Part shown: positions 1-64,000 of the stretch, one piece after another
Layout: each line of letters starts with the position of its first letter
Position numbering within the stretch: position 1 is the stretch's first letter
Source of the DNA: a virus
IMG/VR virus record: IMGVR_UViG_3300028920_000034
Location: 64,001-128,000 of that record
Reading direction: 5' to 3' (one strand)
Length of the DNA: 64,000 nt
Position numbers and translations under genes: made by a program
Notes under the pieces: generated by a model
Told to the model about the DNA's origin: nothing
Databases searched by the model: none
Seen by the model: only the letters and a program-made list of their open reading frames with translations

Positions 1-2876
1 AGCGTGTCTGGGATCACCAGGTTGCCGTTTGCGTCCACGCTCGGGGGCGTTCCGGTGTTGGCCGGGTCCGGGTAGCTGGTGGCCGTGATCGTGATGTTGG
101 CGTAGTCCACGCCTTTCACCCCACCGATGCCAGTCGTTTTGTCTGGCACCACCCGGTTGTAGTAGTCGCTCCGGTTCAGGTGCTCACCGTAGTCGCGCCC
201 CTTGAGCTCCGCGTCGATGGCTGCCTGGATTGAGGGGAGCTGTTTGGAGTAGAGGTACGGCTTCAGGATGCTCACCTGGACCAGCATGTCCACGGCCACC
301 AGGTTGTAGTAACCGGACACCGCCACCACCGTGGTGGGGAGCACGTTGCGGTCATCCAGGTACTCCTGGACAGCCGTGAGGAGGGTCTGGCTGGGCGCGG
401 CGTAGAAACCGTTTTCGTCCACCACCAGCACCTGGACCATCACGATGTTGGCCTTGCAGTCCGCGCTCAGGTTGGCGTCCAGGTACGCCTCGAGCTCCTC
501 CACGTCATCTTCGATGCTGGCCGGGATGGCGAGCACCGTATCCATGGCCGTGTCGATGGTCGTTTCCTGGGTAGCGATGGCCGCGAGCTGCGTAGTGGCC
601 TCGGTTACCGCGTCGGAAATGTCCCCCGTCTCGTCCGAGATGGAGTCCGCCGTAGTGTCGATGGCGTCGAGCTCGGTGATCGCGTTGTCGATGGGCTGGG
701 TGGCCACGGTCTGGGTGGCCCCGAACTGGATCAAGAGGTTCGATCCGTACTGGCCGGTCCCGGGGGGCTCCACCGCGAGCTCGAGGCTGTCCACCAGGCC
801 AGTGGAGTAGGTGATGGCGCCGGACACGACGCCAGGCCCGGACAGGTTGCCAGCGCCATCGTCTCGCGCGTACACGCTCTGCTCGTACAGGATCACCTCG
901 AGGTTGGTCCCGGAGATCAGCGAGCCCGAGTAGGTCACCTCGGTGGTGTTGGTGTACTTCGTGATGGTCCGGAACTGGTCACCGATCTTGATCTGACGCC
1001 CCACATCCGTGGCCTCGAAGATGGAAGATCCCACGCGCACGCGCCCGGGTTGCACGTCACAATTTCCATCGCTGGCGCTTGACTCTTCGTTCAGATCGTC
1101 CACCCACAGGAACACCGTCCCGGGGTAAATGTCCCCTTTCTGGAGCTGGACGTTGTTCCAGATCTTCGTGGCGCCATCCGCCTGGGTGAACACCTGTTGA
1201 TAGGGGATATTCTCGAGCCCCTCCTTGGCCGTCTCGAGGTGCTCTGTGGCGAGCGTGACACCACCCTTGATCGCCGTCACGTGGGTGTCGATGTTGCCCT
1301 GGGCCGTAGTGATGGCCGCGAGCTGCGTGGCCGCCAGGCCGCGCGCCGTGGCGATGGCGTCCACCGAGGTGGAGATGGCTGTCATGGCCGTCTCCAGGTC
1401 CGTGGCGTGCCCGTCAATGGACGCCAGGAGGGCCTGGAGCTGTAGGTCGTCCGAGATCCCGCGCACGATATGGGCCTTGCCCTTGGCCACGGTGCCGTAG
1501 GTGCCGGAGCTGTAGCTGTCGGCCAGGGTGGTCATGTCCTGCGTGGTAGTGCCGCGGTTCGCCGTTTTGAAGTAGGCCGGAGCCGTCTTGACGATCTCCT
1601 CGAGGGTCTCAAGGTCCACGCCTCCGCGCGCTCCAGAGGGGTTGTTCGCCGTGATGGCGATGCTCTGCGAATTGGCCACCAGTGGAATCACCGGCTGTTC
1701 GATGGTGCCCGCCGTGGCCGCAAGGCCCGCCTTGCCGTAGGTCACCCGGTAAATCGCCAGGCACGTGAGGCCCGCGTCCGGGATGTTGCCGCTCACGCCG
1801 TCACCGAAGAGAACGAAGGGAGGATCCGCCCCGTAGAGCACCTCCACCTTGTTCTCCTTGGCGAACGGAAGGAAGTCCACCTCCTCCCAGGGCTGCCCGT
1901 CCACGTACACCTCCATCGAATCCTGTGCCACCTGGGTGTCCTCGAGGATGCTGGTGAGCGGAAGCTGGAAGTTAGGGGCCGCATCCGAGATCACGCTGTC
2001 CCGAAGGGTCTGGCCCTGGGTGGCCGGCACGCCCGTCTTGGTGGTCTCGCCAGCGGCGAACGTCACGTCCTGGGTGATCTCGAAGATCAGGCTGTTCGGG
2101 CCCTGGAACTGGAATCTCTCGGGCACCGTAATGTCGAAAGCGTAGGGCCCGTCATCCAGGGTCAGCGTCAGATCCACCGTGCAAGCCGTGGCGCTCCTGG
2201 GCTTGTAGGCGCTCATCCGGGCGAGCTCCTCCGCCCGGGACCGGAGGCGCATCAGCGAGTAGTACCACTCGGACACCTCCTTATCCATGTACCAGCTCAG
2301 GGTGTCCAGGGCGGAGCTCACGTACTTCACGAACATGATTCCGAAATCGGAATCCACGAAGTCCGTGAACTGGTCCCCGTACTTCTCGGCCAGCCAGCTC
2401 AGGCCCTCGTCCAGGAACGTCTGGTAGTCGCGGCCGGCGTACTTGGAGCGGACCAGGGTGTCGGTCACGCGCACGTCCGCGCGGAGCTCGCGGCCGGTGG
2501 TCACTTCCTCCCACCGAGGGTAGGCCGGGGTGATGGTTCCGGAGCCGCTGGTGGCGTCCGCGCCGCTCTGGTCATAGGTAATGCTGGTGGTGCTGGGCAC
2601 GCTGGCCACCACGAACTCGCCATCGAAGGTCGGATCTGTGACACCAGCCACGGTGATGGTGTCGCCCACCGCCAAGCCGTGGGCCGTGGTGGTGGTGAGG
2701 GTGACCAGGCCGGAAGTGCGGTCCGCTCCGGTGGCCGTCACGATGGTGGACGGATCTTGGGATCCCACCTGAAGGATCTGCTCGTACACCCGGTCCAGGG
2801 CCGTGTGGTAGAAGCGATACCACTGCTCCGGATCCAGTGGATAGTCATCGAATTCTGGGATCGCCAGGACGGCCAT
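1..2876 (-). CDS. Baseplate wedge subunit, T4 gp6/baseplate-J-like (runs off the left edge; not in ORF track)
   Basis: Hand translation from ATG 2876 stays open to the window edge: MAVLAIPEF...KYAGRDYQTFLDE...FTDFVDSDFGIMFVKYVSSALDTLSWYMD...EELARMSAYKPRSATA (gp6-like N-terminus)...ETLEEIVKTAP...VQEYLDDRNVLPTTV...DANGNLVIP. Lies directly after the gp25-like gene. Confidence 0.88.
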   Translation of the reverse strand, partial: MAVLAIPEFDDYPLDPEQWYRFYHTALDRVYEQILQVGSQDPSTIVTATGADRTSGLVTLTTTTAHGLAVGDTITVAGVTDPTFDGEFVVASVPSTTSITYDQSGADATSGSGTITPAYPRWEEVTTGRELRADVRVTDTLVRSKYAGRDYQTFLDEGLSWLAEKYGDQFTDFVDSDFGIMFVKYVSSALDTLSWYMDKEVSEWYYSLMRLRSRAEELARMSAYKPRSATACTVDLTLTLDDGPYAFDITVPERFQFQGPNSLIFEITQDVTFAAGETTKTGVPATQGQTLRDSVISDAAPNFQLPLTSILEDTQVAQDSMEVYVDGQPWEEVDFLPFAKENKVEVLYGADPPFVLFGDGVSGNIPDAGLTCLAIYRVTYGKAGLAATAGTIEQPVIPLVANSQSIAITANNPSGARGGVDLETLEEIVKTAPAYFKTANRGTTTQDMTTLADSYSSGTYGTVAKGKAHIVRGISDDLQLQALLASIDGHATDLETAMTAISTSVDAIATARGLAATQLAAITTAQGNIDTHVTAIKGGVTLATEHLETAKEGLENIPYQQVFTQADGATKIWNNVQLQKGDIYPGTVFLWVDDLNEESSASDGNCDVQPGRVRVGSSIFEATDVGRQIKIGDQFRTITKYTNTTEVTYSGSLISGTNLEVILYEQSVYARDDGAGNLSGPGVVSGAITYSTGLVDSLELAVEPPGTGQYGSNLLIQFGATQTVATQPIDNAITELDAIDTTADSISDETGDISDAVTEATTQLAAIATQETTIDTAMDTVLAIPASIEDDVEELEAYLDANLSADCKANIVMVQVLVVDENGFYAAPSQTLLTAVQEYLDDRNVLPTTVVAVSGYYNLVAVDMLVQVSILKPYLYSKQLPSIQAAIDAELKGRDYGEHLNRSDYYNRVVPDKTTGIGGVKGVDYANITITATSYPDPANTGTPPSVDANGNLVIPDT

Positions 2877-2877
2877 G

Positions 2878-3279
2878 CTATGCGCCTCCGCCGGCCGGCG
2901 GGGTCACCGGCTGGCTCCAGGTGTTGGGTTGCCCAAGGTAGATGTAGTCTACCTCAATGATAACGCCCCCTTCAACGTCCTCATCGTCAAGGATCCGAAC
3001 GGAGTCCACTTCCACGTCCGGAACCCAGGTGGCCAATGCGTTGCGGATCTCGATACTTGCCGCCGTTCGCATGATCGGCCCGATGCTCTCGAAAACCAGG
3101 GAAAGCACTGTGGATCCGAACGTCGGCTCCATCTTGTGGACGCCCACGAAGGTGAAGATCACCAAGCTGATCTTGGACTCCACCAGGTCGATGCCCATGG
3201 CCGCCTGGGGGCCCGTGGAGCTCCACGGCCACGCGATACCCGTCGCGCCAACGCCGTTGATGTATGCAGGTTCAGTCAT
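2878..3279 (-). CDS. Baseplate gp25/GPW-like sheath initiator
   Basis: IDLVESKISLVIFTFVGVHKMEPTFGSTVLSLVFE...IRNALATWVPDVEVDSVRI fits the gp25 pattern; sits between spike and wedge. Confidence 0.88.
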   Translation of the reverse strand: MTEPAYINGVGATGIAWPWSSTGPQAAMGIDLVESKISLVIFTFVGVHKMEPTFGSTVLSLVFESIGPIMRTAASIEIRNALATWVPDVEVDSVRILDDEDVEGGVIIEVDYIYLGQPNTWSQPVTPPAGGGA

Positions 3280-3285
3280 GGACCA

Positions 3286-3642
3286 CTACTCCTCGTCCAG
3301 TGGGCACCCGGGCAGCTCGGGCACCTCGGGCACCTCGGGCGGAGTCGGCACCGGAGGGATCGCCGGTGGCGTCGGGATGGCAGGCACCGGGATCGGGGGC
3401 ACCGGAGGCAGCGCGGCAACCGGAATGCTGTCCGGAGGCGTAGGGAGCTCCGGGAGCTCCGGCACTGACGGCGGAGTCGGCACCGGGGGCAACGCCGGGG
3501 GCGTCGGGATAGCCGGCACCGGCACCGGTGGCACCGCCACCACGGGCACACTCGCGGGCGCGCCTGGGAGCTCCGGGAGCTCCGGCACGACTGGCGGAGT
3601 CGGCACCGGGGGCACCGCTGGGGGCGTCGGGACTGCCGGCAC
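3286..3642 (-). CDS. Pro-rich repeat protein (three ~40-aa units, ends GCPLDEE); start uncertain
   Basis: Three imperfect PVPAxPTPPAxPPVPTPPxVPELPELP units. An upstream in-frame ATG at 3702 is separated by a TGA at 3661-3663. Confidence 0.6.
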   Translation of the reverse strand: MPAVPTPPAVPPVPTPPVVPELPELPGAPASVPVVAVPPVPVPAIPTPPALPPVPTPPSVPELPELPTPPDSIPVAALPPVPPIPVPAIPTPPAIPPVPTPPEVPEVPELPGCPLDEE

Positions 3643-3705
3643 GGGCAGGGGGCACGTCCCTCACTTGGAGGCCGCTTGAGTCGCTGTTCCGAGATCAACC
3701 ATGAG

Positions 3706-3779
3706 TTGGCACGCTCATTGCTTCTGCTTAATTAACCTTATCTCCCCTCTTAGAAGAGAAGAGTCTTGAGTGTCTCCGG
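3706..3779 (+). repeat. 74-bp dispersed element, copy 1 (sigma54-type -24/-12 box, TTAATTAA, purine/pyrimidine tract)
   Basis: TTGGCACGCTCATTGCTTCTGCTTAATTAACCTTATCTCCCCTCTTAGAAGAGAAGAGTCTTGAGTGTCTCCGG; intergenic; four other copies. Confidence 0.9.
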
Positions 3780-3780
3780 T

Positions 3781-4722
3781 TCACTTCCCCTTGTTGGTGG
3801 TGCTGTTCACGTCTGGCGTGTACGCCGGCCATGCCCCGGCGGGGGGACCCGTGGGAGCTCCTGGCGATGAGGTTGGGTGCGTGTGGGTGGCGAAGATGGT
3901 CACTGCCTTGCCCCACAGCTCCAGGAGCTTGTTGCCGAGCACAAATGGCTCGGTGCCCCCGTCCCCGAGGGTGCTCCCCCCGGTAACCCCGAACGCCTCC
4001 GCTGCCACGGTCACGGACTTGCCGGCGAGCTGGATCAAGTCTTTCTTCGCCTCCACGTACACCCCGTCCTTTTGGACCAGCTTGATCCCGTCCTTGTCGG
4101 TACTCACGATGTTGCCGTTGGAGTCCCGGATGGTCACCCCCTCCTTGCCGTCTGCCGCGTTCAACAAGATGCTGGTGCCCGTGTGGTCCTGCACCTGCAC
4201 CGAGCCGTCCTTGTCCACGCTGATGAAGCTGTAGCGGTCCTCACCGTCTGGGCTGTTGTCCTTGGACTGGTGCCACTTGATCGTGACGGACTCCTTGCCT
4301 GGGTCATCCGAGAATTCAATGGCGTGCCCGTTGGGAGTAGTCCAGGCGCGCGTCGTGGGCGGGTTCTTCTGACAGGAGCTCGGGGTGTCCAGCACGCCGT
4401 CCGGCTTGCCCCACCAGCCACCCACGTACATCGGAAACCTGGAGTCGCCGTTCTCGAAGGCGATCATCACGGGGTCGCCTTCGGCTGGCACATGGAAGAT
4501 ACCCGCCTGGGCCCCGGCCCCGAGGGCCACCGGCCACGCCCAGTCCGCCAGGAGCTCGTCCCCGGCCACCGCCGGGCAGCTCACGATGATGCGGCCCTTC
4601 ATGTCCGGGTCCTCATTGTCCTCGCACACGCCACGGTACAGGCCGTACCAGCGGTCATAGTGCTCGAGGCCGTACATGCGAAGGTTCTGAATGAACCCCA
4701 GGAATGCGTCGATGGCGTCCAT
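3781..4722 (-). CDS. Baseplate spike, gp5/gpV/VgrG OB-fold family
   Basis: WYGLYRGVCEDNEDPDMKGRIIVSCP...WAWP...GIFHVPAEGDPVMIAFENGDSRFPMYVGGWW, then beta-repeats and a C-terminal HTH metal-tip motif (FATHTHP). Confidence 0.9.
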   Translation of the reverse strand: MDAIDAFLGFIQNLRMYGLEHYDRWYGLYRGVCEDNEDPDMKGRIIVSCPAVAGDELLADWAWPVALGAGAQAGIFHVPAEGDPVMIAFENGDSRFPMYVGGWWGKPDGVLDTPSSCQKNPPTTRAWTTPNGHAIEFSDDPGKESVTIKWHQSKDNSPDGEDRYSFISVDKDGSVQVQDHTGTSILLNAADGKEGVTIRDSNGNIVSTDKDGIKLVQKDGVYVEAKKDLIQLAGKSVTVAAEAFGVTGGSTLGDGGTEPFVLGNKLLELWGKAVTIFATHTHPTSSPGAPTGPPAGAWPAYTPDVNSTTNKGK

Positions 4723-6191
4723 CAGTCCCTAAGCCACCCACCGGGGCCGTACAGCTCCCGGGTCCAGTTGAAATTCGCGTCAGTGCTTACCGCCGCTCGC
4801 TTCTGTAGAGCTTTCTTCGCCGCCTTTTCCACGTAGGGAGAGCTCGCGCGCTGGCTCATCCAGTTGGCGATGCTGGCGCTTGGGAAGCCCCTGGGCATCA
4901 GGTCCACGTCCTGCTTCGCCACGCTCTCACCGAGGGACCAGTTGATCTCGGACACCCGGTACATCCCGGTGAAGTAGTCTCCCACCCCTTCGGCGCGCAC
5001 CAGGTCGTCTGGTAGCAGAGACGGCACCCCGATGCTCGAAACCTTGGCCTTGGCCCCGTGCGCCTCCGCGTTGTAGTCAAACAGGTTCTTGAGTTTGCTC
5101 CCGATGAACTGCTCACGCCCGGGGATGGGCACGTTCTGGCTTCCCTTGGCATCATGCGGAAGGTTCTGGCCGCTCTGGCTGCGCTGGGCCGGCTGGTCCG
5201 ATGGCGCTGCCGGAGCTTTCTTTCCGCTGTAGGATTTGGCCTGGCTGGTGGCCATATCCGTCTTCTCAGTTGGGTGCAGCTTCACCCGCTTGTCATCTGG
5301 GCCAAGGAACCTGGTCACGGCCGCGCGCACGGGCAGGAACATCGCAGTGGACTCTGAATCGAACGAGTCCATCGGAATCACGTTGTTGGCCAGGTCGAGC
5401 TGGCCGCGGAACCGGAACGTCCAGTCCGCTTGCTTCGGCTCGCGCACGTCGCTGATCCGGAGCACGTTGCCGCCCACGATCACGGCCCGACAACAGCACC
5501 TCGCCGCCAGGTGCTTCAGGAACTGCCAATCGTTCAGGCCACCCTGGCAGATCTGCTCCTTGTCGGAATCCAGGATGGTACGCGCATCCTGGGAGAACCG
5601 CTTGGAGTCATACTTCGTGTCTCCGTTCCAGTCGATGGTGAACCCGTACCGCTTGGCAACGAGCTCAATCACCTGGCGATAGGTGGCCCTGTTCTTCCGC
5701 TTCTTGCCGCCCTGGCTGTCCGCGAACGTGTGATTCCAGATGAGGGCATCCTGGTTCTGGAGCTGCGTCGTGAGCCACCCGAAACTGGTGCCGCGGAGCG
5801 AGACGGTGAACTCGTCCCCGAAGCTCACGTCCGGCTTGAGCATCATGTAGTATTTGAGCGGTCCAAGATGGCTGGAATGGCGCGTGTAGCCCCAGCGCAC
5901 GGCCATCGTGTTGCCGATAGTGAGCCAGTGAGATCCGAGGAGCTCCAGGGCCTCCTGGTAGGTAGGCGGAGTGAGGTTGATCGTTACCTCCCCGAAGCCG
6001 CTCATCGTCTCCTTTTGCTGCATCGAAGAGAACCACGGAAGGTGGACAGCCGGCTTCACCTGGCCGGGCATCACCGAGAAGCTGGCCCACTTGCCAATGT
6101 CCGCAGCGTAGACGTTGCACTGCATCATCAGCCCCAGGAAGTCATAGGGCTCTGTGGGAGTCACAGCCACGCTACTGGTCCTCCTTGGCAC
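4722..6191 (-). CDS. Baseplate hub (gp27/gpD-like)
   Basis: VRWGY, QGGLNDWQFLKHLAARC, SIGVPSLLPDDLVRAEGVGDYFTGMYRVSEINW motifs; synteny. Confidence 0.82.
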   Translation of the reverse strand: MPRRTSSVAVTPTEPYDFLGLMMQCNVYAADIGKWASFSVMPGQVKPAVHLPWFSSMQQKETMSGFGEVTINLTPPTYQEALELLGSHWLTIGNTMAVRWGYTRHSSHLGPLKYYMMLKPDVSFGDEFTVSLRGTSFGWLTTQLQNQDALIWNHTFADSQGGKKRKNRATYRQVIELVAKRYGFTIDWNGDTKYDSKRFSQDARTILDSDKEQICQGGLNDWQFLKHLAARCCCRAVIVGGNVLRISDVREPKQADWTFRFRGQLDLANNVIPMDSFDSESTAMFLPVRAAVTRFLGPDDKRVKLHPTEKTDMATSQAKSYSGKKAPAAPSDQPAQRSQSGQNLPHDAKGSQNVPIPGREQFIGSKLKNLFDYNAEAHGAKAKVSSIGVPSLLPDDLVRAEGVGDYFTGMYRVSEINWSLGESVAKQDVDLMPRGFPSASIANWMSQRASSPYVEKAAKKALQKRAAVSTDANFNWTRELYGPGGWLRD

Positions 6192-6498
6192 GGATGCTGA
6201 CCATCGTTCGGATCTGGCTCGGAATGCGAATCATGTCCCCGAAACGCAAGTCCATAGGCAGTAGACGGAACCCATTGATCTCCGCGATCACGTCCCACAG
6301 GATGGAGCTGTTCAGGTAATCGTTCGCCAGCCGGTCAATGCGAACATGGTTCTCCACCCGCAGCGTCGTGTCTGAATCCGCCGGGCTGATCTTTCGGATG
6401 ACAGGCAGGTCCCACCACTCCACCTCGCGTGTACCATCGCTACCCGTCATGAGCTGCGCGAAGTTGAGCCGGCTGTAGGGGTCAATTTCAATCGTCAT
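6172..6498 (-). CDS. LysM/gp53-like baseplate protein
   Basis: RIDRLANDYLNSSILWDVIAEING...DLRFGDMIRIP; directly after the tape measure. Confidence 0.82.
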   Translation of the reverse strand: MTIEIDPYSRLNFAQLMTGSDGTREVEWWDLPVIRKISPADSDTTLRVENHVRIDRLANDYLNSSILWDVIAEINGFRLLPMDLRFGDMIRIPSQIRTMVSIRAKEDQ

Positions 6499-6505
6499 GG
6501 GTTAC

Positions 6506-9500
6506 CTATTGCGAGCCGGCGCTCCGGACCTTGCTCGCGTTCGCACGTTGCCTGATCAGCCGAGCTCGCTTGGACTGCGCGCTCAGGTAGTCGCCAATGT
6601 CACCTTGGATGTAGACATTCACCTGGAACGTCCGGATGGCCTGGGTGAGCTGCGCGATGGCCACGCTCACGTCCGCCATGGCCGCTTTCGTGTCCTTGGA
6701 GATAGCGGCGCTCACCTGGCGCTCTGGCGTCCTTGCTCGGAACCCAGCTCGAGCCCCAGCACCAACTCCACCAGTGCCAGTGGCCGGAGCTTTCCCGAGA
6801 CCCTTCGTGCCGATCTTCTTGTAGCTAATCCCGGAGACCGTGGACCCCTCGCCCACCTTCAGGCGCGGATCGAACTTCTTGAGGGCCGCGATGATCTTGG
6901 GGCTCAACTCGACGTTTTTGCCCGTGAGGGCGCCCAGGTCCAGGCCCTTGAAAATCCGCTGCGCTCGAGCTCCCTGGAGACGACGGAAGATCCCACGGAA
7001 TGCTTCGCGTTGCTCCCTGGGTAGATCGTACAGATTTTCGCCCGTCTTGAGCTGCGCGTAGAGCTGCGTGAGCTGGTCCGCCCGGTCGCGCACCATCTTC
7101 CGCTGGAACTTCATCATGCCCTTGCTGAGTGCCTGTTGCATGGACATGCCCTTGTCCATGTACTCCTTGACCAGGGGCATGACGTTTTGCCCGAATATGT
7201 CCATCCGGATAGCCTTGGCGCGAGACCCCATCCGGGTGGCCCACCAATCGTAGAACTTGACCCTGGCTTGGCGCTCAATCTTCGTCTGCTTCTTGATTCT
7301 GTCCTTGAGATCCTTGGTTGAAACGCTCACGCCTTTCAGGCCCATCTTGTCCGCTTGTTGGCGAAGCGCATTGATCTTGCCCAGCACTGCCTGGAGCTCA
7401 CTTGTCTGCTTTGTGAACTTCTTTTGCTTTTCGAGTTGAGCCATCTGGAGCTTGATCTGAATCGCCGCTGCATCGCTCGCTGCCCTGGTGAGCTTCTGAT
7501 ACATCTTGGCGCCAGTCTGGCCCACGGACACCATTTCGCCGCCCACCTTGCCTCGCATCTTCGCGTAGGCCGCAGCGGACTGGTTCGCTCCGCTCGCGCT
7601 CGCGCGTGCCACGTTGGTGTTCCCCTGGGCAGCCGCGGAGCTCACATTCGTCCAGGTGGTGGCCGCGTTGGAGCTGGTGACGTTCATGTGGCCGGCCATC
7701 TGCGTGGTCACCTGGGCCGAGCTCATGCCCAGGAAGTTGAGGGCCGCTCCGCCCACCTGTTTCATGCCGTTCCAGAGCCAGTCAGCCGTCTCCTTGATCT
7801 GCTTCTGATTGGTGACCTGTTTATCCCTGGACACCGTGGTCGCCCTGGTGATGTTCTTGGACGCTTCGATCTGGTCCGCCTGCATCTTGGCGACCATCTT
7901 GTCCACGCTGGACGTGATGCTCGAGATGTTGACGCCAATCGTCTCGGTAGCTCCACCGAAGAACGACTTGAGCCCGTTGCCTACGGCGCTGAATCCGCCG
8001 CGCACCTTGTCGCCCACCGCACTCGCCGCGGATTTGATCCCTCCCCATGCCTTGCTTGCCATAGACTTCAGGCCGCCCCACGCTTTGGAGAAGAACCCGG
8101 TGATGGCCCCAGCCACCTTTTTCGCCGCGTTCTTGACCGCGCCGAACACCGCCAGTGCCACCTCCTTGATCTTGCGGAACGCCCAAGTGATGCCATCGTA
8201 GATCGCCGTGCCGATCTTCTTGTAGAACCCGATCACGGTACTCCACACGGCCTTGATCGCAGACCAGGCCGCAGTGGCCACCACCTTGAGCTTCTCCCAC
8301 ACCCAGCCAACCGCGCTGTAGATAGCATTGCCGATGGCAGAGAACACCTGGCTCGCTACGCCCCAGACGGCTTTGATTCCGTTCCAGGCCGCCGTGGCGA
8401 GCTGCCACAGCTTGCGGAACGGCCAGGAGATCATCGCCCAGATACCCTCCGCCAGCGTCGTCAGGCTGTCGCCCATGTAGCGCCACACCGCGAGCACCGC
8501 GCTCACCACCCCGGACACCACCTTGTAGAGCATCCGCCAAGGGAAGCTGATCACCTGCCAAATGGCGTTGGCCACCCACTTCAATCCTACCCACAGCCCC
8601 TGGAACGCCGTCTGCACCGCGCCAACCGTCCAGCTCGCTGCCTTCCACAGCATCCGGAACGGCCACGTGATGGCGTCCATGATGCCACGGCCGGTAGAAC
8701 CGAGCGAGGCGTACAGGGACTTCCAGCCCTCCACGATCAACGTGTAGAACAGCTTGATGCCATTCCACGTCATCTTGAAGGGGAACAGGAGCGCCTCGAG
8801 GAGGAAGCGCCCCATGCTCTTGAAGAAGCCCACGAAGTCCCCGCCGGCCAGCTTTTTGACCGCATCGATCAACGGCTTGATCACGCCCCACATCACCTTG
8901 AACGGTCCGGCGATGGCGTCCAGGATTCCCTTGCCTCTGACGCTGAGTGAGTCCCGCAGCTTGCCCCACAGGTGGCTCACCAGGTTGACCACGTTTTCCA
9001 CCACGCCACCGAGGTAGCGGAATGGGAACGTGATCGCCTTGAGCATGGCAATGCCGGCGTACTTGAAGAACCCCAGCACATCGCCCTTCCAGAGCGCCTT
9101 GATCGCTTTGATCACGGGCTGAATCAGGTCCCACAGCATCAGGAACGGGTGCAGGATGATCTTGGCAATGAGCTTCGCCGTCTTGCCCATCTGGCCCGTG
9201 AGAGCGTAGAACGCCACCCCCAGAGCTGCGATCACAGCGATGGCAGCCACCACTGGCCAGAATGCGATGCCCCACTGGGCAGCCATTCCGGCCGCCCAGG
9301 CGTACATCTTGGTGAGCATTCCGGCGAGCGTGGAATACATCGTGGAGGCGATCCACATCAGGCCCCGCAGCATGAGCCGCCTGGTGGACCCGAAGAACAT
9401 CATCGTGATGAAGATCCCACCGATCAGCTTGCCCTTTTGGGCCACCCCTTTCTCGAAGCCCATGGACCAATCGGTGAAGAACTTGTAGACCTGACTCCCG

Positions 9501-11515
9501 ACCGTGACCACCACCGTCTTGAGGGCCTTGCCGATGGCCCCGGCGAGCTTCTTGCCGGCCGCAGCGAACTTGCTCGCTGCCGTGTCCGTGGACTTGTCCA
9601 CGCCGGCCGTGACTCCCTTCGTGGCCTCCTTGCCGCCGAAGATGGCCTCGAAAACCCCGCGGAAAAACTTGCCCATGTAGGACAGGAGCTTCATGGTGAG
9701 GCCGCCCCAGTCTACCCCGGCGATGGCGTCCGCCAGGCGAAGCATCATCGGGCTCACCACGTCCATGAGCCAATTCATGGCCGCGATGGCCTTGTTCCAG
9801 GCCAGGTAGAGCCCCTCCTTGATCTGGGGCCACATTGCCGGGAGCTTCTCCTTGGCGTACTCCCAGAGCTTCTGGAGTCCGCTCAGGACCTTTTCGCGGA
9901 TGCCTTTGTGGAACAGCATCAGCCCGGCGAGGATGATTCCGCCTGGCATCAGGAGCTTGCCCAGGAAGGCGAACGAGACACCCATGGCCGCCAGGGCCGT
10001 GAGCATCGGGCCCATCTTCGTGACCACCATTTCGATCATCGGCCCCAGGTTGCCGAGTCCGACAAACAGGCCGGAGAGGCCCACGCGCTGCATGAGGAGG
10101 AGGCGCCTGGTGAGAGCTCCAATCGGACCCGACTTGTTGGCCAAACCGTTCTTTCCGCCGAGCCGCTTCATCAGGGAGTCGAATCCCTTGCGCTGCATCT
10201 TGATCCACTTGTTCAACTCGGGCTCGGAGAGCTTCTTGAGCCGGATATTGAACCGGTCCAGCATTCGCTTGTAGGCGTCCCCCTTCGTGAGCCCAGTACC
10301 GTAATTTTTCTTGGCCGCCTTGCCCATCGCCCCCAGGTACTTGGACTGGTTGGCGATCATCTCGTTCATCTTCGCCATGGCCTTGCTGGCCTTGCCCCAG
10401 GAGTCTTTCCCGGTAGCGAGGAACGAGACGTTGGCCCCCAGGGCCTTCGTGATGCTCGTCTTGAGCCGGAGGAAGCTGGCGCCCATGCTGCCGCCGCGCT
10501 TCTCCGCATCGGCGCTCATCTTGCGGAGGGCCTCCATGAACTTGGCGGGGTCCGCCATGATCATCTTGAAGGCTTTTTGGACCCCACCCTTTTCGGACAG
10601 CGCCTTGGCAATGTCCGAGAATCCGTCCCCCATCCCGATGAACATCCGCTCGAGACCCTTGCGTTCCTTTGCGAGCGTGGTGAACAAATTTTTGGAGAGC
10701 TCCAGAGCGTCCTCCGCGCTGGCGCCGAGCCCCTCCTTGAAGCCGGCCGCCAGCTTCATGATGGAGAACGTGAACTTCTCAATGTCCTTGGGGCCGGCCC
10801 CCTTGAACATCCCGGCGAGCTCCTTGTTGAGCACGTCCAGAATGCCTGGCATCCCTTGGACCGCCTCCTTGCCGAAGTTGAACTGCTTGCCAAGGGAGAA
10901 CACCATGTCCATCAGCCCGCGCACGCGCTTCGTGGTGAACCCGAACCCCTTAGTGAGCCCCGAGTAGATCAGGGCGAGCTGCTTCCCTTCGATGCCCAGC
11001 ACCGAGGTGACCCGGATGAGCTGGCGCGCCGTGGCCGTCATCCCCTTCGTGCCCAGCACCTCCTCGAGCTTGAGCCCCTGGCGACGGAAGGCCGCCCAGT
11101 TTTTCGCCGCCTCTCCCCAGTCAGTGTTGAGCGAGTAGGCCGCGGAGCTCAGGGCGGACTTCCACCGGCTGGCCACCTTGCTGTTCATGTTCATGCCCAC
11201 GGTGATCTCGCCCCACGTCTTGCGGAACTGGGCCGCTGTGGAGCTCAGGGCATTGTCGATGTTGGGGTTCATGGCCCGGTTGGCCATGTTGTCCAGGGCG
11301 CCGGTGACGGCCCCCATCAGCCCCTTGCCGCGGGAGGCGAGCCCCTTGAAGCTGGACGTGATTCGACCTGTCATCCTGGCCGCGTTTCCGGCCAGGTTCT
11401 TGAGCCCGTTCCAAACTGTCGTGAAGCCCTCGGAGACCTTGTTGAGGGTCGCACCGAGTGTCACGTCCTTGCCGAAGAACGTGAATCCGAGGCCGCCGAA
11501 GTTGTAGCCCGCCAT
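6506..11515 (-). CDS. Tail tape measure protein (1669 aa)
   Basis: Long, Ala/Gly/Lys-rich, helical, with periodic W/F repeats (ITWPFRMLW, ISFPWRMLY) and hydrophobic segments; follows the tail chaperone. Confidence 0.92.
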   Translation of the reverse strand: MAGYNFGGLGFTFFGKDVTLGATLNKVSEGFTTVWNGLKNLAGNAARMTGRITSSFKGLASRGKGLMGAVTGALDNMANRAMNPNIDNALSSTAAQFRKTWGEITVGMNMNSKVASRWKSALSSAAYSLNTDWGEAAKNWAAFRRQGLKLEEVLGTKGMTATARQLIRVTSVLGIEGKQLALIYSGLTKGFGFTTKRVRGLMDMVFSLGKQFNFGKEAVQGMPGILDVLNKELAGMFKGAGPKDIEKFTFSIMKLAAGFKEGLGASAEDALELSKNLFTTLAKERKGLERMFIGMGDGFSDIAKALSEKGGVQKAFKMIMADPAKFMEALRKMSADAEKRGGSMGASFLRLKTSITKALGANVSFLATGKDSWGKASKAMAKMNEMIANQSKYLGAMGKAAKKNYGTGLTKGDAYKRMLDRFNIRLKKLSEPELNKWIKMQRKGFDSLMKRLGGKNGLANKSGPIGALTRRLLLMQRVGLSGLFVGLGNLGPMIEMVVTKMGPMLTALAAMGVSFAFLGKLLMPGGIILAGLMLFHKGIREKVLSGLQKLWEYAKEKLPAMWPQIKEGLYLAWNKAIAAMNWLMDVVSPMMLRLADAIAGVDWGGLTMKLLSYMGKFFRGVFEAIFGGKEATKGVTAGVDKSTDTAASKFAAAGKKLAGAIGKALKTVVVTVGSQVYKFFTDWSMGFEKGVAQKGKLIGGIFITMMFFGSTRRLMLRGLMWIASTMYSTLAGMLTKMYAWAAGMAAQWGIAFWPVVAAIAVIAALGVAFYALTGQMGKTAKLIAKIILHPFLMLWDLIQPVIKAIKALWKGDVLGFFKYAGIAMLKAITFPFRYLGGVVENVVNLVSHLWGKLRDSLSVRGKGILDAIAGPFKVMWGVIKPLIDAVKKLAGGDFVGFFKSMGRFLLEALLFPFKMTWNGIKLFYTLIVEGWKSLYASLGSTGRGIMDAITWPFRMLWKAASWTVGAVQTAFQGLWVGLKWVANAIWQVISFPWRMLYKVVSGVVSAVLAVWRYMGDSLTTLAEGIWAMISWPFRKLWQLATAAWNGIKAVWGVASQVFSAIGNAIYSAVGWVWEKLKVVATAAWSAIKAVWSTVIGFYKKIGTAIYDGITWAFRKIKEVALAVFGAVKNAAKKVAGAITGFFSKAWGGLKSMASKAWGGIKSAASAVGDKVRGGFSAVGNGLKSFFGGATETIGVNISSITSSVDKMVAKMQADQIEASKNITRATTVSRDKQVTNQKQIKETADWLWNGMKQVGGAALNFLGMSSAQVTTQMAGHMNVTSSNAATTWTNVSSAAAQGNTNVARASASGANQSAAAYAKMRGKVGGEMVSVGQTGAKMYQKLTRAASDAAAIQIKLQMAQLEKQKKFTKQTSELQAVLGKINALRQQADKMGLKGVSVSTKDLKDRIKKQTKIERQARVKFYDWWATRMGSRAKAIRMDIFGQNVMPLVKEYMDKGMSMQQALSKGMMKFQRKMVRDRADQLTQLYAQLKTGENLYDLPREQREAFRGIFRRLQGARAQRIFKGLDLGALTGKNVELSPKIIAALKKFDPRLKVGEGSTVSGISYKKIGTKGLGKAPATGTGGVGAGARAGFRARTPERQVSAAISKDTKAAMADVSVAIAQLTQAIRTFQVNVYIQGDIGDYLSAQSKRARLIRQRANASKVRSAGSQ

Positions 11516-11569
11516 GGGTTGCTCGCCTACCTGGCGGGTCCAGTGGATCTAATCAGTACAATCGTGGCG

Positions 11570-11767
11570 CTAAACCCGCTTGATCTTGTTTAGCTCTGCC
11601 TTTGTTGCCGCTTCCCGCGCATCTTCCAGATCTGCCTTGCGTTGACACATTCTGAACCGCCTCGAGCTCGGCATTGTCATCGCATCATTATATGGGATCT
11701 GGAGCTCCTCCATAAGGTAGAAAACCTCGTGCTCCAGCTCCTTTATGTCCCCGAGGGGAAGAAAAAA
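11570..11767 (-). CDS. Tail-chaperone -1 frameshift extension
   Basis: FFLPLGDIKELEHEVFYLMEELQIPYNDAMTMPSSRRFRM... lies in the -1 frame entered at the slippery T TTT TTC (11761-11767). Confidence 0.75.
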   Translation of the reverse strand, partial: FFLPLGDIKELEHEVFYLMEELQIPYNDAMTMPSSRRFRMCQRKADLEDAREAATKAELNKIKRV

Positions 11768-12744
11768 TCCTTTTGAGTAATGTCCAGATCGGCTTCGAAT
11801 CCGGCGCCACAGGATCCACACGTGTTGTCCACGCTGGTGTCGATCCCGCCCTCGCGCTTCTCGAATTCACCGCGGAGGAAGTTGCGGTCCTTGAGGGAGA
11901 GCTTTTTCAGGTCCTGGATCCGCACCGGGCGCCCGTTGATCTCCACCACGCGCGCCAGGAGAGCTGCGGACAGAAGATCCCGGCGCGCCTCCTGGGCCTT
12001 GGCCACGATGCTCTCATGCTTCCCGAGCATGATCCGGCACCGCGCCACGTGGCCCGAGCTCGGAAGGGTCACATCGTAGGCGCGCTCCATCGGATCCAGC
12101 ATCGGCTGGCGCTCGAGCTCGGTGAGGTTGACCCGGAGCCGGTTCTCCGCGCCGCACTGGGGACAGCGTGCGACGAACTTGAACCACTCCCCGTCGTCCA
12201 CACTGATGATCCGAAGGTGTAGCAGGAGAAGCGTGCGATCCGCGATGGTGAACTCCTCGAAGAGGCCGGGCATCTTGCGCGAATCCGTGATCCAGTCACC
12301 CTCATCGCCACCCACGCGCTCCATGCAGCCGGAGATCACCCGGGAGAACCGGGTGGCCGCTTCGATCCGACCGTTGGTGAGAATGTCCTCCTCCACACCG
12401 GTCATCTCACGTAGCAGTACCCGGTACAGGCGCCTGGGCTCCGCACCGTTCTCTTCGATGGCGCCCCCCAGGAGCTTCACCTCACCGCCGCTGTGGGTCG
12501 CGTTGTCCATGTCATAGGGAGCCGGCGCCTGGGGCTTGGGGGCGTCCAGGACGCCTCCCTGGTGAGCTCCCTTGAAGTCCGTGCCCAGTGAGGCACCCGG
12601 GGCGGGGCCGCCGGGGATGCCAGGGGGCGGACCGTCCGACTTGGGTGGCCCCTGGTGACGCTCACCAGCCGGCTTGGGCGGGGCGAAGTTGACGCCTTCG
12701 GGCATCGGCCGGGGATCGGTGGGCTTGCTCTCATCAGTGCTCAT
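11743..12744 (-). CDS. Tail/baseplate-hub assembly chaperone with two CxxC motifs
   Basis: LREMTGVEEDIL, DRTLLLLHLRIIS, CPQC, CGSC and a C-terminal DFFFP; upstream of the tape measure; Pro-rich N-extension. Confidence 0.8.
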   Translation of the reverse strand: MSTDESKPTDPRPMPEGVNFAPPKPAGERHQGPPKSDGPPPGIPGGPAPGASLGTDFKGAHQGGVLDAPKPQAPAPYDMDNATHSGGEVKLLGGAIEENGAEPRRLYRVLLREMTGVEEDILTNGRIEAATRFSRVISGCMERVGGDEGDWITDSRKMPGLFEEFTIADRTLLLLHLRIISVDDGEWFKFVARCPQCGAENRLRVNLTELERQPMLDPMERAYDVTLPSSGHVARCRIMLGKHESIVAKAQEARRDLLSAALLARVVEINGRPVRIQDLKKLSLKDRNFLRGEFEKREGGIDTSVDNTCGSCGAGFEADLDITQKDFFFPSGT

Positions 12745-12959
12745 CTGGCTTTCCTCCTGGTGGGCCGGCGGCGCCTGGCCTTGTCCGCCTCTGACTTGTC
12801 ACGTAGGTGCTCTGCTATCAGCTCCCGCACAATGTCCGCCACGCTCCGGCTTTCGAATCCGGCGAGCTCCTGTAGCTCCACGTAGTGGGACTTTTTCATC
12901 CAGAAGTTGAACGTGTGCTTGTCCTCTGGATCTGGGAATTTGTAGCCGCGTCCTGCCAT
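12741..12959 (-). CDS. Ribbon-helix-helix DNA-binding protein
   Basis: HTFNFWMKKSHYVELQELAGFESRSVADIVRELIAEHL is a beta-strand plus two-helix RHH pattern; basic tail. Confidence 0.7.
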   Translation of the reverse strand: MAGRGYKFPDPEDKHTFNFWMKKSHYVELQELAGFESRSVADIVRELIAEHLRDKSEADKARRRRPTRRKAR

Positions 12960-12973
12960 GGATCTACTCAAGA

Positions 12974-13003
12974 GTTATACAGGTGTTGTAGATCCCATGT
13001 CAA
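12974..13003 (-). promoter_or_regulatory. Sigma70-type promoter upstream of the RHH gene
   Basis: TTGACA-N18-TATAAC with TG immediately before the -10, in an AT-rich intergenic gap. Confidence 0.6.
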
Positions 13004-13018
13004 TGGGACTGGCGTGAT

Positions 13019-13032
13019 CTGATTCGAATCAG
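13019..13032. promoter_or_regulatory. Palindrome CTGATTCGAATCAG (GATTCGAATC family), candidate operator
   Basis: Perfect 14-bp palindrome just upstream of the -35; core recurs at 34861, 35176, 56840, 58883 and 58930. Confidence 0.5.
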
Positions 13033-13038
13033 GATGTG

Positions 13039-13287
13039 CTACTTGGCGGCCGTAGAATGGGGAAACAGGATCTCTTCCCGCACGCGCGTGCGGGCCTTGC
13101 GCTTGCGCTTGGGTTCCCCAGTGACCGGGGCTGGCCATGCCCGGCGCACGATGGTCGGTGGGCTCACCTCTGGCCCCAGGATGGCCGCTGGGAACACCAT
13201 GCTGGCCGTGGTGGCCTCCTGGGTCATCTGGCCCTGGAGATACGCCCACAGGGCCTCACGCTGTGCTCTGGATAGGTTCATGGTCAC
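13039..13287 (-). CDS. Small hypothetical protein
   Basis: Start overlaps the stop of the upstream tube gene; fills the gap. Confidence 0.5.
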   Translation of the reverse strand: MTMNLSRAQREALWAYLQGQMTQEATTASMVFPAAILGPEVSPPTIVRRAWPAPVTGEPKRKRKARTRVREEILFPHSTAAK

Positions 13288-13880
13288 CCCGTGATGGAGA
13301 ACTCCTCGATCCGGTCCGGGTGCAGCTCGAGCTCCATCAGGGAGATCTCGCTGGAACTGGCATCGAAATCACTCCCAGATTTATACCTAATTGGTAGGCA
13401 ATCCATCAGGAGCCACGCCCGGGCCGGCACCCGAAGGATGCCCCCCACGTCCGGGAGGAACCCCCGAGCCACCTGGGCGACTGCCTGGAGCTCGGCACCA
13501 GCTTCACCGATGGCCGTGGCGCTGTACCCGGTAAACTGGATCAACAGGAGATTGCGCCGCTTGCCGCTCATGGATCCAAACGGCCCCCCGGGGCTCCCCT
13601 TGACCGTGGCCACAATCCACCGCCAGAACTCCGAATCGTAGAAGCTGGCCCCGCGGGTCAGCGTGATGGAGCTCACGGATCCACCTGAAATCAGGTGCCG
13701 CTTGAACGGGTGCGTGCCCTCCGCGAGCTCCTCCACCTCGAGCTGCACCTCGGGAGCGGTAATGGACTTGAAGGAAAGGAGCGGGTCCAGGGCCCAGGGT
13801 GGGAACGCCAAGCTGTAGGACACGTCCATCAGGTGAAACTGGTACACCTGGAGCCGGTCCAGTAAACGGATCCGGGGCAT
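13284..13880 (-). CDS. Second tail tube (gp19-family) paralog
   Basis: FKSITAPEVQLEVEELAEG...ITLTRG...FWRWI...RAWLLMDCLPIRYKSGSDFDASSSEISLMELEL; C-terminus resembles 13920-14393. Confidence 0.85.
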   Translation of the reverse strand: MPRIRLLDRLQVYQFHLMDVSYSLAFPPWALDPLLSFKSITAPEVQLEVEELAEGTHPFKRHLISGGSVSSITLTRGASFYDSEFWRWIVATVKGSPGGPFGSMSGKRRNLLLIQFTGYSATAIGEAGAELQAVAQVARGFLPDVGGILRVPARAWLLMDCLPIRYKSGSDFDASSSEISLMELELHPDRIEEFSITG

Positions 13881-13919
13881 GTGACGATCCTACCGAAGAG
13901 GTATCAGGGTGTCCACCGC

Positions 13920-14393
13920 CTACGCGATGGCAATGTCCATCTCCTCGCAGGTGAGCTCCAGCTCCGCCAGCGAGATCTCCGAGCTGGTGGCGTCCAGGTC
14001 ACCCGTGGGCTTCACGCGGCTCGGGAACGCCTGGCCGAGCTCCACGCGGAAGCTGGCGGCGCCCTGAATGTCGTCCTCACGATGGTAGTGGTGGATGATC
14101 AGATCCACACGGTACTCCGCACCGCGGATGGATCCGATGATCCAGTCCCAGAACCCGGTGAACGCCTTGGTGACGCCACGCTGGAGCGTGACTTCGGAGA
14201 CCGTGGGGGGACCCGGTTGCTTCTTGGTCCAGGTGTCTTTCCCCTCGCGGTACTCGGCCGCCTCCTGGCTGGTCTCCGGGATCGTGATGTTGTTGAACCC
14301 CGTCCCTTCCTGGACGTAGGCCGTGCCGTTCCAGGTGAACGAAGCACCGAACCGGAACGCCTGGTAGTAGTCGAGAGCAATGGAACGCGCCAT
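13920..14393 (-). CDS. Tail tube protein (T4 gp19/Afp1-like)
   Basis: DYYQAFRF...AEYREG...KQPG...VTLQRG...FWDWI...AFPSRVKPTGDLDATSSEISLAELEL. Confidence 0.93.
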   Translation of the reverse strand: MARSIALDYYQAFRFGASFTWNGTAYVQEGTGFNNITIPETSQEAAEYREGKDTWTKKQPGPPTVSEVTLQRGVTKAFTGFWDWIIGSIRGAEYRVDLIIHHYHREDDIQGAASFRVELGQAFPSRVKPTGDLDATSSEISLAELELTCEEMDIAIA

Positions 14394-14423
14394 GTTCTAT
14401 CTCCTTTCCGGATCCAGTGCCGA

Positions 14424-16589
14424 TTAGGCGCTCTGGTTGACCTTCTGCTGGAACCGGAAGCGCACAAATTCGCCGGGCTTGTTGGGCGCGGCGTACACGT
14501 CGCACGTCACCAATCCCAGGTCGATGTTCGCCTGCGGGTTGTTGGTGCTGTCACACACCACCTTGAAGGATTCGTCCGGATCCTGACCGGCGAAATACCC
14601 CTCGTTGTGGAGGTTGAGCATGAACGAGTTGAGGCTCGCGGAGATCCGCGCCCACAGCCCCGCGTTGTTGGACTCGAAGACCGCCCAGTGGGTGGCCAGG
14701 AACGTGGACTTCTCCAGGAACATGAACAGCCGGCGGACCTGGATGTACTTCCACTCCGCGTCGATGCTCATGGTCCGGGCGCCCCACACGGCTCGGCCGG
14801 TCTGGGGGCTGTCCACCAGGGGGTTGATGTTCGCCGGGTAGATCAGATCCCGCTCACCCTTGCTCGTGTCGTACTCGAGCCCGATGGCCAGGAGGAGCTT
14901 CCCGTCGTTGATGCCCGCGGGGGCCTTCCCGACGTTCCGCTGCTGATCCGTCCGGGCGAACACGCCGGCCACGAAGCCCGAGGGGGGCATGTTCATGGGC
15001 CGGTTGTTCGCCAGGCTGTTGGCGATGGTCACCCAGGGGTAGTACAGCGCCGCGTAGGAGCTGGCGAACGCCCCGGTGAACTGCCGGTACTCGAGCACCT
15101 CCTGGGGCGTCAGATCCGACGCCGGATCCAAGAGGATGAACCGGTCCTTGCCGTCCTCCGCCCATGCGATCAGATCGTTGGCCACGATCACCGAGCCCGC
15201 GAAGTCCGGGAGGAACACCTGGAGGATCTCTTCGATCTGGTCCAGGGCATAGATCCCGCGCCGGCTGGACTGGAGCGCCGGGTCCGTCACCAGGGTGCGG
15301 GTCAGGCCGCCCGTACCGTCCGAGCCACCGGACAGGGTGCAGCACGCCTCGGTGTCATGGCTCACCTGTTTGTAGGTGGCCGTCACCACCGCCGTGCCCG
15401 TGGCATTGAAGTTGAGGGTCACGTACCCGGTGGTGTAGTTGACCGTCCCGTCGCCGCCCTGGTCACCCGTGAGGGTGCCGTTGCCGTCATCGGTGAACGT
15501 CTCGGTGCCATCGGTGATGCTCACCGAGCCCCGAAGCACCTCCGGGTGCGCCAGGTAGGTGGTGTAGGCCAGGCTGGCCCCGTCCTCGAGGAGCAACGGC
15601 TCGGCCGTCCAGGTGGCCGGCTGGAGCTCCCAGGGCACGCCCGGGGTGGTGCCGGCCGCCACACGCACCAGGTCGGACCGGTTGTTCACCTCGTCCACGA
15701 AGTAGTCCGGGTCACCCGGCGTGGTGAGGTTAAACGGCCCGAGCTGCTCCTGCACCACGTAGTCGCCAGCCCCGAGGGAGCTCTCCTCGTACACCAGCAT
15801 GTCGAACTTGGTGTAACCGCCGTTGGCGGTGTCCCGGTAGGAATCGTTGCCGATCAGGCACGCCTTCACCAGATTGCCCCAGGCGCCCTCGTTCTCGGCT
15901 TCGATGGCCCACCGGTTCACCAGGTCCGACCCGGCGGCGCTCGGGGTGCCACCGAATACGAGCTGGGTGCCGTCACCCAGGGTGGTCGGGGCTGCCACCG
16001 CCACCGAGGAGCTCGCGCCCGTGCCGCCGGTCTCGTCCGACGTGATCTTGATCCGCTGGTAGCCGTCCGTGTCGGTGACCACCGAGGCCGTGGACGTGGC
16101 GGAAATGTCCGCGTTGATCGCCGCCGCGATCTGGGTGGCCGTGTAGATCCCGGTGCCACCGCCCGCGGTCAGGTCAATGTCATCGTAGGCCGTCGCCTCG
16201 TCCGTGACCTTGATCCCGTCGTCGGTGGTGGCCGTGATGGTGATGCCAGCCGCCGGGATGCGCCAGCCCAGCACGTAGGCCGCCTGGTCCGCATCTTCGA
16301 TGGCGCAGTCCGCTTTCACCGCGTTGGCCGGCACCTCGCGCACGATGTACGCGCGGGAGCCGCCGTTGGAGAAGAACGCCGCCATGGCGTAGGGCACGTA
16401 GCTGTTGCTCCAGTAGGAGCCGAACTTGTCCACGAAGTCATCGAACCCCGTGACCAGGGTGGCCTTCCCCACCGGTCCGCGCTGGAGCCAGCCCACGGTG
16501 GCGCACGTGGACGTGCTCACGCCGCTGACCACCGCGGGGCCCGCCGCTCGCTCCTCGATGTAGACGCCTGGGCTCAGGTATTCCGCCAT
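14424..16589 (-). CDS. Contractile tail sheath protein
   Basis: MAEYLSPGVYIEE, YAALYYPWV, PPSGFVAGVFARTD, KAPAG, VWGART, YIQVRRL, WAVFESN, PGEFVRFRF. Confidence 0.96.
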   Translation of the reverse strand: MAEYLSPGVYIEERAAGPAVVSGVSTSTCATVGWLQRGPVGKATLVTGFDDFVDKFGSYWSNSYVPYAMAAFFSNGGSRAYIVREVPANAVKADCAIEDADQAAYVLGWRIPAAGITITATTDDGIKVTDEATAYDDIDLTAGGGTGIYTATQIAAAINADISATSTASVVTDTDGYQRIKITSDETGGTGASSSVAVAAPTTLGDGTQLVFGGTPSAAGSDLVNRWAIEAENEGAWGNLVKACLIGNDSYRDTANGGYTKFDMLVYEESSLGAGDYVVQEQLGPFNLTTPGDPDYFVDEVNNRSDLVRVAAGTTPGVPWELQPATWTAEPLLLEDGASLAYTTYLAHPEVLRGSVSITDGTETFTDDGNGTLTGDQGGDGTVNYTTGYVTLNFNATGTAVVTATYKQVSHDTEACCTLSGGSDGTGGLTRTLVTDPALQSSRRGIYALDQIEEILQVFLPDFAGSVIVANDLIAWAEDGKDRFILLDPASDLTPQEVLEYRQFTGAFASSYAALYYPWVTIANSLANNRPMNMPPSGFVAGVFARTDQQRNVGKAPAGINDGKLLLAIGLEYDTSKGERDLIYPANINPLVDSPQTGRAVWGARTMSIDAEWKYIQVRRLFMFLEKSTFLATHWAVFESNNAGLWARISASLNSFMLNLHNEGYFAGQDPDESFKVVCDSTNNPQANIDLGLVTCDVYAAPNKPGEFVRFRFQQKVNQSA

Positions 16590-16687
16590 GATGGTTCTCC
16601 TCCGATGTGCCACTCCATCGGAGCGGCGATCCGTTCATGAATCTTTTGAACAGCTACCGCCTGGGCAGCCGCATGTTACCGATCCTG

Positions 16688-17194
16688 CTACCCCTTGCGC
16701 TTGCGTCTGCGCTTGGAGGTACGCTTCGGAGTCGAAGTCTCCCCGGGCGGGGGCTCATCCTTGCCGCTCTCCTCGCCGTCATCGGCGGGGGGCTCGGACT
16801 CGTGAGCATCAGAAGACTCGGCTCCGGGCTCAGTAACAGGCTGCCCGGGGTCATCGGAGGGAACTGGCGGAGGCTCTGGAGCCGGTTCCGCCTCGAGCTC
16901 CACCTCGAGCTCGGGCTCGGGCTGGGGCTCAGGCTTGGGCTCCGGGGCCACCACTGGCTCCGGGGTATGCTTCGGGGGAGGTGGCAAGGGAGCGGGAGGA
17001 GCCGGCGCCTTCACAGGCTTTGGATCCACCCCCACCTCAACCACGTGACCCTTTCTTTTCAGCGCACGGAACGGACCGCTGTTCACGGTCTGCCGATCCA
17101 CAGGGAACTCGGCCAGGGGGGCAACGGACATGGAATCGCCGTTGGCGAAGTCCACGGGTAGGGGACGATTTTGAGTGTTGCGGAATCTGGCCAT
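16688..17194 (-). CDS. Hypothetical protein with Pro/Glu-rich disordered tail
   Basis: Small N-domain, then PE-rich linker and basic end; in operon. Confidence 0.7.
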   Translation of the reverse strand: MARFRNTQNRPLPVDFANGDSMSVAPLAEFPVDRQTVNSGPFRALKRKGHVVEVGVDPKPVKAPAPPAPLPPPPKHTPEPVVAPEPKPEPQPEPELEVELEAEPAPEPPPVPSDDPGQPVTEPGAESSDAHESEPPADDGEESGKDEPPPGETSTPKRTSKRRRKRKG

Positions 17195-17216
17195 CTATTC
17201 AGCTCCGGGATCCGCC

Positions 17217-17960
17217 CTATGGTACACCTACATGATCTTCGATTGCAAGCGATCTCGCACCCTTCACCAGGAGCGGGTCGTTCAGGTCTATCTCACCCTG
17301 CACCGTCACGTTCAAGGCGAATCCGCCTTGGCGATCCACAATGTCCAGAGCATCCTTCAGATCTGTCGGACCCTCTGCCGTGCAATCGTAGGTGCGCTCA
17401 TCCCCCAGACTGTCCAGGACAGGGATCCGGGTGAACCCCTGGGGAGGATAACGCTTCATCACGTGCTTCAGCATCCTCTGGGCATTGGATTCTGCTTTCA
17501 CACCGGCCGTGAGCACAGAGAACATATACATGAGATTATACGGAAAACTGCCGTACTGCTCCTCGTACTCCTCGTAGCCGCCGGTGAATTCGGTCCTACC
17601 CCACGTAGCCGTGGTCATGGCCCCCACCCCCGCCCGGTACTTCAGGTGGACGCTGGGCCACCGCTCCGGGGCCGGATCCACACTGTCGCGGCGCACCACG
17701 ATACAGGGGAGCACGAAGCTCTGGAACCGGTCGTCTGGCGCGTTCCAGATCACAGGGATCCCAGGCATCGCCTGGCCACGGAGCTCCTCCACTCGGTAGG
17801 ACCCAGGGTACGGGGGCGGATCTACGCCGTCGATGTTCACCCACCAGTCGTCATCGATCTGCTGCGCGCCCAGGTGACGCACCACGCCCAGATCGAAATC
17901 CGAGATCCACACGTCCCCAGTGGGCGCGGCTTGGACAAACGGTGTGACGGTCGGACTCAT
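17217..17960 (-). CDS. Putative tail terminator/completion protein
   Basis: LPCIVVRRDSV...PYNLMYMFSV pattern and position upstream of the sheath; function inferred. Confidence 0.55.
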   Translation of the reverse strand: MSPTVTPFVQAAPTGDVWISDFDLGVVRHLGAQQIDDDWWVNIDGVDPPPYPGSYRVEELRGQAMPGIPVIWNAPDDRFQSFVLPCIVVRRDSVDPAPERWPSVHLKYRAGVGAMTTATWGRTEFTGGYEEYEEQYGSFPYNLMYMFSVLTAGVKAESNAQRMLKHVMKRYPPQGFTRIPVLDSLGDERTYDCTAEGPTDLKDALDIVDRQGGFALNVTVQGEIDLNDPLLVKGARSLAIEDHVGVP

Positions 17961-18763
17961 TGTGCAATCTTAGCCTGAAACGCTTTGATCATCACCTTCA
18001 CCTGTTGCCCTGGGATCTTTTTCAGGTTGGGCAACGGGCTCACCCACTTGGTGAAGTTGGGATCTCCGAGGTACTTCTCCCACTGCGGATCTCTCACCAT
18101 CCCCTTCATGGTCTGCTCCTTGAGCCGGTAGGCGAAACCCCAGTGCGCCAGGCGCTTCATCTTGATCCCGAACTCGAGGCGCAGTGCAGTGAAAAGCAGA
18201 TCTGGAATCGAAGCCGGCTTCTCCACGTCGTCCTGGTGGTCCTTATCGTAGGTCGCGCCGGCCACCTTGAAGTTGTCCCGGTACTCGTCCAGGATTTCAT
18301 CGTTGCGCTTGCGAAGGCGCACCACCTCATCCTCGGTAACCTTCCGGTGGACGTACTTCACCCCCTCCACACCCTTGGCCTCGCGCGGGAGCCGGTCAAT
18401 AGTCCACGGCCCGTGCTGTACCAGGAGGGTCCCCAGCACCGTGATGGTCTCGCGCTCCTGGACCACGTAGACGGCCGTGGTCTCGTTCGGCTCGTCCTCG
18501 AGCTTCACGGCCTTCGGAACGGCGATCAGGGCATAGGCGTGCTGCCCGGGACGCAGCGAGGTGGCGATCTCTCGCTCCTGGATCGCGTCCCGGTAAGCGC
18601 GGCCCCACTTGTCCTCGGGGAGCTGCGAAACCACCAGCTCGCGGAACCTGTCCATGAACGTGCGGAGGAACACCTCCTGGACGCGCTTGTTGCGCTCCTC
18701 CCAGGTGCCCGTCAGCTTGCGGAGCCGCTTCCACCGGCCCGCTGGCTTTACCGCGAGCTTCAC
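17957..18763 (-). CDS. Hypothetical neck-region protein
   Basis: Likely GTG start at 18763, adjacent to the upstream stop; overlaps the next gene. Confidence 0.65.
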   Translation of the reverse strand: MKLAVKPAGRWKRLRKLTGTWEERNKRVQEVFLRTFMDRFRELVVSQLPEDKWGRAYRDAIQEREIATSLRPGQHAYALIAVPKAVKLEDEPNETTAVYVVQERETITVLGTLLVQHGPWTIDRLPREAKGVEGVKYVHRKVTEDEVVRLRKRNDEILDEYRDNFKVAGATYDKDHQDDVEKPASIPDLLFTALRLEFGIKMKRLAHWGFAYRLKEQTMKGMVRDPQWEKYLGDPNFTKWVSPLPNLKKIPGQQVKVMIKAFQAKIAQ

Positions 18764-18764
18764 G

Positions 18765-19163
18765 CTAGTCCCCCACCACGGCGTAGTAGACGTTGGTGGC
18801 CGTGGCGCCGGTGGTGACGTAGACACTGGTCACCTCCGCGTCCAGGTAGAGCACCGCCTTGATCGTGGTGCTCGGCACCTTCAGGCTGATGGCGCGGTCC
18901 GCCTCGGTGCCCCCGAGCTTGATCACCAGGTCCTGGTCCGTCTCGAGGTACAGGAGGCGCCCGGTGCTGATGCTGGCTGGCATGGCGAGCTGGTAGTCGG
19001 TCTCCGAAGCTGGCACCAGCACGCTGTTGCCGCTGGCCTCCGCGAGCTCGTCCACGCTGTTGATCAGCTCCAGGCCAGAGCCGCCGCGCTCCACCAGAGG
19101 GTTGACCATGTTCTGCACCGCCGAAACGATGAGCCGAAACTGCCGCTGTAGATAGAGGGCCAT
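18765..19163 (-). CDS. Beta-rich putative virion protein
   Basis: 132 aa, strand-rich, coupled to neighbours. Confidence 0.7.
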   Translation of the reverse strand: MALYLQRQFRLIVSAVQNMVNPLVERGGSGLELINSVDELAEASGNSVLVPASETDYQLAMPASISTGRLLYLETDQDLVIKLGGTEADRAISLKVPSTTIKAVLYLDAEVTSVYVTTGATATNVYYAVVGD

Positions 19164-19753
19164 CAGTCAATCGTCCACATTCCAAGGGCCTCGTCCGCCT
19201 GGCGGATGGCGCCCTCGAGCTTGTCTGCCAGGGCCGCGCCGGCCTTGACGGCCAGGGCCTTGGCTGCGTCAACGAACATGGCGAGGCCCAGGAGAACCGA
19301 TCCGAGTCCCACGCCGCTCAGGGGAATGTCCATGCCGGAGGGCTTGTGCTTCATCGTGAAGCGCCCCTTTTCGTCTCGACCCTTCCCCTCGTTTTCCTGC
19401 ACCTCAAAGCCGTGCTTTTTGCCGCCCATCACCTTGTCCAGGTTGCGCTGCCCGGCCTTGCGCTGGCTGGTCAGGTCGCGCGGGCCGATGATGGGCTCAC
19501 CGGTGTCCTTGTTGATCAGCACGTGGACACCGTTGATTGTGACCCACTGGCCCTTGTCGCCCAGGTGCTTTTCGATGGTGGACGGCTTCACCTTCCCGCG
19601 CCTGGCCGCGCTTCGGAGCTTCACCTCGGGGCGCTTGCCGCCCTTGACCTTCAGATCGGTGCCTTTGAACGTGACGTTCTTGAACTTCACCGCCTCGTTC
19701 AACTCGGCCACGGCTTCCTCGAGCTGGGCGAGGTTCTCCTTGAGCTGATTCAT
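19163..19753 (-). CDS. Cargo-type protein (tag plus basic domain with WVTINGVHV and RDEKGRF motifs)
   Basis: MNQLKENLAQLEEAVAELNE|A followed by a Lys-rich domain. Confidence 0.75.
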   Translation of the reverse strand: MNQLKENLAQLEEAVAELNEAVKFKNVTFKGTDLKVKGGKRPEVKLRSAARRGKVKPSTIEKHLGDKGQWVTINGVHVLINKDTGEPIIGPRDLTSQRKAGQRNLDKVMGGKKHGFEVQENEGKGRDEKGRFTMKHKPSGMDIPLSGVGLGSVLLGLAMFVDAAKALAVKAGAALADKLEGAIRQADEALGMWTID

Positions 19754-20193
19754 GCCTGGTCTCCCCTTGGGCCGTTGATCAGCTCCGCGATGGGGTTGCG
19801 TGGAGCTGGCTGCCGTGGCGTCCCGGCCGGGCGCCGCTCGTACAGGTCCGGCTTGAGGAGCTCGAGGTGCTTCTCGCAGCTCCCCACCATGCGCTGGTCC
19901 TTGATTGACTCCACGGCCGCGTCTGCATCACGGCCGCACCGCCAGCAATACTGGGGGAGGTTTACGGCACCCAGGGGCCCGCGGTACTCCGGGTAGCCGC
20001 GCCCACCCATGGGTCCGCCGCAGTCCTCACCGAGGCACTCCACCAGGCGCCAATCCGTGGTGCCACGGGCCTCCTTGCCGGCGTGGAGCTTCACGCACAT
20101 GGCGCACACGAAGCTGAATCCGGCCTTCATTGCCGCCGCTACATCTTCGGGGCCGATGGTGAACGCACCGTCTGGTCTACTTGAGCTTTTCAC
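19750..20193 (-). CDS. Cys-rich putative Zn-binding protein
   Basis: CAMC, C-x4-C, CWRC, CEKH. Confidence 0.7.
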   Translation of the reverse strand: MKSSSRPDGAFTIGPEDVAAAMKAGFSFVCAMCVKLHAGKEARGTTDWRLVECLGEDCGGPMGGRGYPEYRGPLGAVNLPQYCWRCGRDADAAVESIKDQRMVGSCEKHLELLKPDLYERRPAGTPRQPAPRNPIAELINGPRGDQA

Positions 20194-20611
20194 GCATCAG
20201 CCCCCTTCGAAGCTCGAGTTGAATCCGGTTGATTGCCATCTTCATCCCATGGCGCCGAAGGAACCAGTCGGTGGTCACCCAGAGGTGTTTGTTTCCCGGC
20301 ACGGCGAACTGGCGCGCCAGCACCATCGCCAGGTCCTTGGCGCTTTCCTCGGTGGCATCCGGAAGCGCGTGCCGAATCCCCACCATGAACAGCATCACCA
20401 GCCAGTCCATGAGGTTGGGGAAGAACTTGAGATCTGGCTTGAGCTCCTTCATGTGGGTGCGGTCCACCGCCTCCGCCACCTGGCGGAGCTCGGCAACCGC
20501 CTCCGGCGATGGCTCTCCGAACAGCTCGAGGATGCCCCTCGAGATCTTCCGGCCGTCAGCTTCTACTGGCTCGGCCATGGGCTCGTTTTCATCATGGACG
20601 GTTCGCATCAT
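20177..20611 (-). CDS. Hypothetical protein
   Basis: 144 aa, abuts both neighbours. Confidence 0.65.
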   Translation of the reverse strand: MMRTVHDENEPMAEPVEADGRKISRGILELFGEPSPEAVAELRQVAEAVDRTHMKELKPDLKFFPNLMDWLVMLFMVGIRHALPDATEESAKDLAMVLARQFAVPGNKHLWVTTDWFLRRHGMKMAINRIQLELRRGLMREKLK

Positions 20612-21121
20612 CTAGTCCGTATCGGGTCCGCCATGAGACGCCACGATTCCGCGCCGCCACGCCTCGAATTTAGTGTTCCGCCGGAGGGTCAGGGTCCACC
20701 CGGTATGATCCAGCCGGGAATCGTCAATGATCCCATCCCGGCTCACTTTCGTCACATCGTAGTATTGATCCCAGGCGAACACCACGTCGCCCTCGCGCGG
20801 GCGCTCGGTGCCCTGGGTCTGCTCCTCCCAGTCGCGCACCGCGATGTTGATCTCACCATCCCACTGCTTCCGACGCCCTTCCTCGCCAGTGGTCAGGGAG
20901 CTCTGTGGGTTCACGCCAAAACATGGCATCCTGAGCCCACTGGGTAAATCCTTCCAGACCAGCGCGGCCGGCTCATCGTACAGCGCCGACGTGCCGCTCC
21001 TGGTGTCGCTATTGGCCTTGTCCAGACGGAAGTAGTAGGCGATCATACCGGCCAGGTCATTCACCTCCTGGGCGATACACTGCATGAACAGCTTGTCCTT
21101 GGTGTGAATCAGCCGGCCCAT
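20612..21121 (-). CDS. Putative head-closure/stopper neck protein
   Basis: YYFRLD...LYDE...RPREGDVV...YYDVTKV beta-barrel pattern typical of head-closure proteins. Confidence 0.6.
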   Translation of the reverse strand: MGRLIHTKDKLFMQCIAQEVNDLAGMIAYYFRLDKANSDTRSGTSALYDEPAALVWKDLPSGLRMPCFGVNPQSSLTTGEEGRRKQWDGEINIAVRDWEEQTQGTERPREGDVVFAWDQYYDVTKVSRDGIIDDSRLDHTGWTLTLRRNTKFEAWRRGIVASHGGPDTD

Positions 21122-21124
21122 GAA

Positions 21125-21715
21125 CTACCGCCCCCGCTTCCCGAGCCCCAGGGCGCCCTTCACCGAGTCGATGAGACCCTGGCCGAATCCAAACGGGTCA
21201 CGCTGCTCCTCCTCGGTGACCAGGTAGCCGTCCACGAAGAGGGCCTCGTTCGCCTTGGCCGAAGGAGCCCCGATCCCACCACGCTCGTCTGGCTGTGGCG
21301 CCCCGGGTCCCTTCGGTTCTCCACCCTGGTCCTGGCCAGGCTGCGCCACCTGGGCCTGTGGCTTCGGCTTCGGCTTCTCAGGCGCCTTGGCCTTGGGGAG
21401 GCGCTCGAGGATCTTGGCTCCATCGGCCAGAATCTTCTCGAGACTCACCGCCGCCTGGTCCGCCTTGCCGTTGTCCACCATCTCCAGCACACCACCCATC
21501 CGCTTGGCCAGGGTCTCGAGCTCACCCTTGATCGTCTCACGCTGGGCCGCCAGCTTGGCCTTGGAGCCCTCCTGGAGCTGTGGTGCCGCACCGGTGATAC
21601 TGGCGAGCTCGGCCCCAAACCAGTCCACCTCTTCCCCGATCACCTCGCGTGTAAGGCCGCTCAGGTGCGCCAGCTCGTTCATCAGGTGCTCGGTGTCGCT
21701 CCGCTTTGCCATCAC
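21125..21715 (-). CDS. Cargo-type/prohead-associated hypothetical protein
   Basis: HLMNELAHLSGL tag and LQE|G site. Confidence 0.7.
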   Translation of the reverse strand: MMAKRSDTEHLMNELAHLSGLTREVIGEEVDWFGAELASITGAAPQLQEGSKAKLAAQRETIKGELETLAKRMGGVLEMVDNGKADQAAVSLEKILADGAKILERLPKAKAPEKPKPKPQAQVAQPGQDQGGEPKGPGAPQPDERGGIGAPSAKANEALFVDGYLVTEEEQRDPFGFGQGLIDSVKGALGLGKRGR

Positions 21716-21721
21716 AGTCTC

Positions 21722-22624
21722 CTAGTACGGGTCTCGGCCCGTGATCGCGTAGTAGTCACGATCCTTGGCCACCCGCACCGCATAGGGCTCGCCCTGGGTG
21801 TGCCGCTGCCAATCACGGGCGCGTCCCTTCCCCGTGAGCTCAATCATCCGCCGGTCGGGGACGCCCCCCTTGGACTTCCGCCGCTTGGCGTACTGCCACT
21901 GGACCATCTTGCGCCTGGCGATCATCTGGGAACTCTTAGCCGGGCTGTGGTGGAACTTGTACCCGGTTCGCTTCCCACGCACGTAGATCGCCCGAACCAT
22001 GTGCTTATACATATTGGCGTGCGAAACGGCCGCCTTGTACTTTCCTGGCTTTCCCTTGGGACCCTTGCGCCGGAGAATCGCCTCCGGTGGCTGGCCCTTT
22101 CGTGGCTTCACTGGCAGGTTGCCCGCGCTCCTCGAGGTAGTATCCAGGTTCGCCGGCCACGGCTCCGGGTACTCCGGCCCGGGTGGCCCCGGAATCGGGA
22201 TGCCCTTGGAGTCGAATCGCGGGCCTTCCTTGCCTGGCTTCGGAGGAGCTCCACCTGCATGGCGCTGCGTCGGGATCTCCACCCGGCCACCCGGCTCATC
22301 CTTGGGCTGCTTCTTGGGGATGCCCACCTTGGTGCTCGGTGGCTGTGGCCGAGCTGCCGCCGGTTTCGTGGTAGGCTTCTTGACTTCCTTGCGCTTCTTG
22401 AACAGGTCCTTGAGCCGCTGGGCCGCCCGGGACTTGAGCTCCTTGGCACGCTGGATAGCCGACTTGGCCACCTTCCTGGCCCCGCGCAACACGTCACCGA
22501 GCCGCTCGTCTAGCACCTCCTGGCCGTAGGTGGCCACGGGCACCGGGACAGAGCTCTCCGCCATGGCGCGCATCGCCCGCGCACGCGAGGCGATGGGGTT
22601 GGGCTTGGAAAGGGAGACCAGCAT
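21722..22624 (-). CDS. Highly basic cargo-type protein
   Basis: VLDE|R site, then K/R/P-rich; C-domain resembles 23217-23633. Confidence 0.72.
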   Translation of the reverse strand: MLVSLSKPNPIASRARAMRAMAESSVPVPVATYGQEVLDERLGDVLRGARKVAKSAIQRAKELKSRAAQRLKDLFKKRKEVKKPTTKPAAARPQPPSTKVGIPKKQPKDEPGGRVEIPTQRHAGGAPPKPGKEGPRFDSKGIPIPGPPGPEYPEPWPANLDTTSRSAGNLPVKPRKGQPPEAILRRKGPKGKPGKYKAAVSHANMYKHMVRAIYVRGKRTGYKFHHSPAKSSQMIARRKMVQWQYAKRRKSKGGVPDRRMIELTGKGRARDWQRHTQGEPYAVRVAKDRDYYAITGRDPY

Positions 22625-22625
22625 C

Positions 22626-23213
22626 CTACTCCTCGAGCACCCCGGAATCGTCTACCACCTGGCGCACGGCCTCGAGCATCACCTCCGCCGTCTCGGGTGA
22701 CAGGTCCACCTGGCCGCCGGCCTCGAGGAGCCCCATGGTGGCGAGCTCCGCGTTCACCGCGCCCACGGCCGCGCCCACCAGGCGCTTCCAGTGGTCGGCG
22801 TTGAGGGCCACGTTGCCATCGTCCTCGAGCTCGAGGCCCAGGCTGTCCGCCTCCGGCACGTTCTTCAGCTTGGAGCTGCCGTTGCTCCCCGGCTTGTCCT
22901 TGGAGCACTTCTTTCCGGCCGCGCCGGCTTCGCTCACCAGGGACAGGACGTTGCTCAGACGATCCTTCAAATCACCCTTCATCACGGACTTCTGGGCATC
23001 GGACATGATTCTTTCCTCCGCCGCGGACTCACCGCGGATTCTCTGCACCGCTGTTCCCAGGGCGCGCTTTCTGTGCCCGAGCTTGGTAGCAGCGGACACC
23101 TTTTTCGACGGCTTGACCCCCTTCACGGCTCCCCAGGTGAGATACCTGTGACTCATCTTGGGGAGCTTGGCCGTCTTGGCCGTAGCGTGGTGGGGGCCTT
23201 TTTTGCCGCTCAT
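22626..23213 (-). CDS. Cargo-type hypothetical protein
   Basis: Basic N-part; DRLSNVLSLVSE|A and MGLLE|A. Confidence 0.7.
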   Translation of the reverse strand: MSGKKGPHHATAKTAKLPKMSHRYLTWGAVKGVKPSKKVSAATKLGHRKRALGTAVQRIRGESAAEERIMSDAQKSVMKGDLKDRLSNVLSLVSEAGAAGKKCSKDKPGSNGSSKLKNVPEADSLGLELEDDGNVALNADHWKRLVGAAVGAVNAELATMGLLEAGGQVDLSPETAEVMLEAVRQVVDDSGVLEE

Positions 23214-23216
23214 AGG

Positions 23217-23633
23217 CTACACACCTTTCACGATTTTCTCGTACTCCGCATCCTTGTTGGCCGCGTCACCCTGGCGAGCGAAGTAGGTAGCGCGGCCGGT
23301 TCCCTTCCTTGTCAGCTTGCGGGAGCCCTTGCGTACCTGTCCAGCCTTTTGCATGGCCGCCGTGCAGATGGCGAACGCTTTGGACAGGCCCTCCTTTCCC
23401 TTTTCGCCTTTCTGGTACACGTCCACCACGCACCGGCGGATCCCACGTGGGTTCTGGCTCACCAGCTCTCCCTCGCTGTCGCGCTTCTCGCGAATGGGCA
23501 CCAGGCGCTTGCCGCCATCGAACACCCAGGACGGCTCCCCGGTGATCTCAGGCTCCGGGTGCGTCCAGAGCTCCCACTCCCCCTCGTCCTCAAGCTGGTG
23601 GGCCAGGCCCTCGTATAGCTCACGGATGCTCAT
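23217..23633 (-). CDS. Cargo-type hypothetical protein
   Basis: Acidic leader MSIRELYEGL, then basic domain AFAICTAAMQKAG...LTRKG. Confidence 0.72.
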   Translation of the reverse strand: MSIRELYEGLAHQLEDEGEWELWTHPEPEITGEPSWVFDGGKRLVPIREKRDSEGELVSQNPRGIRRCVVDVYQKGEKGKEGLSKAFAICTAAMQKAGQVRKGSRKLTRKGTGRATYFARQGDAANKDAEYEKIVKGV

Positions 23634-24334
23634 CGATCACCTCGTTCCCAGGAGCCAGTGGACACCTGGTGTACCCAGTTGTTCAGTGCGGCGTGGGCCT
23701 GGCGGAGAGAGCCATGGAACTGATCCACCGTGGCTTGCTGTGCCGGGTTGAGGTGCCTCCGCCTCTCCCTGGGAAAATCGTCGCTCATGGCGATCTTGGA
23801 CAGAAAGTCATTCCACACCTTTAGGGCACGGCGTGGGTCTCCTTTCCTGCGTGCCTCGGTGAGCCCCTCGCTCTCCTGGGCAAACATAGCCGCGATGCTG
23901 TTGGGGTCATCCTGGGCGCCAGGCACGCCCTGGGGCTTTCCACCGCCAAGGCGCTGGCCATCCGCCAGGAGACCACGCATCGCTCCCAGGCGCTCGCGCA
24001 CGTCCGCGCGATCCCCGAGGGTAGCAATGGACTCGGTGCGCCCGCGCCGCTTCCCCTTGCGCTTCCCTTTGCCTTGGAACCGCTCCCAGACCTTGGGCCA
24101 CCGCTTCTTGACGGCCTTGAATACCTGGTCCTTGTGCTTCTTGTTGTCGGGCCACGTGGCGTAGGTCAGCGCGGTCATCGCCTGCTTCGCGCTCTGGATC
24201 GGAAACAGCCGCTCGCCGGGGATGGCGAAGTCCTTGTCCGATAGCGCCTCCCGCGTTGACTGGGCCATCTCCCCGAAGTGCTCCGCATCGTTCACCTGGT
24301 CCACTGCGCCCTGCAATCGGTCCTTGATTTCCAT
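23630..24334 (-). CDS. Cargo-type protein with DUF6582-like domain
   Basis: REALSDKDFAIPGERLFPIQSAKQAMTAL resembles a small phage head-associated domain; internal GLTE|A. Confidence 0.72.
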   Translation of the reverse strand: MEIKDRLQGAVDQVNDAEHFGEMAQSTREALSDKDFAIPGERLFPIQSAKQAMTALTYATWPDNKKHKDQVFKAVKKRWPKVWERFQGKGKRKGKRRGRTESIATLGDRADVRERLGAMRGLLADGQRLGGGKPQGVPGAQDDPNSIAAMFAQESEGLTEARRKGDPRRALKVWNDFLSKIAMSDDFPRERRRHLNPAQQATVDQFHGSLRQAHAALNNWVHQVSTGSWERGDR

Positions 24335-24342
24335 TCTGTCCT

Positions 24343-24416
24343 CCGGAGACCCTCTTGACTCTTACTCTCCAAAGGGAGAGATAAGGTTAATTAAGCAGAA
24401 GCAACACCCGTGCCAA
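24343..24416 (-). repeat. 74-bp element, copy 3 (sense to downstream gene)
   Basis: Reverse complement TTGGCACGGGTGTTGCTTCTGCTTAATTAACCTTATCTCTCCCTTTGGAGAGTAAGAGTCAAGAGGGTCTCCGG; its end runs into the GGAGG RBS of the 24334 start. Confidence 0.9.
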
Positions 24417-24418
24417 GT

Positions 24419-24850
24419 CTAGTAGTCGCTGGTGTAGTCCACGTCCACGTAGAAGCCTCCACCCTTGATCCAGTGATACCAGACGATGGGGTGACTTCCC
24501 GGCTCACTCAGGCCCACCTGGTCCCCGAGGGGATGATTCTCGGTGAGCCCAGCTTCTTTCATAAACTTCAGGAGCTGGCGCTCCATGTTGCGTGTGTACT
24601 GGGCCAGGTCCTGGGTGAACATGCCCTTTTTGCCCACACCAGCCGGGGTGGGCTTGTAGAACGTGTCACCCTGTGGGTTGGTGTAGGAACCGCCACCAGC
24701 CTTTGTGCCCTTGAGCACCTTGGAAAAGCCGTTGCCGGTAAGGAGCCCGACAATGCGCCTGGTCTGCGGGGTCATCTTGGACTCGAAGAGGCGCTCGGCC
24801 TCCTCCGTGATCTCCCCCACCTTGCGGATTCTGTCGCTGATTTCGCTCAT
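24419..24850 (-). CDS. Cargo-type hypothetical protein
   Basis: MSEISDRIRKVGEITEEAERLFE|S leader. Confidence 0.72.
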   Translation of the reverse strand: MSEISDRIRKVGEITEEAERLFESKMTPQTRRIVGLLTGNGFSKVLKGTKAGGGSYTNPQGDTFYKPTPAGVGKKGMFTQDLAQYTRNMERQLLKFMKEAGLTENHPLGDQVGLSEPGSHPIVWYHWIKGGGFYVDVDYTSDY

Positions 24851-24856
24851 GGCTTC

Positions 24857-25777
24857 CTATCCCAGGGACGGCCACATCAGGATGGTCACGTTGTAATCCT
24901 TGCGCCGCCGTTGTTTGTTCTTGGGGTTGTACTCGTCCGCGCGCACCACGATGCCAGCCGAGCGGTCTGGCATCTCCCACCGCTTGAACACGGCCTTGAC
25001 GAACTCGCGCTCCCCGGCTTGCTCCTCGGTGGTGCCGTGGAGCTGTGGGTCGCGTTTGGCGAACCGCGTCACCACTCCCAGGAGCTTCTGGAGCTGCGCC
25101 GCGTCCATGTCAGCATTGAACCGATGGGCCTTGTCCCGGATGCCCGAAATGGACACGCGCTTCTGGTGACGCATCCGGAGCTTCTTGAACCAGTCGCGGA
25201 GCTTGCTGGCATCCGTCTCCCAGTCCATGACCGTCTTGTCTTGGCGGTCACTGATGCCACTCAGGAGACGAGACCCCTCGGGGCTATCGTACATGAGGAG
25301 AGTCATCCGCGCGTAGTAGCCGGGCTCTCCCCCGTCACGCAGGTACATCCGGTAGGCGCGATCATCGTCACGCCACACGGTCTCGTCCGAATGCTCCCTG
25401 GTGAGCCGAATCGCCGGGTCCTTAGAGCTCCGCACCCACACGACACCGTTCGGTGAGCTCTCTCGCCGGTACTTCGCCGCCCGGGCCCAGGAGTCAATCA
25501 TGCGCTCGGCCTTGCCGTAGGTCTCCCACGCCTTTCCGTCATCCTGGATCGGCCCATCGTAGCCGTACTCCAGGTCTCCCCAGGAGCCCCACCTGGTGAG
25601 GTGCCTATCGGCCCGCTTGAGAAGCGAGTCAATGTCCTCTGGGGGAGGGCCGTAGCGGTAGTCTGCCGGATCGTACTGATCTTTCCGAAGCGTGGCCCGG
25701 TACTTCCCGCCGATGAACCGCGCCTTGGCTTCGGTCACCAGGGCGCCGGCCGCGTGTAGGCGCTCGCGGAGCTGCAT
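24857..25777 (-). CDS. Cargo-type hypothetical protein
   Basis: Likely start MQLRERLHAAGALVTE|A at 25777, coupled to the upstream stop. Confidence 0.72.
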   Translation of the reverse strand: MQLRERLHAAGALVTEAKARFIGGKYRATLRKDQYDPADYRYGPPPEDIDSLLKRADRHLTRWGSWGDLEYGYDGPIQDDGKAWETYGKAERMIDSWARAAKYRRESSPNGVVWVRSSKDPAIRLTREHSDETVWRDDDRAYRMYLRDGGEPGYYARMTLLMYDSPEGSRLLSGISDRQDKTVMDWETDASKLRDWFKKLRMRHQKRVSISGIRDKAHRFNADMDAAQLQKLLGVVTRFAKRDPQLHGTTEEQAGEREFVKAVFKRWEMPDRSAGIVVRADEYNPKNKQRRRKDYNVTILMWPSLG

Positions 25778-26184
25778 CAGGTCTCCCCGAGGGCCGCCGG
25801 GGCGAACATCACGGTGGCCCGCAGCTCGGTGGTGGTGGGCGTGCCCGTGGTCACCAGCTTGAGCTTCTGGCCAGGCAGGAGAGTGACCCGATTCGCAGCG
25901 AGGAGAACGTACACCACACTCGAGGTGCCAGTGAGCCACGCCATATCCCCGGCCACCGGGTCCACGATGTTGAGGGTCCAGGTGGACTGCCCGGCACCCT
26001 TGAACTGGAACCCCATCACCTCCACGGCCCGTTTCTCGGAGCCGGTGAACTCGAATAGGCCACCATGACTGTTCACGGTGTCCTTTGGGTACACCTTCAC
26101 GCCGTCTGTGGTGACCGGATCAGTGGTCGGGAGCACGCCATCGAAGTTGTCGCCAACGTCCATGACTTGTGTGATTGCGAACAT
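25777..26184 (-). CDS. Beta-rich putative virion protein
   Basis: 135 aa, strand-rich, in operon. Confidence 0.7.
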   Translation of the reverse strand: MFAITQVMDVGDNFDGVLPTTDPVTTDGVKVYPKDTVNSHGGLFEFTGSEKRAVEVMGFQFKGAGQSTWTLNIVDPVAGDMAWLTGTSSVVYVLLAANRVTLLPGQKLKLVTTGTPTTTELRATVMFAPAALGET

Positions 26185-26185
26185 G

Positions 26186-26470
26186 CTACGCCTCCACCAT
26201 CCCGCGATCCCACAGGGACGCGATGTAAGGCTTCACGCCCTTGCCCTTGGCCACCAGCTCGCCCCACCGGCACCCCGTCTCGAAGTCGAAAGCGGAGTAC
26301 ACCGGGGCGCGATACAGGGCGCCGTTCCGGAGGTAGTATTCGTGCCCGTCCAGGAACCCAAGATGGCCCCAGCTCCACTTCATGCCCTGGTAGGTCGGGT
26401 GCTCGTAAGGCTGCACCCCATGGACCATTTCCTGGAGCTCCTGGAAGTCCTCGGTGATGTTCTTCGCCAT
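26186..26470 (-). CDS. Small hypothetical protein with acidic leader
   Basis: MAKNITEDFQELQE; good RBS (GAGGAG). Confidence 0.7.
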   Translation of the reverse strand: MAKNITEDFQELQEMVHGVQPYEHPTYQGMKWSWGHLGFLDGHEYYLRNGALYRAPVYSAFDFETGCRWGELVAKGKGVKPYIASLWDRGMVEA

Positions 26471-26484
26471 GTGGGTCGTCTCCT

Positions 26485-27240
26485 CTACCCAGTGATGATG
26501 GCCGGCGGAGGCATCAGGGCCATGAGCTCCCTGTCCAGCCGCTCAAAGTCCGCCTGGGCCTCCTGGAGCAAATTGTCACCATCCAAGCTCACATTGCCCT
26601 GGGCCGCCGGCAAGCCCCCGGTGTACTTGCCGCGAATCCTGCCCAGGATGTACTTGGACTCCGCCAGGGCACGCTCCCTGATCAGGAACGCATCCTGGGG
26701 AGGAACCATGGACAGGTACTTCGAATCGAACGGGGTCTCGTACTTGTAGACGATCTTCTGCGCCACCATGTTGTCGCTCGGACGCGGCGTGATGGTGAGC
26801 ACCTTCGTTTGCGAGTTGAAAATCCAGTCCGCGTCCACGGACAGCACCCGCGCGCCCGTCTCCCTCATCTGTTGCCACTGGACGATCCCACTGTAGAAAC
26901 CACCCTGCCCCTCGTTCTGGAGATACCAGTCATAGGGATAGCCTTGCACGTCCAGGAACCCATCCCAAAGGTACTCCAGGTCCCACCCGTAGTCCGCCAC
27001 GAAGTAAATGTCGATGATGCCCACCACGGGCGGATCTACCGCGCTCAGATCGTACTCGGACTGATCGGTGACCAGTTGGAGCTCGGCCTCCTTGTACCAG
27101 CCCCTGTAGGCGCTCCACCAGATGAACGCATCGGTGATCGCCTGGTCCACCTGCTCCTCGTCCAGCTCCACGCAGACCACCGGGTGACCCAGCTTCCGCA
27201 TGATGAACGAGCGGATGTTTTCGATACCCAATGTGGCCAT
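26485..27240 (-). CDS. Neck/head-tail adaptor, T4 gp13-like
   Basis: IMRKLGHPVVCVELDEEQVDQAI...ALAESKYILGRIRGKY..GLP....VSLDGDNLLQEA. Confidence 0.85.
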   Translation of the reverse strand: MATLGIENIRSFIMRKLGHPVVCVELDEEQVDQAITDAFIWWSAYRGWYKEAELQLVTDQSEYDLSAVDPPVVGIIDIYFVADYGWDLEYLWDGFLDVQGYPYDWYLQNEGQGGFYSGIVQWQQMRETGARVLSVDADWIFNSQTKVLTITPRPSDNMVAQKIVYKYETPFDSKYLSMVPPQDAFLIRERALAESKYILGRIRGKYTGGLPAAQGNVSLDGDNLLQEAQADFERLDRELMALMPPPAIITG

Positions 27241-28038
27241 CTAGTACCCCGTATCCAGGTCCCCCTCTAGCTCCACAGCGTCGAGATCTTCCTGTACCAC
27301 CCATGCCGGCCATCCCTCGAGCTCGGTGTGCTCCACCAGGCGCACACTGTCGGTGAATACATCGATCTCACCGAGGGCCGGGAAGTTGACGGTGACAAAA
27401 TGCGGGCGAACGTCCACCACGTCCCCGCGCATCCCGTGGAACGGCTTGTCCTGGCCCCTGGCGGCCACAACCTCCACCGTGGTGCCGCGTCTCACCTTGC
27501 CGCGGACCTTCGGCGCCTTGCGCTTCTCGCCCAGCACGGTGCGGGCGTACTCACCCTCCCAGGTGTTGCCAGTGATCACGTCCTGGACAACACCGAACAG
27601 CGGATCTCTCCACTCGTTCGCCGCCGCCGCCGCTTCCTTTTCGGCCTTGGCCATGAGCTCCGCGCGCTTGCGGGCGCGCCCGGCCCGGATGTTGCGCCGC
27701 TTGCGCTTCCGGAAGCCCATGAGCTTCTCGTACTCCGCCTGACCCTTGGACTCCCACCACCGCCAGCTCGCCGTGGCCAGCCGAGTGAAAAACTCTTCGC
27801 TGTGCAGATCCATGGTCGGATCGTTCCGGTACTTGTACCGGAGCCCCTTGAGGAGCCGCTGGAAACCCTTGATCGCCACCCGCTTGGTGTTGTTGTCCTG
27901 GCCGTAGGTCTTGAAGGCGTGGGCCTGGATGATGTTGTTGAGCTCCCGCCCAGGAGGGAACCGCTTGCTCGGGTCGCTGTGAACAGCCACCTCGTCCAAG
28001 TAGGTGCCCCAAAGCCGGGGCCGGGCTGGCCAGATCAT
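27241..28038 (-). CDS. Hypothetical protein (basic, C-terminal SH3/KOW-like segment)
   Basis: RRGTTVEVV...FHGMRGDVVDV; start uncertain (28038 or 28050). Confidence 0.65.
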   Translation of the reverse strand: MIWPARPRLWGTYLDEVAVHSDPSKRFPPGRELNNIIQAHAFKTYGQDNNTKRVAIKGFQRLLKGLRYKYRNDPTMDLHSEEFFTRLATASWRWWESKGQAEYEKLMGFRKRKRRNIRAGRARKRAELMAKAEKEAAAAANEWRDPLFGVVQDVITGNTWEGEYARTVLGEKRKAPKVRGKVRRGTTVEVVAARGQDKPFHGMRGDVVDVRPHFVTVNFPALGEIDVFTDSVRLVEHTELEGWPAWVVQEDLDAVELEGDLDTGY

Positions 28039-28051
28039 GAGCGCCTCCAAG

Positions 28052-28125
28052 TTGGCACAAGATGTGCTTCTGCTTAATTAACCTTATCTCCCCTCTTAGA
28101 AGAGAAGAGTCTTGAGTGTCCCTGA
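28052..28125 (+). repeat. 74-bp element, copy 2
   Basis: TTGGCACAAGATGTGCTTCTGCTTAATTAACC...; 56 contiguous bp identical to copy 1. Confidence 0.9.
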
Positions 28126-28128
28126 CGC

Positions 28129-28398
28129 CTACTTGCGTAAACGCATCGCCGCCGGAAGCCCATCGTTCAGAAGATCGTAGAGCTGGTTACGGTACACCCA
28201 CGCCTTTTGGAGCACCTTGGTGGCATGGTTCTGCGCCGCCTTGGGCAGCTCATCCCATTCGGCCCCCTGATAGGCTTTCAGGATCTTCATGATGGGCCTC
28301 ATGGACGATTCGAGCTGCGTCAGCTCCACGATGATGCCACCGGAGCCCTGCTTCGCCTCGTCCAGGAGTTCCACCACGTTGTCGATACGGTCCTGCAT
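28129..28398 (-). CDS. Small cargo-type helical protein
   Basis: MQDRIDNVVELLDE|A leader. Confidence 0.7.
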   Translation of the reverse strand: MQDRIDNVVELLDEAKQGSGGIIVELTQLESSMRPIMKILKAYQGAEWDELPKAAQNHATKVLQKAWVYRNQLYDLLNDGLPAAMRLRK

Positions 28399-28402
28399 CG
28401 GC

Positions 28403-29038
28403 TCACTCCTTGGGGGCGTTCTTCGCCTGGCGCACGATGGTGCGGGCCGTGGCGAGGTTCATGCGGGCCCCGGTATCACGCACGCGCTGGAGAAGAACGG
28501 CCGGGTCTGCGTTGGCCACGGACTGCACCGTGGGGAAACCTGCCTCCGCCAAGGACTCGGCCCGGCTGCCGCCCACGCCGTTGATCACCGTCAGGTCCTC
28601 CGGCTCCACATCGTCCTCGAGCTCCTCCTCGGGCTCCTCTTCGGGCTCGGGCTCGGGCTCGGGGGCCGGGGGCACGATGGCCTTCGGCTTGGGCGCGGGG
28701 GGCTCGGGCTTGGAGCCGGTCTCCACCAGCTTCTTCTTGCCGTCGCCGGCCGCTGGCTCCTCGCTGCGCTTGAAGGCTGCCGTAGTGGTGCCCTTGGGGG
28801 GCTCCACGTCGCGCTTGGGCCGCTCGGCCCGGGCCGTGCCCCCGGTGGTCACCTGGTCACCCGTGGGCGCGTAGACGAGCTGCGGGGGGATGTTGGGGAA
28901 AAGCTGGGTGGTGTACTTCTCCCAGTGGTCCCCTTCCACCACGGTCTCATCGGTGAACAGCACCCCGTTGAGCTTGAACCGCTCCGCGGGGTACTCGGGG
29001 TTGCGTTTGTACTTCCGTGCGTTGGCTCGGGTGGCCAT
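28403..29038 (-). CDS. Protein with C-terminal helix-hairpin-helix domain
   Basis: DLTVINGVGGSRAESLAEAGFPTVQSVANAD is an HhH motif, following a PE-rich linker. Confidence 0.78.
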   Translation of the reverse strand: MATRANARKYKRNPEYPAERFKLNGVLFTDETVVEGDHWEKYTTQLFPNIPPQLVYAPTGDQVTTGGTARAERPKRDVEPPKGTTTAAFKRSEEPAAGDGKKKLVETGSKPEPPAPKPKAIVPPAPEPEPEPEEEPEEELEDDVEPEDLTVINGVGGSRAESLAEAGFPTVQSVANADPAVLLQRVRDTGARMNLATARTIVRQAKNAPKE

Positions 29039-29112
29039 GGCATACTCCTCCCTACGGTCTCATCGAATGTCCAATCTGGGGTAGGCCGAGCACCGGCGTG
29101 TTCCGCCAGGTG

Positions 29113-29673
29113 CTAGGAAACGCTGAACGTCGCGGCGTGCTGGTCCGACGTGTCCACCATGCGGCGACCGCCGACAACCCACGCCTTCAGGTACACCACC
29201 TGATCGGCCGCCGCCGGGATGCTCACCGTCACGGAGAGCTCACCTGCGTCGGGGGTCACCGTCAGGCGATTCGTCCCGGCGCCCGCGTCGATGGTCCCGG
29301 TGGCCGCCGTGTCCAGCGTGGCATCCTCGGACGGAATGAGGCAGTCCTCATCATCGAACACGCCGAAGTACATGGCCATGTCGGTGCTGTAGGCGTTGCC
29401 GTACAGGTCCTTGATGTCGAACCCCACGGCCGCCAGATCTGTGGCGTCCGCCGCCGGGTCCGCCGGGGTCTTGGCCACGGCCACGATGGGCGGATAGTCG
29501 TCGTCCTCGAGCTCGCAGACGATCTGGACGGTGGAGCTGGCGTACAGCTCCTGCATCTGGGCCGCCTCGTCCACCGTGCGACCGGTGAGGGCCTTCGTGG
29601 TGCCCGCTGCACAGCTCACCGCTCCGGGCATCGGAACGGGGTTTGCGCTGCGATTCACACAGGTGATTTTCAT
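29113..29673 (-). CDS. Putative capsid decoration/accessory virion protein
   Basis: Acidic, Ala/Thr- and beta-rich; immediately after the MCP. Confidence 0.55.
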   Translation of the reverse strand: MKITCVNRSANPVPMPGAVSCAAGTTKALTGRTVDEAAQMQELYASSTVQIVCELEDDDYPPIVAVAKTPADPAADATDLAAVGFDIKDLYGNAYSTDMAMYFGVFDDEDCLIPSEDATLDTAATGTIDAGAGTNRLTVTPDAGELSVTVSIPAAADQVVYLKAWVVGGRRMVDTSDQHAATFSVS

Positions 29674-29782
29674 GTTGGAATCCTCCTCCGCAGTAGCTTG
29701 AAACCTGAAGTCGGATCCAGCGGGGGTGACTGCCGCGGGAGGTGGTCACCCCCGCTGGGATCCTGAACGACACGATCTCACG

Positions 29783-31282
29783 CTACGGGGTGTTGTCCAC
29801 CTCGAGGGCGCCGTAGAAGTTGCTGTTCATCAGCTTCGTGGCGTACCGGGTCCGGAGCCCCTTGCGCGCCTGGAAGTTGCCCGGATCCAGCCAGGTGCTG
29901 GTGATCTGGAGCCCCACGTAGGGGGCGTAGGCGTAACCGCTGTCGAGGAAGGTGCTCCCCTTGAGCCCGACCACAGCCTTGCCAGACTCGAAGTACGGAT
30001 CCACGATCACGCGCCAGCGGTTCTGGAGCGTGCCGGCCTCGAAGATCCCGTAGCCCTGGGGGGCGTTCGGGAGCGGGAAGCCGGGGCGCCCGCCTGTGCC
30101 GATCCCCTGGATGGGGTCGGTCTGGGAGAACACGCCCTTGAAGTCGCCGTGGCGGCTCAGGGCCGAGATCACCGTGGACACGTCGGGCGCGCACACGATG
30201 AAGTTGCCCGGACCGCGCTTGGTGCGGGTGTGGATCTCCGTGGCGATCTTGTCCAGCTTGGTGAGGATCCCGGAGTAGTGCTCCACCGGGCTCCGGCCGG
30301 GGGGCACCGTCGCGTCGAAGGTCTCCTTGTTGGTGCCGGCGTCCGCCGCCACGTACAGGTCCTGGATGATCTCGCGGTCGATCTCCAGCCCGATCTCGCT
30401 GGCCAGGCCGCCCACCAGCTCGGACTCAATGTCCAAGCCCAGCATGGCCCGCATGTCGTCGGCCGCCTCGGAGCTCCACAGCGCCTTGAGCTTCCGGCTC
30501 CACGCCTGGACGGGCTCGAGGGAGATCTCGACGTTCACCTCGGGCACGTTGGCCGACGCCGCCTCCATGGAGAACCAGTAGTTGGCGTAGATGGGGGTGA
30601 GGTTCTTCACGTTCGCGGAGAACGTGATGTTGAAGTCGCCGCTGGCGTAGGTGACCGTGGACGCGGCGCCCGTGTCACCGGCCAGGGTGCCGGATCCGTC
30701 CGCATCGTAGATCCGGAGCACGTTGTCGGACACGTCCACCGTGGTGAACTCGAGGCCCGCGCGGCCGAAGTTGTCCTTCGGCACCACCGGGAACCAGTCC
30801 AGGGTCCCGGTGTAGTTGGCCGTGGATCCGTCTCCGGTGTCCACCAGCTCGTGGTACACGCGCTCCGAGCTGTAGAACCGGTCGAAGTTTTGGATCATGT
30901 TCTGACCCGCGGTGACCGATCCCTTGCTGGTGCCGTACTTGTACTCGAAGAAGAAGATCCCGCCGATGGGCGCGCTCATCGGCTGGACGCTCACCAGGCC
31001 GTTGGCGAACAGGCTCGCCCACACGCGGCGGACCAGCGGGAAGATGAACTTCACGTAGTCCGGCACGGCCGCCTTGGTGGTGGCCTCGCTGATGATCCCG
31101 GACTTCCGCACCTCGTCGCGGAGGTGGTTCATCTGGTTCTCGAAGAGGCGCGCCAGGTTGCGCCGATCCCAGTCCTCATCGATCCCGTCGAGGAGCCACG
31201 CCCACTTCTGCTTGAGGATCTCGTCCACCCGGTCCTGGCCTCCGAAGCCGCCCGGGGCCTTCACCATGTCTCTTGCCTGCAT
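29783..31282 (-). CDS. Major capsid protein, T4 gp23-like
   Basis: KW..LLDGI, ARLFENQ, PLVRRV...VSVQPMSAPIGGIF, SRKLKALWSSEAADD, EIGLEIDREII, GYAYAPYVGL, KGLRTRYA; probable maturation site IISE|ATT. Confidence 0.96.
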   Translation of the reverse strand: MQARDMVKAPGGFGGQDRVDEILKQKWAWLLDGIDEDWDRRNLARLFENQMNHLRDEVRKSGIISEATTKAAVPDYVKFIFPLVRRVWASLFANGLVSVQPMSAPIGGIFFFEYKYGTSKGSVTAGQNMIQNFDRFYSSERVYHELVDTGDGSTANYTGTLDWFPVVPKDNFGRAGLEFTTVDVSDNVLRIYDADGSGTLAGDTGAASTVTYASGDFNITFSANVKNLTPIYANYWFSMEAASANVPEVNVEISLEPVQAWSRKLKALWSSEAADDMRAMLGLDIESELVGGLASEIGLEIDREIIQDLYVAADAGTNKETFDATVPPGRSPVEHYSGILTKLDKIATEIHTRTKRGPGNFIVCAPDVSTVISALSRHGDFKGVFSQTDPIQGIGTGGRPGFPLPNAPQGYGIFEAGTLQNRWRVIVDPYFESGKAVVGLKGSTFLDSGYAYAPYVGLQITSTWLDPGNFQARKGLRTRYATKLMNSNFYGALEVDNTP

Positions 31283-31343
31283 TTCTGCCTCCTAAATCCG
31301 GTTCACGCGCTCATTGCGCGTTGGTTTTCCTGGAAGAGATCCC

Positions 31344-32912
31344 CTAGTAGGGCCCCTTGTCGTCGTCGCGTCCTTCGGACAGGCCGCAGAGCTTCCGGAG
31401 CTCTTTCTGGCCCACGCCGAACAGATCGTAGCCGTCCTCGGTGAGGGGCACCTGGCCGCCGCCACCCTCCGGCATGTGCATGGCGCCCGTGAACCCCTCG
31501 GTGAAGTCCTGCGGGTCCTCGTCCCCCTCGGTGAGGTGGGACAGGCCGCCGCCGAACTCGGACGAGATCTGATCGAACTCGTCCGACAAGGGATTGGCCG
31601 CCTCGAAGGATTCGATCAGCCGGTCCACGGCACGCTTGCCCTCCAGGCGCACGTTCTCCGCTTGCTCGCGGATGGCGCTGGCCTGGGGATGGGCGTTCAG
31701 GCGCTGCTCGAGGTACGCCTTGGTGCCCAGGGCCTTGCCGAGCTCCACGGACTTGCCCAGGGCCCGGCGGAGCTTCTCGTTCTCGGCCTTCATGGCCGCG
31801 AGCTCCGCGTTCTCCTCCTCCTGGCGCGTGGTCTCGGTGAGCACCGACTCCACCGTGCTGGCGAGGGCCTCCTTGAACTCTTCGATGGACCCGAAACGGG
31901 ACAGGTCCCCGAGCATCCCGAGGATGTGCTCCTTCGTGTCCACTTCCTCGAGCGTGCCCAGTGCGCGCTCGGCGTAGTAGCGACAGGAGAGCTCCTCGGT
32001 GATGCCCACCAGCTCCTCCACGGCCGCCTCGAGCTGGGAGATCTGCTCCTGAGCCTCCTCGAGCTTGGCCCGGGTGTCAGCCAGCTCCTCGTCCTTGTTC
32101 TCCAGGACGGCGTGCTGGTCCTCGGTGAGCATCAGGGGCCGGAGGAGCTTGATCACTCCCTCGAGGGCGAGCCGCGAGCCGCCCACGGACGGGTCGCTCA
32201 GGAGCTCGCTCCGCACCTGGTTCTCCACCTCCGCGCGCTGCTCCTGCACCATGGACAGGAGCTTCTCACGCATGTCCTCGGTGTCGGGCGCCGCCGGGGC
32301 CGGCTCCACGCCTGCCACGGCCTCTGCCTGGATCATCTGCACCAGCTCGGGGTGCGTTTCCTTCAGTTGCTCGAGGGTGAGGGGCATGTTCTCCTCCGGA
32401 TCGTCGGCCTCGGTGGTGAACTTCGGCCAAGACGTAGCGTTCGCCGGGTCCGCCACGGCGTCAAAGGACAGGAGCCGATAGTCGTCTTGAACCTCGCTCA
32501 TGCCCTGTTGGTTCTTGCGGGTGGTCCCCACGCCACGGCTGGAGACGCCCACAACGCCTCCGCTTTCGATGATGGACTTCAGGATGCGCCCGTTGGGGGT
32601 GTCGAGCACTCGCATCTCCCCGATGACGTTGGTGCCATCGAAGGTCAGTTTGGTGATCAGGTGAGACGCTTCCTTGAGCGTGGTCTTGCCGTCCTGTGGG
32701 TGGTCCAGGAGTCCGAACAAGCTGCTCGTCTTGATCTTGTCCTGGAGCCGGGACAGCTCACGCTCCCAGAGCTTGCCGGAGTACACCCGGCCGTTGGCCG
32801 TTGGCACTCCTGCCCGGGCAAAGGGCCCGCGGGCTACCATGCCCCCGGAGCCCTCCCGGTCCTCCACCAGCTCGAATCGGAATAGCTGGCAGTCTGTGAG
32901 TACCTGGTCCAC
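31344..32912 (-). CDS. Prohead protease (T4 gp21-like) fused to coiled-coil scaffold
   Basis: ANGRVY, GLLDHP, SHLITKL, LDTPNGRIL, GVSSRGVG, FDAVADPA, then about 350 aa of acidic coiled coil ending ELRKLCGLSE. Confidence 0.93.
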   Translation of the reverse strand: MDQVLTDCQLFRFELVEDREGSGGMVARGPFARAGVPTANGRVYSGKLWERELSRLQDKIKTSSLFGLLDHPQDGKTTLKEASHLITKLTFDGTNVIGEMRVLDTPNGRILKSIIESGGVVGVSSRGVGTTRKNQQGMSEVQDDYRLLSFDAVADPANATSWPKFTTEADDPEENMPLTLEQLKETHPELVQMIQAEAVAGVEPAPAAPDTEDMREKLLSMVQEQRAEVENQVRSELLSDPSVGGSRLALEGVIKLLRPLMLTEDQHAVLENKDEELADTRAKLEEAQEQISQLEAAVEELVGITEELSCRYYAERALGTLEEVDTKEHILGMLGDLSRFGSIEEFKEALASTVESVLTETTRQEEENAELAAMKAENEKLRRALGKSVELGKALGTKAYLEQRLNAHPQASAIREQAENVRLEGKRAVDRLIESFEAANPLSDEFDQISSEFGGGLSHLTEGDEDPQDFTEGFTGAMHMPEGGGGQVPLTEDGYDLFGVGQKELRKLCGLSEGRDDDKGPY

Positions 32913-32921
32913 GGTGGCCTC

Positions 32922-33995
32922 CTAGCGGTGACGGATACCGAACATGAGGGCGACTTCGCCGCGGATCCCCTCGAAGGGGTCTTCCTCGTCCTCGTCCTCA
33001 TCCTCGAAGAACAGGTCCTCGTCCTCGTCCAGCTCCGCGCCGAACAGACCCTCGCTCTCCACCACCTCCTGCTCGAAGGGCATCCGCCCCTCGTCCAGCG
33101 CCACCAGGATGTTGGTGTCGTCGGCGTAGTTGGCCATGGCGAGGGCTTCCGCGTGAAGCTCCGCGAGGTGCTCGTCCAGGAGCCGCTGGTCCTCCACGCT
33201 GATGGTGCCGTCGCGCTCCTCGAGGGCGCCCAGGAACTCCCGGGCCTCCGCGGCGATGAGCTCGCAGTAGTCGGCCGCCTCGTCCAGCGGGAAGTGAATG
33301 TCCACGTAGCTCTCGTCCAGCTCGCGGAGACCGCCGGCCGTGGCCGTGGCCGCCTTGGCGATGTTGGCGTAGCCGGCCGCGTACTGGGAACTGTCCTCGG
33401 TGTGCTCGAGGGCGTTGATGATGGACCCGAGCTCGGACAGGTCCTGGCCGCCTGGGTACTCGGTGCTCGAGCCGAGCATGGACGCGAAGCTGCGCCGGGC
33501 ACCCTTCACGGCCTTTTTGCCCATGGACTTGGCCTTGGCGTAGAGCTTCTTGAGCTTCTTGAAGCGGGAGCTCTTGCGATACCGCTTGGCCTGGGACTTG
33601 CCGCGCCCCTTGCGATACCGCTTGGCGTCCTTGGCCTTGGCGAGACGCTCGGCGCGAGACGGCTTCTTCTTGCCTTTCTTGAGGAGGTTCTTGAAGAACT
33701 TGACGATCTTGAACTCGTCCAGCGTCTCCACGTCCTCGGGGAGCTCGTCCAGCTCGTCCTCGGTGACGGTCAGCATGGCCAGCTCCACGTCCTCCGCCGG
33801 CACGCCGGCCTTGAGGGCTTTCTTCTGAAGCGCCGCCATCTTCGTCTTGGCCACGTTCATCTTCTTCTGCATGGCCGCCTGCTTCTTGTCGGGCGCGGGC
33901 GGGGCGTCCATCTCGTCCAGGTGGTCCGTCTCGTCCACCGGAAGACCCAGGTACTGGAAATCCTCGGCCAGGGTGTGGATCGGTCGGTTTTGCAT
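32922..33995 (-). CDS. Prohead core/scaffold-like protein
   Basis: Alternating very acidic and K/R-rich blocks with LDE| sites; upstream of the protease, as T4 core proteins are. Confidence 0.65.
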   Translation of the reverse strand: MQNRPIHTLAEDFQYLGLPVDETDHLDEMDAPPAPDKKQAAMQKKMNVAKTKMAALQKKALKAGVPAEDVELAMLTVTEDELDELPEDVETLDEFKIVKFFKNLLKKGKKKPSRAERLAKAKDAKRYRKGRGKSQAKRYRKSSRFKKLKKLYAKAKSMGKKAVKGARRSFASMLGSSTEYPGGQDLSELGSIINALEHTEDSSQYAAGYANIAKAATATAGGLRELDESYVDIHFPLDEAADYCELIAAEAREFLGALEERDGTISVEDQRLLDEHLAELHAEALAMANYADDTNILVALDEGRMPFEQEVVESEGLFGAELDEDEDLFFEDEDEDEEDPFEGIRGEVALMFGIRHR

Positions 33996-34040
33996 CGTGC
34001 TCCTCCGTGATATTCGTTGAGCCCCAGCCGGGGCGTCGTT

Positions 34041-34973
34041 TCAGCTCACAAATTCCGTGGCCACCCGACGCACTAGCCGGGCCGTCACTTCCACCTGGGG
34101 ATACTGCCGCGCCACCTGGTCAAACAGCCAGCCGCGCGCCGCCACAGTGTCCGGATCGTTGTCCTTGGCCGCCTCGCTCATCAGGTGGCAGAGAGCCTTG
34201 AGCTCCACCAGGTAATCGGAAGCGATGGTCTCGAAATGCTCGGCCGGCCGGGCGATGCCCGAAGCCTTGAAGGCACCAGTCGATTGGTACTCGCCCCACG
34301 CCTCGGTGGTCTGCTCCCAGAGCTTCTCCAGGCGCTCGGCCATCACGCCCACGTCCGCCTCCACGGCGGAAGCGTACTCGCTGGCGTCCTCGAGGAGACC
34401 GTCACGGTACAGGGGCTGGTAGCGAGGTTGAGGGGTGTAGGAAAAAGCGGAGCCGGTGGTGCCCCACACCAGGCGCTGAATGCGCTCATGGTCCTCCGCG
34501 TAGAACGCGCGCCATGGGCGCTCCTGATCGAACATCCCGGAGAGGTGCTCGCGGAGCTCGCGGAGCTGGTCCACCGGGGCCAGCATGGGAGCCGCTTCGA
34601 TCAAGGTACGGATCTGATCACGGGCCGATGAGAAGTCCCCAGCCACCAGGGCCTCCACCGCCTCCGATGCAGTGCGCTCCACGAAGCGCCTGCCATCCTG
34701 GCGCCCGCGAATCACCGGGAGCTCCACTGGCTCCACCTTCGTGATGGAAAACCCGTCACCGGCCGGCTGGTAGCTGGCGCGGTAGACGTTGCCGTCCCCG
34801 TTGGCCACCACCACATGCTCATTGAACGTCGCAATCACGTTCAGGTCCTGCCCGGTCTCGGATTCGAATCTTGCGTGGCTGTCCTCTACCGCCTGGATCA
34901 CTCGACCCACATAATCCTCGATGGATCCGCGGGTCACTTCTGCGAGCACATTGGCCGGAATCAGTCCGCTCAT
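34041..34973 (-). CDS. Hypothetical head-module protein
   Basis: 310 aa between portal and core genes; GGAG RBS. Confidence 0.75.
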   Translation of the reverse strand: MSGLIPANVLAEVTRGSIEDYVGRVIQAVEDSHARFESETGQDLNVIATFNEHVVVANGDGNVYRASYQPAGDGFSITKVEPVELPVIRGRQDGRRFVERTASEAVEALVAGDFSSARDQIRTLIEAAPMLAPVDQLRELREHLSGMFDQERPWRAFYAEDHERIQRLVWGTTGSAFSYTPQPRYQPLYRDGLLEDASEYASAVEADVGVMAERLEKLWEQTTEAWGEYQSTGAFKASGIARPAEHFETIASDYLVELKALCHLMSEAAKDNDPDTVAARGWLFDQVARQYPQVEVTARLVRRVATEFVS

Positions 34974-35094
34974 CGTGGCCGTCCACTCCCAGTAACGGTG
35001 GGCTCAAGGCAGAGAGATCCGGTGAAATACCAGGAGAGTCTCACTTCTGTGGAGAGATCACCTTTTCGCATCGGATCGCCTCTGAATCCTTGTC

Positions 35095-35164
35095 ATTATC
35101 AATACACGGTTCTACACGGGTCAAGGGAAAAAAACAAGGAGGGTCAAACACTTATATAAGTGTT
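35095..35164 (-). promoter_or_regulatory. Sigma70-like promoter plus 18-bp palindrome
   Basis: TTGACC-N18-GATAAT (35124-35095); perfect palindrome AACACTTATATAAGTGTT at 35147-35164 in an AT-rich gap. Confidence 0.5.
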
Positions 35165-35183
35165 GTGTAGGTTCGGATTCGAA

Positions 35184-36896
35184 TCAGCGAGGCATCGGGG
35201 ACGTGCGGAGCGCCCCGCGGACTTCGCTCATGAACGCCTGAAGCTGTCCCATCTGCATCCCCAGGCGCCGGTTCTCGGTGAGCACCTGATCCAGTTGGCC
35301 CCCAAGCCGTCGCTCGGCCTCACGGCTTCCTGCAAACAGATCTCGCTCCACACCGTACAGCTCTCGGGGGCGCGGGGGCGCGGAACGGTTGTCCGTGAGC
35401 ATTCTGTTCGGGCTCCTGGCGGGGAGTCCCCTTGATTCGAATTGCCCTTGCTGGATCTTCATTTCCTCGGTGAGCTCCTCGCGGCGCTGCACCATCACTT
35501 TTTCGATCTCAGCGTCGGAAAAGTTGAACACGTTGGCGAGGAGCCAGTGCTTCGAAACGAGCTCACCCATCTGGGCAGCGAACGTGGCTCGGGTGTTCTG
35601 GATCTCGAGGCGCGCGAGCTCGAAGATGGAGCTCGGCACCGTCATGGCCAGATCGAAGTCCACATAGGCCGGATCGATCCCCTGGCTGGCGAGGTGTACC
35701 TTGGCCACCTTCCGCATCCCCGCCTTGTACTCGCGCTGGACCCGGAGCACCGTCCGGGCGAACCGCACGTCCTCCTGGGAGAGCGTGGCACGGCTCGGGA
35801 GGTTCTCATCGTAGCCCAGGTACGCCTTCGGAATCATCAGGCTGGCGTGGAGCTTGTCACGGAAATAGGCCACGTCTTCCACACCCGTCCAGGTGGGCGT
35901 GTTGAGCACGTCCGCGCGGACCACCTCACGGCTGTCGCGCACCGGGAGGAAGAAATCCTCATCAGTGGACAGGGGGTTGAATCGCAAGTCGAGCTGGCCG
36001 GTCCGTGGGTTCACGAACTTCTTTTTCTTGAGCTTCCGGCGCATCTCGTCCAGGTACTTCTCTGCGTTCTCGGTGGACAGCTTGCCCACGTCCACGTAGA
36101 ACGCGAAGCGACTGGGAGCTCGGGCCAGCCGGCTGATCAGCGCCGCGTCCTCGAGGAGGATGAGACGCTTCCAAACCCACCTGCACGCCTCGAGGATCCC
36201 GATCCCGTACATCGCCCGGCGCCGGTTGCTCCGGAGCCGCATGTGGACCACGCGCCAGGGCTCGAAGAGGGCCACACCGCTGCGCGGCTCGCTCCCCACG
36301 CCCTGGTGGAACTGCATCCCCTCGAGCTGGTTGGGGTTCACCGTGAAGTTGCCCCTGAAGCTCTGCACGAAGCCCTTGAGCTCGCCCTGTTTCCCCTCGA
36401 GGCGTCGGCACGTGGGAGCTGGCAAGAAGTTGAGCCCCTGGACCCCGCGGGAGTTGACCAGGATCTCCTCGAAGTCGTTTCCGTACTTCACCAGCATCCG
36501 GATCGATTCCCACGCTTCATCGTCCACGTGGAGCCGTTTGTGGAGCATGGTGTCGAGCATCCCGCGGATCTGCTCGTCCCGACACACGGACCACATCACA
36601 TGGTTGGTGCTCGGATCTGGAACCGTCGCATCGTCCGCGTAGATGTTCAATGCCGCGTTGCAGTCCGCATACTCATCCATGCGCTCGTAGTCGATCATCC
36701 GCGCCATCAGAGCGTTGGACACCATCAGGGCGTCCTGGACCACGTTCTGCCCGATGTGCTGGACTTGCAGGTTCCCGAATGGATCCATCGGGAAGTCCCC
36801 GACGTTTACCCCTCCGGCTGCCTCAAGCCGCTCCTCGGTGTCGCGGCTGAAAATCCCCCGAACGTAGTTGACGATCCGATTACCCAGGTTCGCCAT
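35184..36896 (-). CDS. Portal protein, T4 gp20-like
   Basis: YERMD...ALNIYADDAT, LVKYGNDF, VVHMRL, YGIGILE, LILLEDAALISRLARAPSRFAFYVDVG, EDFFLP, IPKAYL, LSQEDVRFARTV. Confidence 0.95.
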   Translation of the reverse strand: MANLGNRIVNYVRGIFSRDTEERLEAAGGVNVGDFPMDPFGNLQVQHIGQNVVQDALMVSNALMARMIDYERMDEYADCNAALNIYADDATVPDPSTNHVMWSVCRDEQIRGMLDTMLHKRLHVDDEAWESIRMLVKYGNDFEEILVNSRGVQGLNFLPAPTCRRLEGKQGELKGFVQSFRGNFTVNPNQLEGMQFHQGVGSEPRSGVALFEPWRVVHMRLRSNRRRAMYGIGILEACRWVWKRLILLEDAALISRLARAPSRFAFYVDVGKLSTENAEKYLDEMRRKLKKKKFVNPRTGQLDLRFNPLSTDEDFFLPVRDSREVVRADVLNTPTWTGVEDVAYFRDKLHASLMIPKAYLGYDENLPSRATLSQEDVRFARTVLRVQREYKAGMRKVAKVHLASQGIDPAYVDFDLAMTVPSSIFELARLEIQNTRATFAAQMGELVSKHWLLANVFNFSDAEIEKVMVQRREELTEEMKIQQGQFESRGLPARSPNRMLTDNRSAPPRPRELYGVERDLFAGSREAERRLGGQLDQVLTENRRLGMQMGQLQAFMSEVRGALRTSPMPR

Positions 36897-36904
36897 CTGT
36901 TACC

Positions 36905-37033
36905 TCATCCTCGCGGCCCCTGGCCTGCATTGAATCCCACCAGAAGCCCGAGCATGAAACCGATCACGAAGCCAAGACTGGCCCCGGACACGAAGTTAGG
37001 CGCTACGGGCATCATGGGTACTGCTTCATCCAT
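36905..37033 (-). CDS. Small single-TM peptide (42 aa)
   Basis: Hand translation MDEAVPMMPVAPNFVSGASLGFVIGFMLGLLVGFNAGQGPRG. Confidence 0.45.
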   Translation of the reverse strand: MDEAVPMMPVAPNFVSGASLGFVIGFMLGLLVGFNAGQGPRG

Positions 37034-37164
37034 TGCCACTCATCGCTGGCTTGGGATCTAGTCTGAACGCGCCGACACCTCCGGCAATATCGGAACTTCT
37101 GCCCCCGGGCCGTGTACCACGAATGGCCGAAGATCCGGCACAGTATTCCACTGATGCGAGCCAT
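37012..37164 (-). CDS. Small C-x3-GH...CxxC protein (DUF1660-like)
   Basis: Hand translation MARISGILCRIFGHSWYTARGQKFRYCRRCRRVQ... Confidence 0.55.
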   Translation of the reverse strand: MARISGILCRIFGHSWYTARGQKFRYCRRCRRVQTRSQASDEWQWMKQYP

Positions 37165-37213
37165 GCTGGTGTCGCTTTCACCCCAAGATACTAGCCGGGA
37201 TCGCGTGAGAAAT

Positions 37214-37450
37214 CTATCGCTTGCGGATCCGATACCGACGCGGCTGCTCCGAACGGGGTTCGATGGAGCCGGTACGCTTGCACGTCAGGCACCGCCAGTA
37301 GCGCCCCTGTCCGTCCTCACCGGAGCGAAGCCTACCGCTCCCACAGGTGGGGCAATTCCGAGGCGCTTGGGGCCACACCAGCTCCTCTGGCTCCTCCTCC
37401 TGGCCCGCCAGGGGAAACACCAGATCGAAGGGATCCCGCGCCGCGGTCAC
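37214..37450 (-). CDS. Small Zn-ribbon protein
   Basis: CPTCG...WRCLTC; GTG start overlaps the upstream stop. Confidence 0.6.
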   Translation of the reverse strand: MTAARDPFDLVFPLAGQEEEPEELVWPQAPRNCPTCGSGRLRSGEDGQGRYWRCLTCKRTGSIEPRSEQPRRYRIRKR

Positions 37451-38061
37451 GGGCGCGCGGGAGCTGGACGTGAATCGGTTGCCGGAGGGGCCGCGGGTGG
37501 CCGTGGCGCCGGGGCCGGGGGAGCTGCCGCCGGGGCCGGGGGCGCCTGGCAGCCAAACGCCTTCATCATGTCCAGGAACATCTGGACGGTCTTTTTCGCT
37601 TTCTCTGGTAGGAACTCGAGGGCCTGGGCCACGAAACACGCGCTGGCCTTCACCACAGGTAGCACGTCCAAGGGGAGACCTGACTTCTGGGCCTCCGCCA
37701 AGGTGATACTTGCCTCCGCAGTTGTGAACCCGGCGTTGGCCGTCTTCTCGGCTTGGGGCCACGTGACCGTCATGAAGTGCTTGAACTTGGCGTAGCAGCT
37801 CACCCAGGTCGGATCCGCGCTGTGGTCCTGCCCCATGCAGGCTCGGTACTTCACCGTCCCCGGCTTGTCCACCTTTTCGCAGATCGGGATCTTGCACGCA
37901 TCCTGCTTTGCCTTGTCCGCCGTAGTCAGGCCGATGTTCGCCATGCTCAGGGCCGCCCGGCCCGACTGGACAGCCACCTTGGCCGCGAAGAACTTGTCCG
38001 CGCATCCGGTCACCAGCATCACCGCCAGCACCGCCGGGAGCACTCGCATCATCCGTTTCAT
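37447..38061 (-). CDS. Lipoprotein (helical, Cys-containing, Pro-rich tail)
   Basis: MKRMMRVLPAVLAVMLVTG|C lipobox; AGGAGG RBS. Confidence 0.75.
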   Translation of the reverse strand: MKRMMRVLPAVLAVMLVTGCADKFFAAKVAVQSGRAALSMANIGLTTADKAKQDACKIPICEKVDKPGTVKYRACMGQDHSADPTWVSCYAKFKHFMTVTWPQAEKTANAGFTTAEASITLAEAQKSGLPLDVLPVVKASACFVAQALEFLPEKAKKTVQMFLDMMKAFGCQAPPAPAAAPPAPAPRPPAAPPATDSRPAPARP

Positions 38062-38092
38062 CTTGGACTCCTCCTGGCCCCCTCGGGGCCGT

Positions 38093-38368
38093 TCATGGTT
38101 CGCCGGGCATCGCCCGGATGATCTTCCAGTCCCGCGCCGTTTCGCGCCTGGTAGCCGGCCGGCTTCGCACCTGGCGCCTCGAGCACCACACCCGGAACTC
38201 CTCCGCAGTACACGCGCCCACACGCGGGCCCCCGTGACCATTGCGTTCGATGTACTTGAGCTCATCGCCTTGCTTCGCGTACACGCGCCTGGAGTGAGTT
38301 GGGCTCTCGAATACCAACCTGGCCAACGAATTCAGATCTGCCTCGCCAATGCGAAACGAGCTCGCCAT
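38093..38368 (-). CDS. Hypothetical protein
   Basis: Likely start MASSFRIG with AGGAGG RBS. Confidence 0.55.
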   Translation of the reverse strand: MASSFRIGEADLNSLARLVFESPTHSRRVYAKQGDELKYIERNGHGGPRVGACTAEEFRVWCSRRQVRSRPATRRETARDWKIIRAMPGEP

Positions 38369-38406
38369 CGGCTCCCTCCTGGTGGCCCAGCCCCGGGCCT
38401 CACTCA

Positions 38407-38682
38407 CTACGCCGGAGGCGTTCCTCCACACGTGCTCACCCCCACGTCTGCATACTCCCACAGCTTGTCCACTGGCACGAAGAACGGCTTGTCCAGGATC
38501 TCGAGCTCAAGTGTCTCCGCCTGGTCATCCCAGGCGTACCCGAGCTTGAACCGAAGGGTCCCGAAGAACTCGACCGCCCCGTCTGGTGTGCTCGGCATTT
38601 CGATGGCCGCCGCCCCGAGGCCAGCCCGGATGGCATCCATCACCTCGGAGGTGACTGCCGTATAAGTCCTGGTGTCCGCCAT
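38407..38682 (-). CDS. Hypothetical protein
   Basis: 91 aa, AGGAGGAG RBS, globular composition. Confidence 0.7.
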   Translation of the reverse strand: MADTRTYTAVTSEVMDAIRAGLGAAAIEMPSTPDGAVEFFGTLRFKLGYAWDDQAETLELEILDKPFFVPVDKLWEYADVGVSTCGGTPPA

Positions 38683-38765
38683 GCTGTTCTCCTCCTACAG
38701 CGAGGAGGGCAGCTTACCACGGACAGATCGAACGATGAAAGGGCGGGAAAAATGAAACAGTGCTG

Positions 38766-39200
38766 CTACGGTCCGCTCACCCGGACAATCACCGCTCTCT
38801 CGCCAGTATTGGCTCCACCCATGACTCGAATCCCGGACGGGAACGTGTAGTATCGCCCAGCGGCGGGACCATTCGCTCCACCGTCGCCGCCCATCTTCTT
38901 GAGCATCTTGTCCAAGGGCTCCCATACCATGTTGGCCATCGCCACCAGGTTGTCAGGGGCGTTGGGGATGCTTTTGTAGCCGATGTTGAACACCCGGCTG
39001 TCCCCCCGCTTGAGAGCTCGAAGGCGCTTGATCCCCTGCTTCTTGAGCTGGGCTTTGATCTTGTCTGCCATGCTGATGATCTCAGCCACTTGCTCCTCGC
39101 TCGCAGCTTCACCCATGGCGCCAGTGGCACCAATGGCAGGAAAGTCCACCAGGCCCTGGTGCCCTCGCTCCTCCCGGAGCAATGCGTCTAGCCGATCCAT
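38766..39200 (-). CDS. Cargo-type hypothetical protein
   Basis: MDRLDALLREE...MGE|AAS, then a basic domain. Confidence 0.7.
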   Translation of the reverse strand: MDRLDALLREERGHQGLVDFPAIGATGAMGEAASEEQVAEIISMADKIKAQLKKQGIKRLRALKRGDSRVFNIGYKSIPNAPDNLVAMANMVWEPLDKMLKKMGGDGGANGPAAGRYYTFPSGIRVMGGANTGERAVIVRVSGP

Positions 39201-39265
39201 CGTTGCCTCCTTGTTCGCCGGCACGATGGCCGGGGCTTGCTTGAATTCGCGCCCCTATCCTAGCA

Positions 39266-39529
39266 CTACCGGGCGCTCGCATTCCAGTGCTCACCGAGCT
39301 GCTGTAGCCGGAGCTCCAGGAGCTCGCTCTGGCGGAGTCGCTGGCACGCCACCCACACGTGCGCCCAGAACCCCACCGACAACACCATCCCGCACGCGCA
39401 CACGGCCGCAGCGATGTTGTCCATGATGGTGCGGTCCATGATCCCGAACAGCACCGTCCCCAACAGGAACAGCGCGCCGAACACCAGGAACACCCACCCG
39501 ATCATCTTCGGTTTCCGATCTTGTTTCAT
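39266..39529 (-). CDS. Two-TM membrane protein (holin-like topology)
   Basis: Two hydrophobic helices; downstream of element copy 4. Confidence 0.55.
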   Translation of the reverse strand: MKQDRKPKMIGWVFLVFGALFLLGTVLFGIMDRTIMDNIAAAVCACGMVLSVGFWAHVWVACQRLRQSELLELRLQQLGEHWNASAR

Positions 39530-39563
39530 GGCTCCAATCTCCCCGGGCCACCACGGCCCGCAA

Positions 39564-39637
39564 ATCAAACCCTCAAGACTCTTCTCCTCTAACAGAGAGA
39601 GATAAGGTTAAGTAAGAAGAAGCAACAGCCGTGCCAA
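39564..39637 (-). repeat. 74-bp element, copy 4 (most diverged)
   Basis: Reverse complement TTGGCACGGCTGTTGCTTCTTCTTACTTAACCTTATCTCTCTCTGTTAGAGGAGAAGAGTCTTGAGGGT. Confidence 0.88.
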
Positions 39638-39646
39638 GTTGAGGTG

Positions 39647-39910
39647 CTACTTGCGGCGCTGGGCATCGAAGGCCGCACGGGTGGCCTCCACCATCGCCCT
39701 GGTGGCACCGTTGATGTGCTCCCACACGCCGTCCAGCGTGGCCTCGGAGAGCTGGCCTCGCTCGAGCTGGGTTGCGAGCTGGGTGGCCTGGGCCCCAAGG
39801 GCGCGGAGGGCCGAGACGGCACTCTCGCGGTCCTCGCCGGCCGCCGGCCGGACAGTGGGCACGTCCGCCCGCATCCGAACCTCCTCTTTCAACTGTGCCG
39901 CGTAGCTCAT
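39647..39910 (-). CDS. Small helical hypothetical protein
   Basis: 87 aa, GAGGT RBS. Confidence 0.65.
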   Translation of the reverse strand: MSYAAQLKEEVRMRADVPTVRPAAGEDRESAVSALRALGAQATQLATQLERGQLSEATLDGVWEHINGATRAMVEATRAAFDAQRRK

Positions 39911-40013
39911 GGTACACCTCGTCGGGCCGCTTTCGCTTGCTTGCCCTTAACTACCCTTATCGTGCCCGAAATATGGAGGGGATACAAGCCCTGTCAAGGG
40001 CTTAGACGAAAAG

Positions 40014-42245
40014 CTACCTGGTGATGTACTGCGCGTTCACGGTCGCGCGCTGCGTCACCTTGGCCGGATCGCCATCCTTGGAGTGGTTCCAGTTTCCGAT
40101 CTGGAGGTACACGCGCGCCTGGTGACCCACCTTGTGGGTGGGGAGCTTGGGCTGCCGTTTCTCGTAGATGATGCTCTGCATCCCGAGCATCTTCCTGGGC
40201 CCCTCGTCCACGGACCAGCCGTGCGAACTCGCCCAGCCCTGGATGGCTCGCTTGAGCTCCCAGAGCTCCTTGCTCGAAAGCGGCTTCTTGCGCGTGCTCA
40301 GGGCGCTACTCATCTGGGTGTACTGATGTGGTGAGCCCTGATACTCCACCTTGCTGGTGAACTTCGGGCGCTTGATCCCAAGGGGCCGGAGCAATGGCCA
40401 CAGGGCCGCCAGGTCCTTGGGCACGGTGTCACCCTTGATCAGCTTGGGGCGCGCCGCCTCGTCCAGGTCCTCGAGCCCAGCGTCCTGGCGGAGCTCACCC
40501 AGGAGCCCACCGAGGTTGTCCTCGTCCTCCACGGACACGACGTTGCGGTTGCCGCCGGTGGCGATCTCCTCCTTGAACAGATCGGTGAGGGGGCGCCAAT
40601 CGTACTTCCGGTCCCCCTTCCACACCTTCCGCATGTCCACCATGGTCTCGTCCAGCATCTTGGGCTTGACGTTGGCGTTCTTGTGCTCGGTGTAGGTGGA
40701 CACGCTGAATTCGGTCATCCTGGGCGGAATTCGCACGATCATGGTGTGCTTCCCCAGCTTGGACTTCGTGACCCACCGCCCGGACACGGTGCCACCGGTG
40801 CCCTTGTCCCCGGTGAACCCCTTGACGCTGCCACCGATGGCCTTGCGGACCGCCTGGTCCAGCATCTTGATGATCATCATCTTGGCCTGGTGAAGCTGCT
40901 CGGGGCTGGCTGCCTCCCCGAGCTCCTGGTCCTCGAGCTCCATCCGCCCGCGCCCGCGCCCGGTCCCGTGCGGACCCTTGCCGTCCTGGACGCCGCTGCC
41001 CCGAGGTTTTCGACCACACTTGCCCTTGGCCTCCTCGAGCTCACCGAGGAGCTCACCGAGGGAGTCCTGACCCTCGTTCGCGGCGAACGGGCTACGCTTG
41101 TTGCCCGTGCCCAGCACGTACCAGCTCCCGGTGTTCGGGTCCTCGAAGTAACCCTTTTCCCCGCTCAGACCGTGGCCACCGTGGAACACGAGTCCCTGGC
41201 GCTCGGCCCACTTTTTCAGGTAGCCCTCGGAGCCGCGCTTCACCAGCACATAGCCTTGCGAGCTTCCCCGGTCAGGCGCCTTGTAGAGGCCCGCGTGCTT
41301 TTTCATGATGCCCTCGTCCAGCTCCCGCCCCTCGGGGAACAGCCCGGGCTGGCTGCCGGAGGGCATCTTGCTCGCCTTGCGGCGCCGCTTGTCGCGCATC
41401 TTCACGCGCTGCGAGGGCTCGTAGTAGTCCTTGCTGGTGAAGTAGCGATTGAAGATCTCATCCGCCATCATCCGGCCGGAAATCCGCAGCATGATCCCGT
41501 AGAACACCAGAGCCGCGTTGTCCGGGACAGCCCGAAGGTAGCTGCCCATCTTCGGGTGAACCTTGCTGGCGTTCCGAAGGAACATCTGAAATGCCTTGCG
41601 GGGAGCCCTGGCGATCACGTCCTGGGCATCGGGGATGTTGTCCGCGCCGAAAATGGCCGGGAGCTCCTCACGCGGCGCCGCTTCGATGGCGTCTCGAGTC
41701 TTCTTGAATAGGAGCATCTCAGGCCCGTGGCCGCCCTCGTCCTTCATCATTTTCAGCAATGGCGCGTCCACCTTGAACGAGCCAAGGCGACTGCGTTTCC
41801 CGCCGCTGCCCGTGGCCGCCCGCTTCTGGCGCTCGTTCAGGAGCCCAGCGTGGAACAGGATGTTGTCCGACTCCTCGAGCACCACCCCCATGAGGGCGCC
41901 CATCCGTTGCTCGTCCGTGCTCTCCCAGAGGTGCTTTCCCCACTTGCGCTGAATGTCCATTGCCACCTTTCGGGGCGTGAGCCCCTTGGAGCGCCACTTG
42001 AATCCGTGGTGTCCCTCTTCCGTTTCGCTATCGACCCAGGACTCCACGCTCAGGGCCCCTCCGCTGCGAATCGGCATGATGTAGATCACGCCGAAGGGCA
42101 CGTTCACCCCGATGGTGTCCGAGCCTTTGGTCCGGGAGTAGCTGGGGTTGGCGCCCACGGTTCCGTTGAGAATTCCGGCCACCTCGCCCCACCACTTCAT
42201 GAACCCCGTCTTGTCTTCGCGAGCAATCTTGTCCAGCGTTTTCAT
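40014..42245 (-). CDS. Multi-module cargo-type polyprotein (743 aa)
   Basis: Basic modules separated by acidic linkers: VLEE|S, LLNE|R, ELDE|G, SLGELLGELEE|A, ELGE|A, NLGGLLGELRQDAGLEDLDE|A. Confidence 0.8.
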   Translation of the reverse strand: MKTLDKIAREDKTGFMKWWGEVAGILNGTVGANPSYSRTKGSDTIGVNVPFGVIYIMPIRSGGALSVESWVDSETEEGHHGFKWRSKGLTPRKVAMDIQRKWGKHLWESTDEQRMGALMGVVLEESDNILFHAGLLNERQKRAATGSGGKRSRLGSFKVDAPLLKMMKDEGGHGPEMLLFKKTRDAIEAAPREELPAIFGADNIPDAQDVIARAPRKAFQMFLRNASKVHPKMGSYLRAVPDNAALVFYGIMLRISGRMMADEIFNRYFTSKDYYEPSQRVKMRDKRRRKASKMPSGSQPGLFPEGRELDEGIMKKHAGLYKAPDRGSSQGYVLVKRGSEGYLKKWAERQGLVFHGGHGLSGEKGYFEDPNTGSWYVLGTGNKRSPFAANEGQDSLGELLGELEEAKGKCGRKPRGSGVQDGKGPHGTGRGRGRMELEDQELGEAASPEQLHQAKMMIIKMLDQAVRKAIGGSVKGFTGDKGTGGTVSGRWVTKSKLGKHTMIVRIPPRMTEFSVSTYTEHKNANVKPKMLDETMVDMRKVWKGDRKYDWRPLTDLFKEEIATGGNRNVVSVEDEDNLGGLLGELRQDAGLEDLDEAARPKLIKGDTVPKDLAALWPLLRPLGIKRPKFTSKVEYQGSPHQYTQMSSALSTRKKPLSSKELWELKRAIQGWASSHGWSVDEGPRKMLGMQSIIYEKRQPKLPTHKVGHQARVYLQIGNWNHSKDGDPAKVTQRATVNAQYITR

Positions 42246-42249
42246 CCTG

Positions 42250-43149
42250 TCACCTCTTGCGCGTCGTCACGGACAGCTTGGCCACGCCGAACTGGACGTT
42301 GGGCACCTGGGCCGTGATGGTGAAGTAGCCCGGCACGGTCACCAGGAGGGTGTCCTCCTCGTCCGCCAGGGCCGGCTGTTCGATGTACTTGCCGCCCAGT
42401 TTCGGGGCGAGCTTGCGGAGGGCGCTCCGGAGGTTCGCCCACTGGTCTCCCTTGGCCTCGCGATAGACCGGTTTGTACCAGGCCCGCTTCACCCAGTGGG
42501 GAGCCTTCGTGTTGCGGCGCCAGCCTTTGTCCTTGAGCCACTGGTCCAAGATCGGCATGAGCTCCCACGGGTCACGCCGCTGGGCATTGGCCTCGAGGAT
42601 CAGATTACCGAGCTCGCGGACTGCCTGGAGGATGTGCTCCACCTGGGCGAACCGGGTATGCCTGGCCAGAAAACACTTCTCGCACTGGTAGTCCGTCTTG
42701 CGCTTCACGCCGCCGCACGTGGGGCACCTGGTCCGCTTCTTGACTTTGCGCTCCCCGCTGCCCAGGTCCACAGGGATGCTTTGCTGGTGGAGCTTGGCGC
42801 ACCGTGGACACCACTTCGTGCCCTTGCCGGCCGTCTTGGCCAGCTTTCGCTTGCAGTCGATACAGCGCCCCAGGAGCTCACCCGTGTGGGCCTCCTTGCG
42901 CGTGGGGGGCAACCTGAAGTCGGCCAGCTTCTGGCGACGTGTCGCCGGCTCTGGCGGGGGCTCGAGGGGCTCCGGGTCCGCCTGAGCCGGCGCCTGGCGA
43001 GGTGGCCTCCGGGGGTTGGGCACACGTCGCACGCGCGTGCGGGCTCTCGTGGCCCGCTTGCGCTCGGCCGCCCCGGAGAAGTCCAGGCCGATCTGGCTCA
43101 CCTGGGCCCTGAGCTCCATCAGGAGCTCCTGGATCGCCTCAAGGTTCAT
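42250..43149 (-). CDS. Cargo-type protein with four CxxC motifs
   Basis: MNLEAIQELLMELRAQ leader; CIDC, CPRC, CPTC, CEKC. Confidence 0.72.
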   Translation of the reverse strand: MNLEAIQELLMELRAQVSQIGLDFSGAAERKRATRARTRVRRVPNPRRPPRQAPAQADPEPLEPPPEPATRRQKLADFRLPPTRKEAHTGELLGRCIDCKRKLAKTAGKGTKWCPRCAKLHQQSIPVDLGSGERKVKKRTRCPTCGGVKRKTDYQCEKCFLARHTRFAQVEHILQAVRELGNLILEANAQRRDPWELMPILDQWLKDKGWRRNTKAPHWVKRAWYKPVYREAKGDQWANLRSALRKLAPKLGGKYIEQPALADEEDTLLVTVPGYFTITAQVPNVQFGVAKLSVTTRKR

Positions 43150-43151
43150 CC

Positions 43152-43811
43152 CTACCACCCCGGCGCCGGGCGCGCCTCGCGCGGCTTGAGCTTCACCTGG
43201 CCGTGAAGGAGCTGCATCCCGTATTCGGTCCAGAACTCCTTGGGGTTGTAGAACGAATCGATCTCCTGCCCCTGCTTCGCCAGGAGCACGAAGGGGAGGC
43301 GCTGGCTCTGGACTGCCTCGCTTCTGCGCCCGAGGCTCCACCCGTTGGGCAGGAGCACCGTGGTCTGCGGGTACATCTTGAGGGTGGCCAGCGTCTTGCG
43401 GAACACCTCCTGGGCGTCCAGCCCCTCGAGCTCATCCCAGCGCCCCGCCGTGGGGCCCTGGTAGAAGTAGCTGTAGGACTTCCCAGCGCGGCGGATCTTG
43501 ACCACCGATCTCTGATCGGCAAGGCGAGGGCGCGCCTCCATCAGCCCGGACTCCTCGCGGAGCTGCCCGAGGAGCTCACCGAGAGCGTCCCCCTCGAGCA
43601 TTTCGATGTTGCCCATCTTGCGGGGGCTGCCCTTCGGCTCTCCGCTCTCCAGGTCCAGCTCGAGGTAGTAGAGGTTGCCACCCTTGCCGGGCTTCTTGAG
43701 GCTCACCACGTAGGACTTGGCATCCGCTCCCGCGGTCACCACCTCCCACTCCTGGCCGTCCACTTCGATGGTCTCGTAGGGAACGGGGAGCATGTACTGG
43801 GTTGGGGCCAT
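43152..43811 (-). CDS. Two-module cargo-type protein
   Basis: Internal linker ALGELLGQLREESGLME|A. Confidence 0.75.
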   Translation of the reverse strand: MAPTQYMLPVPYETIEVDGQEWEVVTAGADAKSYVVSLKKPGKGGNLYYLELDLESGEPKGSPRKMGNIEMLEGDALGELLGQLREESGLMEARPRLADQRSVVKIRRAGKSYSYFYQGPTAGRWDELEGLDAQEVFRKTLATLKMYPQTTVLLPNGWSLGRRSEAVQSQRLPFVLLAKQGQEIDSFYNPKEFWTEYGMQLLHGQVKLKPREARPAPGW

Positions 43812-43820
43812 GGGGTCCTC

Positions 43821-44444
43821 CTACCGCTTCTCGCGGGTGGCGCTGAGTACCTTGAACGCCTTGTCCTTGCGGAGGCGTTTCAGCTCCAGGCCGGTGACGC
43901 TGGTGATCTCGTAGACGGTGCCGTGCTTCGGGTCCTCGCGGGAGCCCACGTTGCCGTACTCCTCCGCGCGATACCAGGGGTCCGTCTCCCTGGTCATCTT
44001 GCCGGTGGGCGGATTCACCGCCTTCACCTCCACACGCCACCGCACGTAGTCCTCCTCTTTCTCCTGGGGCTGCTTCTTGCCGGCGAGGAGGGCCTTGAGC
44101 TTGCGAGCGCGCTCGGGGTGGTACTTCTGATAGCCGGACTTGAGCCAGGTCTCGGTGCCCTGGCGGATCAGGTCATCCGCGATAGGGCGCTGAATGCGCT
44201 GCTCCTTGCCCATCGAATAGAGCTGTTTGTAGGTCACCGCATCGTCCGTCACCCGGGTCACGAAGATGCCACTGGGCGAGCTCGAGGCGCCCATGAAATA
44301 CACCTGGTTCGGGAAGATGGTCATCCCGCCGAGCTTGCGGAGACCGCCGGACCCGATGGCGTACATGGTCTCGTCCAGGGGCTCGTCCGAGCCGCCGCGG
44401 ATCTGCTCGAGTAGCCGGGCCAGCTTCTGGGTTCTGATGCTCAT
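43821..44444 (-). CDS. Cargo-type hypothetical protein
   Basis: MSIRTQKLARLLEQIRGGSDEPLDE|T leader. Confidence 0.75.
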   Translation of the reverse strand: MSIRTQKLARLLEQIRGGSDEPLDETMYAIGSGGLRKLGGMTIFPNQVYFMGASSSPSGIFVTRVTDDAVTYKQLYSMGKEQRIQRPIADDLIRQGTETWLKSGYQKYHPERARKLKALLAGKKQPQEKEEDYVRWRVEVKAVNPPTGKMTRETDPWYRAEEYGNVGSREDPKHGTVYEITSVTGLELKRLRKDKAFKVLSATREKR

Positions 44445-44456
44445 CGTGTTCTCCTG

Positions 44457-45368
44457 CTACTTGACCGCCAGGTCACCCTTGGCGATGTGAATGGTGGCCA
44501 CCTTGGTGAGCCCCATGAACTTCAGTGCGCGCTTGGCCCCGGAGGCGTCCGGGGCCGTCATCACCAGGTGGAAGTCCGCCTGGCGGGGCTCCTGCATCCC
44601 GGGGAGCTGCACCTGCTTCAGGCGCACCGCCTGGCCGATGGCCTCGAGGGCCGGCCGCCGCATCTCTGCCCCCTCGTCCAACAGGAGCACCCCCTGGTTG
44701 GCCATGGTGAGCTCGCCTTCCACGTAGCGGCCGTTCCGCACCGTCCCGATCAGGCCCTTCATGCTCACCGTGTAGTGCGGGGCGCGAAGGGGCCCCTTCA
44801 CCATCTCCGCGATGCGCCTGGCGATCATGATCCTCCCGGACCCTGGCTGGCCGGTCAGGATGATCGGAATGTCCTGCATGATGGCCTTCAAGATCTGGTC
44901 CACCACCTTTTTCCGGACCGTCAGGTCCCGGAACTGGGTCATCCCGGGCCGGCTCGCGCGGGCCTCGGTGAGCGGCTCCGGTTCGCTGGCTCGCGGCGCG
45001 CGGATGGTCTCCAGGAGGGTGCCCAGCTTGGCCGCCCTGGTCTCCTCCACCGGGCCCAGCTCGCTCAGGTACAGATACCCTGTACCGTCACCGGACTCGA
45101 CCACGCACGCGGCTCCGCCGTCCGGGAGCTCGAAGCATGTCCGGCCGCTTTTGCTCACGGACTCCTCGAGCCCGAGCAATCCAAGGGCATGGGCAAAGCC
45201 TTTGCAGTCCTTGCTCTCGGTGAACGCGATCCACGCCGCTCCCGCCGGGGGGTCCGGCACTCCCAACGCATGGTCCCCATGCTTCGTGTAGGCCACGCTG
45301 TAGCCGCTGCGTTGCATCCGCCGGCTGATGGCCAGCATGGTCTTTCTGTACGGATGGCTGCGTCTCAT
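44457..45368 (-). CDS. Cargo-type protein with truncated ComM/YifB (Mg-chelatase-like) AAA+ domain
   Basis: KLGTLLETIR...PLTE|A linker, then IILTGQPGSGRIMIARRI, LRAPHYTVS..GLIG, GELTMANQGVLLLDEGAEM, ADFHLV. Confidence 0.8.
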   Translation of the reverse strand: MRRSHPYRKTMLAISRRMQRSGYSVAYTKHGDHALGVPDPPAGAAWIAFTESKDCKGFAHALGLLGLEESVSKSGRTCFELPDGGAACVVESGDGTGYLYLSELGPVEETRAAKLGTLLETIRAPRASEPEPLTEARASRPGMTQFRDLTVRKKVVDQILKAIMQDIPIILTGQPGSGRIMIARRIAEMVKGPLRAPHYTVSMKGLIGTVRNGRYVEGELTMANQGVLLLDEGAEMRRPALEAIGQAVRLKQVQLPGMQEPRQADFHLVMTAPDASGAKRALKFMGLTKVATIHIAKGDLAVK

Positions 45369-45378
45369 GTGTCTTCCT

Positions 45379-46074
45379 TTACGCCGGCTTGTACTTGATC
45401 TCCACGGTGTCTCCCAGAATGCCTCGGAAGCCACTCCGGCTCGGGTCTCCGCGCCAATACTCGCGCCCCTTCAGGTAGCCCCATGTCGGATAGGGCTTCC
45501 TTCCTCGCGTGTTGTAGAGCTCGAAATGCTGATCTGCCTTTGATTTCGCCGGAAGGGGAACCTGTGCCCCCTTGAGCACACGTTCTTTTCGGACCACCTT
45601 GCGCTTGCGCTTGTCATACACCTCGTAATACTCGCGCACCGTCACCTTTGCGAGGGCCCACTTGCCAGGATCGGCTGGAACTGGCGACGGCTTGGCCGCT
45701 GGTTTACGTTTCACTCGGGGCGGGGGCGCCCACGCGGGGAGATCTCCGCCAGGCCCATCGAAACCCATGGCCCACTTGGGCACCTCGTCCTCGCCCAGTG
45801 CCTCTTCGCGGAGCTCACCGAGGAGCTCGCCCAGGGAGTCATGGTCCTCCTTGATCCCCTTGAGCACCCATGCCATGGCGTCTTCCTTGGTTTTGAAGCC
45901 GCTGGCCTTCACGTCACGGTTGCGGTAGTTGCGGACCAGCACGTCGCCGCGGGCCGCGCCCCACCCGGCTGCCATCGTTTTCCAGACGGAACCGAGAACC
46001 TTGTTCCCGCGCATGACTTCGTAGCTGTTGCCCTCATCGTTGTACTTTGGTGGAACCAATCTCGCCTTGGCCAT
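45379..46074 (-). CDS. Two-module cargo-type protein
   Basis: Internal DSLGELLGELREEALGE linker. Confidence 0.75.
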   Translation of the reverse strand: MAKARLVPPKYNDEGNSYEVMRGNKVLGSVWKTMAAGWGAARGDVLVRNYRNRDVKASGFKTKEDAMAWVLKGIKEDHDSLGELLGELREEALGEDEVPKWAMGFDGPGGDLPAWAPPPRVKRKPAAKPSPVPADPGKWALAKVTVREYYEVYDKRKRKVVRKERVLKGAQVPLPAKSKADQHFELYNTRGRKPYPTWGYLKGREYWRGDPSRSGFRGILGDTVEIKYKPA

Positions 46075-46083
46075 GATGCTCTC

Positions 46084-47448
46084 CTACTTCGTGAGTCCGC
46101 TGATGGTGAGCCATTTCGCCTCGCCGTCCTTGCCGGCGTAGAAGCCCACCAGAGTCACTCGGCCGCTCCCGGTGGACTTGTACTCCTCGTTCACGGCGAG
46201 GCGCCACCCGAGGTACTTCGATCCGGATGGTGCGTACTTCTGCACCATGGCCTTGGCATGGCGTCCAATCTGCACCGGGTCGATAAGCGGAAGCCCTTGC
46301 ATGTTGCTCGGAATCTTCGCCTCACCCAGGAACTCGCCTTCCAGCTCAGTGGCCTCGTACTGCATGGCCCGCTTCACCTGGAGAGGCTTCACCCACGCCG
46401 GGTGGCCGTCCAGGTCCCCGTAGGGGTTGAAACAGACCAGGTAGTGGCCTCTGTCCATGCTCCCCCGGATCAGCTTGAGGAGCGCCGCGGAGCCACCGGG
46501 GGCGATCAGCCGAACCAGGTCGCGCGGAAGGGGCCCCTGGGCGTCACCCTTGGTGGGGTACACGCGCACCACCTTGAACTGTTGGCCGTCCGCCTCGAAG
46601 GGCTGCCCGGGGCGCGGAAGGGGCGCCCGCTCCTCGAGGTACTCTCCTCCCAGCTCAAAGTCCTCCCTCACATTGGACTTGGGCTTCTTTCCGTCCTTGA
46701 GGGCCTGAACGATCTGGCGCGCAATCACCCTGGCACTGTTCCAGTGCGGATCCTTCACACCGTACAGCTTGGCCAGGTACTGCATTTCAGGCACCGTCAG
46801 GTTGGCCGCCTCCATCTTGCGCTGGAGGATGACAGCGAACGCATCGAAGCCGTACTGGTCACCCGGATACTCGCCGTCCAGGTGCCCCTTGCCCATCCGC
46901 TTGTGATAGGCGTAGAACTCCTTGGCCATCTTGTGCAGGTCCGCACCCGTGGCCTCCTCGAGACTGTCCTCGCTGCGAAGCTCACCGAGAAGTCTCTTGA
47001 GCTTCCCAGCCATCGCATCGCCCTCCAGTTGGCTGGGCGCGATCTCGCTCAGGAACACGTACCCGGTAAACGTGGCCATCGGCTTGAACGCTCCACGGAA
47101 CGGATCCAACACCACGTAGGCGTAGACACCCTTGCCAGGGCCGATGAACTCTTCGCGCTCCACGCCGTTGATGTTCCCGCTTCCCTCGTGTCGCCACCCA
47201 CCGCCGCGCTGCATGGCCGTGGAAAGCAAGGAGCGGAACTCATCGTACTGAGCTGGACCACCGGGAATCGGATAGCCCATGCCGTCCTTTTCCCGGTTGG
47301 TGTACTCGAAGGTGAGCCACTTGGTACCCTCTGGCGGATTCGGAATGCGGAACTGGCGCACTCCGCCGGACCGCCCTTTCACCTTGAAGCCATGCTTCTT
47401 GAGCGAAGATCCGATGGCGGAGATCAGCTTTGGGTAATGCTTGCTCAT
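46084..47448 (-). CDS. Four-module cargo-type polyprotein
   Basis: KLKRLLGELRSEDSLEE|A, EYLEE|R and EFLGE|A linkers. Confidence 0.78.
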   Translation of the reverse strand: MSKHYPKLISAIGSSLKKHGFKVKGRSGGVRQFRIPNPPEGTKWLTFEYTNREKDGMGYPIPGGPAQYDEFRSLLSTAMQRGGGWRHEGSGNINGVEREEFIGPGKGVYAYVVLDPFRGAFKPMATFTGYVFLSEIAPSQLEGDAMAGKLKRLLGELRSEDSLEEATGADLHKMAKEFYAYHKRMGKGHLDGEYPGDQYGFDAFAVILQRKMEAANLTVPEMQYLAKLYGVKDPHWNSARVIARQIVQALKDGKKPKSNVREDFELGGEYLEERAPLPRPGQPFEADGQQFKVVRVYPTKGDAQGPLPRDLVRLIAPGGSAALLKLIRGSMDRGHYLVCFNPYGDLDGHPAWVKPLQVKRAMQYEATELEGEFLGEAKIPSNMQGLPLIDPVQIGRHAKAMVQKYAPSGSKYLGWRLAVNEEYKSTGSGRVTLVGFYAGKDGEAKWLTISGLTK

Positions 47449-47457
47449 GGTGTTCTC

Positions 47458-48024
47458 CTACCGGTACTTGCCACCGCGGATTTGAAAGCTGTCCTTGGGC
47501 GCACGGCCGGTCTTCTTGTCGCCGTACATCTGAAGGGCGCCCGGGGTGTAGCCTTCGATCATCTCGCTGTCCGCAATGGTGACAAACGTGCCGATCTGCC
47601 CGGCAATATCCCCAGGGGTGCTGTCATCGGACATGGCTTGCTCGCCCGTCTTGTAGATGCTCCCGCCCTTCATGGTCTTCCCGGTGGCCCGATACTTGAG
47701 CACCGGCTCACGGTCCCACCACTGGAGCTCCACGGCCATGGTGTAGCTGCCACCGTATCGCCCGCTCGCGCGCACGCGGAGGATCTTCCCCTTCACCCCC
47801 CACTTGTACTTCGCCAGGGAGAGCTTCGCCGCGTTGGACAGCGGGCCTTTAAGCCGGCGCGCCGCTTCCTCGAGCACACCCACCATCATGGCGTCCCGGC
47901 GAGCTGCCAGAGAGCCAGCCGTGGCCTCGTCCAGGACGGCTTCGGTCTCGTCCACTAGATCCATCTCCACGTCGTGCCCCTCGCGGAGCATCCCCAGAAG
48001 ATTGAGTAGCTTGCTGGTGTCCAT
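47458..48024 (-). CDS. Cargo-type hypothetical protein
   Basis: MDTSKLLNLLGMLRE...VLDE|A...VLEE|A. Confidence 0.75.
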   Translation of the reverse strand: MDTSKLLNLLGMLREGHDVEMDLVDETEAVLDEATAGSLAARRDAMMVGVLEEAARRLKGPLSNAAKLSLAKYKWGVKGKILRVRASGRYGGSYTMAVELQWWDREPVLKYRATGKTMKGGSIYKTGEQAMSDDSTPGDIAGQIGTFVTIADSEMIEGYTPGALQMYGDKKTGRAPKDSFQIRGGKYR

Positions 48025-48032
48025 GGTACGCC

Positions 48033-48482
48033 TCACTTCCAGTCCGGGAGCTCCACCGCCACCGCCTTGAAAAGCTCCTCCGCGGCACCACCGAGATACC
48101 CGTGGCACTCGTTCATGTCCTTGTTGACCTTGAGCATGAGCTCCACCATGTCAGGAATGCTGCGACCGTCACCCCGACCAGCTTGTTTCATTGCCGGCTC
48201 GAGTTGCTTCATCAGCTTCTCGGCCTTGGCCAGGTCCGCACGATGGGACTTCACCATATCGTGGAACGCTTCGATGTTGGCCATGAGCTGTTTGTACTGT
48301 GGGGGCTTGAACGCAGGCTTCCACCTGGACTCATCCAGCTCCTCGTCCTCCCCGAACATCTCGGGCTCGTACTCCTGGAGCCAGGCATCGAAGCCCTCCG
48401 CGGGCTCATTGGTCTCCTCGGGCTCGAGGCCGAGCTGGGAGCGGATGGATTCGATCAGGTCTCTTCCGGTCTCGGTGGGCAT
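48033..48482 (-). CDS. Cargo-type helical protein
   Basis: DLIESIRSQLGLEPEE...ELDE|S; AGGAGG RBS. Confidence 0.75.
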   Translation of the reverse strand: MPTETGRDLIESIRSQLGLEPEETNEPAEGFDAWLQEYEPEMFGEDEELDESRWKPAFKPPQYKQLMANIEAFHDMVKSHRADLAKAEKLMKQLEPAMKQAGRGDGRSIPDMVELMLKVNKDMNECHGYLGGAAEELFKAVAVELPDWK

Positions 48483-48572
48483 TGTCGCCTCCTGGTGTGT
48501 TCTGCCTAGTGTCCTGCATATCCTACATGGCGGACACCTGACAAGTCACGCGGATTTTTGGCCCCCCGATTT

Positions 48573-48646
48573 TTGGCACGCCTGTTGCTTCTTCTTAATT
48601 AACCTTATCTCTCCCTTTGGAGAGTAAGAGTCAAGAGGGTCTCCGG
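48573..48646 (+). repeat. 74-bp element, copy 5
   Basis: Differs from the reverse complement of copy 3 at only 3 positions. Confidence 0.9.
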
Positions 48647-48650
48647 TGGG

Positions 48651-48779
48651 CTAGTGGCGTCTTGGGCCGCCCAGAATGCGCCCGATGGTGCGCCACGCCG
48701 CGAGCCATGCGAGCCATGCGAGGGTGCCAGCCACGGCTACGGCGCCGGTGCCCACCAGGAGCCATCCCCACCAGGGCAT
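48651..48779 (-). CDS. Small Trp-rich TM peptide (42 aa)
   Basis: Hand translation MPWWGWLLVGTGAVAVAGTLAWLAWLAAWRTIGRILGGPRRH; TGATG overlap. Confidence 0.55.
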   Translation of the reverse strand: MPWWGWLLVGTGAVAVAGTLAWLAWLAAWRTIGRILGGPRRH

Positions 48780-49072
48780 CAGGACCCAAGGCGCGTGGTG
48801 ATCTGCTCACCGGCGGAGATTGGCAGGACGCTCAGGTATCCCTCGAGCCAGTCCGGGTCGCATCCCTCCGCGGGAAGCGCCAGCACATCGTCGGGGTTGC
48901 CGTCCGGGCGCACCGCCTGGCGCATTGCCTCCTTGGCCGCCTGGCGCCCGATCATCCATTGCTCGCGCTGGGCCAGCGTCTTGTCCGCCATGCTGGTGAC
49001 GCCCGGGGTGGCCTCGTCCGGCTCACCGAGTAGGGTTCTCGCTGCGACAATCGGATCGGTCTCTTCTGGCAT
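48779..49072 (-). CDS. Small protein paralogous to a module of 52610-54253
   Basis: DWLEGYLSVLPI versus DWREGYLSALPL; AGGAGG RBS. Confidence 0.7.
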   Translation of the reverse strand: MPEETDPIVAARTLLGEPDEATPGVTSMADKTLAQREQWMIGRQAAKEAMRQAVRPDGNPDDVLALPAEGCDPDWLEGYLSVLPISAGEQITTRLGS

Positions 49073-49095
49073 TGGTTCCTCCTGTGCCCCCGATT

Positions 49096-49689
49096 CTACT
49101 CGGGGCGCGCGCACGCGGCAACGGCCGGGGTGGCCCAGGGGTTGTTGTGCTTCGGATAGAGCACCACCCTGGCGAGCTCGGCCTTGAACAGCTTGAGGTT
49201 CGGAGCCGTCACCACGATGCGTCCCCACTGGACCGTCGCCCGGAAGTTGCACACGCACGGGCACGCGGGAGTAGGCGTGCGAAGCCCACAGCACTCGTCC
49301 TTGATCTGGAGTCCCTTGGCTCGGCAGAGCTCGCACCTGGCGAGTGAGGGGACGAGCTGCTCCCCGGAGCACTTGGACACGTACCAGTCCGGGGGCACCA
49401 TGACGGCGAAGCTCCGGCGACGAATCTCCTTGATCTCCCCGGCCGCCACCAGGCACGCCTCGAGGTGGTCCACCAGGGTGTCCACCCGGGCCCGGAACGC
49501 ATCGGTGTCCTGGTCCGCGGGGGTCCAGATGGGTGTGCCCTTGGGCGTGGCGCGCCACTTGTCGCACTGGGGCATCTTGTAGCTGGTGGGGCTGGACAGG
49601 AAGGCGCTGTAGGGCTTGACCAGCTTGGGGCAGCCGCACGCCGCCAGGGCCACCGCGGCCCCGGCCAGGAGCATGGTGAGGCGCCTCAT
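49096..49689 (-). CDS. Cys-rich lipoprotein
   Basis: MRRLTMLLAGAAVALAA|C lipobox; more than 10 Cys. Confidence 0.72.
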   Translation of the reverse strand: MRRLTMLLAGAAVALAACGCPKLVKPYSAFLSSPTSYKMPQCDKWRATPKGTPIWTPADQDTDAFRARVDTLVDHLEACLVAAGEIKEIRRRSFAVMVPPDWYVSKCSGEQLVPSLARCELCRAKGLQIKDECCGLRTPTPACPCVCNFRATVQWGRIVVTAPNLKLFKAELARVVLYPKHNNPWATPAVAACARPE

Positions 49690-50159
49690 CGGAACACGGT
49701 GTTGCAGTCGGGCACCAGCTCGGTGGGCCTTGAGGCCGAGACGTTGTGCTGGATCTTGACTTCCTTGGAGCTCCCCGGCTGGACGGTCACCCCCTTTCGG
49801 GAGTTGGTGGAAGCCGTGTAGTCCGAGCTCACGGTGGTGTCCCCGTCCGTGTGGCTGCCGCCATCGAACTTCAGGTGGCACGTCACGTCCCCGGTGACGG
49901 CCTTGGCCGTGGGGTTGTGGAGCCAGACGGTCACGGTCACGAAGTAGGTGCAGCCGGTGTTGTCGCACTGGCCGGGCAAGATCCACAGTTTCTTGACCAC
50001 GGTTTGGTGGGGTCCTGCCTGGGCTGGGTCCCCGCGGTAAGGCTTGTCCTTGGATTCCTGGGTTCCTCCGAACACGTCACACCGCTTGCAGCCGCCGCCG
50101 GTGAGGAGCCAAGCGATGGCCAGGAGCACCACCAGGATAAGGGTCAGGGTCCGGTTCAT
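49686..50159 (-). CDS. Secreted/lipoprotein with beta-sandwich-like domain
   Basis: Signal MNRTLTLILVVLLAIAWLLTGGGC; beta-rich; paired Cys. Confidence 0.72.
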   Translation of the reverse strand: MNRTLTLILVVLLAIAWLLTGGGCKRCDVFGGTQESKDKPYRGDPAQAGPHQTVVKKLWILPGQCDNTGCTYFVTVTVWLHNPTAKAVTGDVTCHLKFDGGSHTDGDTTVSSDYTASTNSRKGVTVQPGSSKEVKIQHNVSASRPTELVPDCNTVFR

Positions 50160-50340
50160 GATTCACCTCCGGTGCAGAGCATCGTAGCCCACCAGGTGAG
50201 CTGCCCGGAATAATTTTCGGCCGATTTTCACCGCTACCGGCCACGCCGTGGGGGTTTTGCCTGTGCTTTTCAGTAGGTTGCGCCTGATTTTCGGCGCGTG
50301 ATGAAACCCTCAATCGGGTCGCCAAAACCGGAAGTGAGGG

Positions 50341-51375
50341 TCATGCGCGCTTGGCCAAGAGGGCCTCGAGGGCCCGCTTCTTGGCCTTGAGCTTGCGCTC
50401 GAGCTCCTCCGCCTCGCGCCCGGCCGCGCGGTCCCGGTAGCTCATGCCACGCTCTGCCAGCCGCCGCTCACGCCAGTCGTGCGTCACTCCGAACCCGGAG
50501 TCCTTGCGGGCCTCCGCTTCCGTCTTGCGCCTCGAGTACACGAAGGCGTCCCCGCAGCTCACCTTGAAGTTGGTGCCGTACTTCCCACCCGAGGGCCCCA
50601 CCTCTACCGGCGGGGGCTGCATCTTCTGGATCTGCTTCCAGATGGTGCTGTACTTCTTGGCCCGGTCCTTGAGGGCCGCGAGCTTGCGCTCCCACTTGGC
50701 GATGGTCTTCGCCGCGCTGGCGCCGGCCTTGGCTGTTGGCAGCAATGAGCTGCCCTTCATGCAGTTCGTCCCCACCACAGCCGTCCGCTTGTCTGCGAGC
50801 TGGACGGTGGCATGGACTTCGTGGGGGCGCCCGCACCTGGCGCACCAGCTCTCGGTGCCCGAGCCCTTGATCGGCACCCAGCGGTCATCGATCTCCTCAT
50901 AGTCCCGGGTGTCCACCACGTCCAAGATCTTGACGATGGTGTCCGGGTCCAGGCCGCCCTTCCAGCGCGTGCGCCGCTGGCGCGGGGGCTTGCGCTTGCT
51001 CGTCTTGGCAGCGAAGTCCAGTACGATCTGGCTCGCTTCGCCCAGGAGCTCCTTGGCGCCCGGGGCGAGCTCAATGGCGATGCTTTGAACGTGTGCCATG
51101 TACCCTGGTTCCCGTGGCACGCGATAGCCGTCCGCGGTCCTGAGAACGGCCAGGCCCTTGTCCACCAGAGACTTGCAGGCGTTGTAGTCCCGGCCGCCCC
51201 CACGTGTTCCGTGTGCAGACCGTGGCCCATGATAGGACCATGCCTCCGCCGTGTAGTAGCCTCTGGATGGATCCAGGAGCTGCTTCAAGATCTTCTGTTC
51301 CGTCTTGTTGAGCCTGGAGCGCCGTGGTCGCGCTTCCGCCAGAAGTTGCGCGAGCTCCTCGAGTAGTTGCTTCAT
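50341..51375 (-). CDS. Two-module cargo-type protein (wHTH-like, then Cys/His module)
   Basis: MKQLLEELAQLLAE|A; ELLGE|A; CARCGRPH...VGTNC. Confidence 0.75.
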   Translation of the reverse strand: MKQLLEELAQLLAEARPRRSRLNKTEQKILKQLLDPSRGYYTAEAWSYHGPRSAHGTRGGGRDYNACKSLVDKGLAVLRTADGYRVPREPGYMAHVQSIAIELAPGAKELLGEASQIVLDFAAKTSKRKPPRQRRTRWKGGLDPDTIVKILDVVDTRDYEEIDDRWVPIKGSGTESWCARCGRPHEVHATVQLADKRTAVVGTNCMKGSSLLPTAKAGASAAKTIAKWERKLAALKDRAKKYSTIWKQIQKMQPPPVEVGPSGGKYGTNFKVSCGDAFVYSRRKTEAEARKDSGFGVTHDWRERRLAERGMSYRDRAAGREAEELERKLKAKKRALEALLAKRA

Positions 51376-51378
51376 GGC

Positions 51379-52608
51379 TCAGTCCCTGTTGAGCACCTTG
51401 GACACCAGGCGCTCGTATTCCACGCCTTGCCCGACATGATGCTGATCGTCGTCCTCGAATTCAGCGAACGGATCGTGCCCCGCTTGCTCGAGATAGTAGC
51501 TCACGTACTCGCGCTTGGCCGCGCCAGCGGGGACCGTCTTGAGCCAGTTGACGAACAGCTCTCCGCCGTAGGCCATCTTCGTGGCACGCTTGGACGCCTT
51601 GGCGCCCTTGGTGGCGAGCTGCTTCACGGCCGTGAGGTAGGCCACGGTCCACATCTGCCCGGCCTTGCGTTGCTTGCTCTCGTCCCACCCGAGGCTGTCC
51701 AGGATGTTGGCCAGCGAATTGGTCTCACCCATGTCGCAGTTGATCGACGGGCGCCGCTTCCACTGCTCCCAGCCTTCCAGGATGCCACCTCCGAACGCCT
51801 CGGATGCCTCCTTGGACCGCTGATCGATCTGCGCCCTGGCCACCACAGCCATCGCCTCGCGGATTTCTCCCACGATGCGCTCGAGCACCTGGAGCCCCTC
51901 CTTGTAGAGCTCCTTGTACTTGCCTTGCCCGCGCATCTCGTGAGGCATCTTCTGGGCGAGTACCCGGTCCTGGGCCGGGGAGAGCTCGCGGCCGGTCTGG
52001 AGCTGGGCCACCAGGGACTGAAGGAAGTCGTCGTCCTGGTAGGTGGGGATGGCTTGGATCTTGGAGATCATCGGAGCGTTCTTCTGGGCCCTGGCCTCCT
52101 GGGCCTTCCGCTCACCGTGGGCATCGTACAGGGTAGGCGCATCACCGTCGCGCTCGAAGGTGGTCTGCTCCACCCCGATCACTTCGCCGCCGTGATGCGA
52201 GTCCGCCTCCTTGCCCCGGCCAGCGCGCACCTTGAGCTTGGCCCGAGCCACCACTCCTCCGCCGTCCACCACGAAAGCGAAACCGTAGTAGCGGACCTTG
52301 CTGGCCGTCCGTGTGCCGAAACCTTGAATCCGGTCGGTCACCATGACGGCCATGTCGTTCGGGCCCTTGAGGTACGGCCGGGCCCACTGCTTCACCAGTG
52401 GGTTCGCCTTGAACCACCTGTCCTGGAGCTTGCGGTAGAGGAACTTCGCCTGGGCCGGAGACTTGAACTTGCCCCCGTTGTACTTGGCCAGGGAGTTGAG
52501 GGACTTCATCATGTCCTGTGGGTCGGGCCCACCGAGCCCCTCCACCAGCTCTGCGAGCTCCTCGAGGAGCATTAACGGGTATCGCTGTTTGTAGGTGGCC
52601 TTGTTCAT
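51379..52608 (-). CDS. Cargo-type hypothetical protein
   Basis: MLLEELAELVE|G tag; DDFLQSLVAQLQTGRELSPAQ module. Confidence 0.72.
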   Translation of the reverse strand: MNKATYKQRYPLMLLEELAELVEGLGGPDPQDMMKSLNSLAKYNGGKFKSPAQAKFLYRKLQDRWFKANPLVKQWARPYLKGPNDMAVMVTDRIQGFGTRTASKVRYYGFAFVVDGGGVVARAKLKVRAGRGKEADSHHGGEVIGVEQTTFERDGDAPTLYDAHGERKAQEARAQKNAPMISKIQAIPTYQDDDFLQSLVAQLQTGRELSPAQDRVLAQKMPHEMRGQGKYKELYKEGLQVLERIVGEIREAMAVVARAQIDQRSKEASEAFGGGILEGWEQWKRRPSINCDMGETNSLANILDSLGWDESKQRKAGQMWTVAYLTAVKQLATKGAKASKRATKMAYGGELFVNWLKTVPAGAAKREYVSYYLEQAGHDPFAEFEDDDQHHVGQGVEYERLVSKVLNRD

Positions 52609-52609
52609 G

Positions 52610-54253
52610 CTACTCGCTGTCCTCGAGGGCCATCGCTGCCGCGGATGGCCGGCTTTGGAGCTTACGCACCAGGTCCTTGAGGAGCCCTTTCGCGCGCCAT
52701 GCGCCCGCGCGGGCCTTGCCCACCAGCTCGGCTGCGTCCCGGGCATCGATCATTGCCGCCCGCGGGGGCGGGGGGTCCATGCGTCCGAGTAGGTCCGCGA
52801 GGGAGTCCGCGCCACGCAGGTCCACCTGGGCGTCCATGGCTGCCCGGGCGATGTACTCGAGGGGGTTGGCCTTGATCTGGTGAGCCGCGCCGCTCGGGAG
52901 GTGCAGCTTGACGGCCTCGAGGAGCCCCCCGAGGGTGTCCGTGGACTCCTGGGCGCGGAGCTTCTTGAGGTGGGCCTCCATGGATCGGATGGTCTGCTCG
53001 AGCTTGCCCTTGAGCTTGCGCTCATCACGGGAGAGCTCCCCGGCCATCCTGGCGATGGTCCGGTATTCGGCCTTGATCGAAGCGAGCTCCGCCTCGAGCC
53101 GGTCAGCGACCGTGGCCTTGGCCTCCCCGAACATGCCGGTCTGAATCGGGTCCGGACGCCGCTTCTCGGAGCCGCCGGCCCCGGGGCTGATGGTGACCGT
53201 CATGGAATCGTAGATTGCCTGGTGGGCGATCTCCACCTGGGCATTGCCCTTGCGGTAGATCCACCTGTTGCGATGTTCCCAGCCGCCCGGCTTGAACCCC
53301 GCCTCGGTGAACCCCTTGCGCTGGAGCCATTCGATGATGGCCTTCCGGCACTCATGGGGGCGCCCCACGTCGTCCTTGGACAGCACCATGCCTTGGCCGC
53401 CCTTGCCCGGCTCCACCTTGAACCGGCCGTACCGCTTGATCGCCTTGGCCAGCGCCATGGCGAACGCCACGTCCGGATCCACCAGGGGCCGGCTTTCCCC
53501 GAATAGTGCTCCCTGGCCGGTGAACTCGCGCCGGGCCGGCTTGTGCGCGCTGGGGCCTTCGGGCCCGCGTAGCTGGATGTTCCGAGAGTAGATGATCCGA
53601 ATCCCCTTGAACGGGGTGGACGATTCGATGCTCACCTCGTCCCGGTCCCGCTTGTAGATCTGCCGGTAGGGCTTGCCCCACTCGAAATCGTCCGGCTTGC
53701 CGGTCGTCTTGGCGAGCTTGAAGCCCTGACCCAGGAGGAACCGCTTGAGCTTGCGGCGCACCTCCTCGCCCTTGTTGCCCACGTCGTCGCACTTGAGGGC
53801 GTAGCTCATCGGGCCAGCAGTGTCCTGGTACTTCCAGGAGCCGGTGCCTTTGAGCTTCTCCTTGAGCTTCTCCCCGAAGTCGGCGCCCTTGGACTCCTCG
53901 AGCTCGATGCCCTCCCCGAGGCGCCGCCGGGCCTGGACAGCCACCTCGAGGGGTAGCGCGGACAGGTAGCCCTCCCGCCAGTCCTTGTTGTCGGACTTCT
54001 GGGGCACCTGGACGGCGAGCTTGGCTCCGCCTCGCCGCATGTCCACCCGGGCCGTGGCCGCGCCGGCCTTGAACGCCTTGCTCAAGGTGTTCACGCCCGT
54101 CTTGGACTTGAGCTGGGCGAGCTTGGTTTGCAGGGCCGCCACGTTGCTCGCGTCCCGATGTAGGTCTCCGAACCGGCGCTTCTTGCGCCCTTCATCGAGC
54201 TCCATGCCGGCCGCTTCGCGGATACCCTGTAGCAGATTGTCCAGATGGTTCAT
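52610..54253 (-). CDS. Five-module cargo-type polyprotein
   Basis: MNHLDNLLQGIREAAGMELDE|G, ELEE|S, LFGE|S, MFGE|A, TLGGLLE|A; two tandem related modules. Confidence 0.8.
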   Translation of the reverse strand: MNHLDNLLQGIREAAGMELDEGRKKRRFGDLHRDASNVAALQTKLAQLKSKTGVNTLSKAFKAGAATARVDMRRGGAKLAVQVPQKSDNKDWREGYLSALPLEVAVQARRRLGEGIELEESKGADFGEKLKEKLKGTGSWKYQDTAGPMSYALKCDDVGNKGEEVRRKLKRFLLGQGFKLAKTTGKPDDFEWGKPYRQIYKRDRDEVSIESSTPFKGIRIIYSRNIQLRGPEGPSAHKPARREFTGQGALFGESRPLVDPDVAFAMALAKAIKRYGRFKVEPGKGGQGMVLSKDDVGRPHECRKAIIEWLQRKGFTEAGFKPGGWEHRNRWIYRKGNAQVEIAHQAIYDSMTVTISPGAGGSEKRRPDPIQTGMFGEAKATVADRLEAELASIKAEYRTIARMAGELSRDERKLKGKLEQTIRSMEAHLKKLRAQESTDTLGGLLEAVKLHLPSGAAHQIKANPLEYIARAAMDAQVDLRGADSLADLLGRMDPPPPRAAMIDARDAAELVGKARAGAWRAKGLLKDLVRKLQSRPSAAAMALEDSE

Positions 54254-54561
54254 GGTGTGCGTTCTTCCTTGGCTGCCGCCGCCTGGACTTCCTTGGCCTT
54301 GGCTTCGATCCCCTTGGCGAGGGCGATCACCGCCTTCAGGTCTCGGCCTTTGACGGCCTTGACGAGCTTCAGGAGCTTGCCGTGGATCTCGCCAGTGCAG
54401 TTGGCGATCTCTGGCCACTGGTCCTTGCGTGGCTTGGGGTCGAGCCGTCCCGCCGGGGCGCTTCCACGGTGGCGTCCGGCGAGAATATCGTCAGCGCCCC
54501 ACCGGGTCTCGTCCACTGGCTCGAGCCCGGCCGCTTGGCGAATCTCCTCGGTGATGCTCAT
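54250..54561 (-). CDS. Small cargo-type protein
   Basis: MSITEEIRQAAGLEPVDE|T. Confidence 0.78.
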   Translation of the reverse strand: MSITEEIRQAAGLEPVDETRWGADDILAGRHRGSAPAGRLDPKPRKDQWPEIANCTGEIHGKLLKLVKAVKGRDLKAVIALAKGIEAKAKEVQAAAAKEERTP

Positions 54562-54568
54562 GGTGCTC

Positions 54569-55429
54569 CTACTTCGCGGCGAGGATCTTCGCGCCAGCGA
54601 GATTCACCACATCGAACTCGGAGCCATAGCCGGTGTCCCGCCCGCGGTAGACCTTCACGTGCAGTGGCTTGGGCGAATAGATGTTCAAGCGGTCCTCGAA
54701 GTCCTGTCCATCGGTGGCCATGCGGATGGCAGCCTTGAGGCGCTTGAGCCCCTTGATCGTGCCGCCAGAGCCCTGGACCATGCCGGTGTACTTCTTGCCG
54801 TTGGCAGTCTGAATCGTGAACGTGAGACCGTCCTTGTTGTGACTGGCCATCGCCTCGGTGAGCCCGGCCGCTTGGCGCACATCTTCCACCAGGTCCGCGG
54901 AGAACTCGGTGTCCTCATGCCGAGCTCGCTCCACCTTCCTGACGCCCTCATAGGCTGCCTTGGTGGCCGCCACCGAGGCTTCGATGGCCTCTTTCAGCTT
55001 GTAGGGGATGCCCTCTTTTCGGCTGTCGATGCCCTCCATGCCAGCCACCACCTGGTTGGCATAGTGGGCTGCCAGCTTCGCGTTTGCCCCAACGGTGCCC
55101 CGCTTCGGATTGTAGGGGGAGCGAACCTCGTCCAGCTCGGTGTCCTCCGTGTGGCCCTTGAGGGCCCACTGGAGAGCTGTCACCAGGTTGTCCACGTTGG
55201 CACCCTTGGCTTGCTCCCGCTTGGCGAACACCCAAACGCTGTTGAGCTTCTTGGCTGGCACGTTGTTCTTGAGCCAGTTGGCGAGCTTTTTGATGTGGGT
55301 GTTGCTCCACCTGGCAGGGTTGGTTTTGATCCCCGCGTTGCTGGCGAAGCTGGAAACGATTTTGGTAAGGGCTGGGTCCACCGCTTCGCCCAGCCCGGCT
55401 TCGGCGCGGATGCTTTCGATGATGTTCAC
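54569..55429 (-). CDS. Three-module cargo-type protein
   Basis: GTG start; NIIESIRAEAGLGE|A, ELDE|V, LVEDVRQAAGLTE|A. Confidence 0.78.
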   Translation of the reverse strand: MNIIESIRAEAGLGEAVDPALTKIVSSFASNAGIKTNPARWSNTHIKKLANWLKNNVPAKKLNSVWVFAKREQAKGANVDNLVTALQWALKGHTEDTELDEVRSPYNPKRGTVGANAKLAAHYANQVVAGMEGIDSRKEGIPYKLKEAIEASVAATKAAYEGVRKVERARHEDTEFSADLVEDVRQAAGLTEAMASHNKDGLTFTIQTANGKKYTGMVQGSGGTIKGLKRLKAAIRMATDGQDFEDRLNIYSPKPLHVKVYRGRDTGYGSEFDVVNLAGAKILAAK

Positions 55430-55439
55430 GATGGAGCTC

Positions 55440-55955
55440 CTACTTCTCGACGGTGAGGCCCTTTTCCGCCAGGTAGGCGAGAATGGCCTTGGTGAACATG
55501 GCACGGATGCGCTGGCTCATGGGTTTTGACCAGTCGCCTTTTTTGGCCCAGCCGGTGCCGTAGGCTTTGATCAGCTTGCGCTTGACTGCGACTGCCGCAG
55601 CGGCGGAGAGCTGGTCCAGCTTGTTGTCACTGAGGATGAGGTTGTCATCCTGGGTGAGGCCCTCCTCGAGCTCGGTGTCCACGTCTTCGCGGGTGGTGGT
55701 GACGCTCATGGGCTTACCGCCCGCGAGCCCGGCGATCCGATTCACGTACATGGACACCTGGGAGACCCGGTTGAACACGTTGAGGGCCTGGCGCCGCTTC
55801 ACGAAGTCGCCCAGCGTGTTCACGTTGCGCGCGAGTCGGTGCATGGCCTGATCCACCTTGCGCCAGGTGCTCGCGTCCATTTCGGCTTCGGTGAGGTTCT
55901 CTTTGGGCTCGAGGCCCGCGTGGCTCCGGATCTCTTCGATCAGATTCTGGCTCAT
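55440..55955 (-). CDS. Two-module cargo-type protein (first gene of the array)
   Basis: MSQNLIEEIRSHAGLEPKENLTE|AE, ELEE|G; AGGAGG RBS. Confidence 0.8.
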   Translation of the reverse strand: MSQNLIEEIRSHAGLEPKENLTEAEMDASTWRKVDQAMHRLARNVNTLGDFVKRRQALNVFNRVSQVSMYVNRIAGLAGGKPMSVTTTREDVDTELEEGLTQDDNLILSDNKLDQLSAAAAVAVKRKLIKAYGTGWAKKGDWSKPMSQRIRAMFTKAILAYLAEKGLTVEK

Positions 55956-56181
55956 GGACTTCCTCCTGGGAGTTGCCCATTACCATACCAGAGGCGATCC
56001 CAACGGGGAAGCCTCCTTGTCCTACATCACGGACACCTGGCCACGGATTCGGATCAACTCGACACCTGGAAGGCCGAGCCGCCGCACCCACACCTGGGTC
56101 CCGATTTACGATTTTTTGCCGCCAGAGAATACCTGAGCCATTCGATCCGCATTTTTCGCGGGTGCCCCTCCCCAAGGCACA

Positions 56182-56367
56182 TCACTCTGTATCAGGACTG
56201 TACGGGTCCTGTATCCAGTCTGTATCGCCGTCCAGCTCCTCCAAGGTCGGGGCCCGCGGACTCCACCCGAACGGCCCCTCCACCGGCTCCACCAGCTCCA
56301 TCTCCTTCCGCACCTCCCGCGCCAGCTTCCACCCAGCCATGCTCACCAGCTCGCCCATGTCGCTCAC
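56182..56367 (-). CDS. Small hypothetical protein
   Basis: 61 aa; AGGAGG near the start. Confidence 0.4.
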   Translation of the reverse strand: MSDMGELVSMAGWKLAREVRKEMELVEPVEGPFGWSPRAPTLEELDGDTDWIQDPYSPDTE

Positions 56368-56399
56368 CTCCTACCTACCTAATGGGCGCTACGGGCCAG

Positions 56400-56900
56400 A
56401 TGTTGCCGTTCCGGTCCGATTTTTTTCGCGGCGAGGCGCGGGGAGCTCGTCCACAGCTCCGGCCACCGGCCGGCGTACCCCACACGCTTCCCCCCACGCT
56501 TGGAACCTCCCCACGGCTCTCCTACACTTACCCCCACGCCTCCCACGGCTCCACCAGGACGCTCGCCCACAACCCCACCCCAGTACCCCGAAACCTACCG
56601 CTCGCTCCGCTCGCACCTCACCTGGACAAGCAACCCCGAAACGCCCCAGACCTTCCACCGCATCACCCACACCTTCCACCGCACTCCCAAGACTTTCCCC
56701 CGCACTTCCCCCGCACCAGCGCATCGCACCAGCGCCCCGCACTCGCGTTCGCCTCGCCCGCACGCACGTGCGTCACACCCTCTGGGGAAAAAAACACCCC
56801 CCCAATGTGAGAGGGTCCCGCACGGGGTCCCGGAACCCGGATTCGAATCCACTTTCTTGACTGGATCCATCCGGAATACCCCCCCTCCACCCCTGGGGTG
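56400..56900. other. Non-coding C-rich (+ strand) low-complexity tract
   Basis: Strong C/A skew, homopolymer runs, no credible ORF. Confidence 0.6.
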
Positions 56901-57138
56901 TCGGATCCACAGTCGGATCCACAGCACCGAGGCGCCGGTGGCCTCGAGGCGCGCCGCCCCCCGGGCCGAGCCCGGCCGGGATCCACTCCGCCCCCGGTGG
57001 CCAGACTGGGATCCACAACGGCGAGGCGCCGCCCCCGGGCCGGGGCCCGCTGCACTCACGTTCGGGGAGCTCGAGGTAGACGCGCCCGGGGCTGGCCCGG
57101 GCCGGGGCAGGGTCGCGCGGGGGACGCGCCCGGGGCGG

Positions 57139-57666
57139 TCAGGAGCGGGTGGCCTCGGGGCCCTGGGCCGTGGCCATCGGTGGGCACCACAGCCGGAGCT
57201 GCTCCTCCTCGAAGGCGCGCCATCGGTCCCTGGCCTCGAGGGCAAGCTCCGCCGCCTGGTCCGCCGTGTAGGGGGACGCCTGGGTGGGTGACCACAGGAG
57301 CCGGCCCACGGTCCGCCACACGTCCAGCTCGAGCCCGATGGCCAGCACGCCGTGAGGCACGTACAGCCGGAGCTGGGGCTCGCCCACCTGGGCCGCCGGC
57401 ACCACCAGCCGATCTCCCACCTGGCGGATAGGTGGCTCGGTTCTGTCACCCTGTCCCCACGCCCGGGCGAACACCTTGCGCGCCTGGTCCGCCATGGCAT
57501 CACCGAGTCGGGCCGCCGGGCCACCGAGGAAGCCCACCAGGTCCCCATCGGTCAGGGGCTCGGGCTCCTCCATCTGGCTCGCCCAGAGCTGGCCCTCCGC
57601 GTCCAGTCCTATCAGGCCCCCTGGCAGCCCCACCTCGGTTCCGTCCTTGAGTCGCATCGAATCCAT
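57139..57666 (-). CDS. Hypothetical protein
   Basis: 175 aa, GGAGG RBS, normal codon pattern. Confidence 0.65.
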   Translation of the reverse strand: MDSMRLKDGTEVGLPGGLIGLDAEGQLWASQMEEPEPLTDGDLVGFLGGPAARLGDAMADQARKVFARAWGQGDRTEPPIRQVGDRLVVPAAQVGEPQLRLYVPHGVLAIGLELDVWRTVGRLLWSPTQASPYTADQAAELALEARDRWRAFEEEQLRLWCPPMATAQGPEATRS

Positions 57667-57820
57667 CAGCTCAACCTCCCTGGCGTCTGGCGCCCACTGT
57701 AGGTGCCCCGCCCGGGCTCCCTTCCCCCGGCCCGCCGCCGCCCCGCTTCGGGCTCCAGGGTAGGGTGTAGGCTACACCATGGCGATCCCCAGGGCAAGCC
57801 CCGACGCACCCGGCGAGCAT

Positions 57821-58026
57821 CGCTCCCAGGCCCGTGATTTTCGTTCTTTCGTCAATGATTCCGTGACCAGCTACCCCCGGTTCCGACCCCTCGAGGCCCC
57901 GGTGGCCCCCAGTGGCCCCCCTCGAGGCGCCCCGCTGCACCGAAAAACGCAATGATTCTGTCAGGCGCTCCCTGCCCCTGGCGCTCCCAGGCCCGTGATT
58001 TTCGTTCTTTCCTTAATGATTCCGTG
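57821..58026 (+). repeat. 45-bp direct repeat pair (57821-57865, 57982-58026)
   Basis: CGCTCCCAGGCCCGTGATTTTCGTTCTTTC(GTC/CTT)AATGATTCCGTG, 2 mismatches; a third AATGATTC lies between. Confidence 0.85.
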
Positions 58027-58031
58027 GAAGG

Positions 58032-58862
58032 CTACTCGGGCTCGTCATCACTGAACGCCACCAGCTCCCCGGCCAGGCTGGCCGCCGCTGCATCCTGGCT
58101 CCGCTGGCTGGTGAGGAACCGGTGGAGCACCCCGAGCACCTTGGTGCGCCGCCTGGGGTCCAGGAGGGCCTCCTGAACGTCCTGGCGCCCGGCGAAGCGC
58201 CCCTTGACTACCCCGGCCAGGCGCTCCTCGAGGGTGGCCCGCTGCTCCTCGGGGCCGCCCCCGAGTCCACCGAGGCGCTCGCGTAGGCCCCCGTGGACAC
58301 GTAGGGTCTGGCGCATCTCGCCCATGAGCTCCCGCACGTCCCGGAACGTCTTGGGCCTCACCCCTGGGTTGGTAGTCCCCACCTGGGTGGGCTCGGTGTC
58401 CCCGTCCAGGCCCCCCTCGCCCGGGCTGGGCAGCGCCACCTGGGGCGCGCCCCCGAGTTCCTCCGCGCCCACGGTGCCCGGGCTGGGCGCCACGCCGGTG
58501 GCCTCGCATAGCAGAGCCTTTTCAACGCGGTATAGCTCCCCGAGCTCCACCAGCTCCCCCAGGGCCGTCTCGAGGGCCGTGGCCGCGCGCACCTGCATGG
58601 CGCTCATCTGGGTGGGGTTCATCACCTCCGCGGGGGCGAGGGCCGCCTTGGCGTAGCGTGAGATCTCCTGGCGTAGCAGGTCGTGAGCCACGTCCCCAAG
58701 GAAGCCGTTGGCGTGGATCCGCCTCGCCACCTCCGCCGCCGGGTAACCCTCGCGGATCCACTCCACAATGTCCGGGAGGATCGGTAGCTGGCGGATCCGC
58801 TGTCCCGGCTCGGGGCCGCGCCGCCTCGGGGCCTCGTCCGCTCTGTCGCTGATGGTCACCAT
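58032..58862 (-). CDS. Candidate terminase small subunit / HTH DNA-binding protein
   Basis: N-terminal HTH-like IVEWIREGYPAAEVARRI, then helical hairpin; isolated between non-coding tracts upstream of the late genes. TerS call is inference. Confidence 0.5.
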   Translation of the reverse strand: MVTISDRADEAPRRRGPEPGQRIRQLPILPDIVEWIREGYPAAEVARRIHANGFLGDVAHDLLRQEISRYAKAALAPAEVMNPTQMSAMQVRAATALETALGELVELGELYRVEKALLCEATGVAPSPGTVGAEELGGAPQVALPSPGEGGLDGDTEPTQVGTTNPGVRPKTFRDVRELMGEMRQTLRVHGGLRERLGGLGGGPEEQRATLEERLAGVVKGRFAGRQDVQEALLDPRRRTKVLGVLHRFLTSQRSQDAAAASLAGELVAFSDDEPE

Positions 58863-58939
58863 GGGGGCCTCCTACTGGATCTGATTCGAATCTGCCCGCA
58901 CGCACGTGCGCCTCTGGATCCAGATCTGGGATTCGAATC

Positions 58940-59260
58940 CGGGCCCCGCGCGGGAGAGCGTGCGTAAAAAAAAGGGGGTGTAGGACGTGAAAACGGGGGT
59001 TTACGGGGATCTCGTACCCTGTAAACACGCTCGGGGTCATCTGGAAACGATAGCAGTTGCGGCAGGTTGTTAGGCGTTAGGCGTAGCTGTAGGCAAGGGG
59101 AGAGCGTAGGCGTAGCTGTAGACATGGACAGCATGGACGGCGTAGCTGGGCAGCTCGAGGTGAAGCTGTAGCTGGTGAGCTTGGTGCCTACGGTGCTCTG
59201 CATAGTGACTCTAGGATAGCTTCTATTGTGGGTTGGATCTAGTCCCCCGCCGAATCGCCC
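58940..59260. other. Non-coding G-rich tract with short GCGTAGCTG/TAGGCG repeats
   Basis: For example TAGGCGTTAGGCGTAGCTGTAGGC and TAGGCGTAGCTGTAGAC; stop-rich. Confidence 0.55.
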
Positions 59261-59327
59261 CGCACCGCCATGGTTACTCTGGACGTTTCCTTCGTGTCCC
59301 GGCCAACGGGTAGTAGTGGGGTGTATA

Positions 59328-59483
59328 TCAGTTGCCACAGCGGGATAGTAGGGCCAGCGAGCCCACGATGTAGGCCAGCCAGAGCACCGTGGCCACCGTA
59401 TCCCATGGGGTCCACCCGACCCACCTGGTGGCCGTGGTCTCGGTTCCGTCCCCGTTGCTCCTGGTGCTGGTGCGGTAGCTCAT
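59328..59483 (-). CDS. Small TM peptide (51 aa)
   Basis: Hand translation MSYRTSTR...WDTVATVLWLAYIVGSLALLSRCGN; ATGA overlap. Confidence 0.5.
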   Translation of the reverse strand: MSYRTSTRSNGDGTETTATRWVGWTPWDTVATVLWLAYIVGSLALLSRCGN

Positions 59484-59677
59484 GGAGTCTCTTCCCGGGC
59501 CGCCTCGAGGCCCTTGTAGAGGAGCACTCCGAACGCCTGGGAACGGCTGGTCTGGACGCCTGGGGGGAGCTCCCGCTGTAGGGTCACCTGGTAGCGGTCC
59601 ACCAGCTCGAGGAGCTTTGGGTCCAGCGTCACGGCCACCCGGACCTTCCGGTGGCGCGTCCTCTTGGGCTTGCTCAT
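59480..59677 (-). CDS. RHH-like DNA-binding protein
   Basis: KVRVAVTLDPKLLELVDRY...SRSQAFGVLLYKGL. Confidence 0.65.
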   Translation of the reverse strand: MSKPKRTRHRKVRVAVTLDPKLLELVDRYQVTLQRELPPGVQTSRSQAFGVLLYKGLEAAREETP

Positions 59678-59877
59678 CCGAGCCCCCGCGCCCGGGCGCA
59701 CTCCGGACAGTAGTACCACTCCATGGTGCCCACCGACGTGGTGCCCACCGCGTGCTTCACCCAGCCCGAAGAGGCGATCTCCGGGTGGGGCTTGATAGTC
59801 GCCCCGCAGTCGTCGCACTCGAGCTCGAGGAGCACCCGCTCCCCCGTGTCCTCCCTGGTGGCGTAGATTCGTCCCAT
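59674..59877 (-). CDS. Small Zn-finger protein
   Basis: CDDC...CPEC. Confidence 0.65.
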   Translation of the reverse strand: MGRIYATREDTGERVLLELECDDCGATIKPHPEIASSGWVKHAVGTTSVGTMEWYYCPECARARGLG

Positions 59878-59880
59878 GGG

Positions 59881-60153
59881 TCACCCGCTGGCCAGGCATC
59901 GCTGCCATGCCGCTGCCTTCCTGGTGATGGTGTCCAGGGCCAGGTCCAGGGCCTCCTGCTTCGCTTCATCCGCGCCCCGCGCCTTGAGCTCATGGCGCTC
60001 CAGGCCAAGCTCATAGCACGTCACAAACCAGCCTCCCAGGCCATGGTAGCGGTGAACGGTCAGGCGCCCTGGCGCCCCCTTGAGCTCCCAGACGCTGGGC
60101 TCCACCTCGCCCTGTTGCCCCCGGCTGTACGATGATTCGTCTACCCATTCCAT
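59881..60153 (-). CDS. Small hypothetical protein
   Basis: 90 aa, AGGAG RBS, tightly packed. Confidence 0.6.
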   Translation of the reverse strand: MEWVDESSYSRGQQGEVEPSVWELKGAPGRLTVHRYHGLGGWFVTCYELGLERHELKARGADEAKQEALDLALDTITRKAAAWQRCLASG

Positions 60154-60156
60154 AGG

Positions 60157-60360
60157 TCATCTCCTGTAGTCTTCCACCACCGGGGTCCCCCGGCACAGTG
60201 GGGTTGGCCTTGGCCCCCGCCCGGTGGGCTCTGGTACGTCATGCCAGACGGCTGTGCAGACCGGATAGTCCACCCACCAGAGCTCCCACACCCCGCCGTA
60301 CCAGCGCCTGTACCACTGGAAGTCGCCCAGGATGGCTCGGCAGAATGTACTCCTGAACAT
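60157..60360 (-). CDS. Small Trp-rich hypothetical protein
   Basis: WYRRWYGGVWELWW. Confidence 0.55.
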   Translation of the reverse strand: MFRSTFCRAILGDFQWYRRWYGGVWELWWVDYPVCTAVWHDVPEPTGRGPRPTPLCRGTPVVEDYRR

Positions 60361-60365
60361 GGGTT

Positions 60366-60713
60366 CTAGTCCCCCGCCCCGCGCCGACCCGGGCACAGGT
60401 TCACATCATGGGCGCAATCGTCCACCGGGTCGTCATAGCAGACCTGGTAGCCCACCGGGAGCCCGCACAGGTCCACGTCGTGCGCGCAGTCCCCTGGCTC
60501 CACCTGGTAGCAGATGCGCTCCGTGGCGCCCCCCTTCGGCCCCGCGGCCACCGGCTCACACCGGCAAGGTGGGCACTCCACTCGCTCCCCGGCCCGGGCC
60601 TCTGGCCAGGGAGGCACCGTGTGGGCCACCAGCGCCGGCAATCGCCAGGCCGCCATCAGGGCCACCAGGAGCACCACTACGGGCACCGGCCACGTCCAGG
60701 ATGGCCACTTCAT
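60366..60713 (-). CDS. Membrane-anchored Cys-rich protein with internal repeat
   Basis: N-terminal TM; CYQVEPGDCAHDVDLC and CYDDPVDDCAHDVNLC. Confidence 0.6.
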   Translation of the reverse strand: MKWPSWTWPVPVVVLLVALMAAWRLPALVAHTVPPWPEARAGERVECPPCRCEPVAAGPKGGATERICYQVEPGDCAHDVDLCGLPVGYQVCYDDPVDDCAHDVNLCPGRRGAGD

Positions 60714-61141
60714 GGCTCTCTTGTCTCCCCGGCCCCGCGCCCATCGTAGAACCACGCATGATGATGGCCGGTGGTACACACGAAGAAACCGCGCCCGTCT
60801 GGCATCCAGCCCTCTGGCTCTGGCGAGAAGAGGGGGTGCCACTCCTTGGCAGGGGCCCCGCACTCGGGGCAGTTCTGCCGCGGGGGCACCACCACCTGGC
60901 TCCGCCCCTCCGGGGACATGGCGCAAGCCAGCCCACGCATGACTTCGCCCTCTTCCAGGATGTCTTCGGGGCAGGTGTAGAAGCCCTTGATCGGCACCTT
61001 GCCAGCCGCCTCATGCTTCGCGTAGGCCGCTCTGCACAGGAGCTCCGCGTAGTCCATGGACAGGACTTCCTCTCTCCGTGCCCGCGCCCCTGGCTCCAGG
61101 TCCACCTCGTCGGTACACCACCACTTCTGCATATCACTCAT
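60710..61141 (-). CDS. Zn-finger-containing hypothetical protein
   Basis: CPECG...CTTGH; bounded by 32-bp direct repeats. Confidence 0.65.
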   Translation of the reverse strand: MSDMQKWWCTDEVDLEPGARARREEVLSMDYAELLCRAAYAKHEAAGKVPIKGFYTCPEDILEEGEVMRGLACAMSPEGRSQVVVPPRQNCPECGAPAKEWHPLFSPEPEGWMPDGRGFFVCTTGHHHAWFYDGRGAGETREP

Positions 61142-61169
61142 GGCTCTCTTGTCTCCCCGGCCCCGCGCC
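60710..61169 (+). repeat. 32-bp exact direct repeat at gene junctions (60710-60741, 61138-61169)
   Basis: TCATGGCTCTCTTGTCTCCCCGGCCCCGCGCC; both upstream genes end RGAGETREP*. Confidence 0.9.
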
Positions 61170-61431
61170 GCTCGGCCACCAGGTGGTCCAGCCAGGCCAT
61201 GCCCACCCGGACCATCTCGAGCTCCCACCGATGGTACAGCTCCGCCTGGGCCGCCCGCGGTAGGTCTGCCCGGAACCGGATCACCATGTGTTCCTCTGGC
61301 TTGTCCGAGCACTCCAGGACGGTCTCATAGGTGGTCAAGTCCGTGCGCCACACCGCCGGCTTGAAGCAATGCGGACAGCACATCACTGGGGCTGGTGGCT
61401 CCCATGGGGGCCTGGTGTCAGTGGGTGTCAT
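61138..61431 (-). CDS. Small Cys-containing protein
   Basis: CCPHC...C....H; ATGA overlaps. Confidence 0.6.
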   Translation of the reverse strand: MTPTDTRPPWEPPAPVMCCPHCFKPAVWRTDLTTYETVLECSDKPEEHMVIRFRADLPRAAQAELYHRWELEMVRVGMAWLDHLVAERRGAGETREP

Positions 61432-61637
61432 GGGTCCTCGCTCCGGTCCAGTACAATGGTCCCCTTCGTGCCATCGAAGATGATCCCACACGGTTCACAC
61501 GCGCAAAACCAGACGGCGTGCTCCACCACGTTGTAGATCGTCCTGCACCGCGGGCACCTGACCTTGACGTACTCCGGCTCACTGGCTCGGCCCGGCCGGC
61601 TCCCGGTGCATAGTCGGCTCGCTTTTCTCCGCCTCAT
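61428..61637 (-). CDS. Small Zn-ribbon protein
   Basis: CPRC...CEPCG. Confidence 0.62.
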   Translation of the reverse strand: MRRRKASRLCTGSRPGRASEPEYVKVRCPRCRTIYNVVEHAVWFCACEPCGIIFDGTKGTIVLDRSEDP

Positions 61638-61837
61638 GGGGTCCTGTCCCTCGCCCTCCGCGGCCGGTACGCCTCGGGGTGGGCCGCCCGGACGCGCCTG
61701 CATAGCTCCTGCCACGCCTCGTGTCTGCCGAGCCCAGGCTCGAAAGTGGCAATCTCATCCAGTAGCTCGGGGATGCTCATGTGGGCCACGCAGGGTAGGT
61801 CTGGCTCACACCGCTGGCACTCGCGTGGCTTGCTCAT
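61634..61837 (-). CDS. Small Cys/His protein
   Basis: CQRC....C..H; ATGA overlaps. Confidence 0.58.
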   Translation of the reverse strand: MSKPRECQRCEPDLPCVAHMSIPELLDEIATFEPGLGRHEAWQELCRRVRAAHPEAYRPRRARDRTP

Positions 61838-62133
61838 GGGGTGCCTTCCTTCACCATGGCCTCCCCGGCCAGATCGATATGTGAGCTCCACCCGACGTGC
61901 TGGCAATCCTGGCACACGTACTCCCGCTGTAGGTCGCTGCTTCTGGCTCCCCGCGCGTGATGCTTCTTGGGTGGGTTGGGCCTGGTCTTCCCGGTGAGGA
62001 GCACCCGGCTCGCCCAGCCCTTGTCCCGCTGGTGCCACCACCACCCAGAGTATTCTGTCAAACGCCCCTGGCGCCGCCGGCACTTCCAGCACCGGAAGCT
62101 CAAGGGGCTCCCTGGTCCGCTGCTACGCCCCAT
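61834..62133 (-). CDS. Small Zn-binding protein
   Basis: CWKC...CQDCQHVGWSSH. Confidence 0.65.
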   Translation of the reverse strand: MGRSSGPGSPLSFRCWKCRRRQGRLTEYSGWWWHQRDKGWASRVLLTGKTRPNPPKKHHARGARSSDLQREYVCQDCQHVGWSSHIDLAGEAMVKEGTP

Positions 62134-62136
62134 CGG

Positions 62137-62385
62137 TCAAAGGTCCTTGTGCTGATAGCATGGCTTCCCAGGGAAGCATCCAGGGCACCCCTCCTGAGCC
62201 TTCCTGGCAAGCCAGTTGTTGTGAGCCCTGATGGCCTGGCAGATGTCACAGGCGCAATGCTTGTTGGGTAGGCCGCCCTTCATCTTGGCCTCCTTGATCG
62301 CGATCAGGAGCTCGCGTTCTTCCTCGAGCTCGGCCACCATCTCTTCGGCCAGGTTGGCCTCGTCCTCGTACTTGTAGAACCCCAT
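62137..62385 (-). CDS. Small Cys-rich protein
   Basis: HCACDIC, CPGC....C..H. Confidence 0.62.
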   Translation of the reverse strand: MGFYKYEDEANLAEEMVAELEEERELLIAIKEAKMKGGLPNKHCACDICQAIRAHNNWLARKAQEGCPGCFPGKPCYQHKDL

Positions 62386-62388
62386 CGG

Positions 62389-62790
62389 TCATCCCTTCAT
62401 GTTCGGGTCTCGTCTCAGGCACTTGAGGCACTGATTCGTCATTGGATCTACCGACTTGACCGCATGACACCGGATGCAGTCCTCCCAGGCTTCTGGCTCC
62501 CCATGCTCGTAGAAGAACACGCCGTCCGCCGGGGCCGTCATCGGTTGGATGGTGAAGCACTCCCGGATGATCTTGCTGGTGGGGGACTCCCAGGTGGGGT
62601 CCGCCACGCTGTGGAGTGTCCCTTCGGCCCCACAGCTCGGACACTGCTGTCCGCCAGGCTCCCACCTGGCCACGGGTGGGTCTCCCTCCACCACGGCCGG
62701 ATTGGCCAGGAAGCACGCCCGGCACATGCCGTTCAAGGGCTTCCCTCGCATGGACTCGAGGAGCTCCTGGACTCGGTTGTCACGCTCCAT
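62389..62790 (-). CDS. Zn-finger protein carrying an MCP-like QPM motif
   Basis: Four CxxC motifs flanking FTIQPMTAPADGVFFYE. Confidence 0.7.
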   Translation of the reverse strand: MERDNRVQELLESMRGKPLNGMCRACFLANPAVVEGDPPVARWEPGGQQCPSCGAEGTLHSVADPTWESPTSKIIRECFTIQPMTAPADGVFFYEHGEPEAWEDCIRCHAVKSVDPMTNQCLKCLRRDPNMKG

Positions 62791-63223
62791 GCTTCGCCTC
62801 CTCGCTGCGCTCCACGGCCGCCCTGTAAAGCCGCTCGGCCTCCTGGAGCCGCTCCCAGGCTTCCCGCCTGGTCTCGCTCTGATGGCCGCCTGGGAGCTTC
62901 GTGTTGTCCACCAGCTTCACCCGGGCAAGCCGGGGCCGCATGTCCCCACCGCAGACCAGGCACTGGGGCCCATCCCCGCGCCGGTCGTTCAAGGGGTCCA
63001 CGGTGGACTCGCAGGAGCACCTGGGTGGCTCCCAGGCTTCGTGGCGGCACCTGATGGAGCAACAGAGCTTGCCGCTCACCACCTCCCAGCGCCGGCCGTT
63101 CATCTTGAGGCTCATAGCTTCCCTGGCCGCCGCGTAGGCCCGGCTCGGGTGCCCAGGGGTCACCACCTGGCTCCATCCCACGTCTCCGCACACGTCGCAA
63201 ACCACTACCATCTTGATCGCCAT
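62780..63223 (-). CDS. Multi-Cys hypothetical protein
   Basis: CDVC, CCSIRC, CSC, CLVC; TAATG overlap. Confidence 0.65.
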   Translation of the reverse strand: MAIKMVVVCDVCGDVGWSQVVTPGHPSRAYAAAREAMSLKMNGRRWEVVSGKLCCSIRCRHEAWEPPRCSCESTVDPLNDRRGDGPQCLVCGGDMRPRLARVKLVDNTKLPGGHQSETRREAWERLQEAERLYRAAVERSEEAKHGA

Positions 63224-63561
63224 TAAACCGGCTCCCTTCCGGCTTCGCCCGCCATCGGGTCTGGCCACTTCTGGCTGCTCACGTGTCCGCAGTCATCGCA
63301 CCTGGTGATCACCGTGCCACCCAGGTAGGCGTTCCCCTTGCGCTTGGGCATCGCCACCCCGGTGGTGGTGTTCTTGCTCCCGCACGCATCGCAGGAGACC
63401 GGCTCGCTGGCGCTGTAGGTGGGCTCCTGGGGTGGCTCCTGTTCGAACATCCGATTGCGCTCGTAGCACTCCCGGCAGACGGACAGGAGCCGCCCGGTGG
63501 TCTCGCCCTTCATCACGGGGTTGTCGCAGTCCGTGAACGCGCACTTCGGTCGGTTGCTCAT
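63223..63561 (-). CDS. Double Zn-finger protein
   Basis: C-x4-C, CREC, CDAC, CDDC. Confidence 0.65.
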   Translation of the reverse strand: MSNRPKCAFTDCDNPVMKGETTGRLLSVCRECYERNRMFEQEPPQEPTYSASEPVSCDACGSKNTTTGVAMPKRKGNAYLGGTVITRCDDCGHVSSQKWPDPMAGEAGREPV

Positions 63562-64000
63562 GGCAGCTCTCCCGGCGCCCCGCACCCGGGGCACCCGTTG
63601 ACGTTGGGCAGGTAGGCGCGCCCGCAGTAGCCGCACGCCACGGCCGCCGGCCCGCGCTCGCCGGTCTCCTTGCCCATCGGCTCCACACCCACGGCCAGCA
63701 TGTTCATGCAGTAGTCCGCCAGGAGCTGTGCCCCCGGGGCCGCGTTCTTGGCCAGCACCACGGACACCTGACCGCTCTGGTAGTCCACCGTACACCTGCC
63801 CCCGGCGTCCCCGTGGAGCTCGCCGTTGCCATCGGTGTCCTCGAGGCGCATCTTGCCGCGCTTACCCTTGATCGTGAGCACCAGCGTCTTGGGCACCACG
63901 GGCGTCCAGGTGAGCACCCCTTCCAGGTGAGCTTGCTTCTTGCCGGCTATGGCCACCGCCTCCTGGTAGACGTGCTCACTCGAGTAGTACCGGTCAAAAG
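63558..64000 (-). CDS. Partial MCP paralog fused to a Zn ribbon (5' end outside the window)
   Basis: Frame is open to the window edge: FDRYYSSEHVYQEAV...GVLTWTPVVPK...DTDGNGELHGDAG...TVDYQSG, aligning with the MCP; ends CGYC...CPGC. Confidence 0.8.
   Translation of the reverse strand, partial: FDRYYSSEHVYQEAVAIAGKKQAHLEGVLTWTPVVPKTLVLTIKGKRGKMRLEDTDGNGELHGDAGGRCTVDYQSGQVSVVLAKNAAPGAQLLADYCMNMLAVGVEPMGKETGERGPAAVACGYCGRAYLPNVNGCPGCGAPGELP

Follow-up and report, generated by a model that had tools for sequence, protein, structure and literature searches.

The question raised by this locus is why a lytic phage should carry intact sigma-54-type promoter sequences that point against its own genes. 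The source genome is that of an uncultured tailed phage of 153,114 bp, and the window, i.e., the whole stretch of DNA analysed, is a 64,000-nt part of it. A sequence-only reading had placed five copies of an intergenic element in the window, and alignment agreed with it on the coordinates and strand of each. The element is a cassette of about 75 bp. By pattern search and profile search of the 153,114-bp genome, 12 copies were counted, i.e., four in sense and eight in antisense orientation to the genes, and five of them lie in the window. The profile search added a diverged copy at genome position 50582.

The -24/-12 consensus of sigma-54 promoters had been recognized in these copies from the letters, and counting upheld it. 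The window has five exact matches to the pattern TGGCAC-N5-KTGCT, compared with 0.06 expected from shuffles, none of which reached five. When one mismatch was tolerated, seven matches were found in the window against 2.8 expected. The pattern search of the genome returned 11 exact or near matches, compared with 0 for the reversed control. A search for further copies had been proposed, with attention to the GG and GC doublets, and these stand exactly ten bases apart in the extended consensus TGGCAC-N5-TTGC in all 12 genome copies. Across the phage and its sister genome, the consensus was kept in 23 of 24 copies; the remaining one, a sister copy, reads TGGCAT.

On its own strand, the cassette is composed of the -24/-12 boxes, an 8-bp AT-only stretch, a pyrimidine/purine hairpin and a Shine-Dalgarno (SD)-like block, in this order. 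The AT-only 8-mer was found solely in the cassettes and nowhere else in the genome. Every copy (12/12) is intergenic and fills the stop-to-start gap, with stops and starts a few nt from the cassette ends. Gene calling by codon-position GC assigned essentially all genes to the minus strand, as the earlier reading had it, and, in the plus-strand ORFs next to the copies, GC1 was lower than GC2, which marks them as antisense shadows. Because the genes lie essentially all on the minus strand, copies 1, 3, and 5 run against the genes, again as claimed, and copies 2 and 4 are sense. In the sense copies, the ATG is located 6-7 nt past the SD-like block in two and past a second SD in one. A short ORF after the SD-like block of the antisense copies was also searched for, and nothing conserved was found. 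In the module map, sense copies precede the head and tail blocks and antisense copies follow these. Phage recombination and replication genes adjoin some copies, and an iteron-type origin candidate was found elsewhere in the genome, separate from the cassettes.

Copy 2 (24343..24416, minus strand) heads a block with tail sheath, tape measure, and spike. Read along the minus strand, its -24/-12 boxes (24400-24416) are followed by the predicted AT-only start region (about 24387-24395), the hairpin (about 24361-24385), and the SD-like block (about 24349-24354). Directly after this block, a second SD is followed by an ATG at 24334, and the first gene downstream (23630..24334, minus strand) encodes 234 aa without a family match. 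Copy 4 (39564..39637, minus strand) is located upstream of a small membrane-protein gene, then portal, protease, and capsid. The first gene downstream of this copy (39266..39529, minus strand, ATG at 39529) encodes a hydrophobic 87-aa product with a weak holin-like match.

The antisense copies of the window are on the plus strand. Copy 1 (3706..3779) lies between the stop of the baseplate spike gene and the start of the next minus-strand gene. The spike gene (3781..4722, minus strand), a Phage_base_V match with a gpV/VgrG-type OB domain, closes the tail block, with its stop abutting copy 1. On the mRNA strand, copy 1 has a 9-bp hairpin stem, then an A/U-rich stretch. Copy 3 (28052..28125) lies where the head block ends distally and is separated by 3 nt from the stop codon of an 89-aa gene (28129..28398, minus strand). 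This gene is absent from the sister genome, where the hairpin half of copy 3 and the adjoining gene were replaced. Copy 5 (48573..48646) is found 4 nt past the stop of a 42-aa membrane-protein gene, a hydrophobic ORF read from the sequence (48651..48779, minus strand), whose stop abuts the 3' end of the copy. About 90 nt follow copy 5 on the sense strand; in them are a weak sigma-70-like promoter and the SD of the gene at 48033-48482. A CTCTCC/GGAGAG hairpin had been attributed to copies 3 and 5; it is actually in copies 2 and 5, and copies 1 and 3 share another variant.

The sister genome is approximately 93% identical, and 12 of 12 copies were found at the same sites in the same orientations. 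Between orthologous copies, 2.4% of sites differed in the -24 box, 1.0% in the -12 box, and 0.5% in the start region and leader. The spacer and the hairpin core reached 16.7% and 17.7%, respectively, and the flanks about 8-18%. Restricted to the antisense copies, the comparison with the sister gave 2 differences in 120 box sites and 10 in 40 sites of the 5-nt spacer (p = 1.6e-5). Therefore, the backward copies are under selection as predicted sigma-54 sites. Pairwise differences per site among antisense paralogues were 0.017 in the boxes and 0.565 in the spacer. The fixed boxes and variable N5 spacer described before were thus borne out, antisense copies included, and the conservation of about 55 bp beyond the boxes was likewise seen in antisense copies against the sister.

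The cassette is confined to two genomes, i.e., this phage and its sister, and a metagenome contig match was the sister's virus. Relatives with 51-72% capsid identity did not have it around their capsid gene, and it was absent from a 159-kb relative and from bacterial genomes (185,579 species genomes searched). In the sister contig, a 144-bp terminal repeat has the look of an overlap from circular assembly, and a line of reasoning from the distance to the genome end was rejected for that reason. As a clue to the host, tRNAs were searched for in the phage and none were found; a gene-based host search gave DUF5131 homologs of at most 53% identity, spread over many phyla.

The mRNA-strand stem ranged from -6.6 to -16.5 kcal/mol in all 24 copies of both genomes. 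In the antisense copies, the hairpin averaged -11.3 kcal/mol on the mRNA strand versus -8.1 kcal/mol on the other, and about half of them were 3.6-6.8 kcal/mol better on the mRNA strand. The commonest antisense-only variant showed -10.9 kcal/mol on the mRNA strand versus -5.3 kcal/mol. For this strand asymmetry, the one-sided Mann-Whitney p was 0.095, with few independent hairpin variants. Hairpin arms paired with their own partner at -9.18 kcal/mol versus -8.22 kcal/mol with the arms of other copies, and 11 of 5000 permutations were as good. Stability was not in excess of same-composition shuffles (z-scores +1.0 to -1.3). A conserved RNA structure was rejected, as RNAalifold gave -3 kcal/mol without covariation or compensatory pairs and there was no Rfam match; with Rfam 15 at the gathering score, no match was obtained across the whole window.

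Of the eight tail bases that follow the mRNA-strand hairpin, only four are U, whereas clear terminators of the phage itself have U6-U8 runs. In a consensus terminator scan, the cassettes were not flagged as intrinsic terminators. Since only 1-10 nt separate most antisense copies from the start of the next gene, transcription must largely read through. A defined terminator for antisense transcripts was rejected, since the consensus scan returned no more terminators than expected by chance; a loose scan was swamped by noise owing to the T-rich plus strand and could not be used. A sigma-54 small RNA with a defined end was not supported, as no terminator follows the cassette on its own strand; on the antisense RNAs suggested before, the sequence speaks neither for nor against. 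A sigma-70 or T4-type late promoter on the reverse strand was considered and rejected. The hexamers were poor, with no usable sigma-70 pair when the cassette sequences were read by eye, TATAAATA was absent, and the AT-only 8-mer was cassette-only.

A search for a phage-encoded bEBP or an RpoN-like gene had been proposed, and neither was found in the genome. The sole Sigma54_activat match (window 44457-45434) is a short ComM/Mg-chelatase-like AAA+ protein, in which R replaces the Walker A lysine and no GAFTGA loop is present, so it was rejected as an enhancer-binding protein. The sister genome has its gene too, whereas the 159-kb relative lacks both this gene and the cassette; this is a single co-occurrence and proves nothing. 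No sigma-70-family factor was found in the genome. A T7-type or single-subunit polymerase was not found either, a weak negative, as the positive control gave no match. Upstream of the copies (240 bp, -260 to -20), k-mer counts for a shared enhancer-like motif were not above those of random windows. A downstream activator box inside the cassette is possible, and so is a host activator acting from solution.

We propose that the element is a host-sigma-54 promoter cassette, which in sense orientation drives gene blocks and in antisense orientation marks transcription-unit borders with a gene-end stem-loop and a backward promoter. We hold this reading to be evenly poised between right and wrong. 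The reader of the cassette would be the host sigma-54 (RpoN) RNA polymerase, a host rpoN being assumed. The DNA would be opened and transcription started at the 8-bp AT-only stretch, and the leader would fold into the hairpin. The four sense copies may be switchable promoters, and behind those in the window lie the head block with portal, protease, and capsid and the tail block with sheath, tape measure, and spike. The eight backward copies are inserted exactly between a stop codon and the next start. On the mRNA strand, their hairpin and A/U-rich tail could work as a leaky attenuator or a 3'-end stabiliser, and on the other strand the intact predicted promoter would fire into the block just read. 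By these backward promoters and gene-end stem-loops, a sense block would lie between convergent sigma-54 promoters, and less read-through would reach the next block. For activation, either a host enhancer-binding ATPase would have to act with no upstream site carried by the phage, or an unrecognised activator would be needed. Sigma-54 binding, firing, the start site, attenuation, and timing are all putative steps of this scheme. A bolder form of it is tentative and rather doubtful: the cassette might be a reversible, two-faced punctuation, which combines a sigma-54 promoter with a gene-end attenuator on the opposite strand around a common AT-only core. Through its orientation at each junction, the head and tail blocks would be bracketed with convergent sigma-54 promoters and the other blocks lined with backward ones, and a single host signal, i.e., one active enhancer-binding ATPase that reports the state of the cell, would at once turn some blocks up and others down.

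Binding without firing would also make use of the boxes. Sigma-54 holoenzyme may be held in closed complexes on the near-consensus copies, whose number would rise as phage genomes replicate; they would act as a sponge that drains the small sigma-54 pool and shuts down host sigma-54 responses, or as a roadblock, and orientation would be irrelevant. The boxes are indeed conserved in both orientations with a free spacer, the holoenzyme is known to rest on promoters in an inactive form (PMC4591121), and the searches gave neither an activator gene nor an upstream enhancer. However, in antisense copies the 55 bp downstream are as conserved as the boxes; a sponge needs none of them, and a pure roadblock does not account for this conservation either. 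Four copies also stand exactly where a promoter, leader, and SD are expected, and intragenic sigma-54 bound in E. coli had no measurable effect on overlapping genes (PMC4591121), which speaks against a roadblock. We regard this explanation as unlikely. Still less probable is a mobile or recombining cassette like the promoter-early stem-loops (PeSL), in which the sense copies alone are promoters and the backward ones are passenger stem-loops or recombination sites whose boxes are kept by gene conversion. The order of stop, promoter, stem-loop, SD, and start is the PeSL architecture (PMC2839356), and the hairpin is optimised on the mRNA strand. Conversion-like swaps of spacer and hairpin were seen between orthologous copies, and 2 of 37 alignment breaks between phage and sister fell at cassette edges against about 0.8 edges expected. 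Gene conversion between copies could thus be contributing to box conservation. However, in antisense-only variants divergence has reached over half of the sites in the spacer and a third of those in the hairpin, but less than 2% of those in the boxes. Conversion tracts replacing two boxes but skipping the intervening 5 nt are implausible, and all eight backward copies were kept in both genomes.

It is very improbable that a reader other than host sigma-54, such as a phage DNA-binding protein or a modified polymerase, uses the boxes, with convergent or incidental likeness to the consensus, or that the transcripts prime replication via R-loops at the purine-rich leader. That no activator was found speaks for another reader; the purine-rich leader tract and the neighbouring recombination and replication genes would suit priming. 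However, about 13 specified positions fit the consensus at exact spacing, and the variable positions are those unread by sigma-54. No phage sigma factor or single-subunit polymerase was found to replace it, the control having failed for the latter, and the separate origin candidate argues against priming.

Sigma-54 promoters are silent until a host ATPase sensing a particular stress or nutrient state activates them. If the proposed host-sigma-54 promoter cassette is real, a lytic phage would, through the promoters ahead of its head and tail blocks and the eight backward copies between other blocks, make its gene expression in either direction depend on host physiology. Should the backward copies indeed fire or attenuate, the cassette would be a small regulatory part whose effect is set by its orientation. 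To our knowledge, only isolated sigma-54 promoters have been reported in phages, as in YuA, and the repeated promoter/stem-loop cassettes known so far, i.e., PeSL, are all of sigma-70 type and one-way. In the phage literature searched, no layout with intact sigma-54 cassettes against the genes was described.

The backward cassettes resemble the oop promoter of phage lambda, which sits after a gene and is aimed back into its 3' end. The oop RNA is a phage cis-antisense RNA, one short sigma-70 transcript with its own terminator, whereas the backward cassettes number eight, carry a sigma-54-type promoter, and are not followed by a terminator. In E. coli and Salmonella, intragenic and antisense sigma-54 sites are conserved, and antisense regulation is among their proposed roles (PMC4591121; PMC3844500). 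Those sites likewise face away from or against neighbouring genes, but they are single, diverse, and mostly weak, whereas the phage-borne cassette is repeated, near-consensus, and exactly intergenic with a fixed downstream module (PMC4591121; PMC3844500). For host sigma-54 use by phages, the precedent is Pseudomonas phage YuA, with one sigma-54-like promoter confirmed, according to the account of Ceyssens et al. 2008 in PMC10914365, where the promoters were mapped again. YuA is similarly a virulent phage without its own RNA polymerase, and in that account it uses host sigma-54 beside sigma-70 promoters (PMC10914365). Unlike the one promoter described there, the present phage has 12 near-identical cassettes with a conserved leader, two thirds of them against the genes (PMC10914365). 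The PeSL of the T4-type phages RB49 and phi1 are about 50 co-oriented sigma-70 early promoters clustered in hyperplastic regions (PMC2839356). The cassette shares with them a repeated stop-to-start unit of strong promoter, stem-loop, and SD (PMC2839356). PeSL are linked to gene gain and loss between close relatives (PMC2839356), and here such a link would be weak (2/37 breaks). Unlike PeSL, it has a sigma-54 promoter, 8 of 12 copies are inverted, and it punctuates the core head, tail, baseplate, and replication blocks (PMC2839356).

The five window elements that the sequence-only reading took for sigma-54-type sites were borne out by alignment over ~75 nt, and the window contained five exact matches to the box pattern, where 0.06 were expected. 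In this alignment, an invariant -24 box is followed by a variable spacer, an invariant -12 box and an AT-only 8-mer. Downstream of the 8-mer, a variable hairpin core separates a conserved pyrimidine leader from two conserved purine blocks, of which the second is Shine-Dalgarno (SD)-like. The CTCTCC/GGAGAG hairpin had been placed in copies 3 and 5. The alignment confirmed it for copy 5 but not for copy 3; it is carried by copies 2 and 5, whereas a different variant is common to copies 1 and 3.

The window covers bases 64001-128000 of a 153,114-bp IMG/VR virus with 64% G+C. The virus is a myovirus carrying T4-type genes for capsid, portal, prohead protease and sheath, and shows at most 33% identity to any isolated phage. 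By codon-position G+C, essentially all genes are carried by the minus strand. Pattern search and profile search found 12 cassettes in the whole genome. Four are sense, i.e., pointing with the genes (genome positions 1751, 88416, 103637, and 140118), and eight are antisense or backward (15783, 24022, 42735, 50582, 59395, 67706, 92052, and 112573). All lie in the gap that separates a stop codon from the following start. For antisense copies, the stop of the upstream gene lies -4 to +7 nt from the cassette 3' end. Two of the four sense copies have an ATG 6-7 nt past the SD-like block, and the remaining two have a second SD and then an ATG.

The cassettes were located at the borders of gene blocks. 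Sense copy 4 (window 39564-39637, -) is placed ahead of a small membrane protein, followed by portal, protease and capsid genes, and antisense copy 3 (window 28052, +) is at the end of the block with portal, protease and capsid. Likewise, sense copy 2 (window 24343-24416, -) precedes the sheath/tape measure/spike block, which ends at antisense copy 1 (window 3706, +). Other antisense copies divide baseplate, fibre-like and virion genes; one is between a UvsX-like recombinase and a resolvase, and another is ahead of a ParB-like gene.

Besides this genome, one cassette-bearing genome was found, a 153,540-bp sister with ~93% identity; a contig from a metagenome is the same virus as this sister. 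All 12 cassettes are kept in the sister (12/12), with identical junctions and orientations. Between orthologous copies, differences per site were 2.4% in the -24 box, 1.0% in the -12 box, 0.5% in the start region and leader, 1.2% in the first purine block and 2.8% in the second, SD-like block. The spacer (16.7%), hairpin core (17.7%) and tail (24%) differed far more, and the flanks differed by 8-18%. In the antisense copies alone, boxes differed at 2/120 sites versus 10/40 in the spacer (p = 1.6e-5), and among antisense paralogues the pairwise difference per site was 0.017 for boxes versus 0.565 for the spacer. In the sister sequence L013, the backward cassette orthologous to genome copy 15783 is separated from the upstream gene by an extra gene of ~100 aa (1010-1430), which is bounded on both sides by a perfect inverted repeat of 20 bp.

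The conserved pyrimidine leader can pair with a purine block in every copy. Pairing with the own arm was stronger than with swapped arms (-9.18 vs -8.22 kcal/mol), and 11 of 5000 permutations were as good. Since the folds were no better than same-composition shuffles and RNAalifold detected no compensatory pairs, the hairpin structure is considered plausible, not proven. Folding of the strand opposite the promoter gave a strong stem in 24/24 copies (-6.6 to -16.5 kcal/mol), and folding of the promoter strand gave a weak one in about half of the antisense copies. The antisense-only variant seen most often folds at -5.3 kcal/mol forward versus -10.9 kcal/mol in reverse because its wobble pairs are confined to the reverse strand, which is the mRNA strand for antisense copies. 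Sense copies have a strong stem on both strands. The antisense/sense contrast reached a one-sided p of 0.095, with few independent variants behind it. This pattern suggests selection on the mRNA form of the hairpin in every copy; it would be a 5' leader stem where the copy is sense and a gene-end stem-loop where the copy is antisense. In antisense copies, the A/U-rich stretch after the mRNA-strand hairpin is the AT-only core itself. With only four U in this tail, and with most downstream genes beginning within 10 nt, the antisense stem-loop would act as a leaky attenuator or a 3'-end stabiliser at most.

Elsewhere, the phage genome has sigma-70-type promoters of the ordinary kind as well as canonical U-run terminators, so the cassette is an additional layer and not the only signal. 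Good sigma-70-type promoters, with -35 and -10 hexamers spaced by 17-18 nt, were found upstream of the portal gene (window 35095-35124, -) and inside the tail block (window 12972-13038, -). The head block is thereby predicted to have a sigma-54 plus a sigma-70 promoter. Between the protease and capsid genes, a hairpin (window 31305-31328, +) has a U run after the stem on the plus strand only. It is terminator-like for antisense transcription, not for mRNA, and could be the end of a transcript from antisense copy 3, although as a single case it may be due to chance.

Other repeats were also found. Six copies of the 10-bp palindrome GATTCGAATC were counted in the window (13021-13030, 34861-34870, 35176-35185, 56840-56849, 58883-58892, and 58930-58939), where 0.02 were expected. 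Several copies are directly 3' of stop codons, in a context like a tRNA T-arm plus acceptor end; ARAGORN predicted no tRNA. Outside the window, 23-bp repeats of either orientation are clustered together with hairpins and an AT-rich tract (genome 36672-36975; L042:16672-16975) and form a candidate replication origin.

A phage-encoded RpoN or activator had been proposed as a target of search. The phage genome yielded no RpoN, no sigma-70-family factor and no single-subunit polymerase, and the only AAA+ match was a ComM-like protein that lacks the GAFTGA loop. This short ComM/Mg-chelatase-like protein (window 44457-45434, -) has arginine replacing the Walker A lysine, is encoded among putative capsid cargo genes, and is 95% conserved in the sister but missing from a 159-kb relative. 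No motif common to the regions upstream of the cassettes was found. The cassette was not found in 185,579 species genomes, in the other viral contigs searched, or in relatives with 51-72% capsid identity, one of which, the 159-kb genome, has no sigma-54 sites at all. This absence points to a recent acquisition by the lineage of the phage. In two unrelated low-GC viral contigs (L048:11764-11879 and L047:7232-7260), consensus sigma-54 boxes also precede this AT-only 8-mer; they form a tandem pair in one contig and lie immediately 5' of an ATG in the other. By profile search, these are unrelated to the cassette.

The best-supported reading of the sequence is a putative host-sigma-54 promoter cassette that the phage employs both ways round. 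The sense copies would act as switchable promoters that bring their own leader and SD. The backward copies would provide a gene-end stem-loop and a promoter firing back into the block just read, by which head and tail blocks would be bracketed by convergent sigma-54 promoters. Productive firing and mere binding are both compatible with the predicted promoters. A pure sponge or roadblock, which the sequence-only reading had offered, is disfavoured, because it leaves the conserved downstream half unaccounted for and because overlapping genes are unaffected by bound sigma-54 in E. coli (PMC4591121).

The backward copies might instead be passengers, or serve recombination only. Gene conversion does occur, since the spacer and hairpin of another copy are sometimes present in the orthologous copy. 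However, two boxes staying identical while the intervening 5 nt diverge goes beyond gene conversion. This box conservation argues against a passenger or recombination-only role, which is disfavoured, and from the substitution pattern we conclude that the backward copies are probably under selection as sigma-54 sites.

Phage use of host sigma-54 has a precedent in the Pseudomonas phage YuA (PMC10914365), and enterobacterial chromosomes are known to contain antisense sigma-54 sites (PMC4591121). The promoter-early stem-loops (PeSLs) of T4-type phages are repeated promoter/stem-loop/SD cassettes with sigma-70 promoters co-oriented with genes (PMC2839356). The present cassette is likewise a repeated unit of this kind, but its promoter is of the sigma-54 type and two thirds of the copies are inverted. 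The literature searched gave no description of a multi-copy, mostly inverted sigma-54 cassette with an mRNA-strand hairpin. A 12-copy sigma-54 cassette, two thirds inverted and with a hairpin that favours the mRNA strand, is a new combination.

Follow-up and report, generated by a model that had tools for sequence, protein, structure and literature searches.

We examined why a run of genes in an uncultured, T4-like phage encodes proteins with unrelated bodies and one recurring short peptide, and what this tag may do for the proteins that carry it. The window (64,000 nucleotides) represents bases 64001-128000 of a 153,114-bp IMG/VR phage record, and its real genes are all on the minus strand. 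The array of interest (38.8-56.0 kb) lies upstream of a head module encoding a T4-type portal, an S77 protease and a gp23-type major capsid protein (MCP), with its genes adjacent to and co-oriented with the head genes; it adjoins about 30 kb of small early-type zinc-finger genes. The explanation we favor, and consider fairly probable, is that the array encodes mostly basic cargo bearing a docking peptide, which is loaded into the capsid, trimmed there by the S77 protease, and probably leaves with the DNA at infection.

Head module and the shared peptide

The head genes and the sites within them (an arrow marks a predicted cut) are:

35184..36896 (-): portal protein, T4 gp20 type (PF07230, 6e-62)
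32922..33995 (-): putative scaffold, 357 aa
33930-33974 (-): conserved N-terminal peptide of the scaffold, tag-like, one residue shorter before G-L
31344..32912 (-): prohead protease, 522 aa, with S77 domain (PF03420, 5.6e-20), long helical extension and C-terminal tail
31374-31412 (-): C-terminal tail of the protease, with the tag core E-hydrophobic-R-x3-G-L-x-E↓G
29783..31282 (-): major capsid protein, gp23 type (PF07068, 4.6e-69)
31085-31102 (-): putative MCP maturation site, I-I-S-E66↓A

An earlier note on this DNA had read the same MCP site and a gp21-like protease; both agree with the sequence, as do all its coordinates, and the protease has the S77 domain. The MCP is about 30% identical to those of cultured T4-like phages; its residues L64, E66 and T68 are each at least 90% conserved among 64 homologues, and the conserved site hydrophobic-x-E66↓x-T aligns with T4 L-T-E↓A.

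The core motif comprises 13 residues (hydrophobic pair, x-x, hydrophobic, Arg, x3, Gly-Leu, x, Glu). Ten copies were found, all within nine proteins of the array, and nothing comparable occurs outside the array in the whole 153-kb genome. An HMM built from the clear copies and searched in six frames over the whole genome gave exactly nine matches of at least 11.8 bits, all in minus-strand coding frames at 40.5-55.95 kb of the window, the next match scoring 5.6 bits. A scoring matrix, trained on these nine copies from this window only, also picked out, at 21.6 bits, a tenth copy in A11 that was not part of the training set (best non-array match 13.8), and gave 16 matches of at least 10 bits compared to 1.9 in shuffles. 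The note's view that nearly all array reading frames are tagged held for the ten strong copies; six or seven further members have only weak variants, and those in A10, A13, A14, A16 and A20, together with the first copy of A17, do not rise above the non-array noise at 5-10 bits. Its second signature, an L/I-x-E site, was enriched but only moderately, with hydrophobic-x-E-[AGST] at residues 5-35 in 9/18 plus 7/16 compared to 27/140 (p = 0.0016). About 15-17 tag instances in at least two leader families are statistically secure, instead of the single tag on about 25 genes proposed previously.

All tag copies, as far as the letters tell, end in or near hydrophobic-x-E↓small, the same rule as that of the MCP maturation site; three strong tags read on as G-L-E-P, so that the first Glu falls outside the rule and the cut is to be placed more distally. 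Tags are 13-20 residues long with at least three sequence variants, of which the third is common to A5 and A6. The leaders are net acidic, as had been claimed; the amphipathicity claimed with it was unremarkable, the hydrophobic moment lying at the 30th-90th percentile. Conservation at tag codon positions 1/2/3 was 0.57/0.68/0.46. The third position being the least conserved, selection acts on the tag peptide, and the tag is conserved as peptide, not as DNA.

Array proteins, internal tag copies and a second leader

The members of the array are:

55440..55955 (-): A1, 171 aa, basic, RBS seen; class I tag at residues 4-23 (55887-55946), ending L-T-E↓A, 35.3 bits
54569..55429 (-): A2, 286 aa, two-module protein; one class I tag is N-terminal (55385-55426) and a second lies inside the protein (residues 179-192, 54854-54895), both ending G-L-x-E↓A
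54250..54561 (-): A3, 103 aa; class I N-terminal tag (54508-54558), 33.1 bits
52610..54253 (-): A4, 547 aa; class I N-terminal tag (54191-54238), net charge past the tag +31
51379..52608 (-): A5, 409 aa, start corrected to 52608; class III leader L-L-E-E-L-A-x-L-x-E↓G (52540-52575)
50341..51375 (-): A6, 344 aa, pI 10; class III leader (51334-51369) ending L-A-E↓A
49686-50159 (-) and 49096-49689 (-): A7 and A8, untagged, with lipoprotein-type signal peptides, interrupting the array
48033..48482 (-): A9, 149 aa, acidic body; class I N-terminal tag (48411-48461), 31.2 bits
47458..48024 (-): A10, 188 aa; weak class II N-terminal variant (47947-48012)
46084..47448 (-): A11, 454 aa; internal class II tag at residues 151-165 (46954-46998), ending L-E-E↓A, 21.6 bits
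45379..46074 (-): A12, 231 aa; internal class II tag at residues 82-97 (45784-45831)
44457..45368 (-): A13, 303 aa; weak internal tag at residues 116-135 (44964-45023), ending L-T-E↓A, 9.9 bits, then a partial AAA+ (Mg-chelatase/ComM-like) domain (PF01078, 6.7e-15)
43821..44444 (-): A14, 207 aa; weak N-terminal variant (44370-44420), 5.2 bits
43152..43811 (-): A15, 219 aa, acidic body; internal class II tag at residues 78-92 (43536-43580), ending L-M-E↓A, 27.8 bits
42250..43149 (-): A16, 299 aa, pI 10.3, zinc-ribbon-like; weak N-terminal variant (43078-43137)
40014..42245 (-): A17, 743 aa; two internal class II copies, weak at residues 397-405 (41031-41057, 6.0 bits) and strong at residues 579-596 (40458-40511, 31.4 bits)
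39647-39910 (-): A18, untagged
39266-39568 (-): A19, membrane protein
38766-39200 (-): A20; weak N-terminal variant (39108-39188), 9.7 bits

The description of the bodies as unrelated and K/R-rich was confirmed: all-against-all blastp found no relationship except between A11 and A13, whose N-domains are paralogues, and weakly between A1 and A9, and the pI was at least 9 in 13/17 array proteins compared to 38/141 others (p = 1e-4), with A9 and A15 the two acidic ones among the tagged bodies. Neither MuF nor other hallmark modules were detected in the bodies by Pfam or PHROGs, nor any Pfam family of the giant-phage pfam12699 type, and no anti-defence domain was recognized in the window's array.

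The tag had been described as preceding its domain. This applies to several proteins with an N-terminal tag; however, seven copies are internal, 80-580 residues in (the second of A2, those of A11, A12, A13 and A15, and two in A17), and in lying behind folded N-domains such copies are unlike the classical capsid-targeting sequence (CTS) of T4. In a low-confidence model of A15 the tag forms a helix joining two parts. Judged by their internal copies, several array proteins look like two- or three-part polyproteins, A17 being a candidate for three parts; this appearance was missed in the earlier note. The internal copies suggest a strategy of polyproteins processed by the head protease, of which we found no description for T4-type phages.

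The same tag had also been assigned to about nine genes at 19-28 kb, and here the sequence disagreed: a different leader, motif B ([D/E]-R-[L/I]-x6-hydrophobic-x-[D/E]-A), is N-terminal in five of these genes by the strict pattern, which was derived post hoc and gave 8 matches compared to 0.16 in shuffles. The cluster also holds ordinary neck genes. Its leader-bearing members are:

28129..28398 (-): B1, 89 aa; motif-B N-terminal leader (28357-28395)
24857..25777 (-): B5, 306 aa; motif-B leader (25730-25768) ending V-T-E↓A
24419..24850 (-): B6, 143 aa; motif-B leader (24800-24838)
23630..24334 (-): B7, 234 aa; motif-B leader (24287-24325)
22626..23006 (-): B9, 126 aa; motif-B leader at residues 14-26 (22929-22967)
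21125..21712 (-): B11, 195 aa; N-terminal protease-tail-like peptide (21650-21685)
19163..19753 (-): B15, 196 aa; looser acidic leader (19694-19747) ending L-N-E↓A

The protease tail and the scaffold terminus

The core of the tag, E-hydrophobic-R-x3-G-L-x-E-small, is found again in the S77 protease of this phage, within its C-terminal tail. As a pattern, hydrophobic-R-x3-G-[L/M]-x-E occurred 5 times compared to 0.39 expected, three times in the array and once in the last 20 residues of the protease. This tail is conserved family-wide (6414 relatives; tail Gly at least 90% conserved), its best-conserved part being a helix plus the Gly, with the following Glu missing in many homologues; tails also keep a Leu two residues before the Gly, whereas most tags lack it. 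In a model of the protease the S77 fold was confident at residues 1-155, and the tail formed a short helix (502-508, pLDDT about 79) between disordered stretches, residues 456-491 being disordered. With a profile of 70 foreign tails, the best match was the phage's own protease tail, followed by the A3 tag and then the N-terminus of B11 (6.7 bits), with E-values of 0.08 or worse, and in the forward test 17/150 best matches fell in the tail compared to about 8 expected; the likeness of tag to tail, as read from these comparisons, is statistically modest. Complex prediction for the MCP with the protease tail scored 0.32 (best control 0.00; contacts agreeing by at least 37%, partner pLDDT at least 42), a range (0.60 or below) that contained only 7 of 80 solved complexes but both mismatches of the calibration, such that passing with this score would mislead more often than not. 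The calibration mark itself was reached by 58/80 solved complexes and 2/110 mismatched pairs. The prediction lends weak support to binding of the tail to the MCP.

The tag ends in the cutting rule of the protease and resembles its tail; therefore about 15-20 array proteins are probably loaded into the capsid and trimmed there. The tag would dock its cargo into the core or shell of the assembling prohead, like the protease's own C-terminal tail; upon closure of the head shell the S77 protease would cut at the Glu of the hydrophobic-x-Glu↓small site, which would free the N-terminal leader and split the proteins with internal copies into two or three pieces; and the basic bodies would remain among the DNA as internal head proteins, probably to exit with it at infection. 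The second, different leader would mark five to seven proteins downstream of the capsid gene. Indirect but independent support for head loading and trimming came from the likeness of the tag to the conserved protease tail, from the MCP rule in which the tag also ends, and from the transfer of the tag matrix to a distant relative (below), where it selects N-terminal leaders and proteins of the prohead core. Docking, cleavage, virion residence, ejection and any anti-defence role of the array proteins are what we infer, and an early-effector role is suggested by analogy with T4 Ip1-3 (PMC12373910).

We consider it quite unlikely that the motif does no more than extend the site which the S77 protease recognizes and cuts, carrying no targeting information, with proteins brought into the prohead by other means. 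Each copy does end in or near the cut site, the seven internal copies serve as linkers, the sister phage (below) has the consensus G-L-x-E-[A/S], the cut site thus being part of the motif, and a cut in the tail, nine residues from the protease end, would be autoprocessing as in SPN3US (PMC7411985). But ten further upstream residues are conserved here, where T4 gp21 needs the three-residue rule only, and the family-wide tail is best conserved apart from the Glu. Moreover, a substrate must be inside the prohead to meet an enzyme active there, so that some targeting signal is needed anyway.

Less likely still, and in our estimate very improbable, is that the shared peptide acts outside the virion, as a degron or as a point of grip for a chaperone or for the AAA+ protein A13, so timing or folding early host-takeover proteins. 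Both the neighboring early-type genes and the AAA+ domain encoded inside the array fit this explanation, but it leaves unexplained why the tag resembles the protease tail and scaffold terminus, why it fits the MCP cutting rule and why copies occur as internal linkers; the array genes adjoin the head genes in the same orientation, and the AAA+ protein itself bears a tag copy.

A further extension of the capsid-loading explanation is possible, though we hold it more doubtful than not: that the tag reproduces an ancient peptide for docking, which T4-like prohead proteases of a very large family have at the C-terminus and scaffolds at their termini, and that this peptide binds the inner face of the MCP and serves as a clade-wide head-loading code. 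If so, an uncultured T4-like clade would pack large, fast-changing effector banks by one code, the cargo would include polyproteins cut by the head protease at internal copies of that code, and recognition of the classical T4 CTS would be explained as well. C-terminal tails bind capsid protein in the HK97 protease, the herpesvirus scaffold/protease precursor and the P22 scaffold, and in encapsulins a short terminal cargo-loading peptide anchors proteins inside an HK97-fold shell. In those systems the peptide is on one or two assembly proteins or a few enzymes, whereas the array represents a large bank of unrelated proteins. The likeness to encapsulins is an analogy of mechanism only, and a cargo peptide of their type (C-terminal, G-S-L-type, for a portal-less HK97-fold compartment) was rejected, this being a tailed phage with a portal and with N-terminal or internal tags of another consensus.

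Related phages and known systems

A near-identical sister phage has head genes 96-99% identical, and array modules added, lost or re-ordered at tags. It keeps the second module of A2 alone, has a different tag on the A4 body, an extra 88-residue N-domain before the A10 tag and body, and the A11 tag at the N-terminus; it lacks A12 and B1, conserves B5, and has A7 and A8 at 93-97% identity.

A more distant, 125-kb relative (MCP 71% identical, GC 39%) has an array as well, in which at least 17 genes in a row begin with the leader M-[S/T]-K-L-E-x-L-L. With the tag matrix, 5 of its top 8 matches were at residue 7 of different proteins, and after the leaders came the scaffold N-terminus (fifth-best match) and the protease tail; among windows of at least 8 bits, five were N-terminal compared to no internal ones, of 154. 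Scaffold and protease both end in the tail motif followed by Pro-Tyr. Some of the array bodies are homologous to A5 and A12, that of A12 being directly behind an N-terminal leader; the B7 homologue starts just past the position of the B7 leader, and the B11 homologue bears a tag-type leader.

These comparisons bear upon two other explanations. That the motif is functionless, a relic of gene duplication or a recombination cassette (promoter, RBS, first codons) used repeatedly, could be argued from the sharing of more than the tag by A11/A13 and A1/A9 and from the shuffling of modules at tags. However, in both phages conservation is lowest at the third codon position, with synonymous variation in the relative's leaders and unrelated DNA upstream of them (26% identity); promoter cassettes cannot account for internal copies, and the motif persists on non-homologous bodies in relatives of 39% and 64% GC. 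The variable third position and unrelated upstream DNA largely refute this explanation, to which we give next to no chance.

It is considerably more credible, although still unlikely, that the array proteins are packaged and trimmed as a structural inner core, resembling an inner body, that condenses DNA or neutralizes its charge, and are not injected anti-defence effectors. The high pI and net charge (up to +31) and the lack of a recognized anti-defence domain in the window's array would fit this, as would the heads of giant phages, packed with abundant processed proteins of unknown function (PMC5694885). Against it, fillers are usually conserved or paralogous whereas the array bodies are unrelated; the bodies turn over between phages with nearly identical head genes, which is an arms-race-like pattern; a gene in the relative's array has a DNA methyltransferase domain (PF01555, 8e-36) together with the first residues of the leader; and the basic Ip proteins of T4 are restriction inhibitors (PMC12373910).

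Among known systems, phiKZ and SPN3US likewise have many head proteins with x-x-Glu sites for a gp21-type protease (PMC5694885, PMC7411985), those of the array being predicted. Giant phages remove N-terminal stretches of 80-130 residues, which may have counterparts in the N-domains of A11, A12, A13, A15 and A17, where 80-580 residues precede tag and site, and the C-terminal propeptide of the SPN3US protease gp245 was proposed to target the prohead core (PMC7411985). Their processed proteins form paralogue families with no short shared tag defined, whereas here unrelated bodies share a discrete 13-residue motif matching the protease tail; membership in such families was rejected from the blastp comparison and the lack of a Pfam family. 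In the P1 head an N-terminal signal of at most about 30 residues suffices to load a large enzyme (PMC9024508), and DarB has a DNA methyltransferase, like the relative's array; but P1 Dar proteins lack a consensus leader (PMC9024508), and removal of the P1 signal by a protease is not known. Polyvalent proteins, multi-module and thought to be packaged, processed and delivered with the DNA (PMC5512222), show module turnover as in the array, which differs in having mostly single-module genes instead of one giant polypeptide; without MuF or hallmark domains by Pfam and PHROGs, membership was rejected.

The concept of a head-loading tag is not new, and the array is probably a much enlarged, modular variant of the T-even system of CTS and internal proteins, the precedents for a capsid-targeting leader (PMC3012670, PMC8442874, PMC12373910). 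T-even ip loci encode unrelated proteins with the packaging leader alone in common (PMC3012670, PMC12373910). As in the array, T4/T-even Ip1, Ip2, Ip3 and Alt go with a gp20 portal, S77 protease, scaffold and gp23 MCP; the proteins are unrelated and mostly basic, with a short acidic leader ending hydrophobic-x-Glu, at a locus that varies among close relatives. The T4 leader resembles the scaffold N-terminus (PMC8442874), as here, gp22 itself beginning with a CTS-like peptide. T4 has three tagged genes and all T-evens about 10 (PMC12373910), compared to about 15-17 in this genome. The array differs further in its longer tag with several variants, the second leader family, bodies of up to 743 residues, and internal copies that give polyprotein-like architectures.

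If the capsid-loading explanation is right, about 11% of the genome would encode capsid-delivered proteins, five times the number in T4. Since the gene set changes between phages with such similar head genes, arrays of this kind would offer a ready-labelled source of candidate anti-defence or host-takeover proteins in unculturable lineages. The likeness among tag, protease tail and scaffold terminus offers a concrete candidate answer to the old T4 question of what the CTS binds, and a well-defined, portable tag with its own release site would be of use for filling capsids with proteins, a purpose that the T4 CTS already serves. The array tags have no sequence similarity to the 10-residue T4 CTS (PMC8442874); the M-S-K-L-E leaders of the 125-kb relative are loosely reminiscent of it.

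The tag motif of the array and its limits

The source record (153,114 bp) is rated complete by CheckV; the window, bases 64001-128000, has a G+C content of 64%, and all of its convincing genes are on the minus strand. The genes of the head module are listed here; a tail sheath gene is present further down from the major capsid protein (MCP).

Head module of the window
35184-36896, minus strand: portal, T4 type (PF07230, 6e-62)
32922-33995, minus strand: scaffold candidate of the T4-type head module, 357 residues, acidic/basic
31344-32912, minus strand: protease, 522 residues, with a Peptidase_S77 domain (5.6e-20)
29783-31282, minus strand: MCP, gp23 type (4.6e-69)

The S77 domain bears out the gp21-like protease that had been proposed for the window. 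No close cultured phage was found (MCP identity at most 33%), and the lineage with exactly this tag is represented by two nearly identical genomes. Starts of the array genes (A1-A20, 55955 down to 38766) and of the genes of the second cluster (B1-B16, 28398 down to 18765) were set from ribosome-binding sites; genes outside the window were called by a simple G+C-third-position method.

The strict pattern of the 13-residue tag occurred in eight copies in minus-strand coding frames, along with one chance match on the plus strand. A tag HMM built from the clear copies and run in six frames over the whole genome gave nine matches of 11.8-20.1 bits, all within window 40.5-55.95 kb, and the next match scored 5.6 bits. 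A position matrix trained on the nine tags placed its top ten sites in a 220-protein gene set all within the array; the tenth, the A11 copy, was outside the training set and scored 21.6 bits, compared with 13.8 bits for the best non-array site. Sixteen sites reached at least 10 bits, versus 1.9 in shuffled proteins. The shared motif claimed in the earlier note for the 38.8-56.0 kb array is thus real, and the HMM confirms its restriction. The best non-array site, MCP residues ~289-301 (window 30380-30420), is conserved in the MCPs of three relatives; this may represent chance, or the capsid protein may have a tag-like helix of its own.

The tag consensus is two hydrophobic residues, x-x, hydrophobic, Arg, x-x-(Ala), Gly, Leu/Met, x, Glu. 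Class I copies combine Glu-rich positions 3-4 with Ala-Gly-Leu and are N-terminal in A1, A2, A3, A4 and A9, with a second copy internal to A2; class II copies begin Leu-Gly-Glu-Leu-Leu-Gly and are internal in A11, A12, A15 and A17. A third leader (N-terminal copy), L-L-E-E-L-A-x-L-x-(x)-E followed by Gly/Ala, is common to A5 (start corrected to 52608) and A6. The proposal that nearly every array ORF carries the tag stands for ten secure sites, whereas the six variants in A10, A13, A14, A16, A20 and the first A17 copy score at noise level (5-10 bits, on par with some unrelated proteins); their position and context make them plausible, yet none is secure on its own. The tag does precede the domain in class I proteins, as had been described, but seven copies sit behind 80-580 residues and are not leaders; because of the internal copies, A2, A11, A12, A13 and A15 look two-module and A17 three-module. 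The tag had also been called amphipathic, but its hydrophobic moments are ordinary. Identity across the nine copies was 0.57, 0.68 and 0.46 at codon positions 1, 2 and 3, in a genome whose third positions are strongly G+C-biased; the third position being the least conserved, the repeat is maintained as a peptide.

Array protein bodies and the sister phage

All-against-all blastp of the array proteins found similarity limited to the tag, except for an N-domain common to A11 and A13 (E = 7e-5) and a weak A1/A9 match; the bodies (the rest of each protein) are otherwise unrelated, as had been claimed. Paralogy as the origin of the tag was ruled out by the same comparison. An isoelectric point of at least 9 was found for 13 of 17 soluble array proteins versus 38 of 141 elsewhere (p = 1e-4), and net charge was -1 to -8 for leaders and +7 to +31 for bodies; the description of the bodies as basic holds apart from the body of A9 and the whole of A15, which are acidic. 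Pfam and PHROGs searches with the 20 array and 16 B proteins recovered almost nothing besides a head-tail adaptor, B3, and, following the tag in A13, part of an AAA+ domain of Mg-chelatase/ComM type; A16 has a zinc-ribbon-like stretch. ESM Atlas gave no usable match for A17 or A4, a PDB sequence search gave no significant match for A17, A4 or A11, and the single-sequence model of A15 was too poor for use (pLDDT 39.8).

A7, A8, A8b and A19 are untagged lipoprotein or membrane proteins. Lipoprotein-type signal peptides occur in A7 and A8 (49096-50159) and in a 205-residue portal neighbour (37447-38064); A8b (48651-48779) and A19 (39266-39568) are small membrane proteins in or beside the array. 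These untagged genes are 92-100% identical in the sister phage, where the tagged genes vary, and they could have spanin-like or exclusion functions.

In the sister phage (IMGVR_UViG_3300029258_001212, 153.5 kb), the head proteins match those of this phage at 96-99% identity, but the array differs. It lacks A12 and B1, A1, A3 and A20 are matched only in part at 35-46% identity, and A4, A5, A6 and A17 are matched at 73-80%. Its layout is changed at tag boundaries: there is an additional tagged gene upstream of A1; one protein consists of an A1-like tag, 90 residues and then the second tag/module of A2; a different class I tag stands ahead of the A4 body; an additional 88-residue N-domain precedes the A10 tag and body; the A11-type tag is N-terminal, versus behind a 150-residue domain here; and a new tagged gene takes A12's place. 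The sister-phage tags are mostly G-L-x-E-[A/S], and therefore the cutting rule belongs to the motif. Only the sister phage came out of a metagenome scan with A13; scanning IMG/VR with the portal and A4 gave, besides the sister phage, distant relatives without the array. The additional gene upstream of A1 corresponds in place to window 55956-58030, ~2 kb with 70% G+C and no convincing gene except one small ORF (56182-56367, 58-61 residues) that is conserved in the sister phage.

The second cluster and the 125-kb relative

The earlier note had extended the same tag to 19-28 kb, but B1, B5, B6, B7 and B9 start with a different 13-residue leader (motif B), [D/E]-R-[L/I]-x6-hydrophobic-x-[D/E]-A. 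This pattern, derived from the same five leaders, had eight matches versus 0.16 in shuffles; it and the core patterns were defined post hoc, after data inspection. B15 has a looser version, the B11 N-terminus is a peptide resembling the protease tail, and the cluster also holds ordinary neck genes, among them the head-tail adaptor. The loose site hydrophobic-x-Glu-[AGST] was present at residues 5-35 in 9 of 18 A proteins, 7 of 16 B proteins and 27 of 140 others (combined p = 0.0016); the cleavage signature proposed for both clusters is, in this loose form, moderately enriched. Motif-B leaders were found again in the 125-kb relative and in two other relatives. A 310-residue acidic gene between portal and scaffold (34041-34973) has a motif-B-type site at residue 213, and a tag-like site lies at residue 250 of its 307-residue homologue in the 125-kb relative; this protein may be a further protease substrate of the core.

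MCP homologues are known at 65-73% identity, and one of these is on CAZLJI010000001.1 (125,304 bp, 39% G+C), binned with an Ignavibacteriaceae MAG. This contig has the character of a phage along its whole length, with terminase, portal, protease and MCP genes and 164 of its 182 ORFs on the same strand; it may be a binned phage genome rather than bacterial DNA, and the bin label may still hint at the host. The nine-tag HMM missed its diverged leaders, and a matrix with substitution pseudocounts was needed. When the matrix, made from this window's nine tags only, was applied to the relative's 182 ORFs, five of the top eight matches lay precisely at residue 7, each in a different protein. Next came a site close to the C-terminus of the 310-residue head gene's homologue, the N-terminus of the scaffold, the C-terminal tail of the protease and a motif inside the protease. 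Scores of at least 8 bits were reached by five of 154 proteins within the first 20 positions, versus none in a random internal window. Directly downstream of the relative's terminase, at 89-100 kb, at least 17 adjacent genes start M-[S/T]-K-L-E-x-L-L. Two bodies in this array have homologues in the window, A5 and A12; the counterpart of A12 comes directly after an N-terminal leader. Another member (contig 95884-96771) is a DNA N6/N4 methyltransferase (PF01555, 8e-36) with only the first six leader residues, M-S-K-L-E-K, in common; if packaged, it would be a parallel to P1 DarB.

Leader codons 2-5 of the relative are conserved at 0.78, 0.84 and 0.50 for positions 1, 2 and 3, and the DNA upstream of its leader genes is unrelated (26% identity). 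Since the third position is the least conserved and the upstream DNA is unrelated, it is hardly conceivable that the motif is a functionless relic or a DNA cassette; a cassette origin was ruled out on these two grounds. Outside the window, a 212-residue protein (genome 137797-138435) has a tag-like start, scoring 7.4 with the matrix at residue 10. Its homologue is encoded within the leader array of the relative and weakly matches a phosphoribosyltransferase; the 212-residue protein is possibly a stray member of the tag system.

Protease tail, cutting rule and probable head loading

The last 20 residues of the protease include E-hydrophobic-R-x3-G-L-x-E|G, the spacing of the tag core. Across the proteome, five copies of hydrophobic-R-x3-G-[L/M]-x-E were counted versus 0.39 expected (three in the array, one in the protease tail, one elsewhere). 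An exhaustive search gave 6414 protease relatives, 377 of them at E <=1e-30, mostly of ~520 residues and including one of 82% identity (P0001); the C-terminal tail is widely conserved in the family as G-hydrophobic-x-hydrophobic-x-E-hydrophobic-[R/K]-x-L-[S/A]-G-hydrophobic, with the Gly at least 90% conserved in a 68-sequence alignment. For 17 of 150 foreign proteases, versus ~8 expected, the best match of the tag matrix lay within the 40 C-terminal residues. A profile of 70 foreign tails scored highest on the tail of this protease itself (7.3 bits), followed by the A3 tag (7.1 bits) and the N-terminus of B11 (6.7 bits); A2, A4 and A14 ranked below these, and no E-value was better than 0.08. 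Tails retain a Leu two residues before the Gly, which most tags are without. Judged by sequence, the likeness of tag and tail appears statistically supported to only a modest degree. A second conserved protease motif, hydrophobic-x-E-Q-V-R-S-E-L-L-S-D-P at residues ~228-240 (window 32150-32230), was repeatedly matched by the tag matrix in foreign homologues (P0002-P0149) and resembles the A9 tag, which ends L-E-P.

In the AlphaFold model of the protease (mean pLDDT 81.8), the S77 domain is confident and leads into a long scaffold-like extension of helices. A disordered stretch (456-491) comes next, and after it a short helix at 502-508 (confidence up to ~79) with the look, in the model, of a docking peptide. 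Prediction of a complex between MCP and protease 455-522 scored 0.32, versus 0.00 for the best of three controls; in calibration, 58 of 80 solved complexes passed the mark, as did 2 of 110 mismatched pairs, and those passing with a score of 0.60 or below were only 7 of the 80 solved complexes together with both mismatches. Contact agreement in these runs was at least 37% and partner pLDDT at least 42. The prediction is a hint only that MCP may bind the tail. The scaffold N-terminal peptide, kept in all relatives, is tag-like and one residue shorter, which parallels the CTS-like (capsid targeting) peptide at the start of T4 scaffold gp22; in the 125-kb relative, scaffold and protease both end in the tail motif followed by Pro-Tyr. 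For the gp21-type protease of SPN3US, a C-terminal propeptide has been proposed to target the enzyme to the prohead core (PMC7411985). We consider it very improbable that the motif is a cytoplasmic tag, e.g. a degron or chaperone handle.

MCP residues L64, E66 and T68 (own numbering) are at least 90% conserved in 64 homologues, which places the putative maturation cut at I-I-S-E66|A, the site named in the earlier note and the counterpart of L-T-E|A in T4 gp23. Each tag has hydrophobic-x-Glu and then a small residue within a few residues downstream; three class I tags continue G-L-E-P, and therefore their usable site is the next one downstream, which in A1 is predicted to be L-T-E|A. A cleavage site that has no targeting role is an improbable reading of the motif.

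In T4, a leader brings the protein into the scaffolding core and is removed by gp21, and the basic body remains with the DNA and is then ejected (PMC3012670, PMC5694885, PMC8442874); the three Ip proteins of T4, with the leader alone in common, each inhibit a different type IV restriction enzyme (PMC12373910). By analogy, the leader here would take the tagged protein into the scaffolding core of the prohead, the S77 protease would cut it off, and the basic body would stay with the DNA until ejected. This T4-like account of leader-directed loading, trimming and ejection is the simplest for the array and probably the right one, with ejection and anti-defence roles its least secure parts. That the array proteins are packaged, but as structural fillers, seems unlikely, though less so than the other alternatives. 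The principle is already known for T-even phages. New with respect to the literature searched are the scale (15-17 tagged genes in a single genome, taking up ~17 kb), the presence of a comparable array in a relative whose base composition is very different, a different, longer tag in several variants together with a second leader family, the apparent use of the tag as an internal linker in polyprotein-like genes, and its putative likeness to a family-wide protease tail.

The large terminase lies outside the window (genome 150817-152880) and precedes the portal by ~50 kb. Distant relatives (portals 42-50% identical) have it directly upstream of the portal, without an array there, and in the 125-kb relative the gap holds only the leader array and ~17 kb more; the array has the appearance of an insertion between terminase and portal. 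A search for a sigma-54-type promoter ahead of the array found none before A1, and the pattern count was not above chance. Exact TGGCAC-N5-TTGC elements are present on the minus strand at 39622-39636 and 24401-24415, before A19 and B7 and co-directed with the genes; others, among them 48574-48588 and 3707-3721 on the plus strand, point against the genes.

Follow-up and report, generated by a model that had tools for sequence, protein, structure and literature searches.

Why does a T4-like phage carry, among its small accessory genes, a gene that repeats only part of its own major capsid protein (MCP)? This question was raised by a gene at the end of the window, as we term the whole 64,000-nucleotide stretch of DNA that was analyzed, which corresponds to positions 64001-128000 of a 153,114-bp virus record (C1) that is rated complete. 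The phage is uncultured and T4-like, its genome has a GC content of ~64%, and nearly all of its genes are located on the minus strand. The initial annotation described the gene as a truncated second copy of the MCP that was fused to a zinc ribbon, and proposed a decoy for capsid-sensing immunity, an assembly modulator or a recombination donor as its possible roles.

The open reading frame (ORF) inside the window was found at 63558-63998 on the minus strand, where its sequence reads as initially quoted. Upon reading this frame past the window edge (locus L001), we found 184 codons from stop to stop; the longest ORF with a common start codon began at an upstream GTG and encoded 181 residues. The codon-position GC of this 181-aa frame was 0.70/0.51/0.85, which is typical for genes of this genome. 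We placed the start at the ATG that gives the N-terminus MNLIQSFDRYY, because the upstream 170-aa gene ends inside the frame, a ribosome site (GGAG) lies 7 nt upstream of this ATG, and the ATG overlaps the TGA of the 170-aa gene as ATGA. The orthologs described below start at the equal position, give or take four residues. The resulting gene, P0003, comprises 152 codons (152 aa) at window positions 63558-64016 on the minus strand (C1 127558-128016), reaches 16 nt beyond the window edge, and encodes a copy of the MCP insertion domain (I domain) followed by a zinc ribbon. Its stop codon also forms an ATGA, in this case with the ATG of a downstream gene that encodes a Cys-rich protein of 112 aa starting with MSNRPKC (63223-63561, minus strand). 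P0003 is an intact, complete and translationally coupled gene. Contrary to the initial proposal, the copy is not truncated: it begins exactly at the linker of the MCP insertion domain, and the only thing that interrupts it is the window edge, which removes five residues. As the gene starts just five residues past this edge, no further upstream portion exists in which a disruption could lie, and the suspicion of a decaying duplicate with a disrupted upstream part was not borne out: the frame is intact and coupled, and two orthologs keep all four ribbon cysteines.

The MCP is a protein of the gp23 type (499 aa; 29783-31282, minus strand), which matched the PHROGs family phrog_138 "major head protein" at 1e-69, and its gene is directly preceded by those of a T4-type portal and prohead protease. 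The P0003 ORF inside the window aligned with MCP residues 133-241 in a BLASTP comparison, with 40/109 identities (37%) and an E-value of 3e-19. A Smith-Waterman alignment of the full P0003 protein extended the match to MCP residues 128-241 with a score of 187, which corresponds to a z-score of 31.9 relative to 200 shuffles (mean 33, sd 4.8). The alignment of the full ORF to the MCP, which the initial annotation had named as a check, was therefore far beyond chance, and this match and the C4 pattern of the C-terminal region confirmed a second, partial MCP copy that is fused to a zinc ribbon. A profile hidden Markov model (HMM) of the MCP clade also matched P0003 at an E-value of 3e-27 over model positions 133-235. 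In contrast, the Pfam Gp23 model (PF07068), which matched the MCP itself at 4.6e-69, had no match in P0003.

To locate the copied segment within the capsid protein, we used a profile alignment and a predicted model of the MCP. The MCP-clade profile aligned with T4 gp23 (6uzc; E 3e-56) at residues 5-139 and 246-479, and the MCP segment left unaligned occupies the slot of the T4 I domain, which itself could not be aligned by sequence. In the MCP model (pLDDT 80), propeptide helices (residues 15-26 and 37-60) were followed by a disordered stretch with a candidate protease site, IISE|A (residues 63-75), an N-arm helix (residues 72-89), a strand (residues 106-116), a linker (residues 117-140), a separate β domain (residues 141-237), core strands from residue 249 (E249-270) and a spine helix (residues 285-315). 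Both the slot in the T4 gp23 profile alignment and the model identified MCP residues 128-241 (30560-30901, minus strand), which comprise linker and insertion domain, as the source-type segment of P0003. P0003 therefore consists of the distal MCP linker and the whole insertion domain, and ends just before the core. As noted initially, the similarity stops at MCP residue ~241, where the MCP core resumes, and C128-x2-C131-x10-C142-x2-C145 then follows. The earlier statement that the protein cannot form shells also holds, as P0003 lacks the P and A domains. Additionally, P0003 is not inserted in the E-loop-equivalent of an HK97-fold protein; it is a stand-alone gene of 152 aa with ATGA junctions to unrelated genes. 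In the domain alignment, P0003 was only 40% identical to the domain of its own MCP and 34-42% identical to those of other MCPs of the clade, from which the split between P0003 and the MCP is judged to be old.

The AlphaFold2 model of P0003, which was built from 16 aligned sequences, had a mean pLDDT of 82 and was divided into a short N-terminal stretch, a sandwich domain and a small ribbon. Residues ~1-11 (63984-64016, minus strand) carry the motif FDRYYSSE, a copy of linker 1 of the MCP I domain, and were disordered in the monomer model (pLDDT 44). Residues 12-108 (63693-63983, minus strand) formed an eight-stranded β-sandwich that is homologous to the MCP insertion domain, with block-mean pLDDT values of 82-97 and values of >90 for residues 21-100. 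A disordered stretch (residues 111-120, pLDDT <50) led to the small ribbon region (residues 121-150, pLDDT 71-79), in which the Cys pattern C-x2-C-x10-C-x2-C (C128, C131, C142 and C145; residues 128-145; 63582-63635, minus strand) predicts a C4 zinc ribbon. Pfam matches in this region (residues 128-148) were below threshold: zf-ChsH2 (PF12172) reached 0.028 and 14.7 bits (cut-off, 23.2), whereas Zn_Ribbon_1 (PF13240) reached 0.31 and 11.4 bits (cut-off, 25).

The structural assignment of P0003 rests on VIA-align and on BFVD, a collection of predicted viral structures; a Foldseek search of the model against the PDB returned nothing at E ≤ 0.001. VIA-align revealed the insertion domain of the phage P1 MCP (9ukm_A, residues 196-305) as the best match among solved folds, with a Z-score of 9.3 and an rmsd of 2.4 over 95 residues, followed by a contractile-injection baseplate protein and then by the MCP of Staphylococcus phage S6 (Z-score of 6.7). 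The best matches in BFVD were MCPs and a tail sheath.

When 1.84 billion representative proteins were searched exhaustively with P0003 by phmmer, 51 matches were obtained. Two metagenomic proteins, P0004 (145 aa, 44% identity) and P0005 (152 aa, 40% identity), have the same architecture as P0003; the identity of these orthologs to P0003 is about 40-47%, depending on the alignment. The alignment of the three proteins contained 45 invariant columns, including all four ribbon Cys residues, G132, R133 and the GCPGCGA string. P0005 is located on a short contig that is packed with small Cys-ribbon genes, one of which is 57% identical to an ORF of the studied phage. A larger protein, P0008 (407 aa), repeats the P0003 architecture: its I-domain copy and two ribbons are preceded by an N-terminal extension and followed by a hydrophobic helix at the C-terminus, by which it would be anchored in a membrane; it lies in a non-structural gene context. 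Its I-domain copy was 50% identical to the I domain of the MCP from the studied phage, and its ribbon matched Zn_Ribbon_1 at 2.8e-4, which is below the cut-off. The remaining phmmer matches fell into two groups: MCPs of the gp23 type, each of which matched once, near residues 130-240, and proteins that carry up to nine copies of the sandwich in tandem.

The family is tiny, and its members lie mostly on short contigs. Word-based near-length searches with P0003 found two orthologs only; no additional members emerged from scans of IMG/VR in which the whole family or the ribbon half served as the query; and a scan of one metagenome found MCPs and one repeat protein, with no members of the small family. 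Pfam, PHROGs and PADLOC gave no informative family or functional hint for P0003, and an ESM Atlas search added nothing on it.

The linker motif allowed us to place the origin of the family. The motif FD-x-[YFW]-Y-[ST]-SE (FDxYYSSE) was restricted to P0003, P0004, P0005 and P0008 and to the MCPs of the close clade; all 40 other domain-bearing proteins, including the phage's own tail proteins, lacked it. In a FastTree phylogeny of 79 domains (108 columns), in which the support of deeper nodes was only moderate, P0003, P0004 and P0005 formed one clade (support 0.90), P0008 joined it at 0.72, and this group joined the clade of the phage's own MCP at 0.77. From the restricted occurrence of this motif and from the phylogeny, it follows that the P0003 family is descended from an MCP of this phage lineage. 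An origin from tail-protein repeats was rejected, since these repeats lack the MCP linker motif.

A sandwich domain of the P0003 type is shared by the tail sheath (phrog_23) and three or four proteins of the tail region of the studied phage, and it occurs as tandem repeats, with up to nine per protein, in many metagenomic proteins; the fold of P0003 also resembles baseplate and fibre domains. P0003 might therefore be an exapted binding module, in which a surface sandwich that this phage uses generally (in MCP, sheath and fibres) was joined to a zinc ribbon and put to a use outside the context of the MCP, for example the binding of a host macromolecule or nucleic acid. We consider this unlikely. 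P0003 has retained the linker motif that is specific to MCPs, which is found in no repeat protein and is disordered in isolation, and its matches to MCP domains (E 1e-17 or better) are much stronger than those to the tail repeats (about 1e-3). Moreover, a second cassette of the phage (P0054, see below) copies a different part of the MCP.

P0003 lies among small accessory genes, as the initial annotation had stated. The 120-150 kb block consists of tightly packed small minus-strand genes, nearly all of which had no family matches, and an amidase, a DNA methylase and a phosphoribosyltransferase are encoded upstream of it. A CxxC..CxxC pattern was found in 12 of the 47 ORFs of this accessory block, compared with 3 of 131 elsewhere in the genome. 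The gene is far from the MCP gene, at a distance of about 32 kb. Twelve sigma-54-type motifs (TGGCAC-N5-TTGC) were present in the genome; one of them, at C1 140117, is sense-oriented and shares the same 16-nt core with the copy at 103636 upstream of the head block, and a simple scan found no minus-strand terminator between the 140117 motif and P0003. This arrangement weakly suggests that P0003 is co-expressed with the head genes.

A sister phage, G001 (IMG/VR IMGVR_UViG_3300029258_001212; 153,540 bp with direct terminal repeats), allowed us to ask whether P0003 is needed. G001 covers 90% of the studied genome at about 92% identity, and 492 of the 499 MCP residues (99%) are identical in the two phages. 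At the P0003 site of G001, the flanks abut, and the same ATGA joins the 170-aa gene directly to the MSNRPKC gene. P0003 is thus a cassette of 459 nt with ATGA on both sides, and the two genomes differ here by a clean indel of 438 bp; we found no P0003 homolog anywhere in G001 or in two complete, more distant relatives (159 and 178 kb). Since a sister phage with a 99% identical MCP does without the gene, P0003 is not needed to build this capsid and is a dispensable accessory gene. For the same reason, an essential assembly factor was ruled out. The absence from G001 tilts the interpretation of the P0003 sequence toward an accessory or anti-defence role.

Such a patchy distribution could also be read as that of a decaying duplicate or a chance ORF without function. 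The gene is an orphan or nearly so in the word-based near-length searches and is absent from close and more distant relatives, as would then be expected. However, its frame is intact, it has a ribosome site, ATGA coupling on both sides and a typical GC3, the orthologs (about 40-47% identical) retain the 45 invariant columns with the four Cys residues, and the fold was confidently predicted. We thus regard the absence of a function as very unlikely.

The proposal that P0003 serves as a recombination donor, which would diversify the exposed MCP domain by gene conversion, fared worst of all. It has in its favor that P0003 is homologous to a surface-exposed MCP domain. Nevertheless, the two sequences were only 52% identical at the nucleotide level in a codon alignment (48% at third positions), and the longest exact run that they share is 10 nt and out of register. 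In addition, the I domain of the G001 MCP differs from that of the studied phage at just 2 residues, despite the lack of the cassette in G001. A present-day donor for homologous recombination is effectively refuted by the low identity and the short run, and we rejected this role as extremely improbable.

P0003 is not the only gene that resembles part of the MCP. A tblastn search of the whole genome with the MCP revealed P0054 (139 aa; C1 136202-136621; L010 8202-8621), which is located outside the window. The N-terminal half of P0054 is Cys-rich, and its C-terminal half was 41% identical to MCP residues 25-88, which comprise the propeptide helices and the N-arm helix (E 5e-7, z-score of 19; MCP-clade HMM E 1e-5). 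P0054 is likewise a clean, ATGA-bounded cassette that is present in the studied phage and missing from G001. A word-based near-length search found no relatives of P0054, leaving it an orphan, and Pfam, PHROGs and PADLOC gave no informative family for P0054 or for the genes neighbouring P0003. The joint presence or absence of P0003 and P0054 is no more than suggestive, as six clean cassettes are specific to the studied phage compared with G001.

A third candidate is borderline. A Cys-rich protein of 133 aa (62389-62790, minus strand) contains a 17-residue MCP-like motif (residues 80-96, nt 62503-62553) that corresponds to MCP residues 98-114. All values for this motif were borderline: the alignment score was 62 against a shuffled mean of 29 (sd 4; z-score of 8.2), tblastn gave an E-value of 0.026, the MCP-clade HMM gave 0.03, and the MCP of another phage gave 0.009. 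The gene is present in G001 at 95% identity. In the T4 alignment, MCP residues ~80-108 correspond to the conserved stretch around T4 gp23 residues 93-122, which we take to be the Gol segment. The Gol region of gp23 spans 29 residues, is the most conserved part of gp23 and triggers Lit (PMC3014915).

The three MCP-like pieces can be interpreted in terms of capsid assembly. P0003 may be an optional assembly modulator, capping factor or decoration protein, whose free linker and I domain would dock where the I domain of a neighbour sits; it could keep monomers from associating prior to assembly, adjust how heads form or occupy empty sites on the shell. The I domain and linkers of T4 bind the adjacent subunit (PMC9546572), and all three pieces correspond to elements that act in trans, namely the propeptide and N-arm helix, the first E-loop-type strand, and the linker with the I domain. 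The sigma-54-type motif at C1 140117, with its head-block core and no terminator before P0003, hints at co-expression, and there are precedents in P1 DarA and SaPI CpmB, which act beside, or compete with, assembly elements of the capsid protein (PMC12810830). On the other hand, neither P0003 nor P0054 is available to the sister phage, whose capsids are made of a 99% identical MCP, so that any such role would be non-essential; the P0003 gene is surrounded by ORFan cassettes, at a distance of 32 kb from the head module; and only three or four relatives were recovered from the 1.84 billion representative proteins. We regard a non-essential role in assembly or decoration as the main rival to the interpretation that we favor below, although as a rather doubtful one.

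Few triggers of bacterial immunity are as well documented as capsid proteins, yet, to our knowledge, phage counter-measures against the sensing of structural proteins have rarely been described. We favor the interpretation that P0003 is a soluble mimic of the MCP and probably an anti-defence competitor for a host factor that senses capsid protein; based on context and analogy, we assign it a probability of roughly 40%. P0003 would be a non-assembling mimic of the MCP region that lies exposed until the capsid is assembled, and the surface of linker and I domain that it presents would compete with newly made MCP for a binding partner. This partner would most likely be a host factor that recognizes free capsid protein, such as a capsid-sensing immune sensor, which P0003 may occupy without triggering it. 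The zinc ribbon might stabilize the small protein or block the activation step of the sensor, and P0003 would probably act together with P0054, in which the copy of MCP residues 25-88 lies beside a Cys-rich part.

Several observations point to this interpretation. The linker motif is disordered alone and yet is among the best-conserved stretches of the family, which suggests that P0003 was selected to resemble the linker part of the MCP to some partner. In T4, the I domain and linkers reach over and bind the neighbouring subunit through an interface of 460-650 Å2, and they are remodelled upon expansion (PMC9546572). Immune sensors that bind capsid or tail monomers have been reported, as has the phage protein DSAD1, which blocks the sensor DSR2 in competition with the tail tube protein (PMC11087589). 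We favored a host factor as the partner because P0003 is a strain-variable accessory cassette, because its sibling cassette copies another exposed part of the MCP, and because such sensors and DSAD1 are documented.

There are also arguments against a mimic of the MCP. A faithful copy of a trigger could activate the sensor instead of blocking it, and the presence of the sandwich on the tail sheath and tail proteins may indicate a general surface-binding role unrelated to MCP sensing. The identity of 37-40% to the own MCP, which is no closer than that to other MCPs of the clade, amounts to poor mimicry if the fine identity of an epitope matters. We know of no defence system that senses this MCP.

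A copied capsid fragment might also be directed against other phages. As a dominant-negative fragment, P0003 could poison the heads of co-infecting related phages, or of satellites that hijack the MCP, with the phage's own assembly being tolerant. The cassette is strain-variable, the copied elements bind in trans, and P0008 is membrane-anchored in a non-structural context, which would agree with such a weapon. However, the idea was reached purely by inference, there is no sign of resistance in the phage's own MCP, and no satellite or competitor is known. We consider this use of the fragment improbable.

The mimic interpretation can be extended to all three pieces. The copies of MCP residues 25-88, of the Gol-equivalent residues 98-114, and of the linker and insertion domain (residues 128-241), each of which is fused to Cys or zinc modules, might form a modular set that jointly blinds immunity against unassembled capsid protein. 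We put this forward tentatively, as a possibility with the odds against it; if true, it would represent a new class of anti-defence gene that works by self-mimicry of the trigger. More generally, if P0003 and P0054 are trigger mimics, they would provide a sequence-based route to anti-defence genes and to the epitopes that immune sensors read. If they bind the MCP instead, they would be natural trans-acting regulators of T4-type capsid assembly. The near-identical phage pair that differs by the P0003 and P0054 cassettes makes the case directly testable.

To understand how P0003 relates to known proteins, we compared it with several phage systems. The literature yielded no account of a natural gene that, like P0003, is conserved, varies between strains and duplicates nothing of the phage's own MCP but the exposed insertion domain and its linker, with a second cassette that repeats the capsid N-terminus. 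PADLOC gave no matches. The small zinc-ribbon proteins (Zn_Ribbon_1, PF13240; zf-ChsH2, PF12172) have the same C-x2-C-x10-C-x2-C pattern, although P0003 scores below their gathering cut-offs and carries its ribbon as a C-terminal appendage to a capsid-derived domain. Decoration or cement proteins such as Hoc, Soc and Dec are virion components that bind the mature shell and are usually conserved with the head genes; P0003, which may be an optional protein of this kind, is located outside the head module and is absent from G001. SaPI1 CpmB is an accessory protein that competes with the helper-phage scaffold for binding sites on the MCP, and P1 DarA is an accessory protein that is processed at its N-terminus, next to that of the MCP, by the same protease (PMC12810830); both act through scaffold-type helices inside the procapsid and are not I-domain copies, and this analogy fits P0054 better than P0003.

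A functional analogy is provided by DSAD1, a small phage accessory protein that blocks the sensor DSR2 by competing with the monomer of a virion protein for an overlapping site (PMC11087589). The likeness, in which no relation by sequence was seen, is one of function only; P0003, in contrast to DSAD1, is genuinely homologous to a portion of the putative trigger. T4 gp24, the vertex protein, and P0003 both arose from a duplication of MCP sequence in the T4-like lineage, but gp24, which is encoded in the head module, is a paralog of full length that forms shells, whereas P0003 is one peripheral domain that cannot tile a shell. P0003 can also be compared with the I domains of T4-type gp23/gp24 and of the P1 MCP: it is homologous to the I domain and linker of its own MCP, and its fold is nearest to that of P1 (Z-score of 9.3). 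It differs from them in being a separate gene without the HK97-fold P and A domains, with a zinc ribbon, 32 kb away in an accessory block, and dispensable.

A second gene carrying a piece of the MCP, in this case its N-terminal part, was found beyond the window at L010:8202-8621 (C1 136202-136621, minus strand). The 139-aa product, P0054, has a Cys-rich N-terminal half, and its C-terminal half was 41% identical to MCP residues 25-88 (E 5e-7, z 19), a stretch that takes in the propeptide helices together with the N-arm helix. ATGA-type overlaps were present at the borders of the P0054 gene, and the gene was cleanly absent from the sister phage G001 (record IMGVR_UViG_3300029258_001212). We also found a borderline match (z 8.2, E about 0.03) in a 133-aa Cys-rich protein (window 62389-62790, minus strand), in which 17 residues encoded at 62503-62553 corresponded to MCP 98-114 through a QPM..P.GG.FF motif. 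Unlike the other two MCP pieces, P0054 and P0003 (the I-domain copy with a zinc ribbon), this protein was present in G001, with 95% identity.

Comparison of the two phages revealed six clean insertions in C1, each without a counterpart in G001, whose flanks abut within 25 nt: C1 116945-117092, 126138-126379 (window 62138-62379; an 82-aa Cys-rich ORF), 127575-128012, 132159-132511, 136210-136637 and 142841-143428. In both of the insertions studied in detail, ATGA stop/start overlaps were the exact swap points, and G001 in turn carried its own insertions at different sites. Small CxxC..CxxC ORFs were enriched at C1 120000-150000, from window 56000 onward and beyond (12/47 vs 3/131 elsewhere), and several of them had the P0003-like layout of a domain followed by a C-terminal ribbon. 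Among the 12 sigma-54-type motifs (TGGCAC-N5-TTGC) in the record, eight were on the plus strand and four on the minus strand, at C1 140117, 103636, 88415 and 1750. The first of these four is sense-oriented at the head of the accessory block containing P0054 and P0003, and its 16-nt core was identical to that of the motif preceding the head genes.

In the metagenomic protein P0008 (407 aa), an I-domain copy, 50% identical to the MCP domain of this phage, precedes two zinc ribbons, and a hydrophobic helix lies at the C-terminus; a PP2C-type phosphatase gene lies one gene downstream. The MCP domain may have been captured independently in P0008, giving the same architecture as in P0003. One or two beta-sandwiches of the MCP-insertion-domain type were also found in the tail sheath (phrog_23; window 14424-16613) and in each of three tail-region proteins (L011:4533-5567, 7436-8398 and 8398-9390), all on the minus strand. 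The MCP linker motif was absent from these four proteins. One domain family seems common to the outer surface of the head, sheath and fibres.

An identical 42-codon stretch occurs at both record ends (C1 1-126 and 152881-153093), as would be seen if the record had a terminal repeat or its assembly were circularly permuted. In the MCP itself, IISE|A at window 31084-31101 (residues 61-66) is a candidate prohead-protease site. The MCP model places it in a disordered stretch (63-75) that separates the N-arm helix from the propeptide helices; this candidate assignment is based on the L/I-x-E cleavage rule of the T4 prohead protease.
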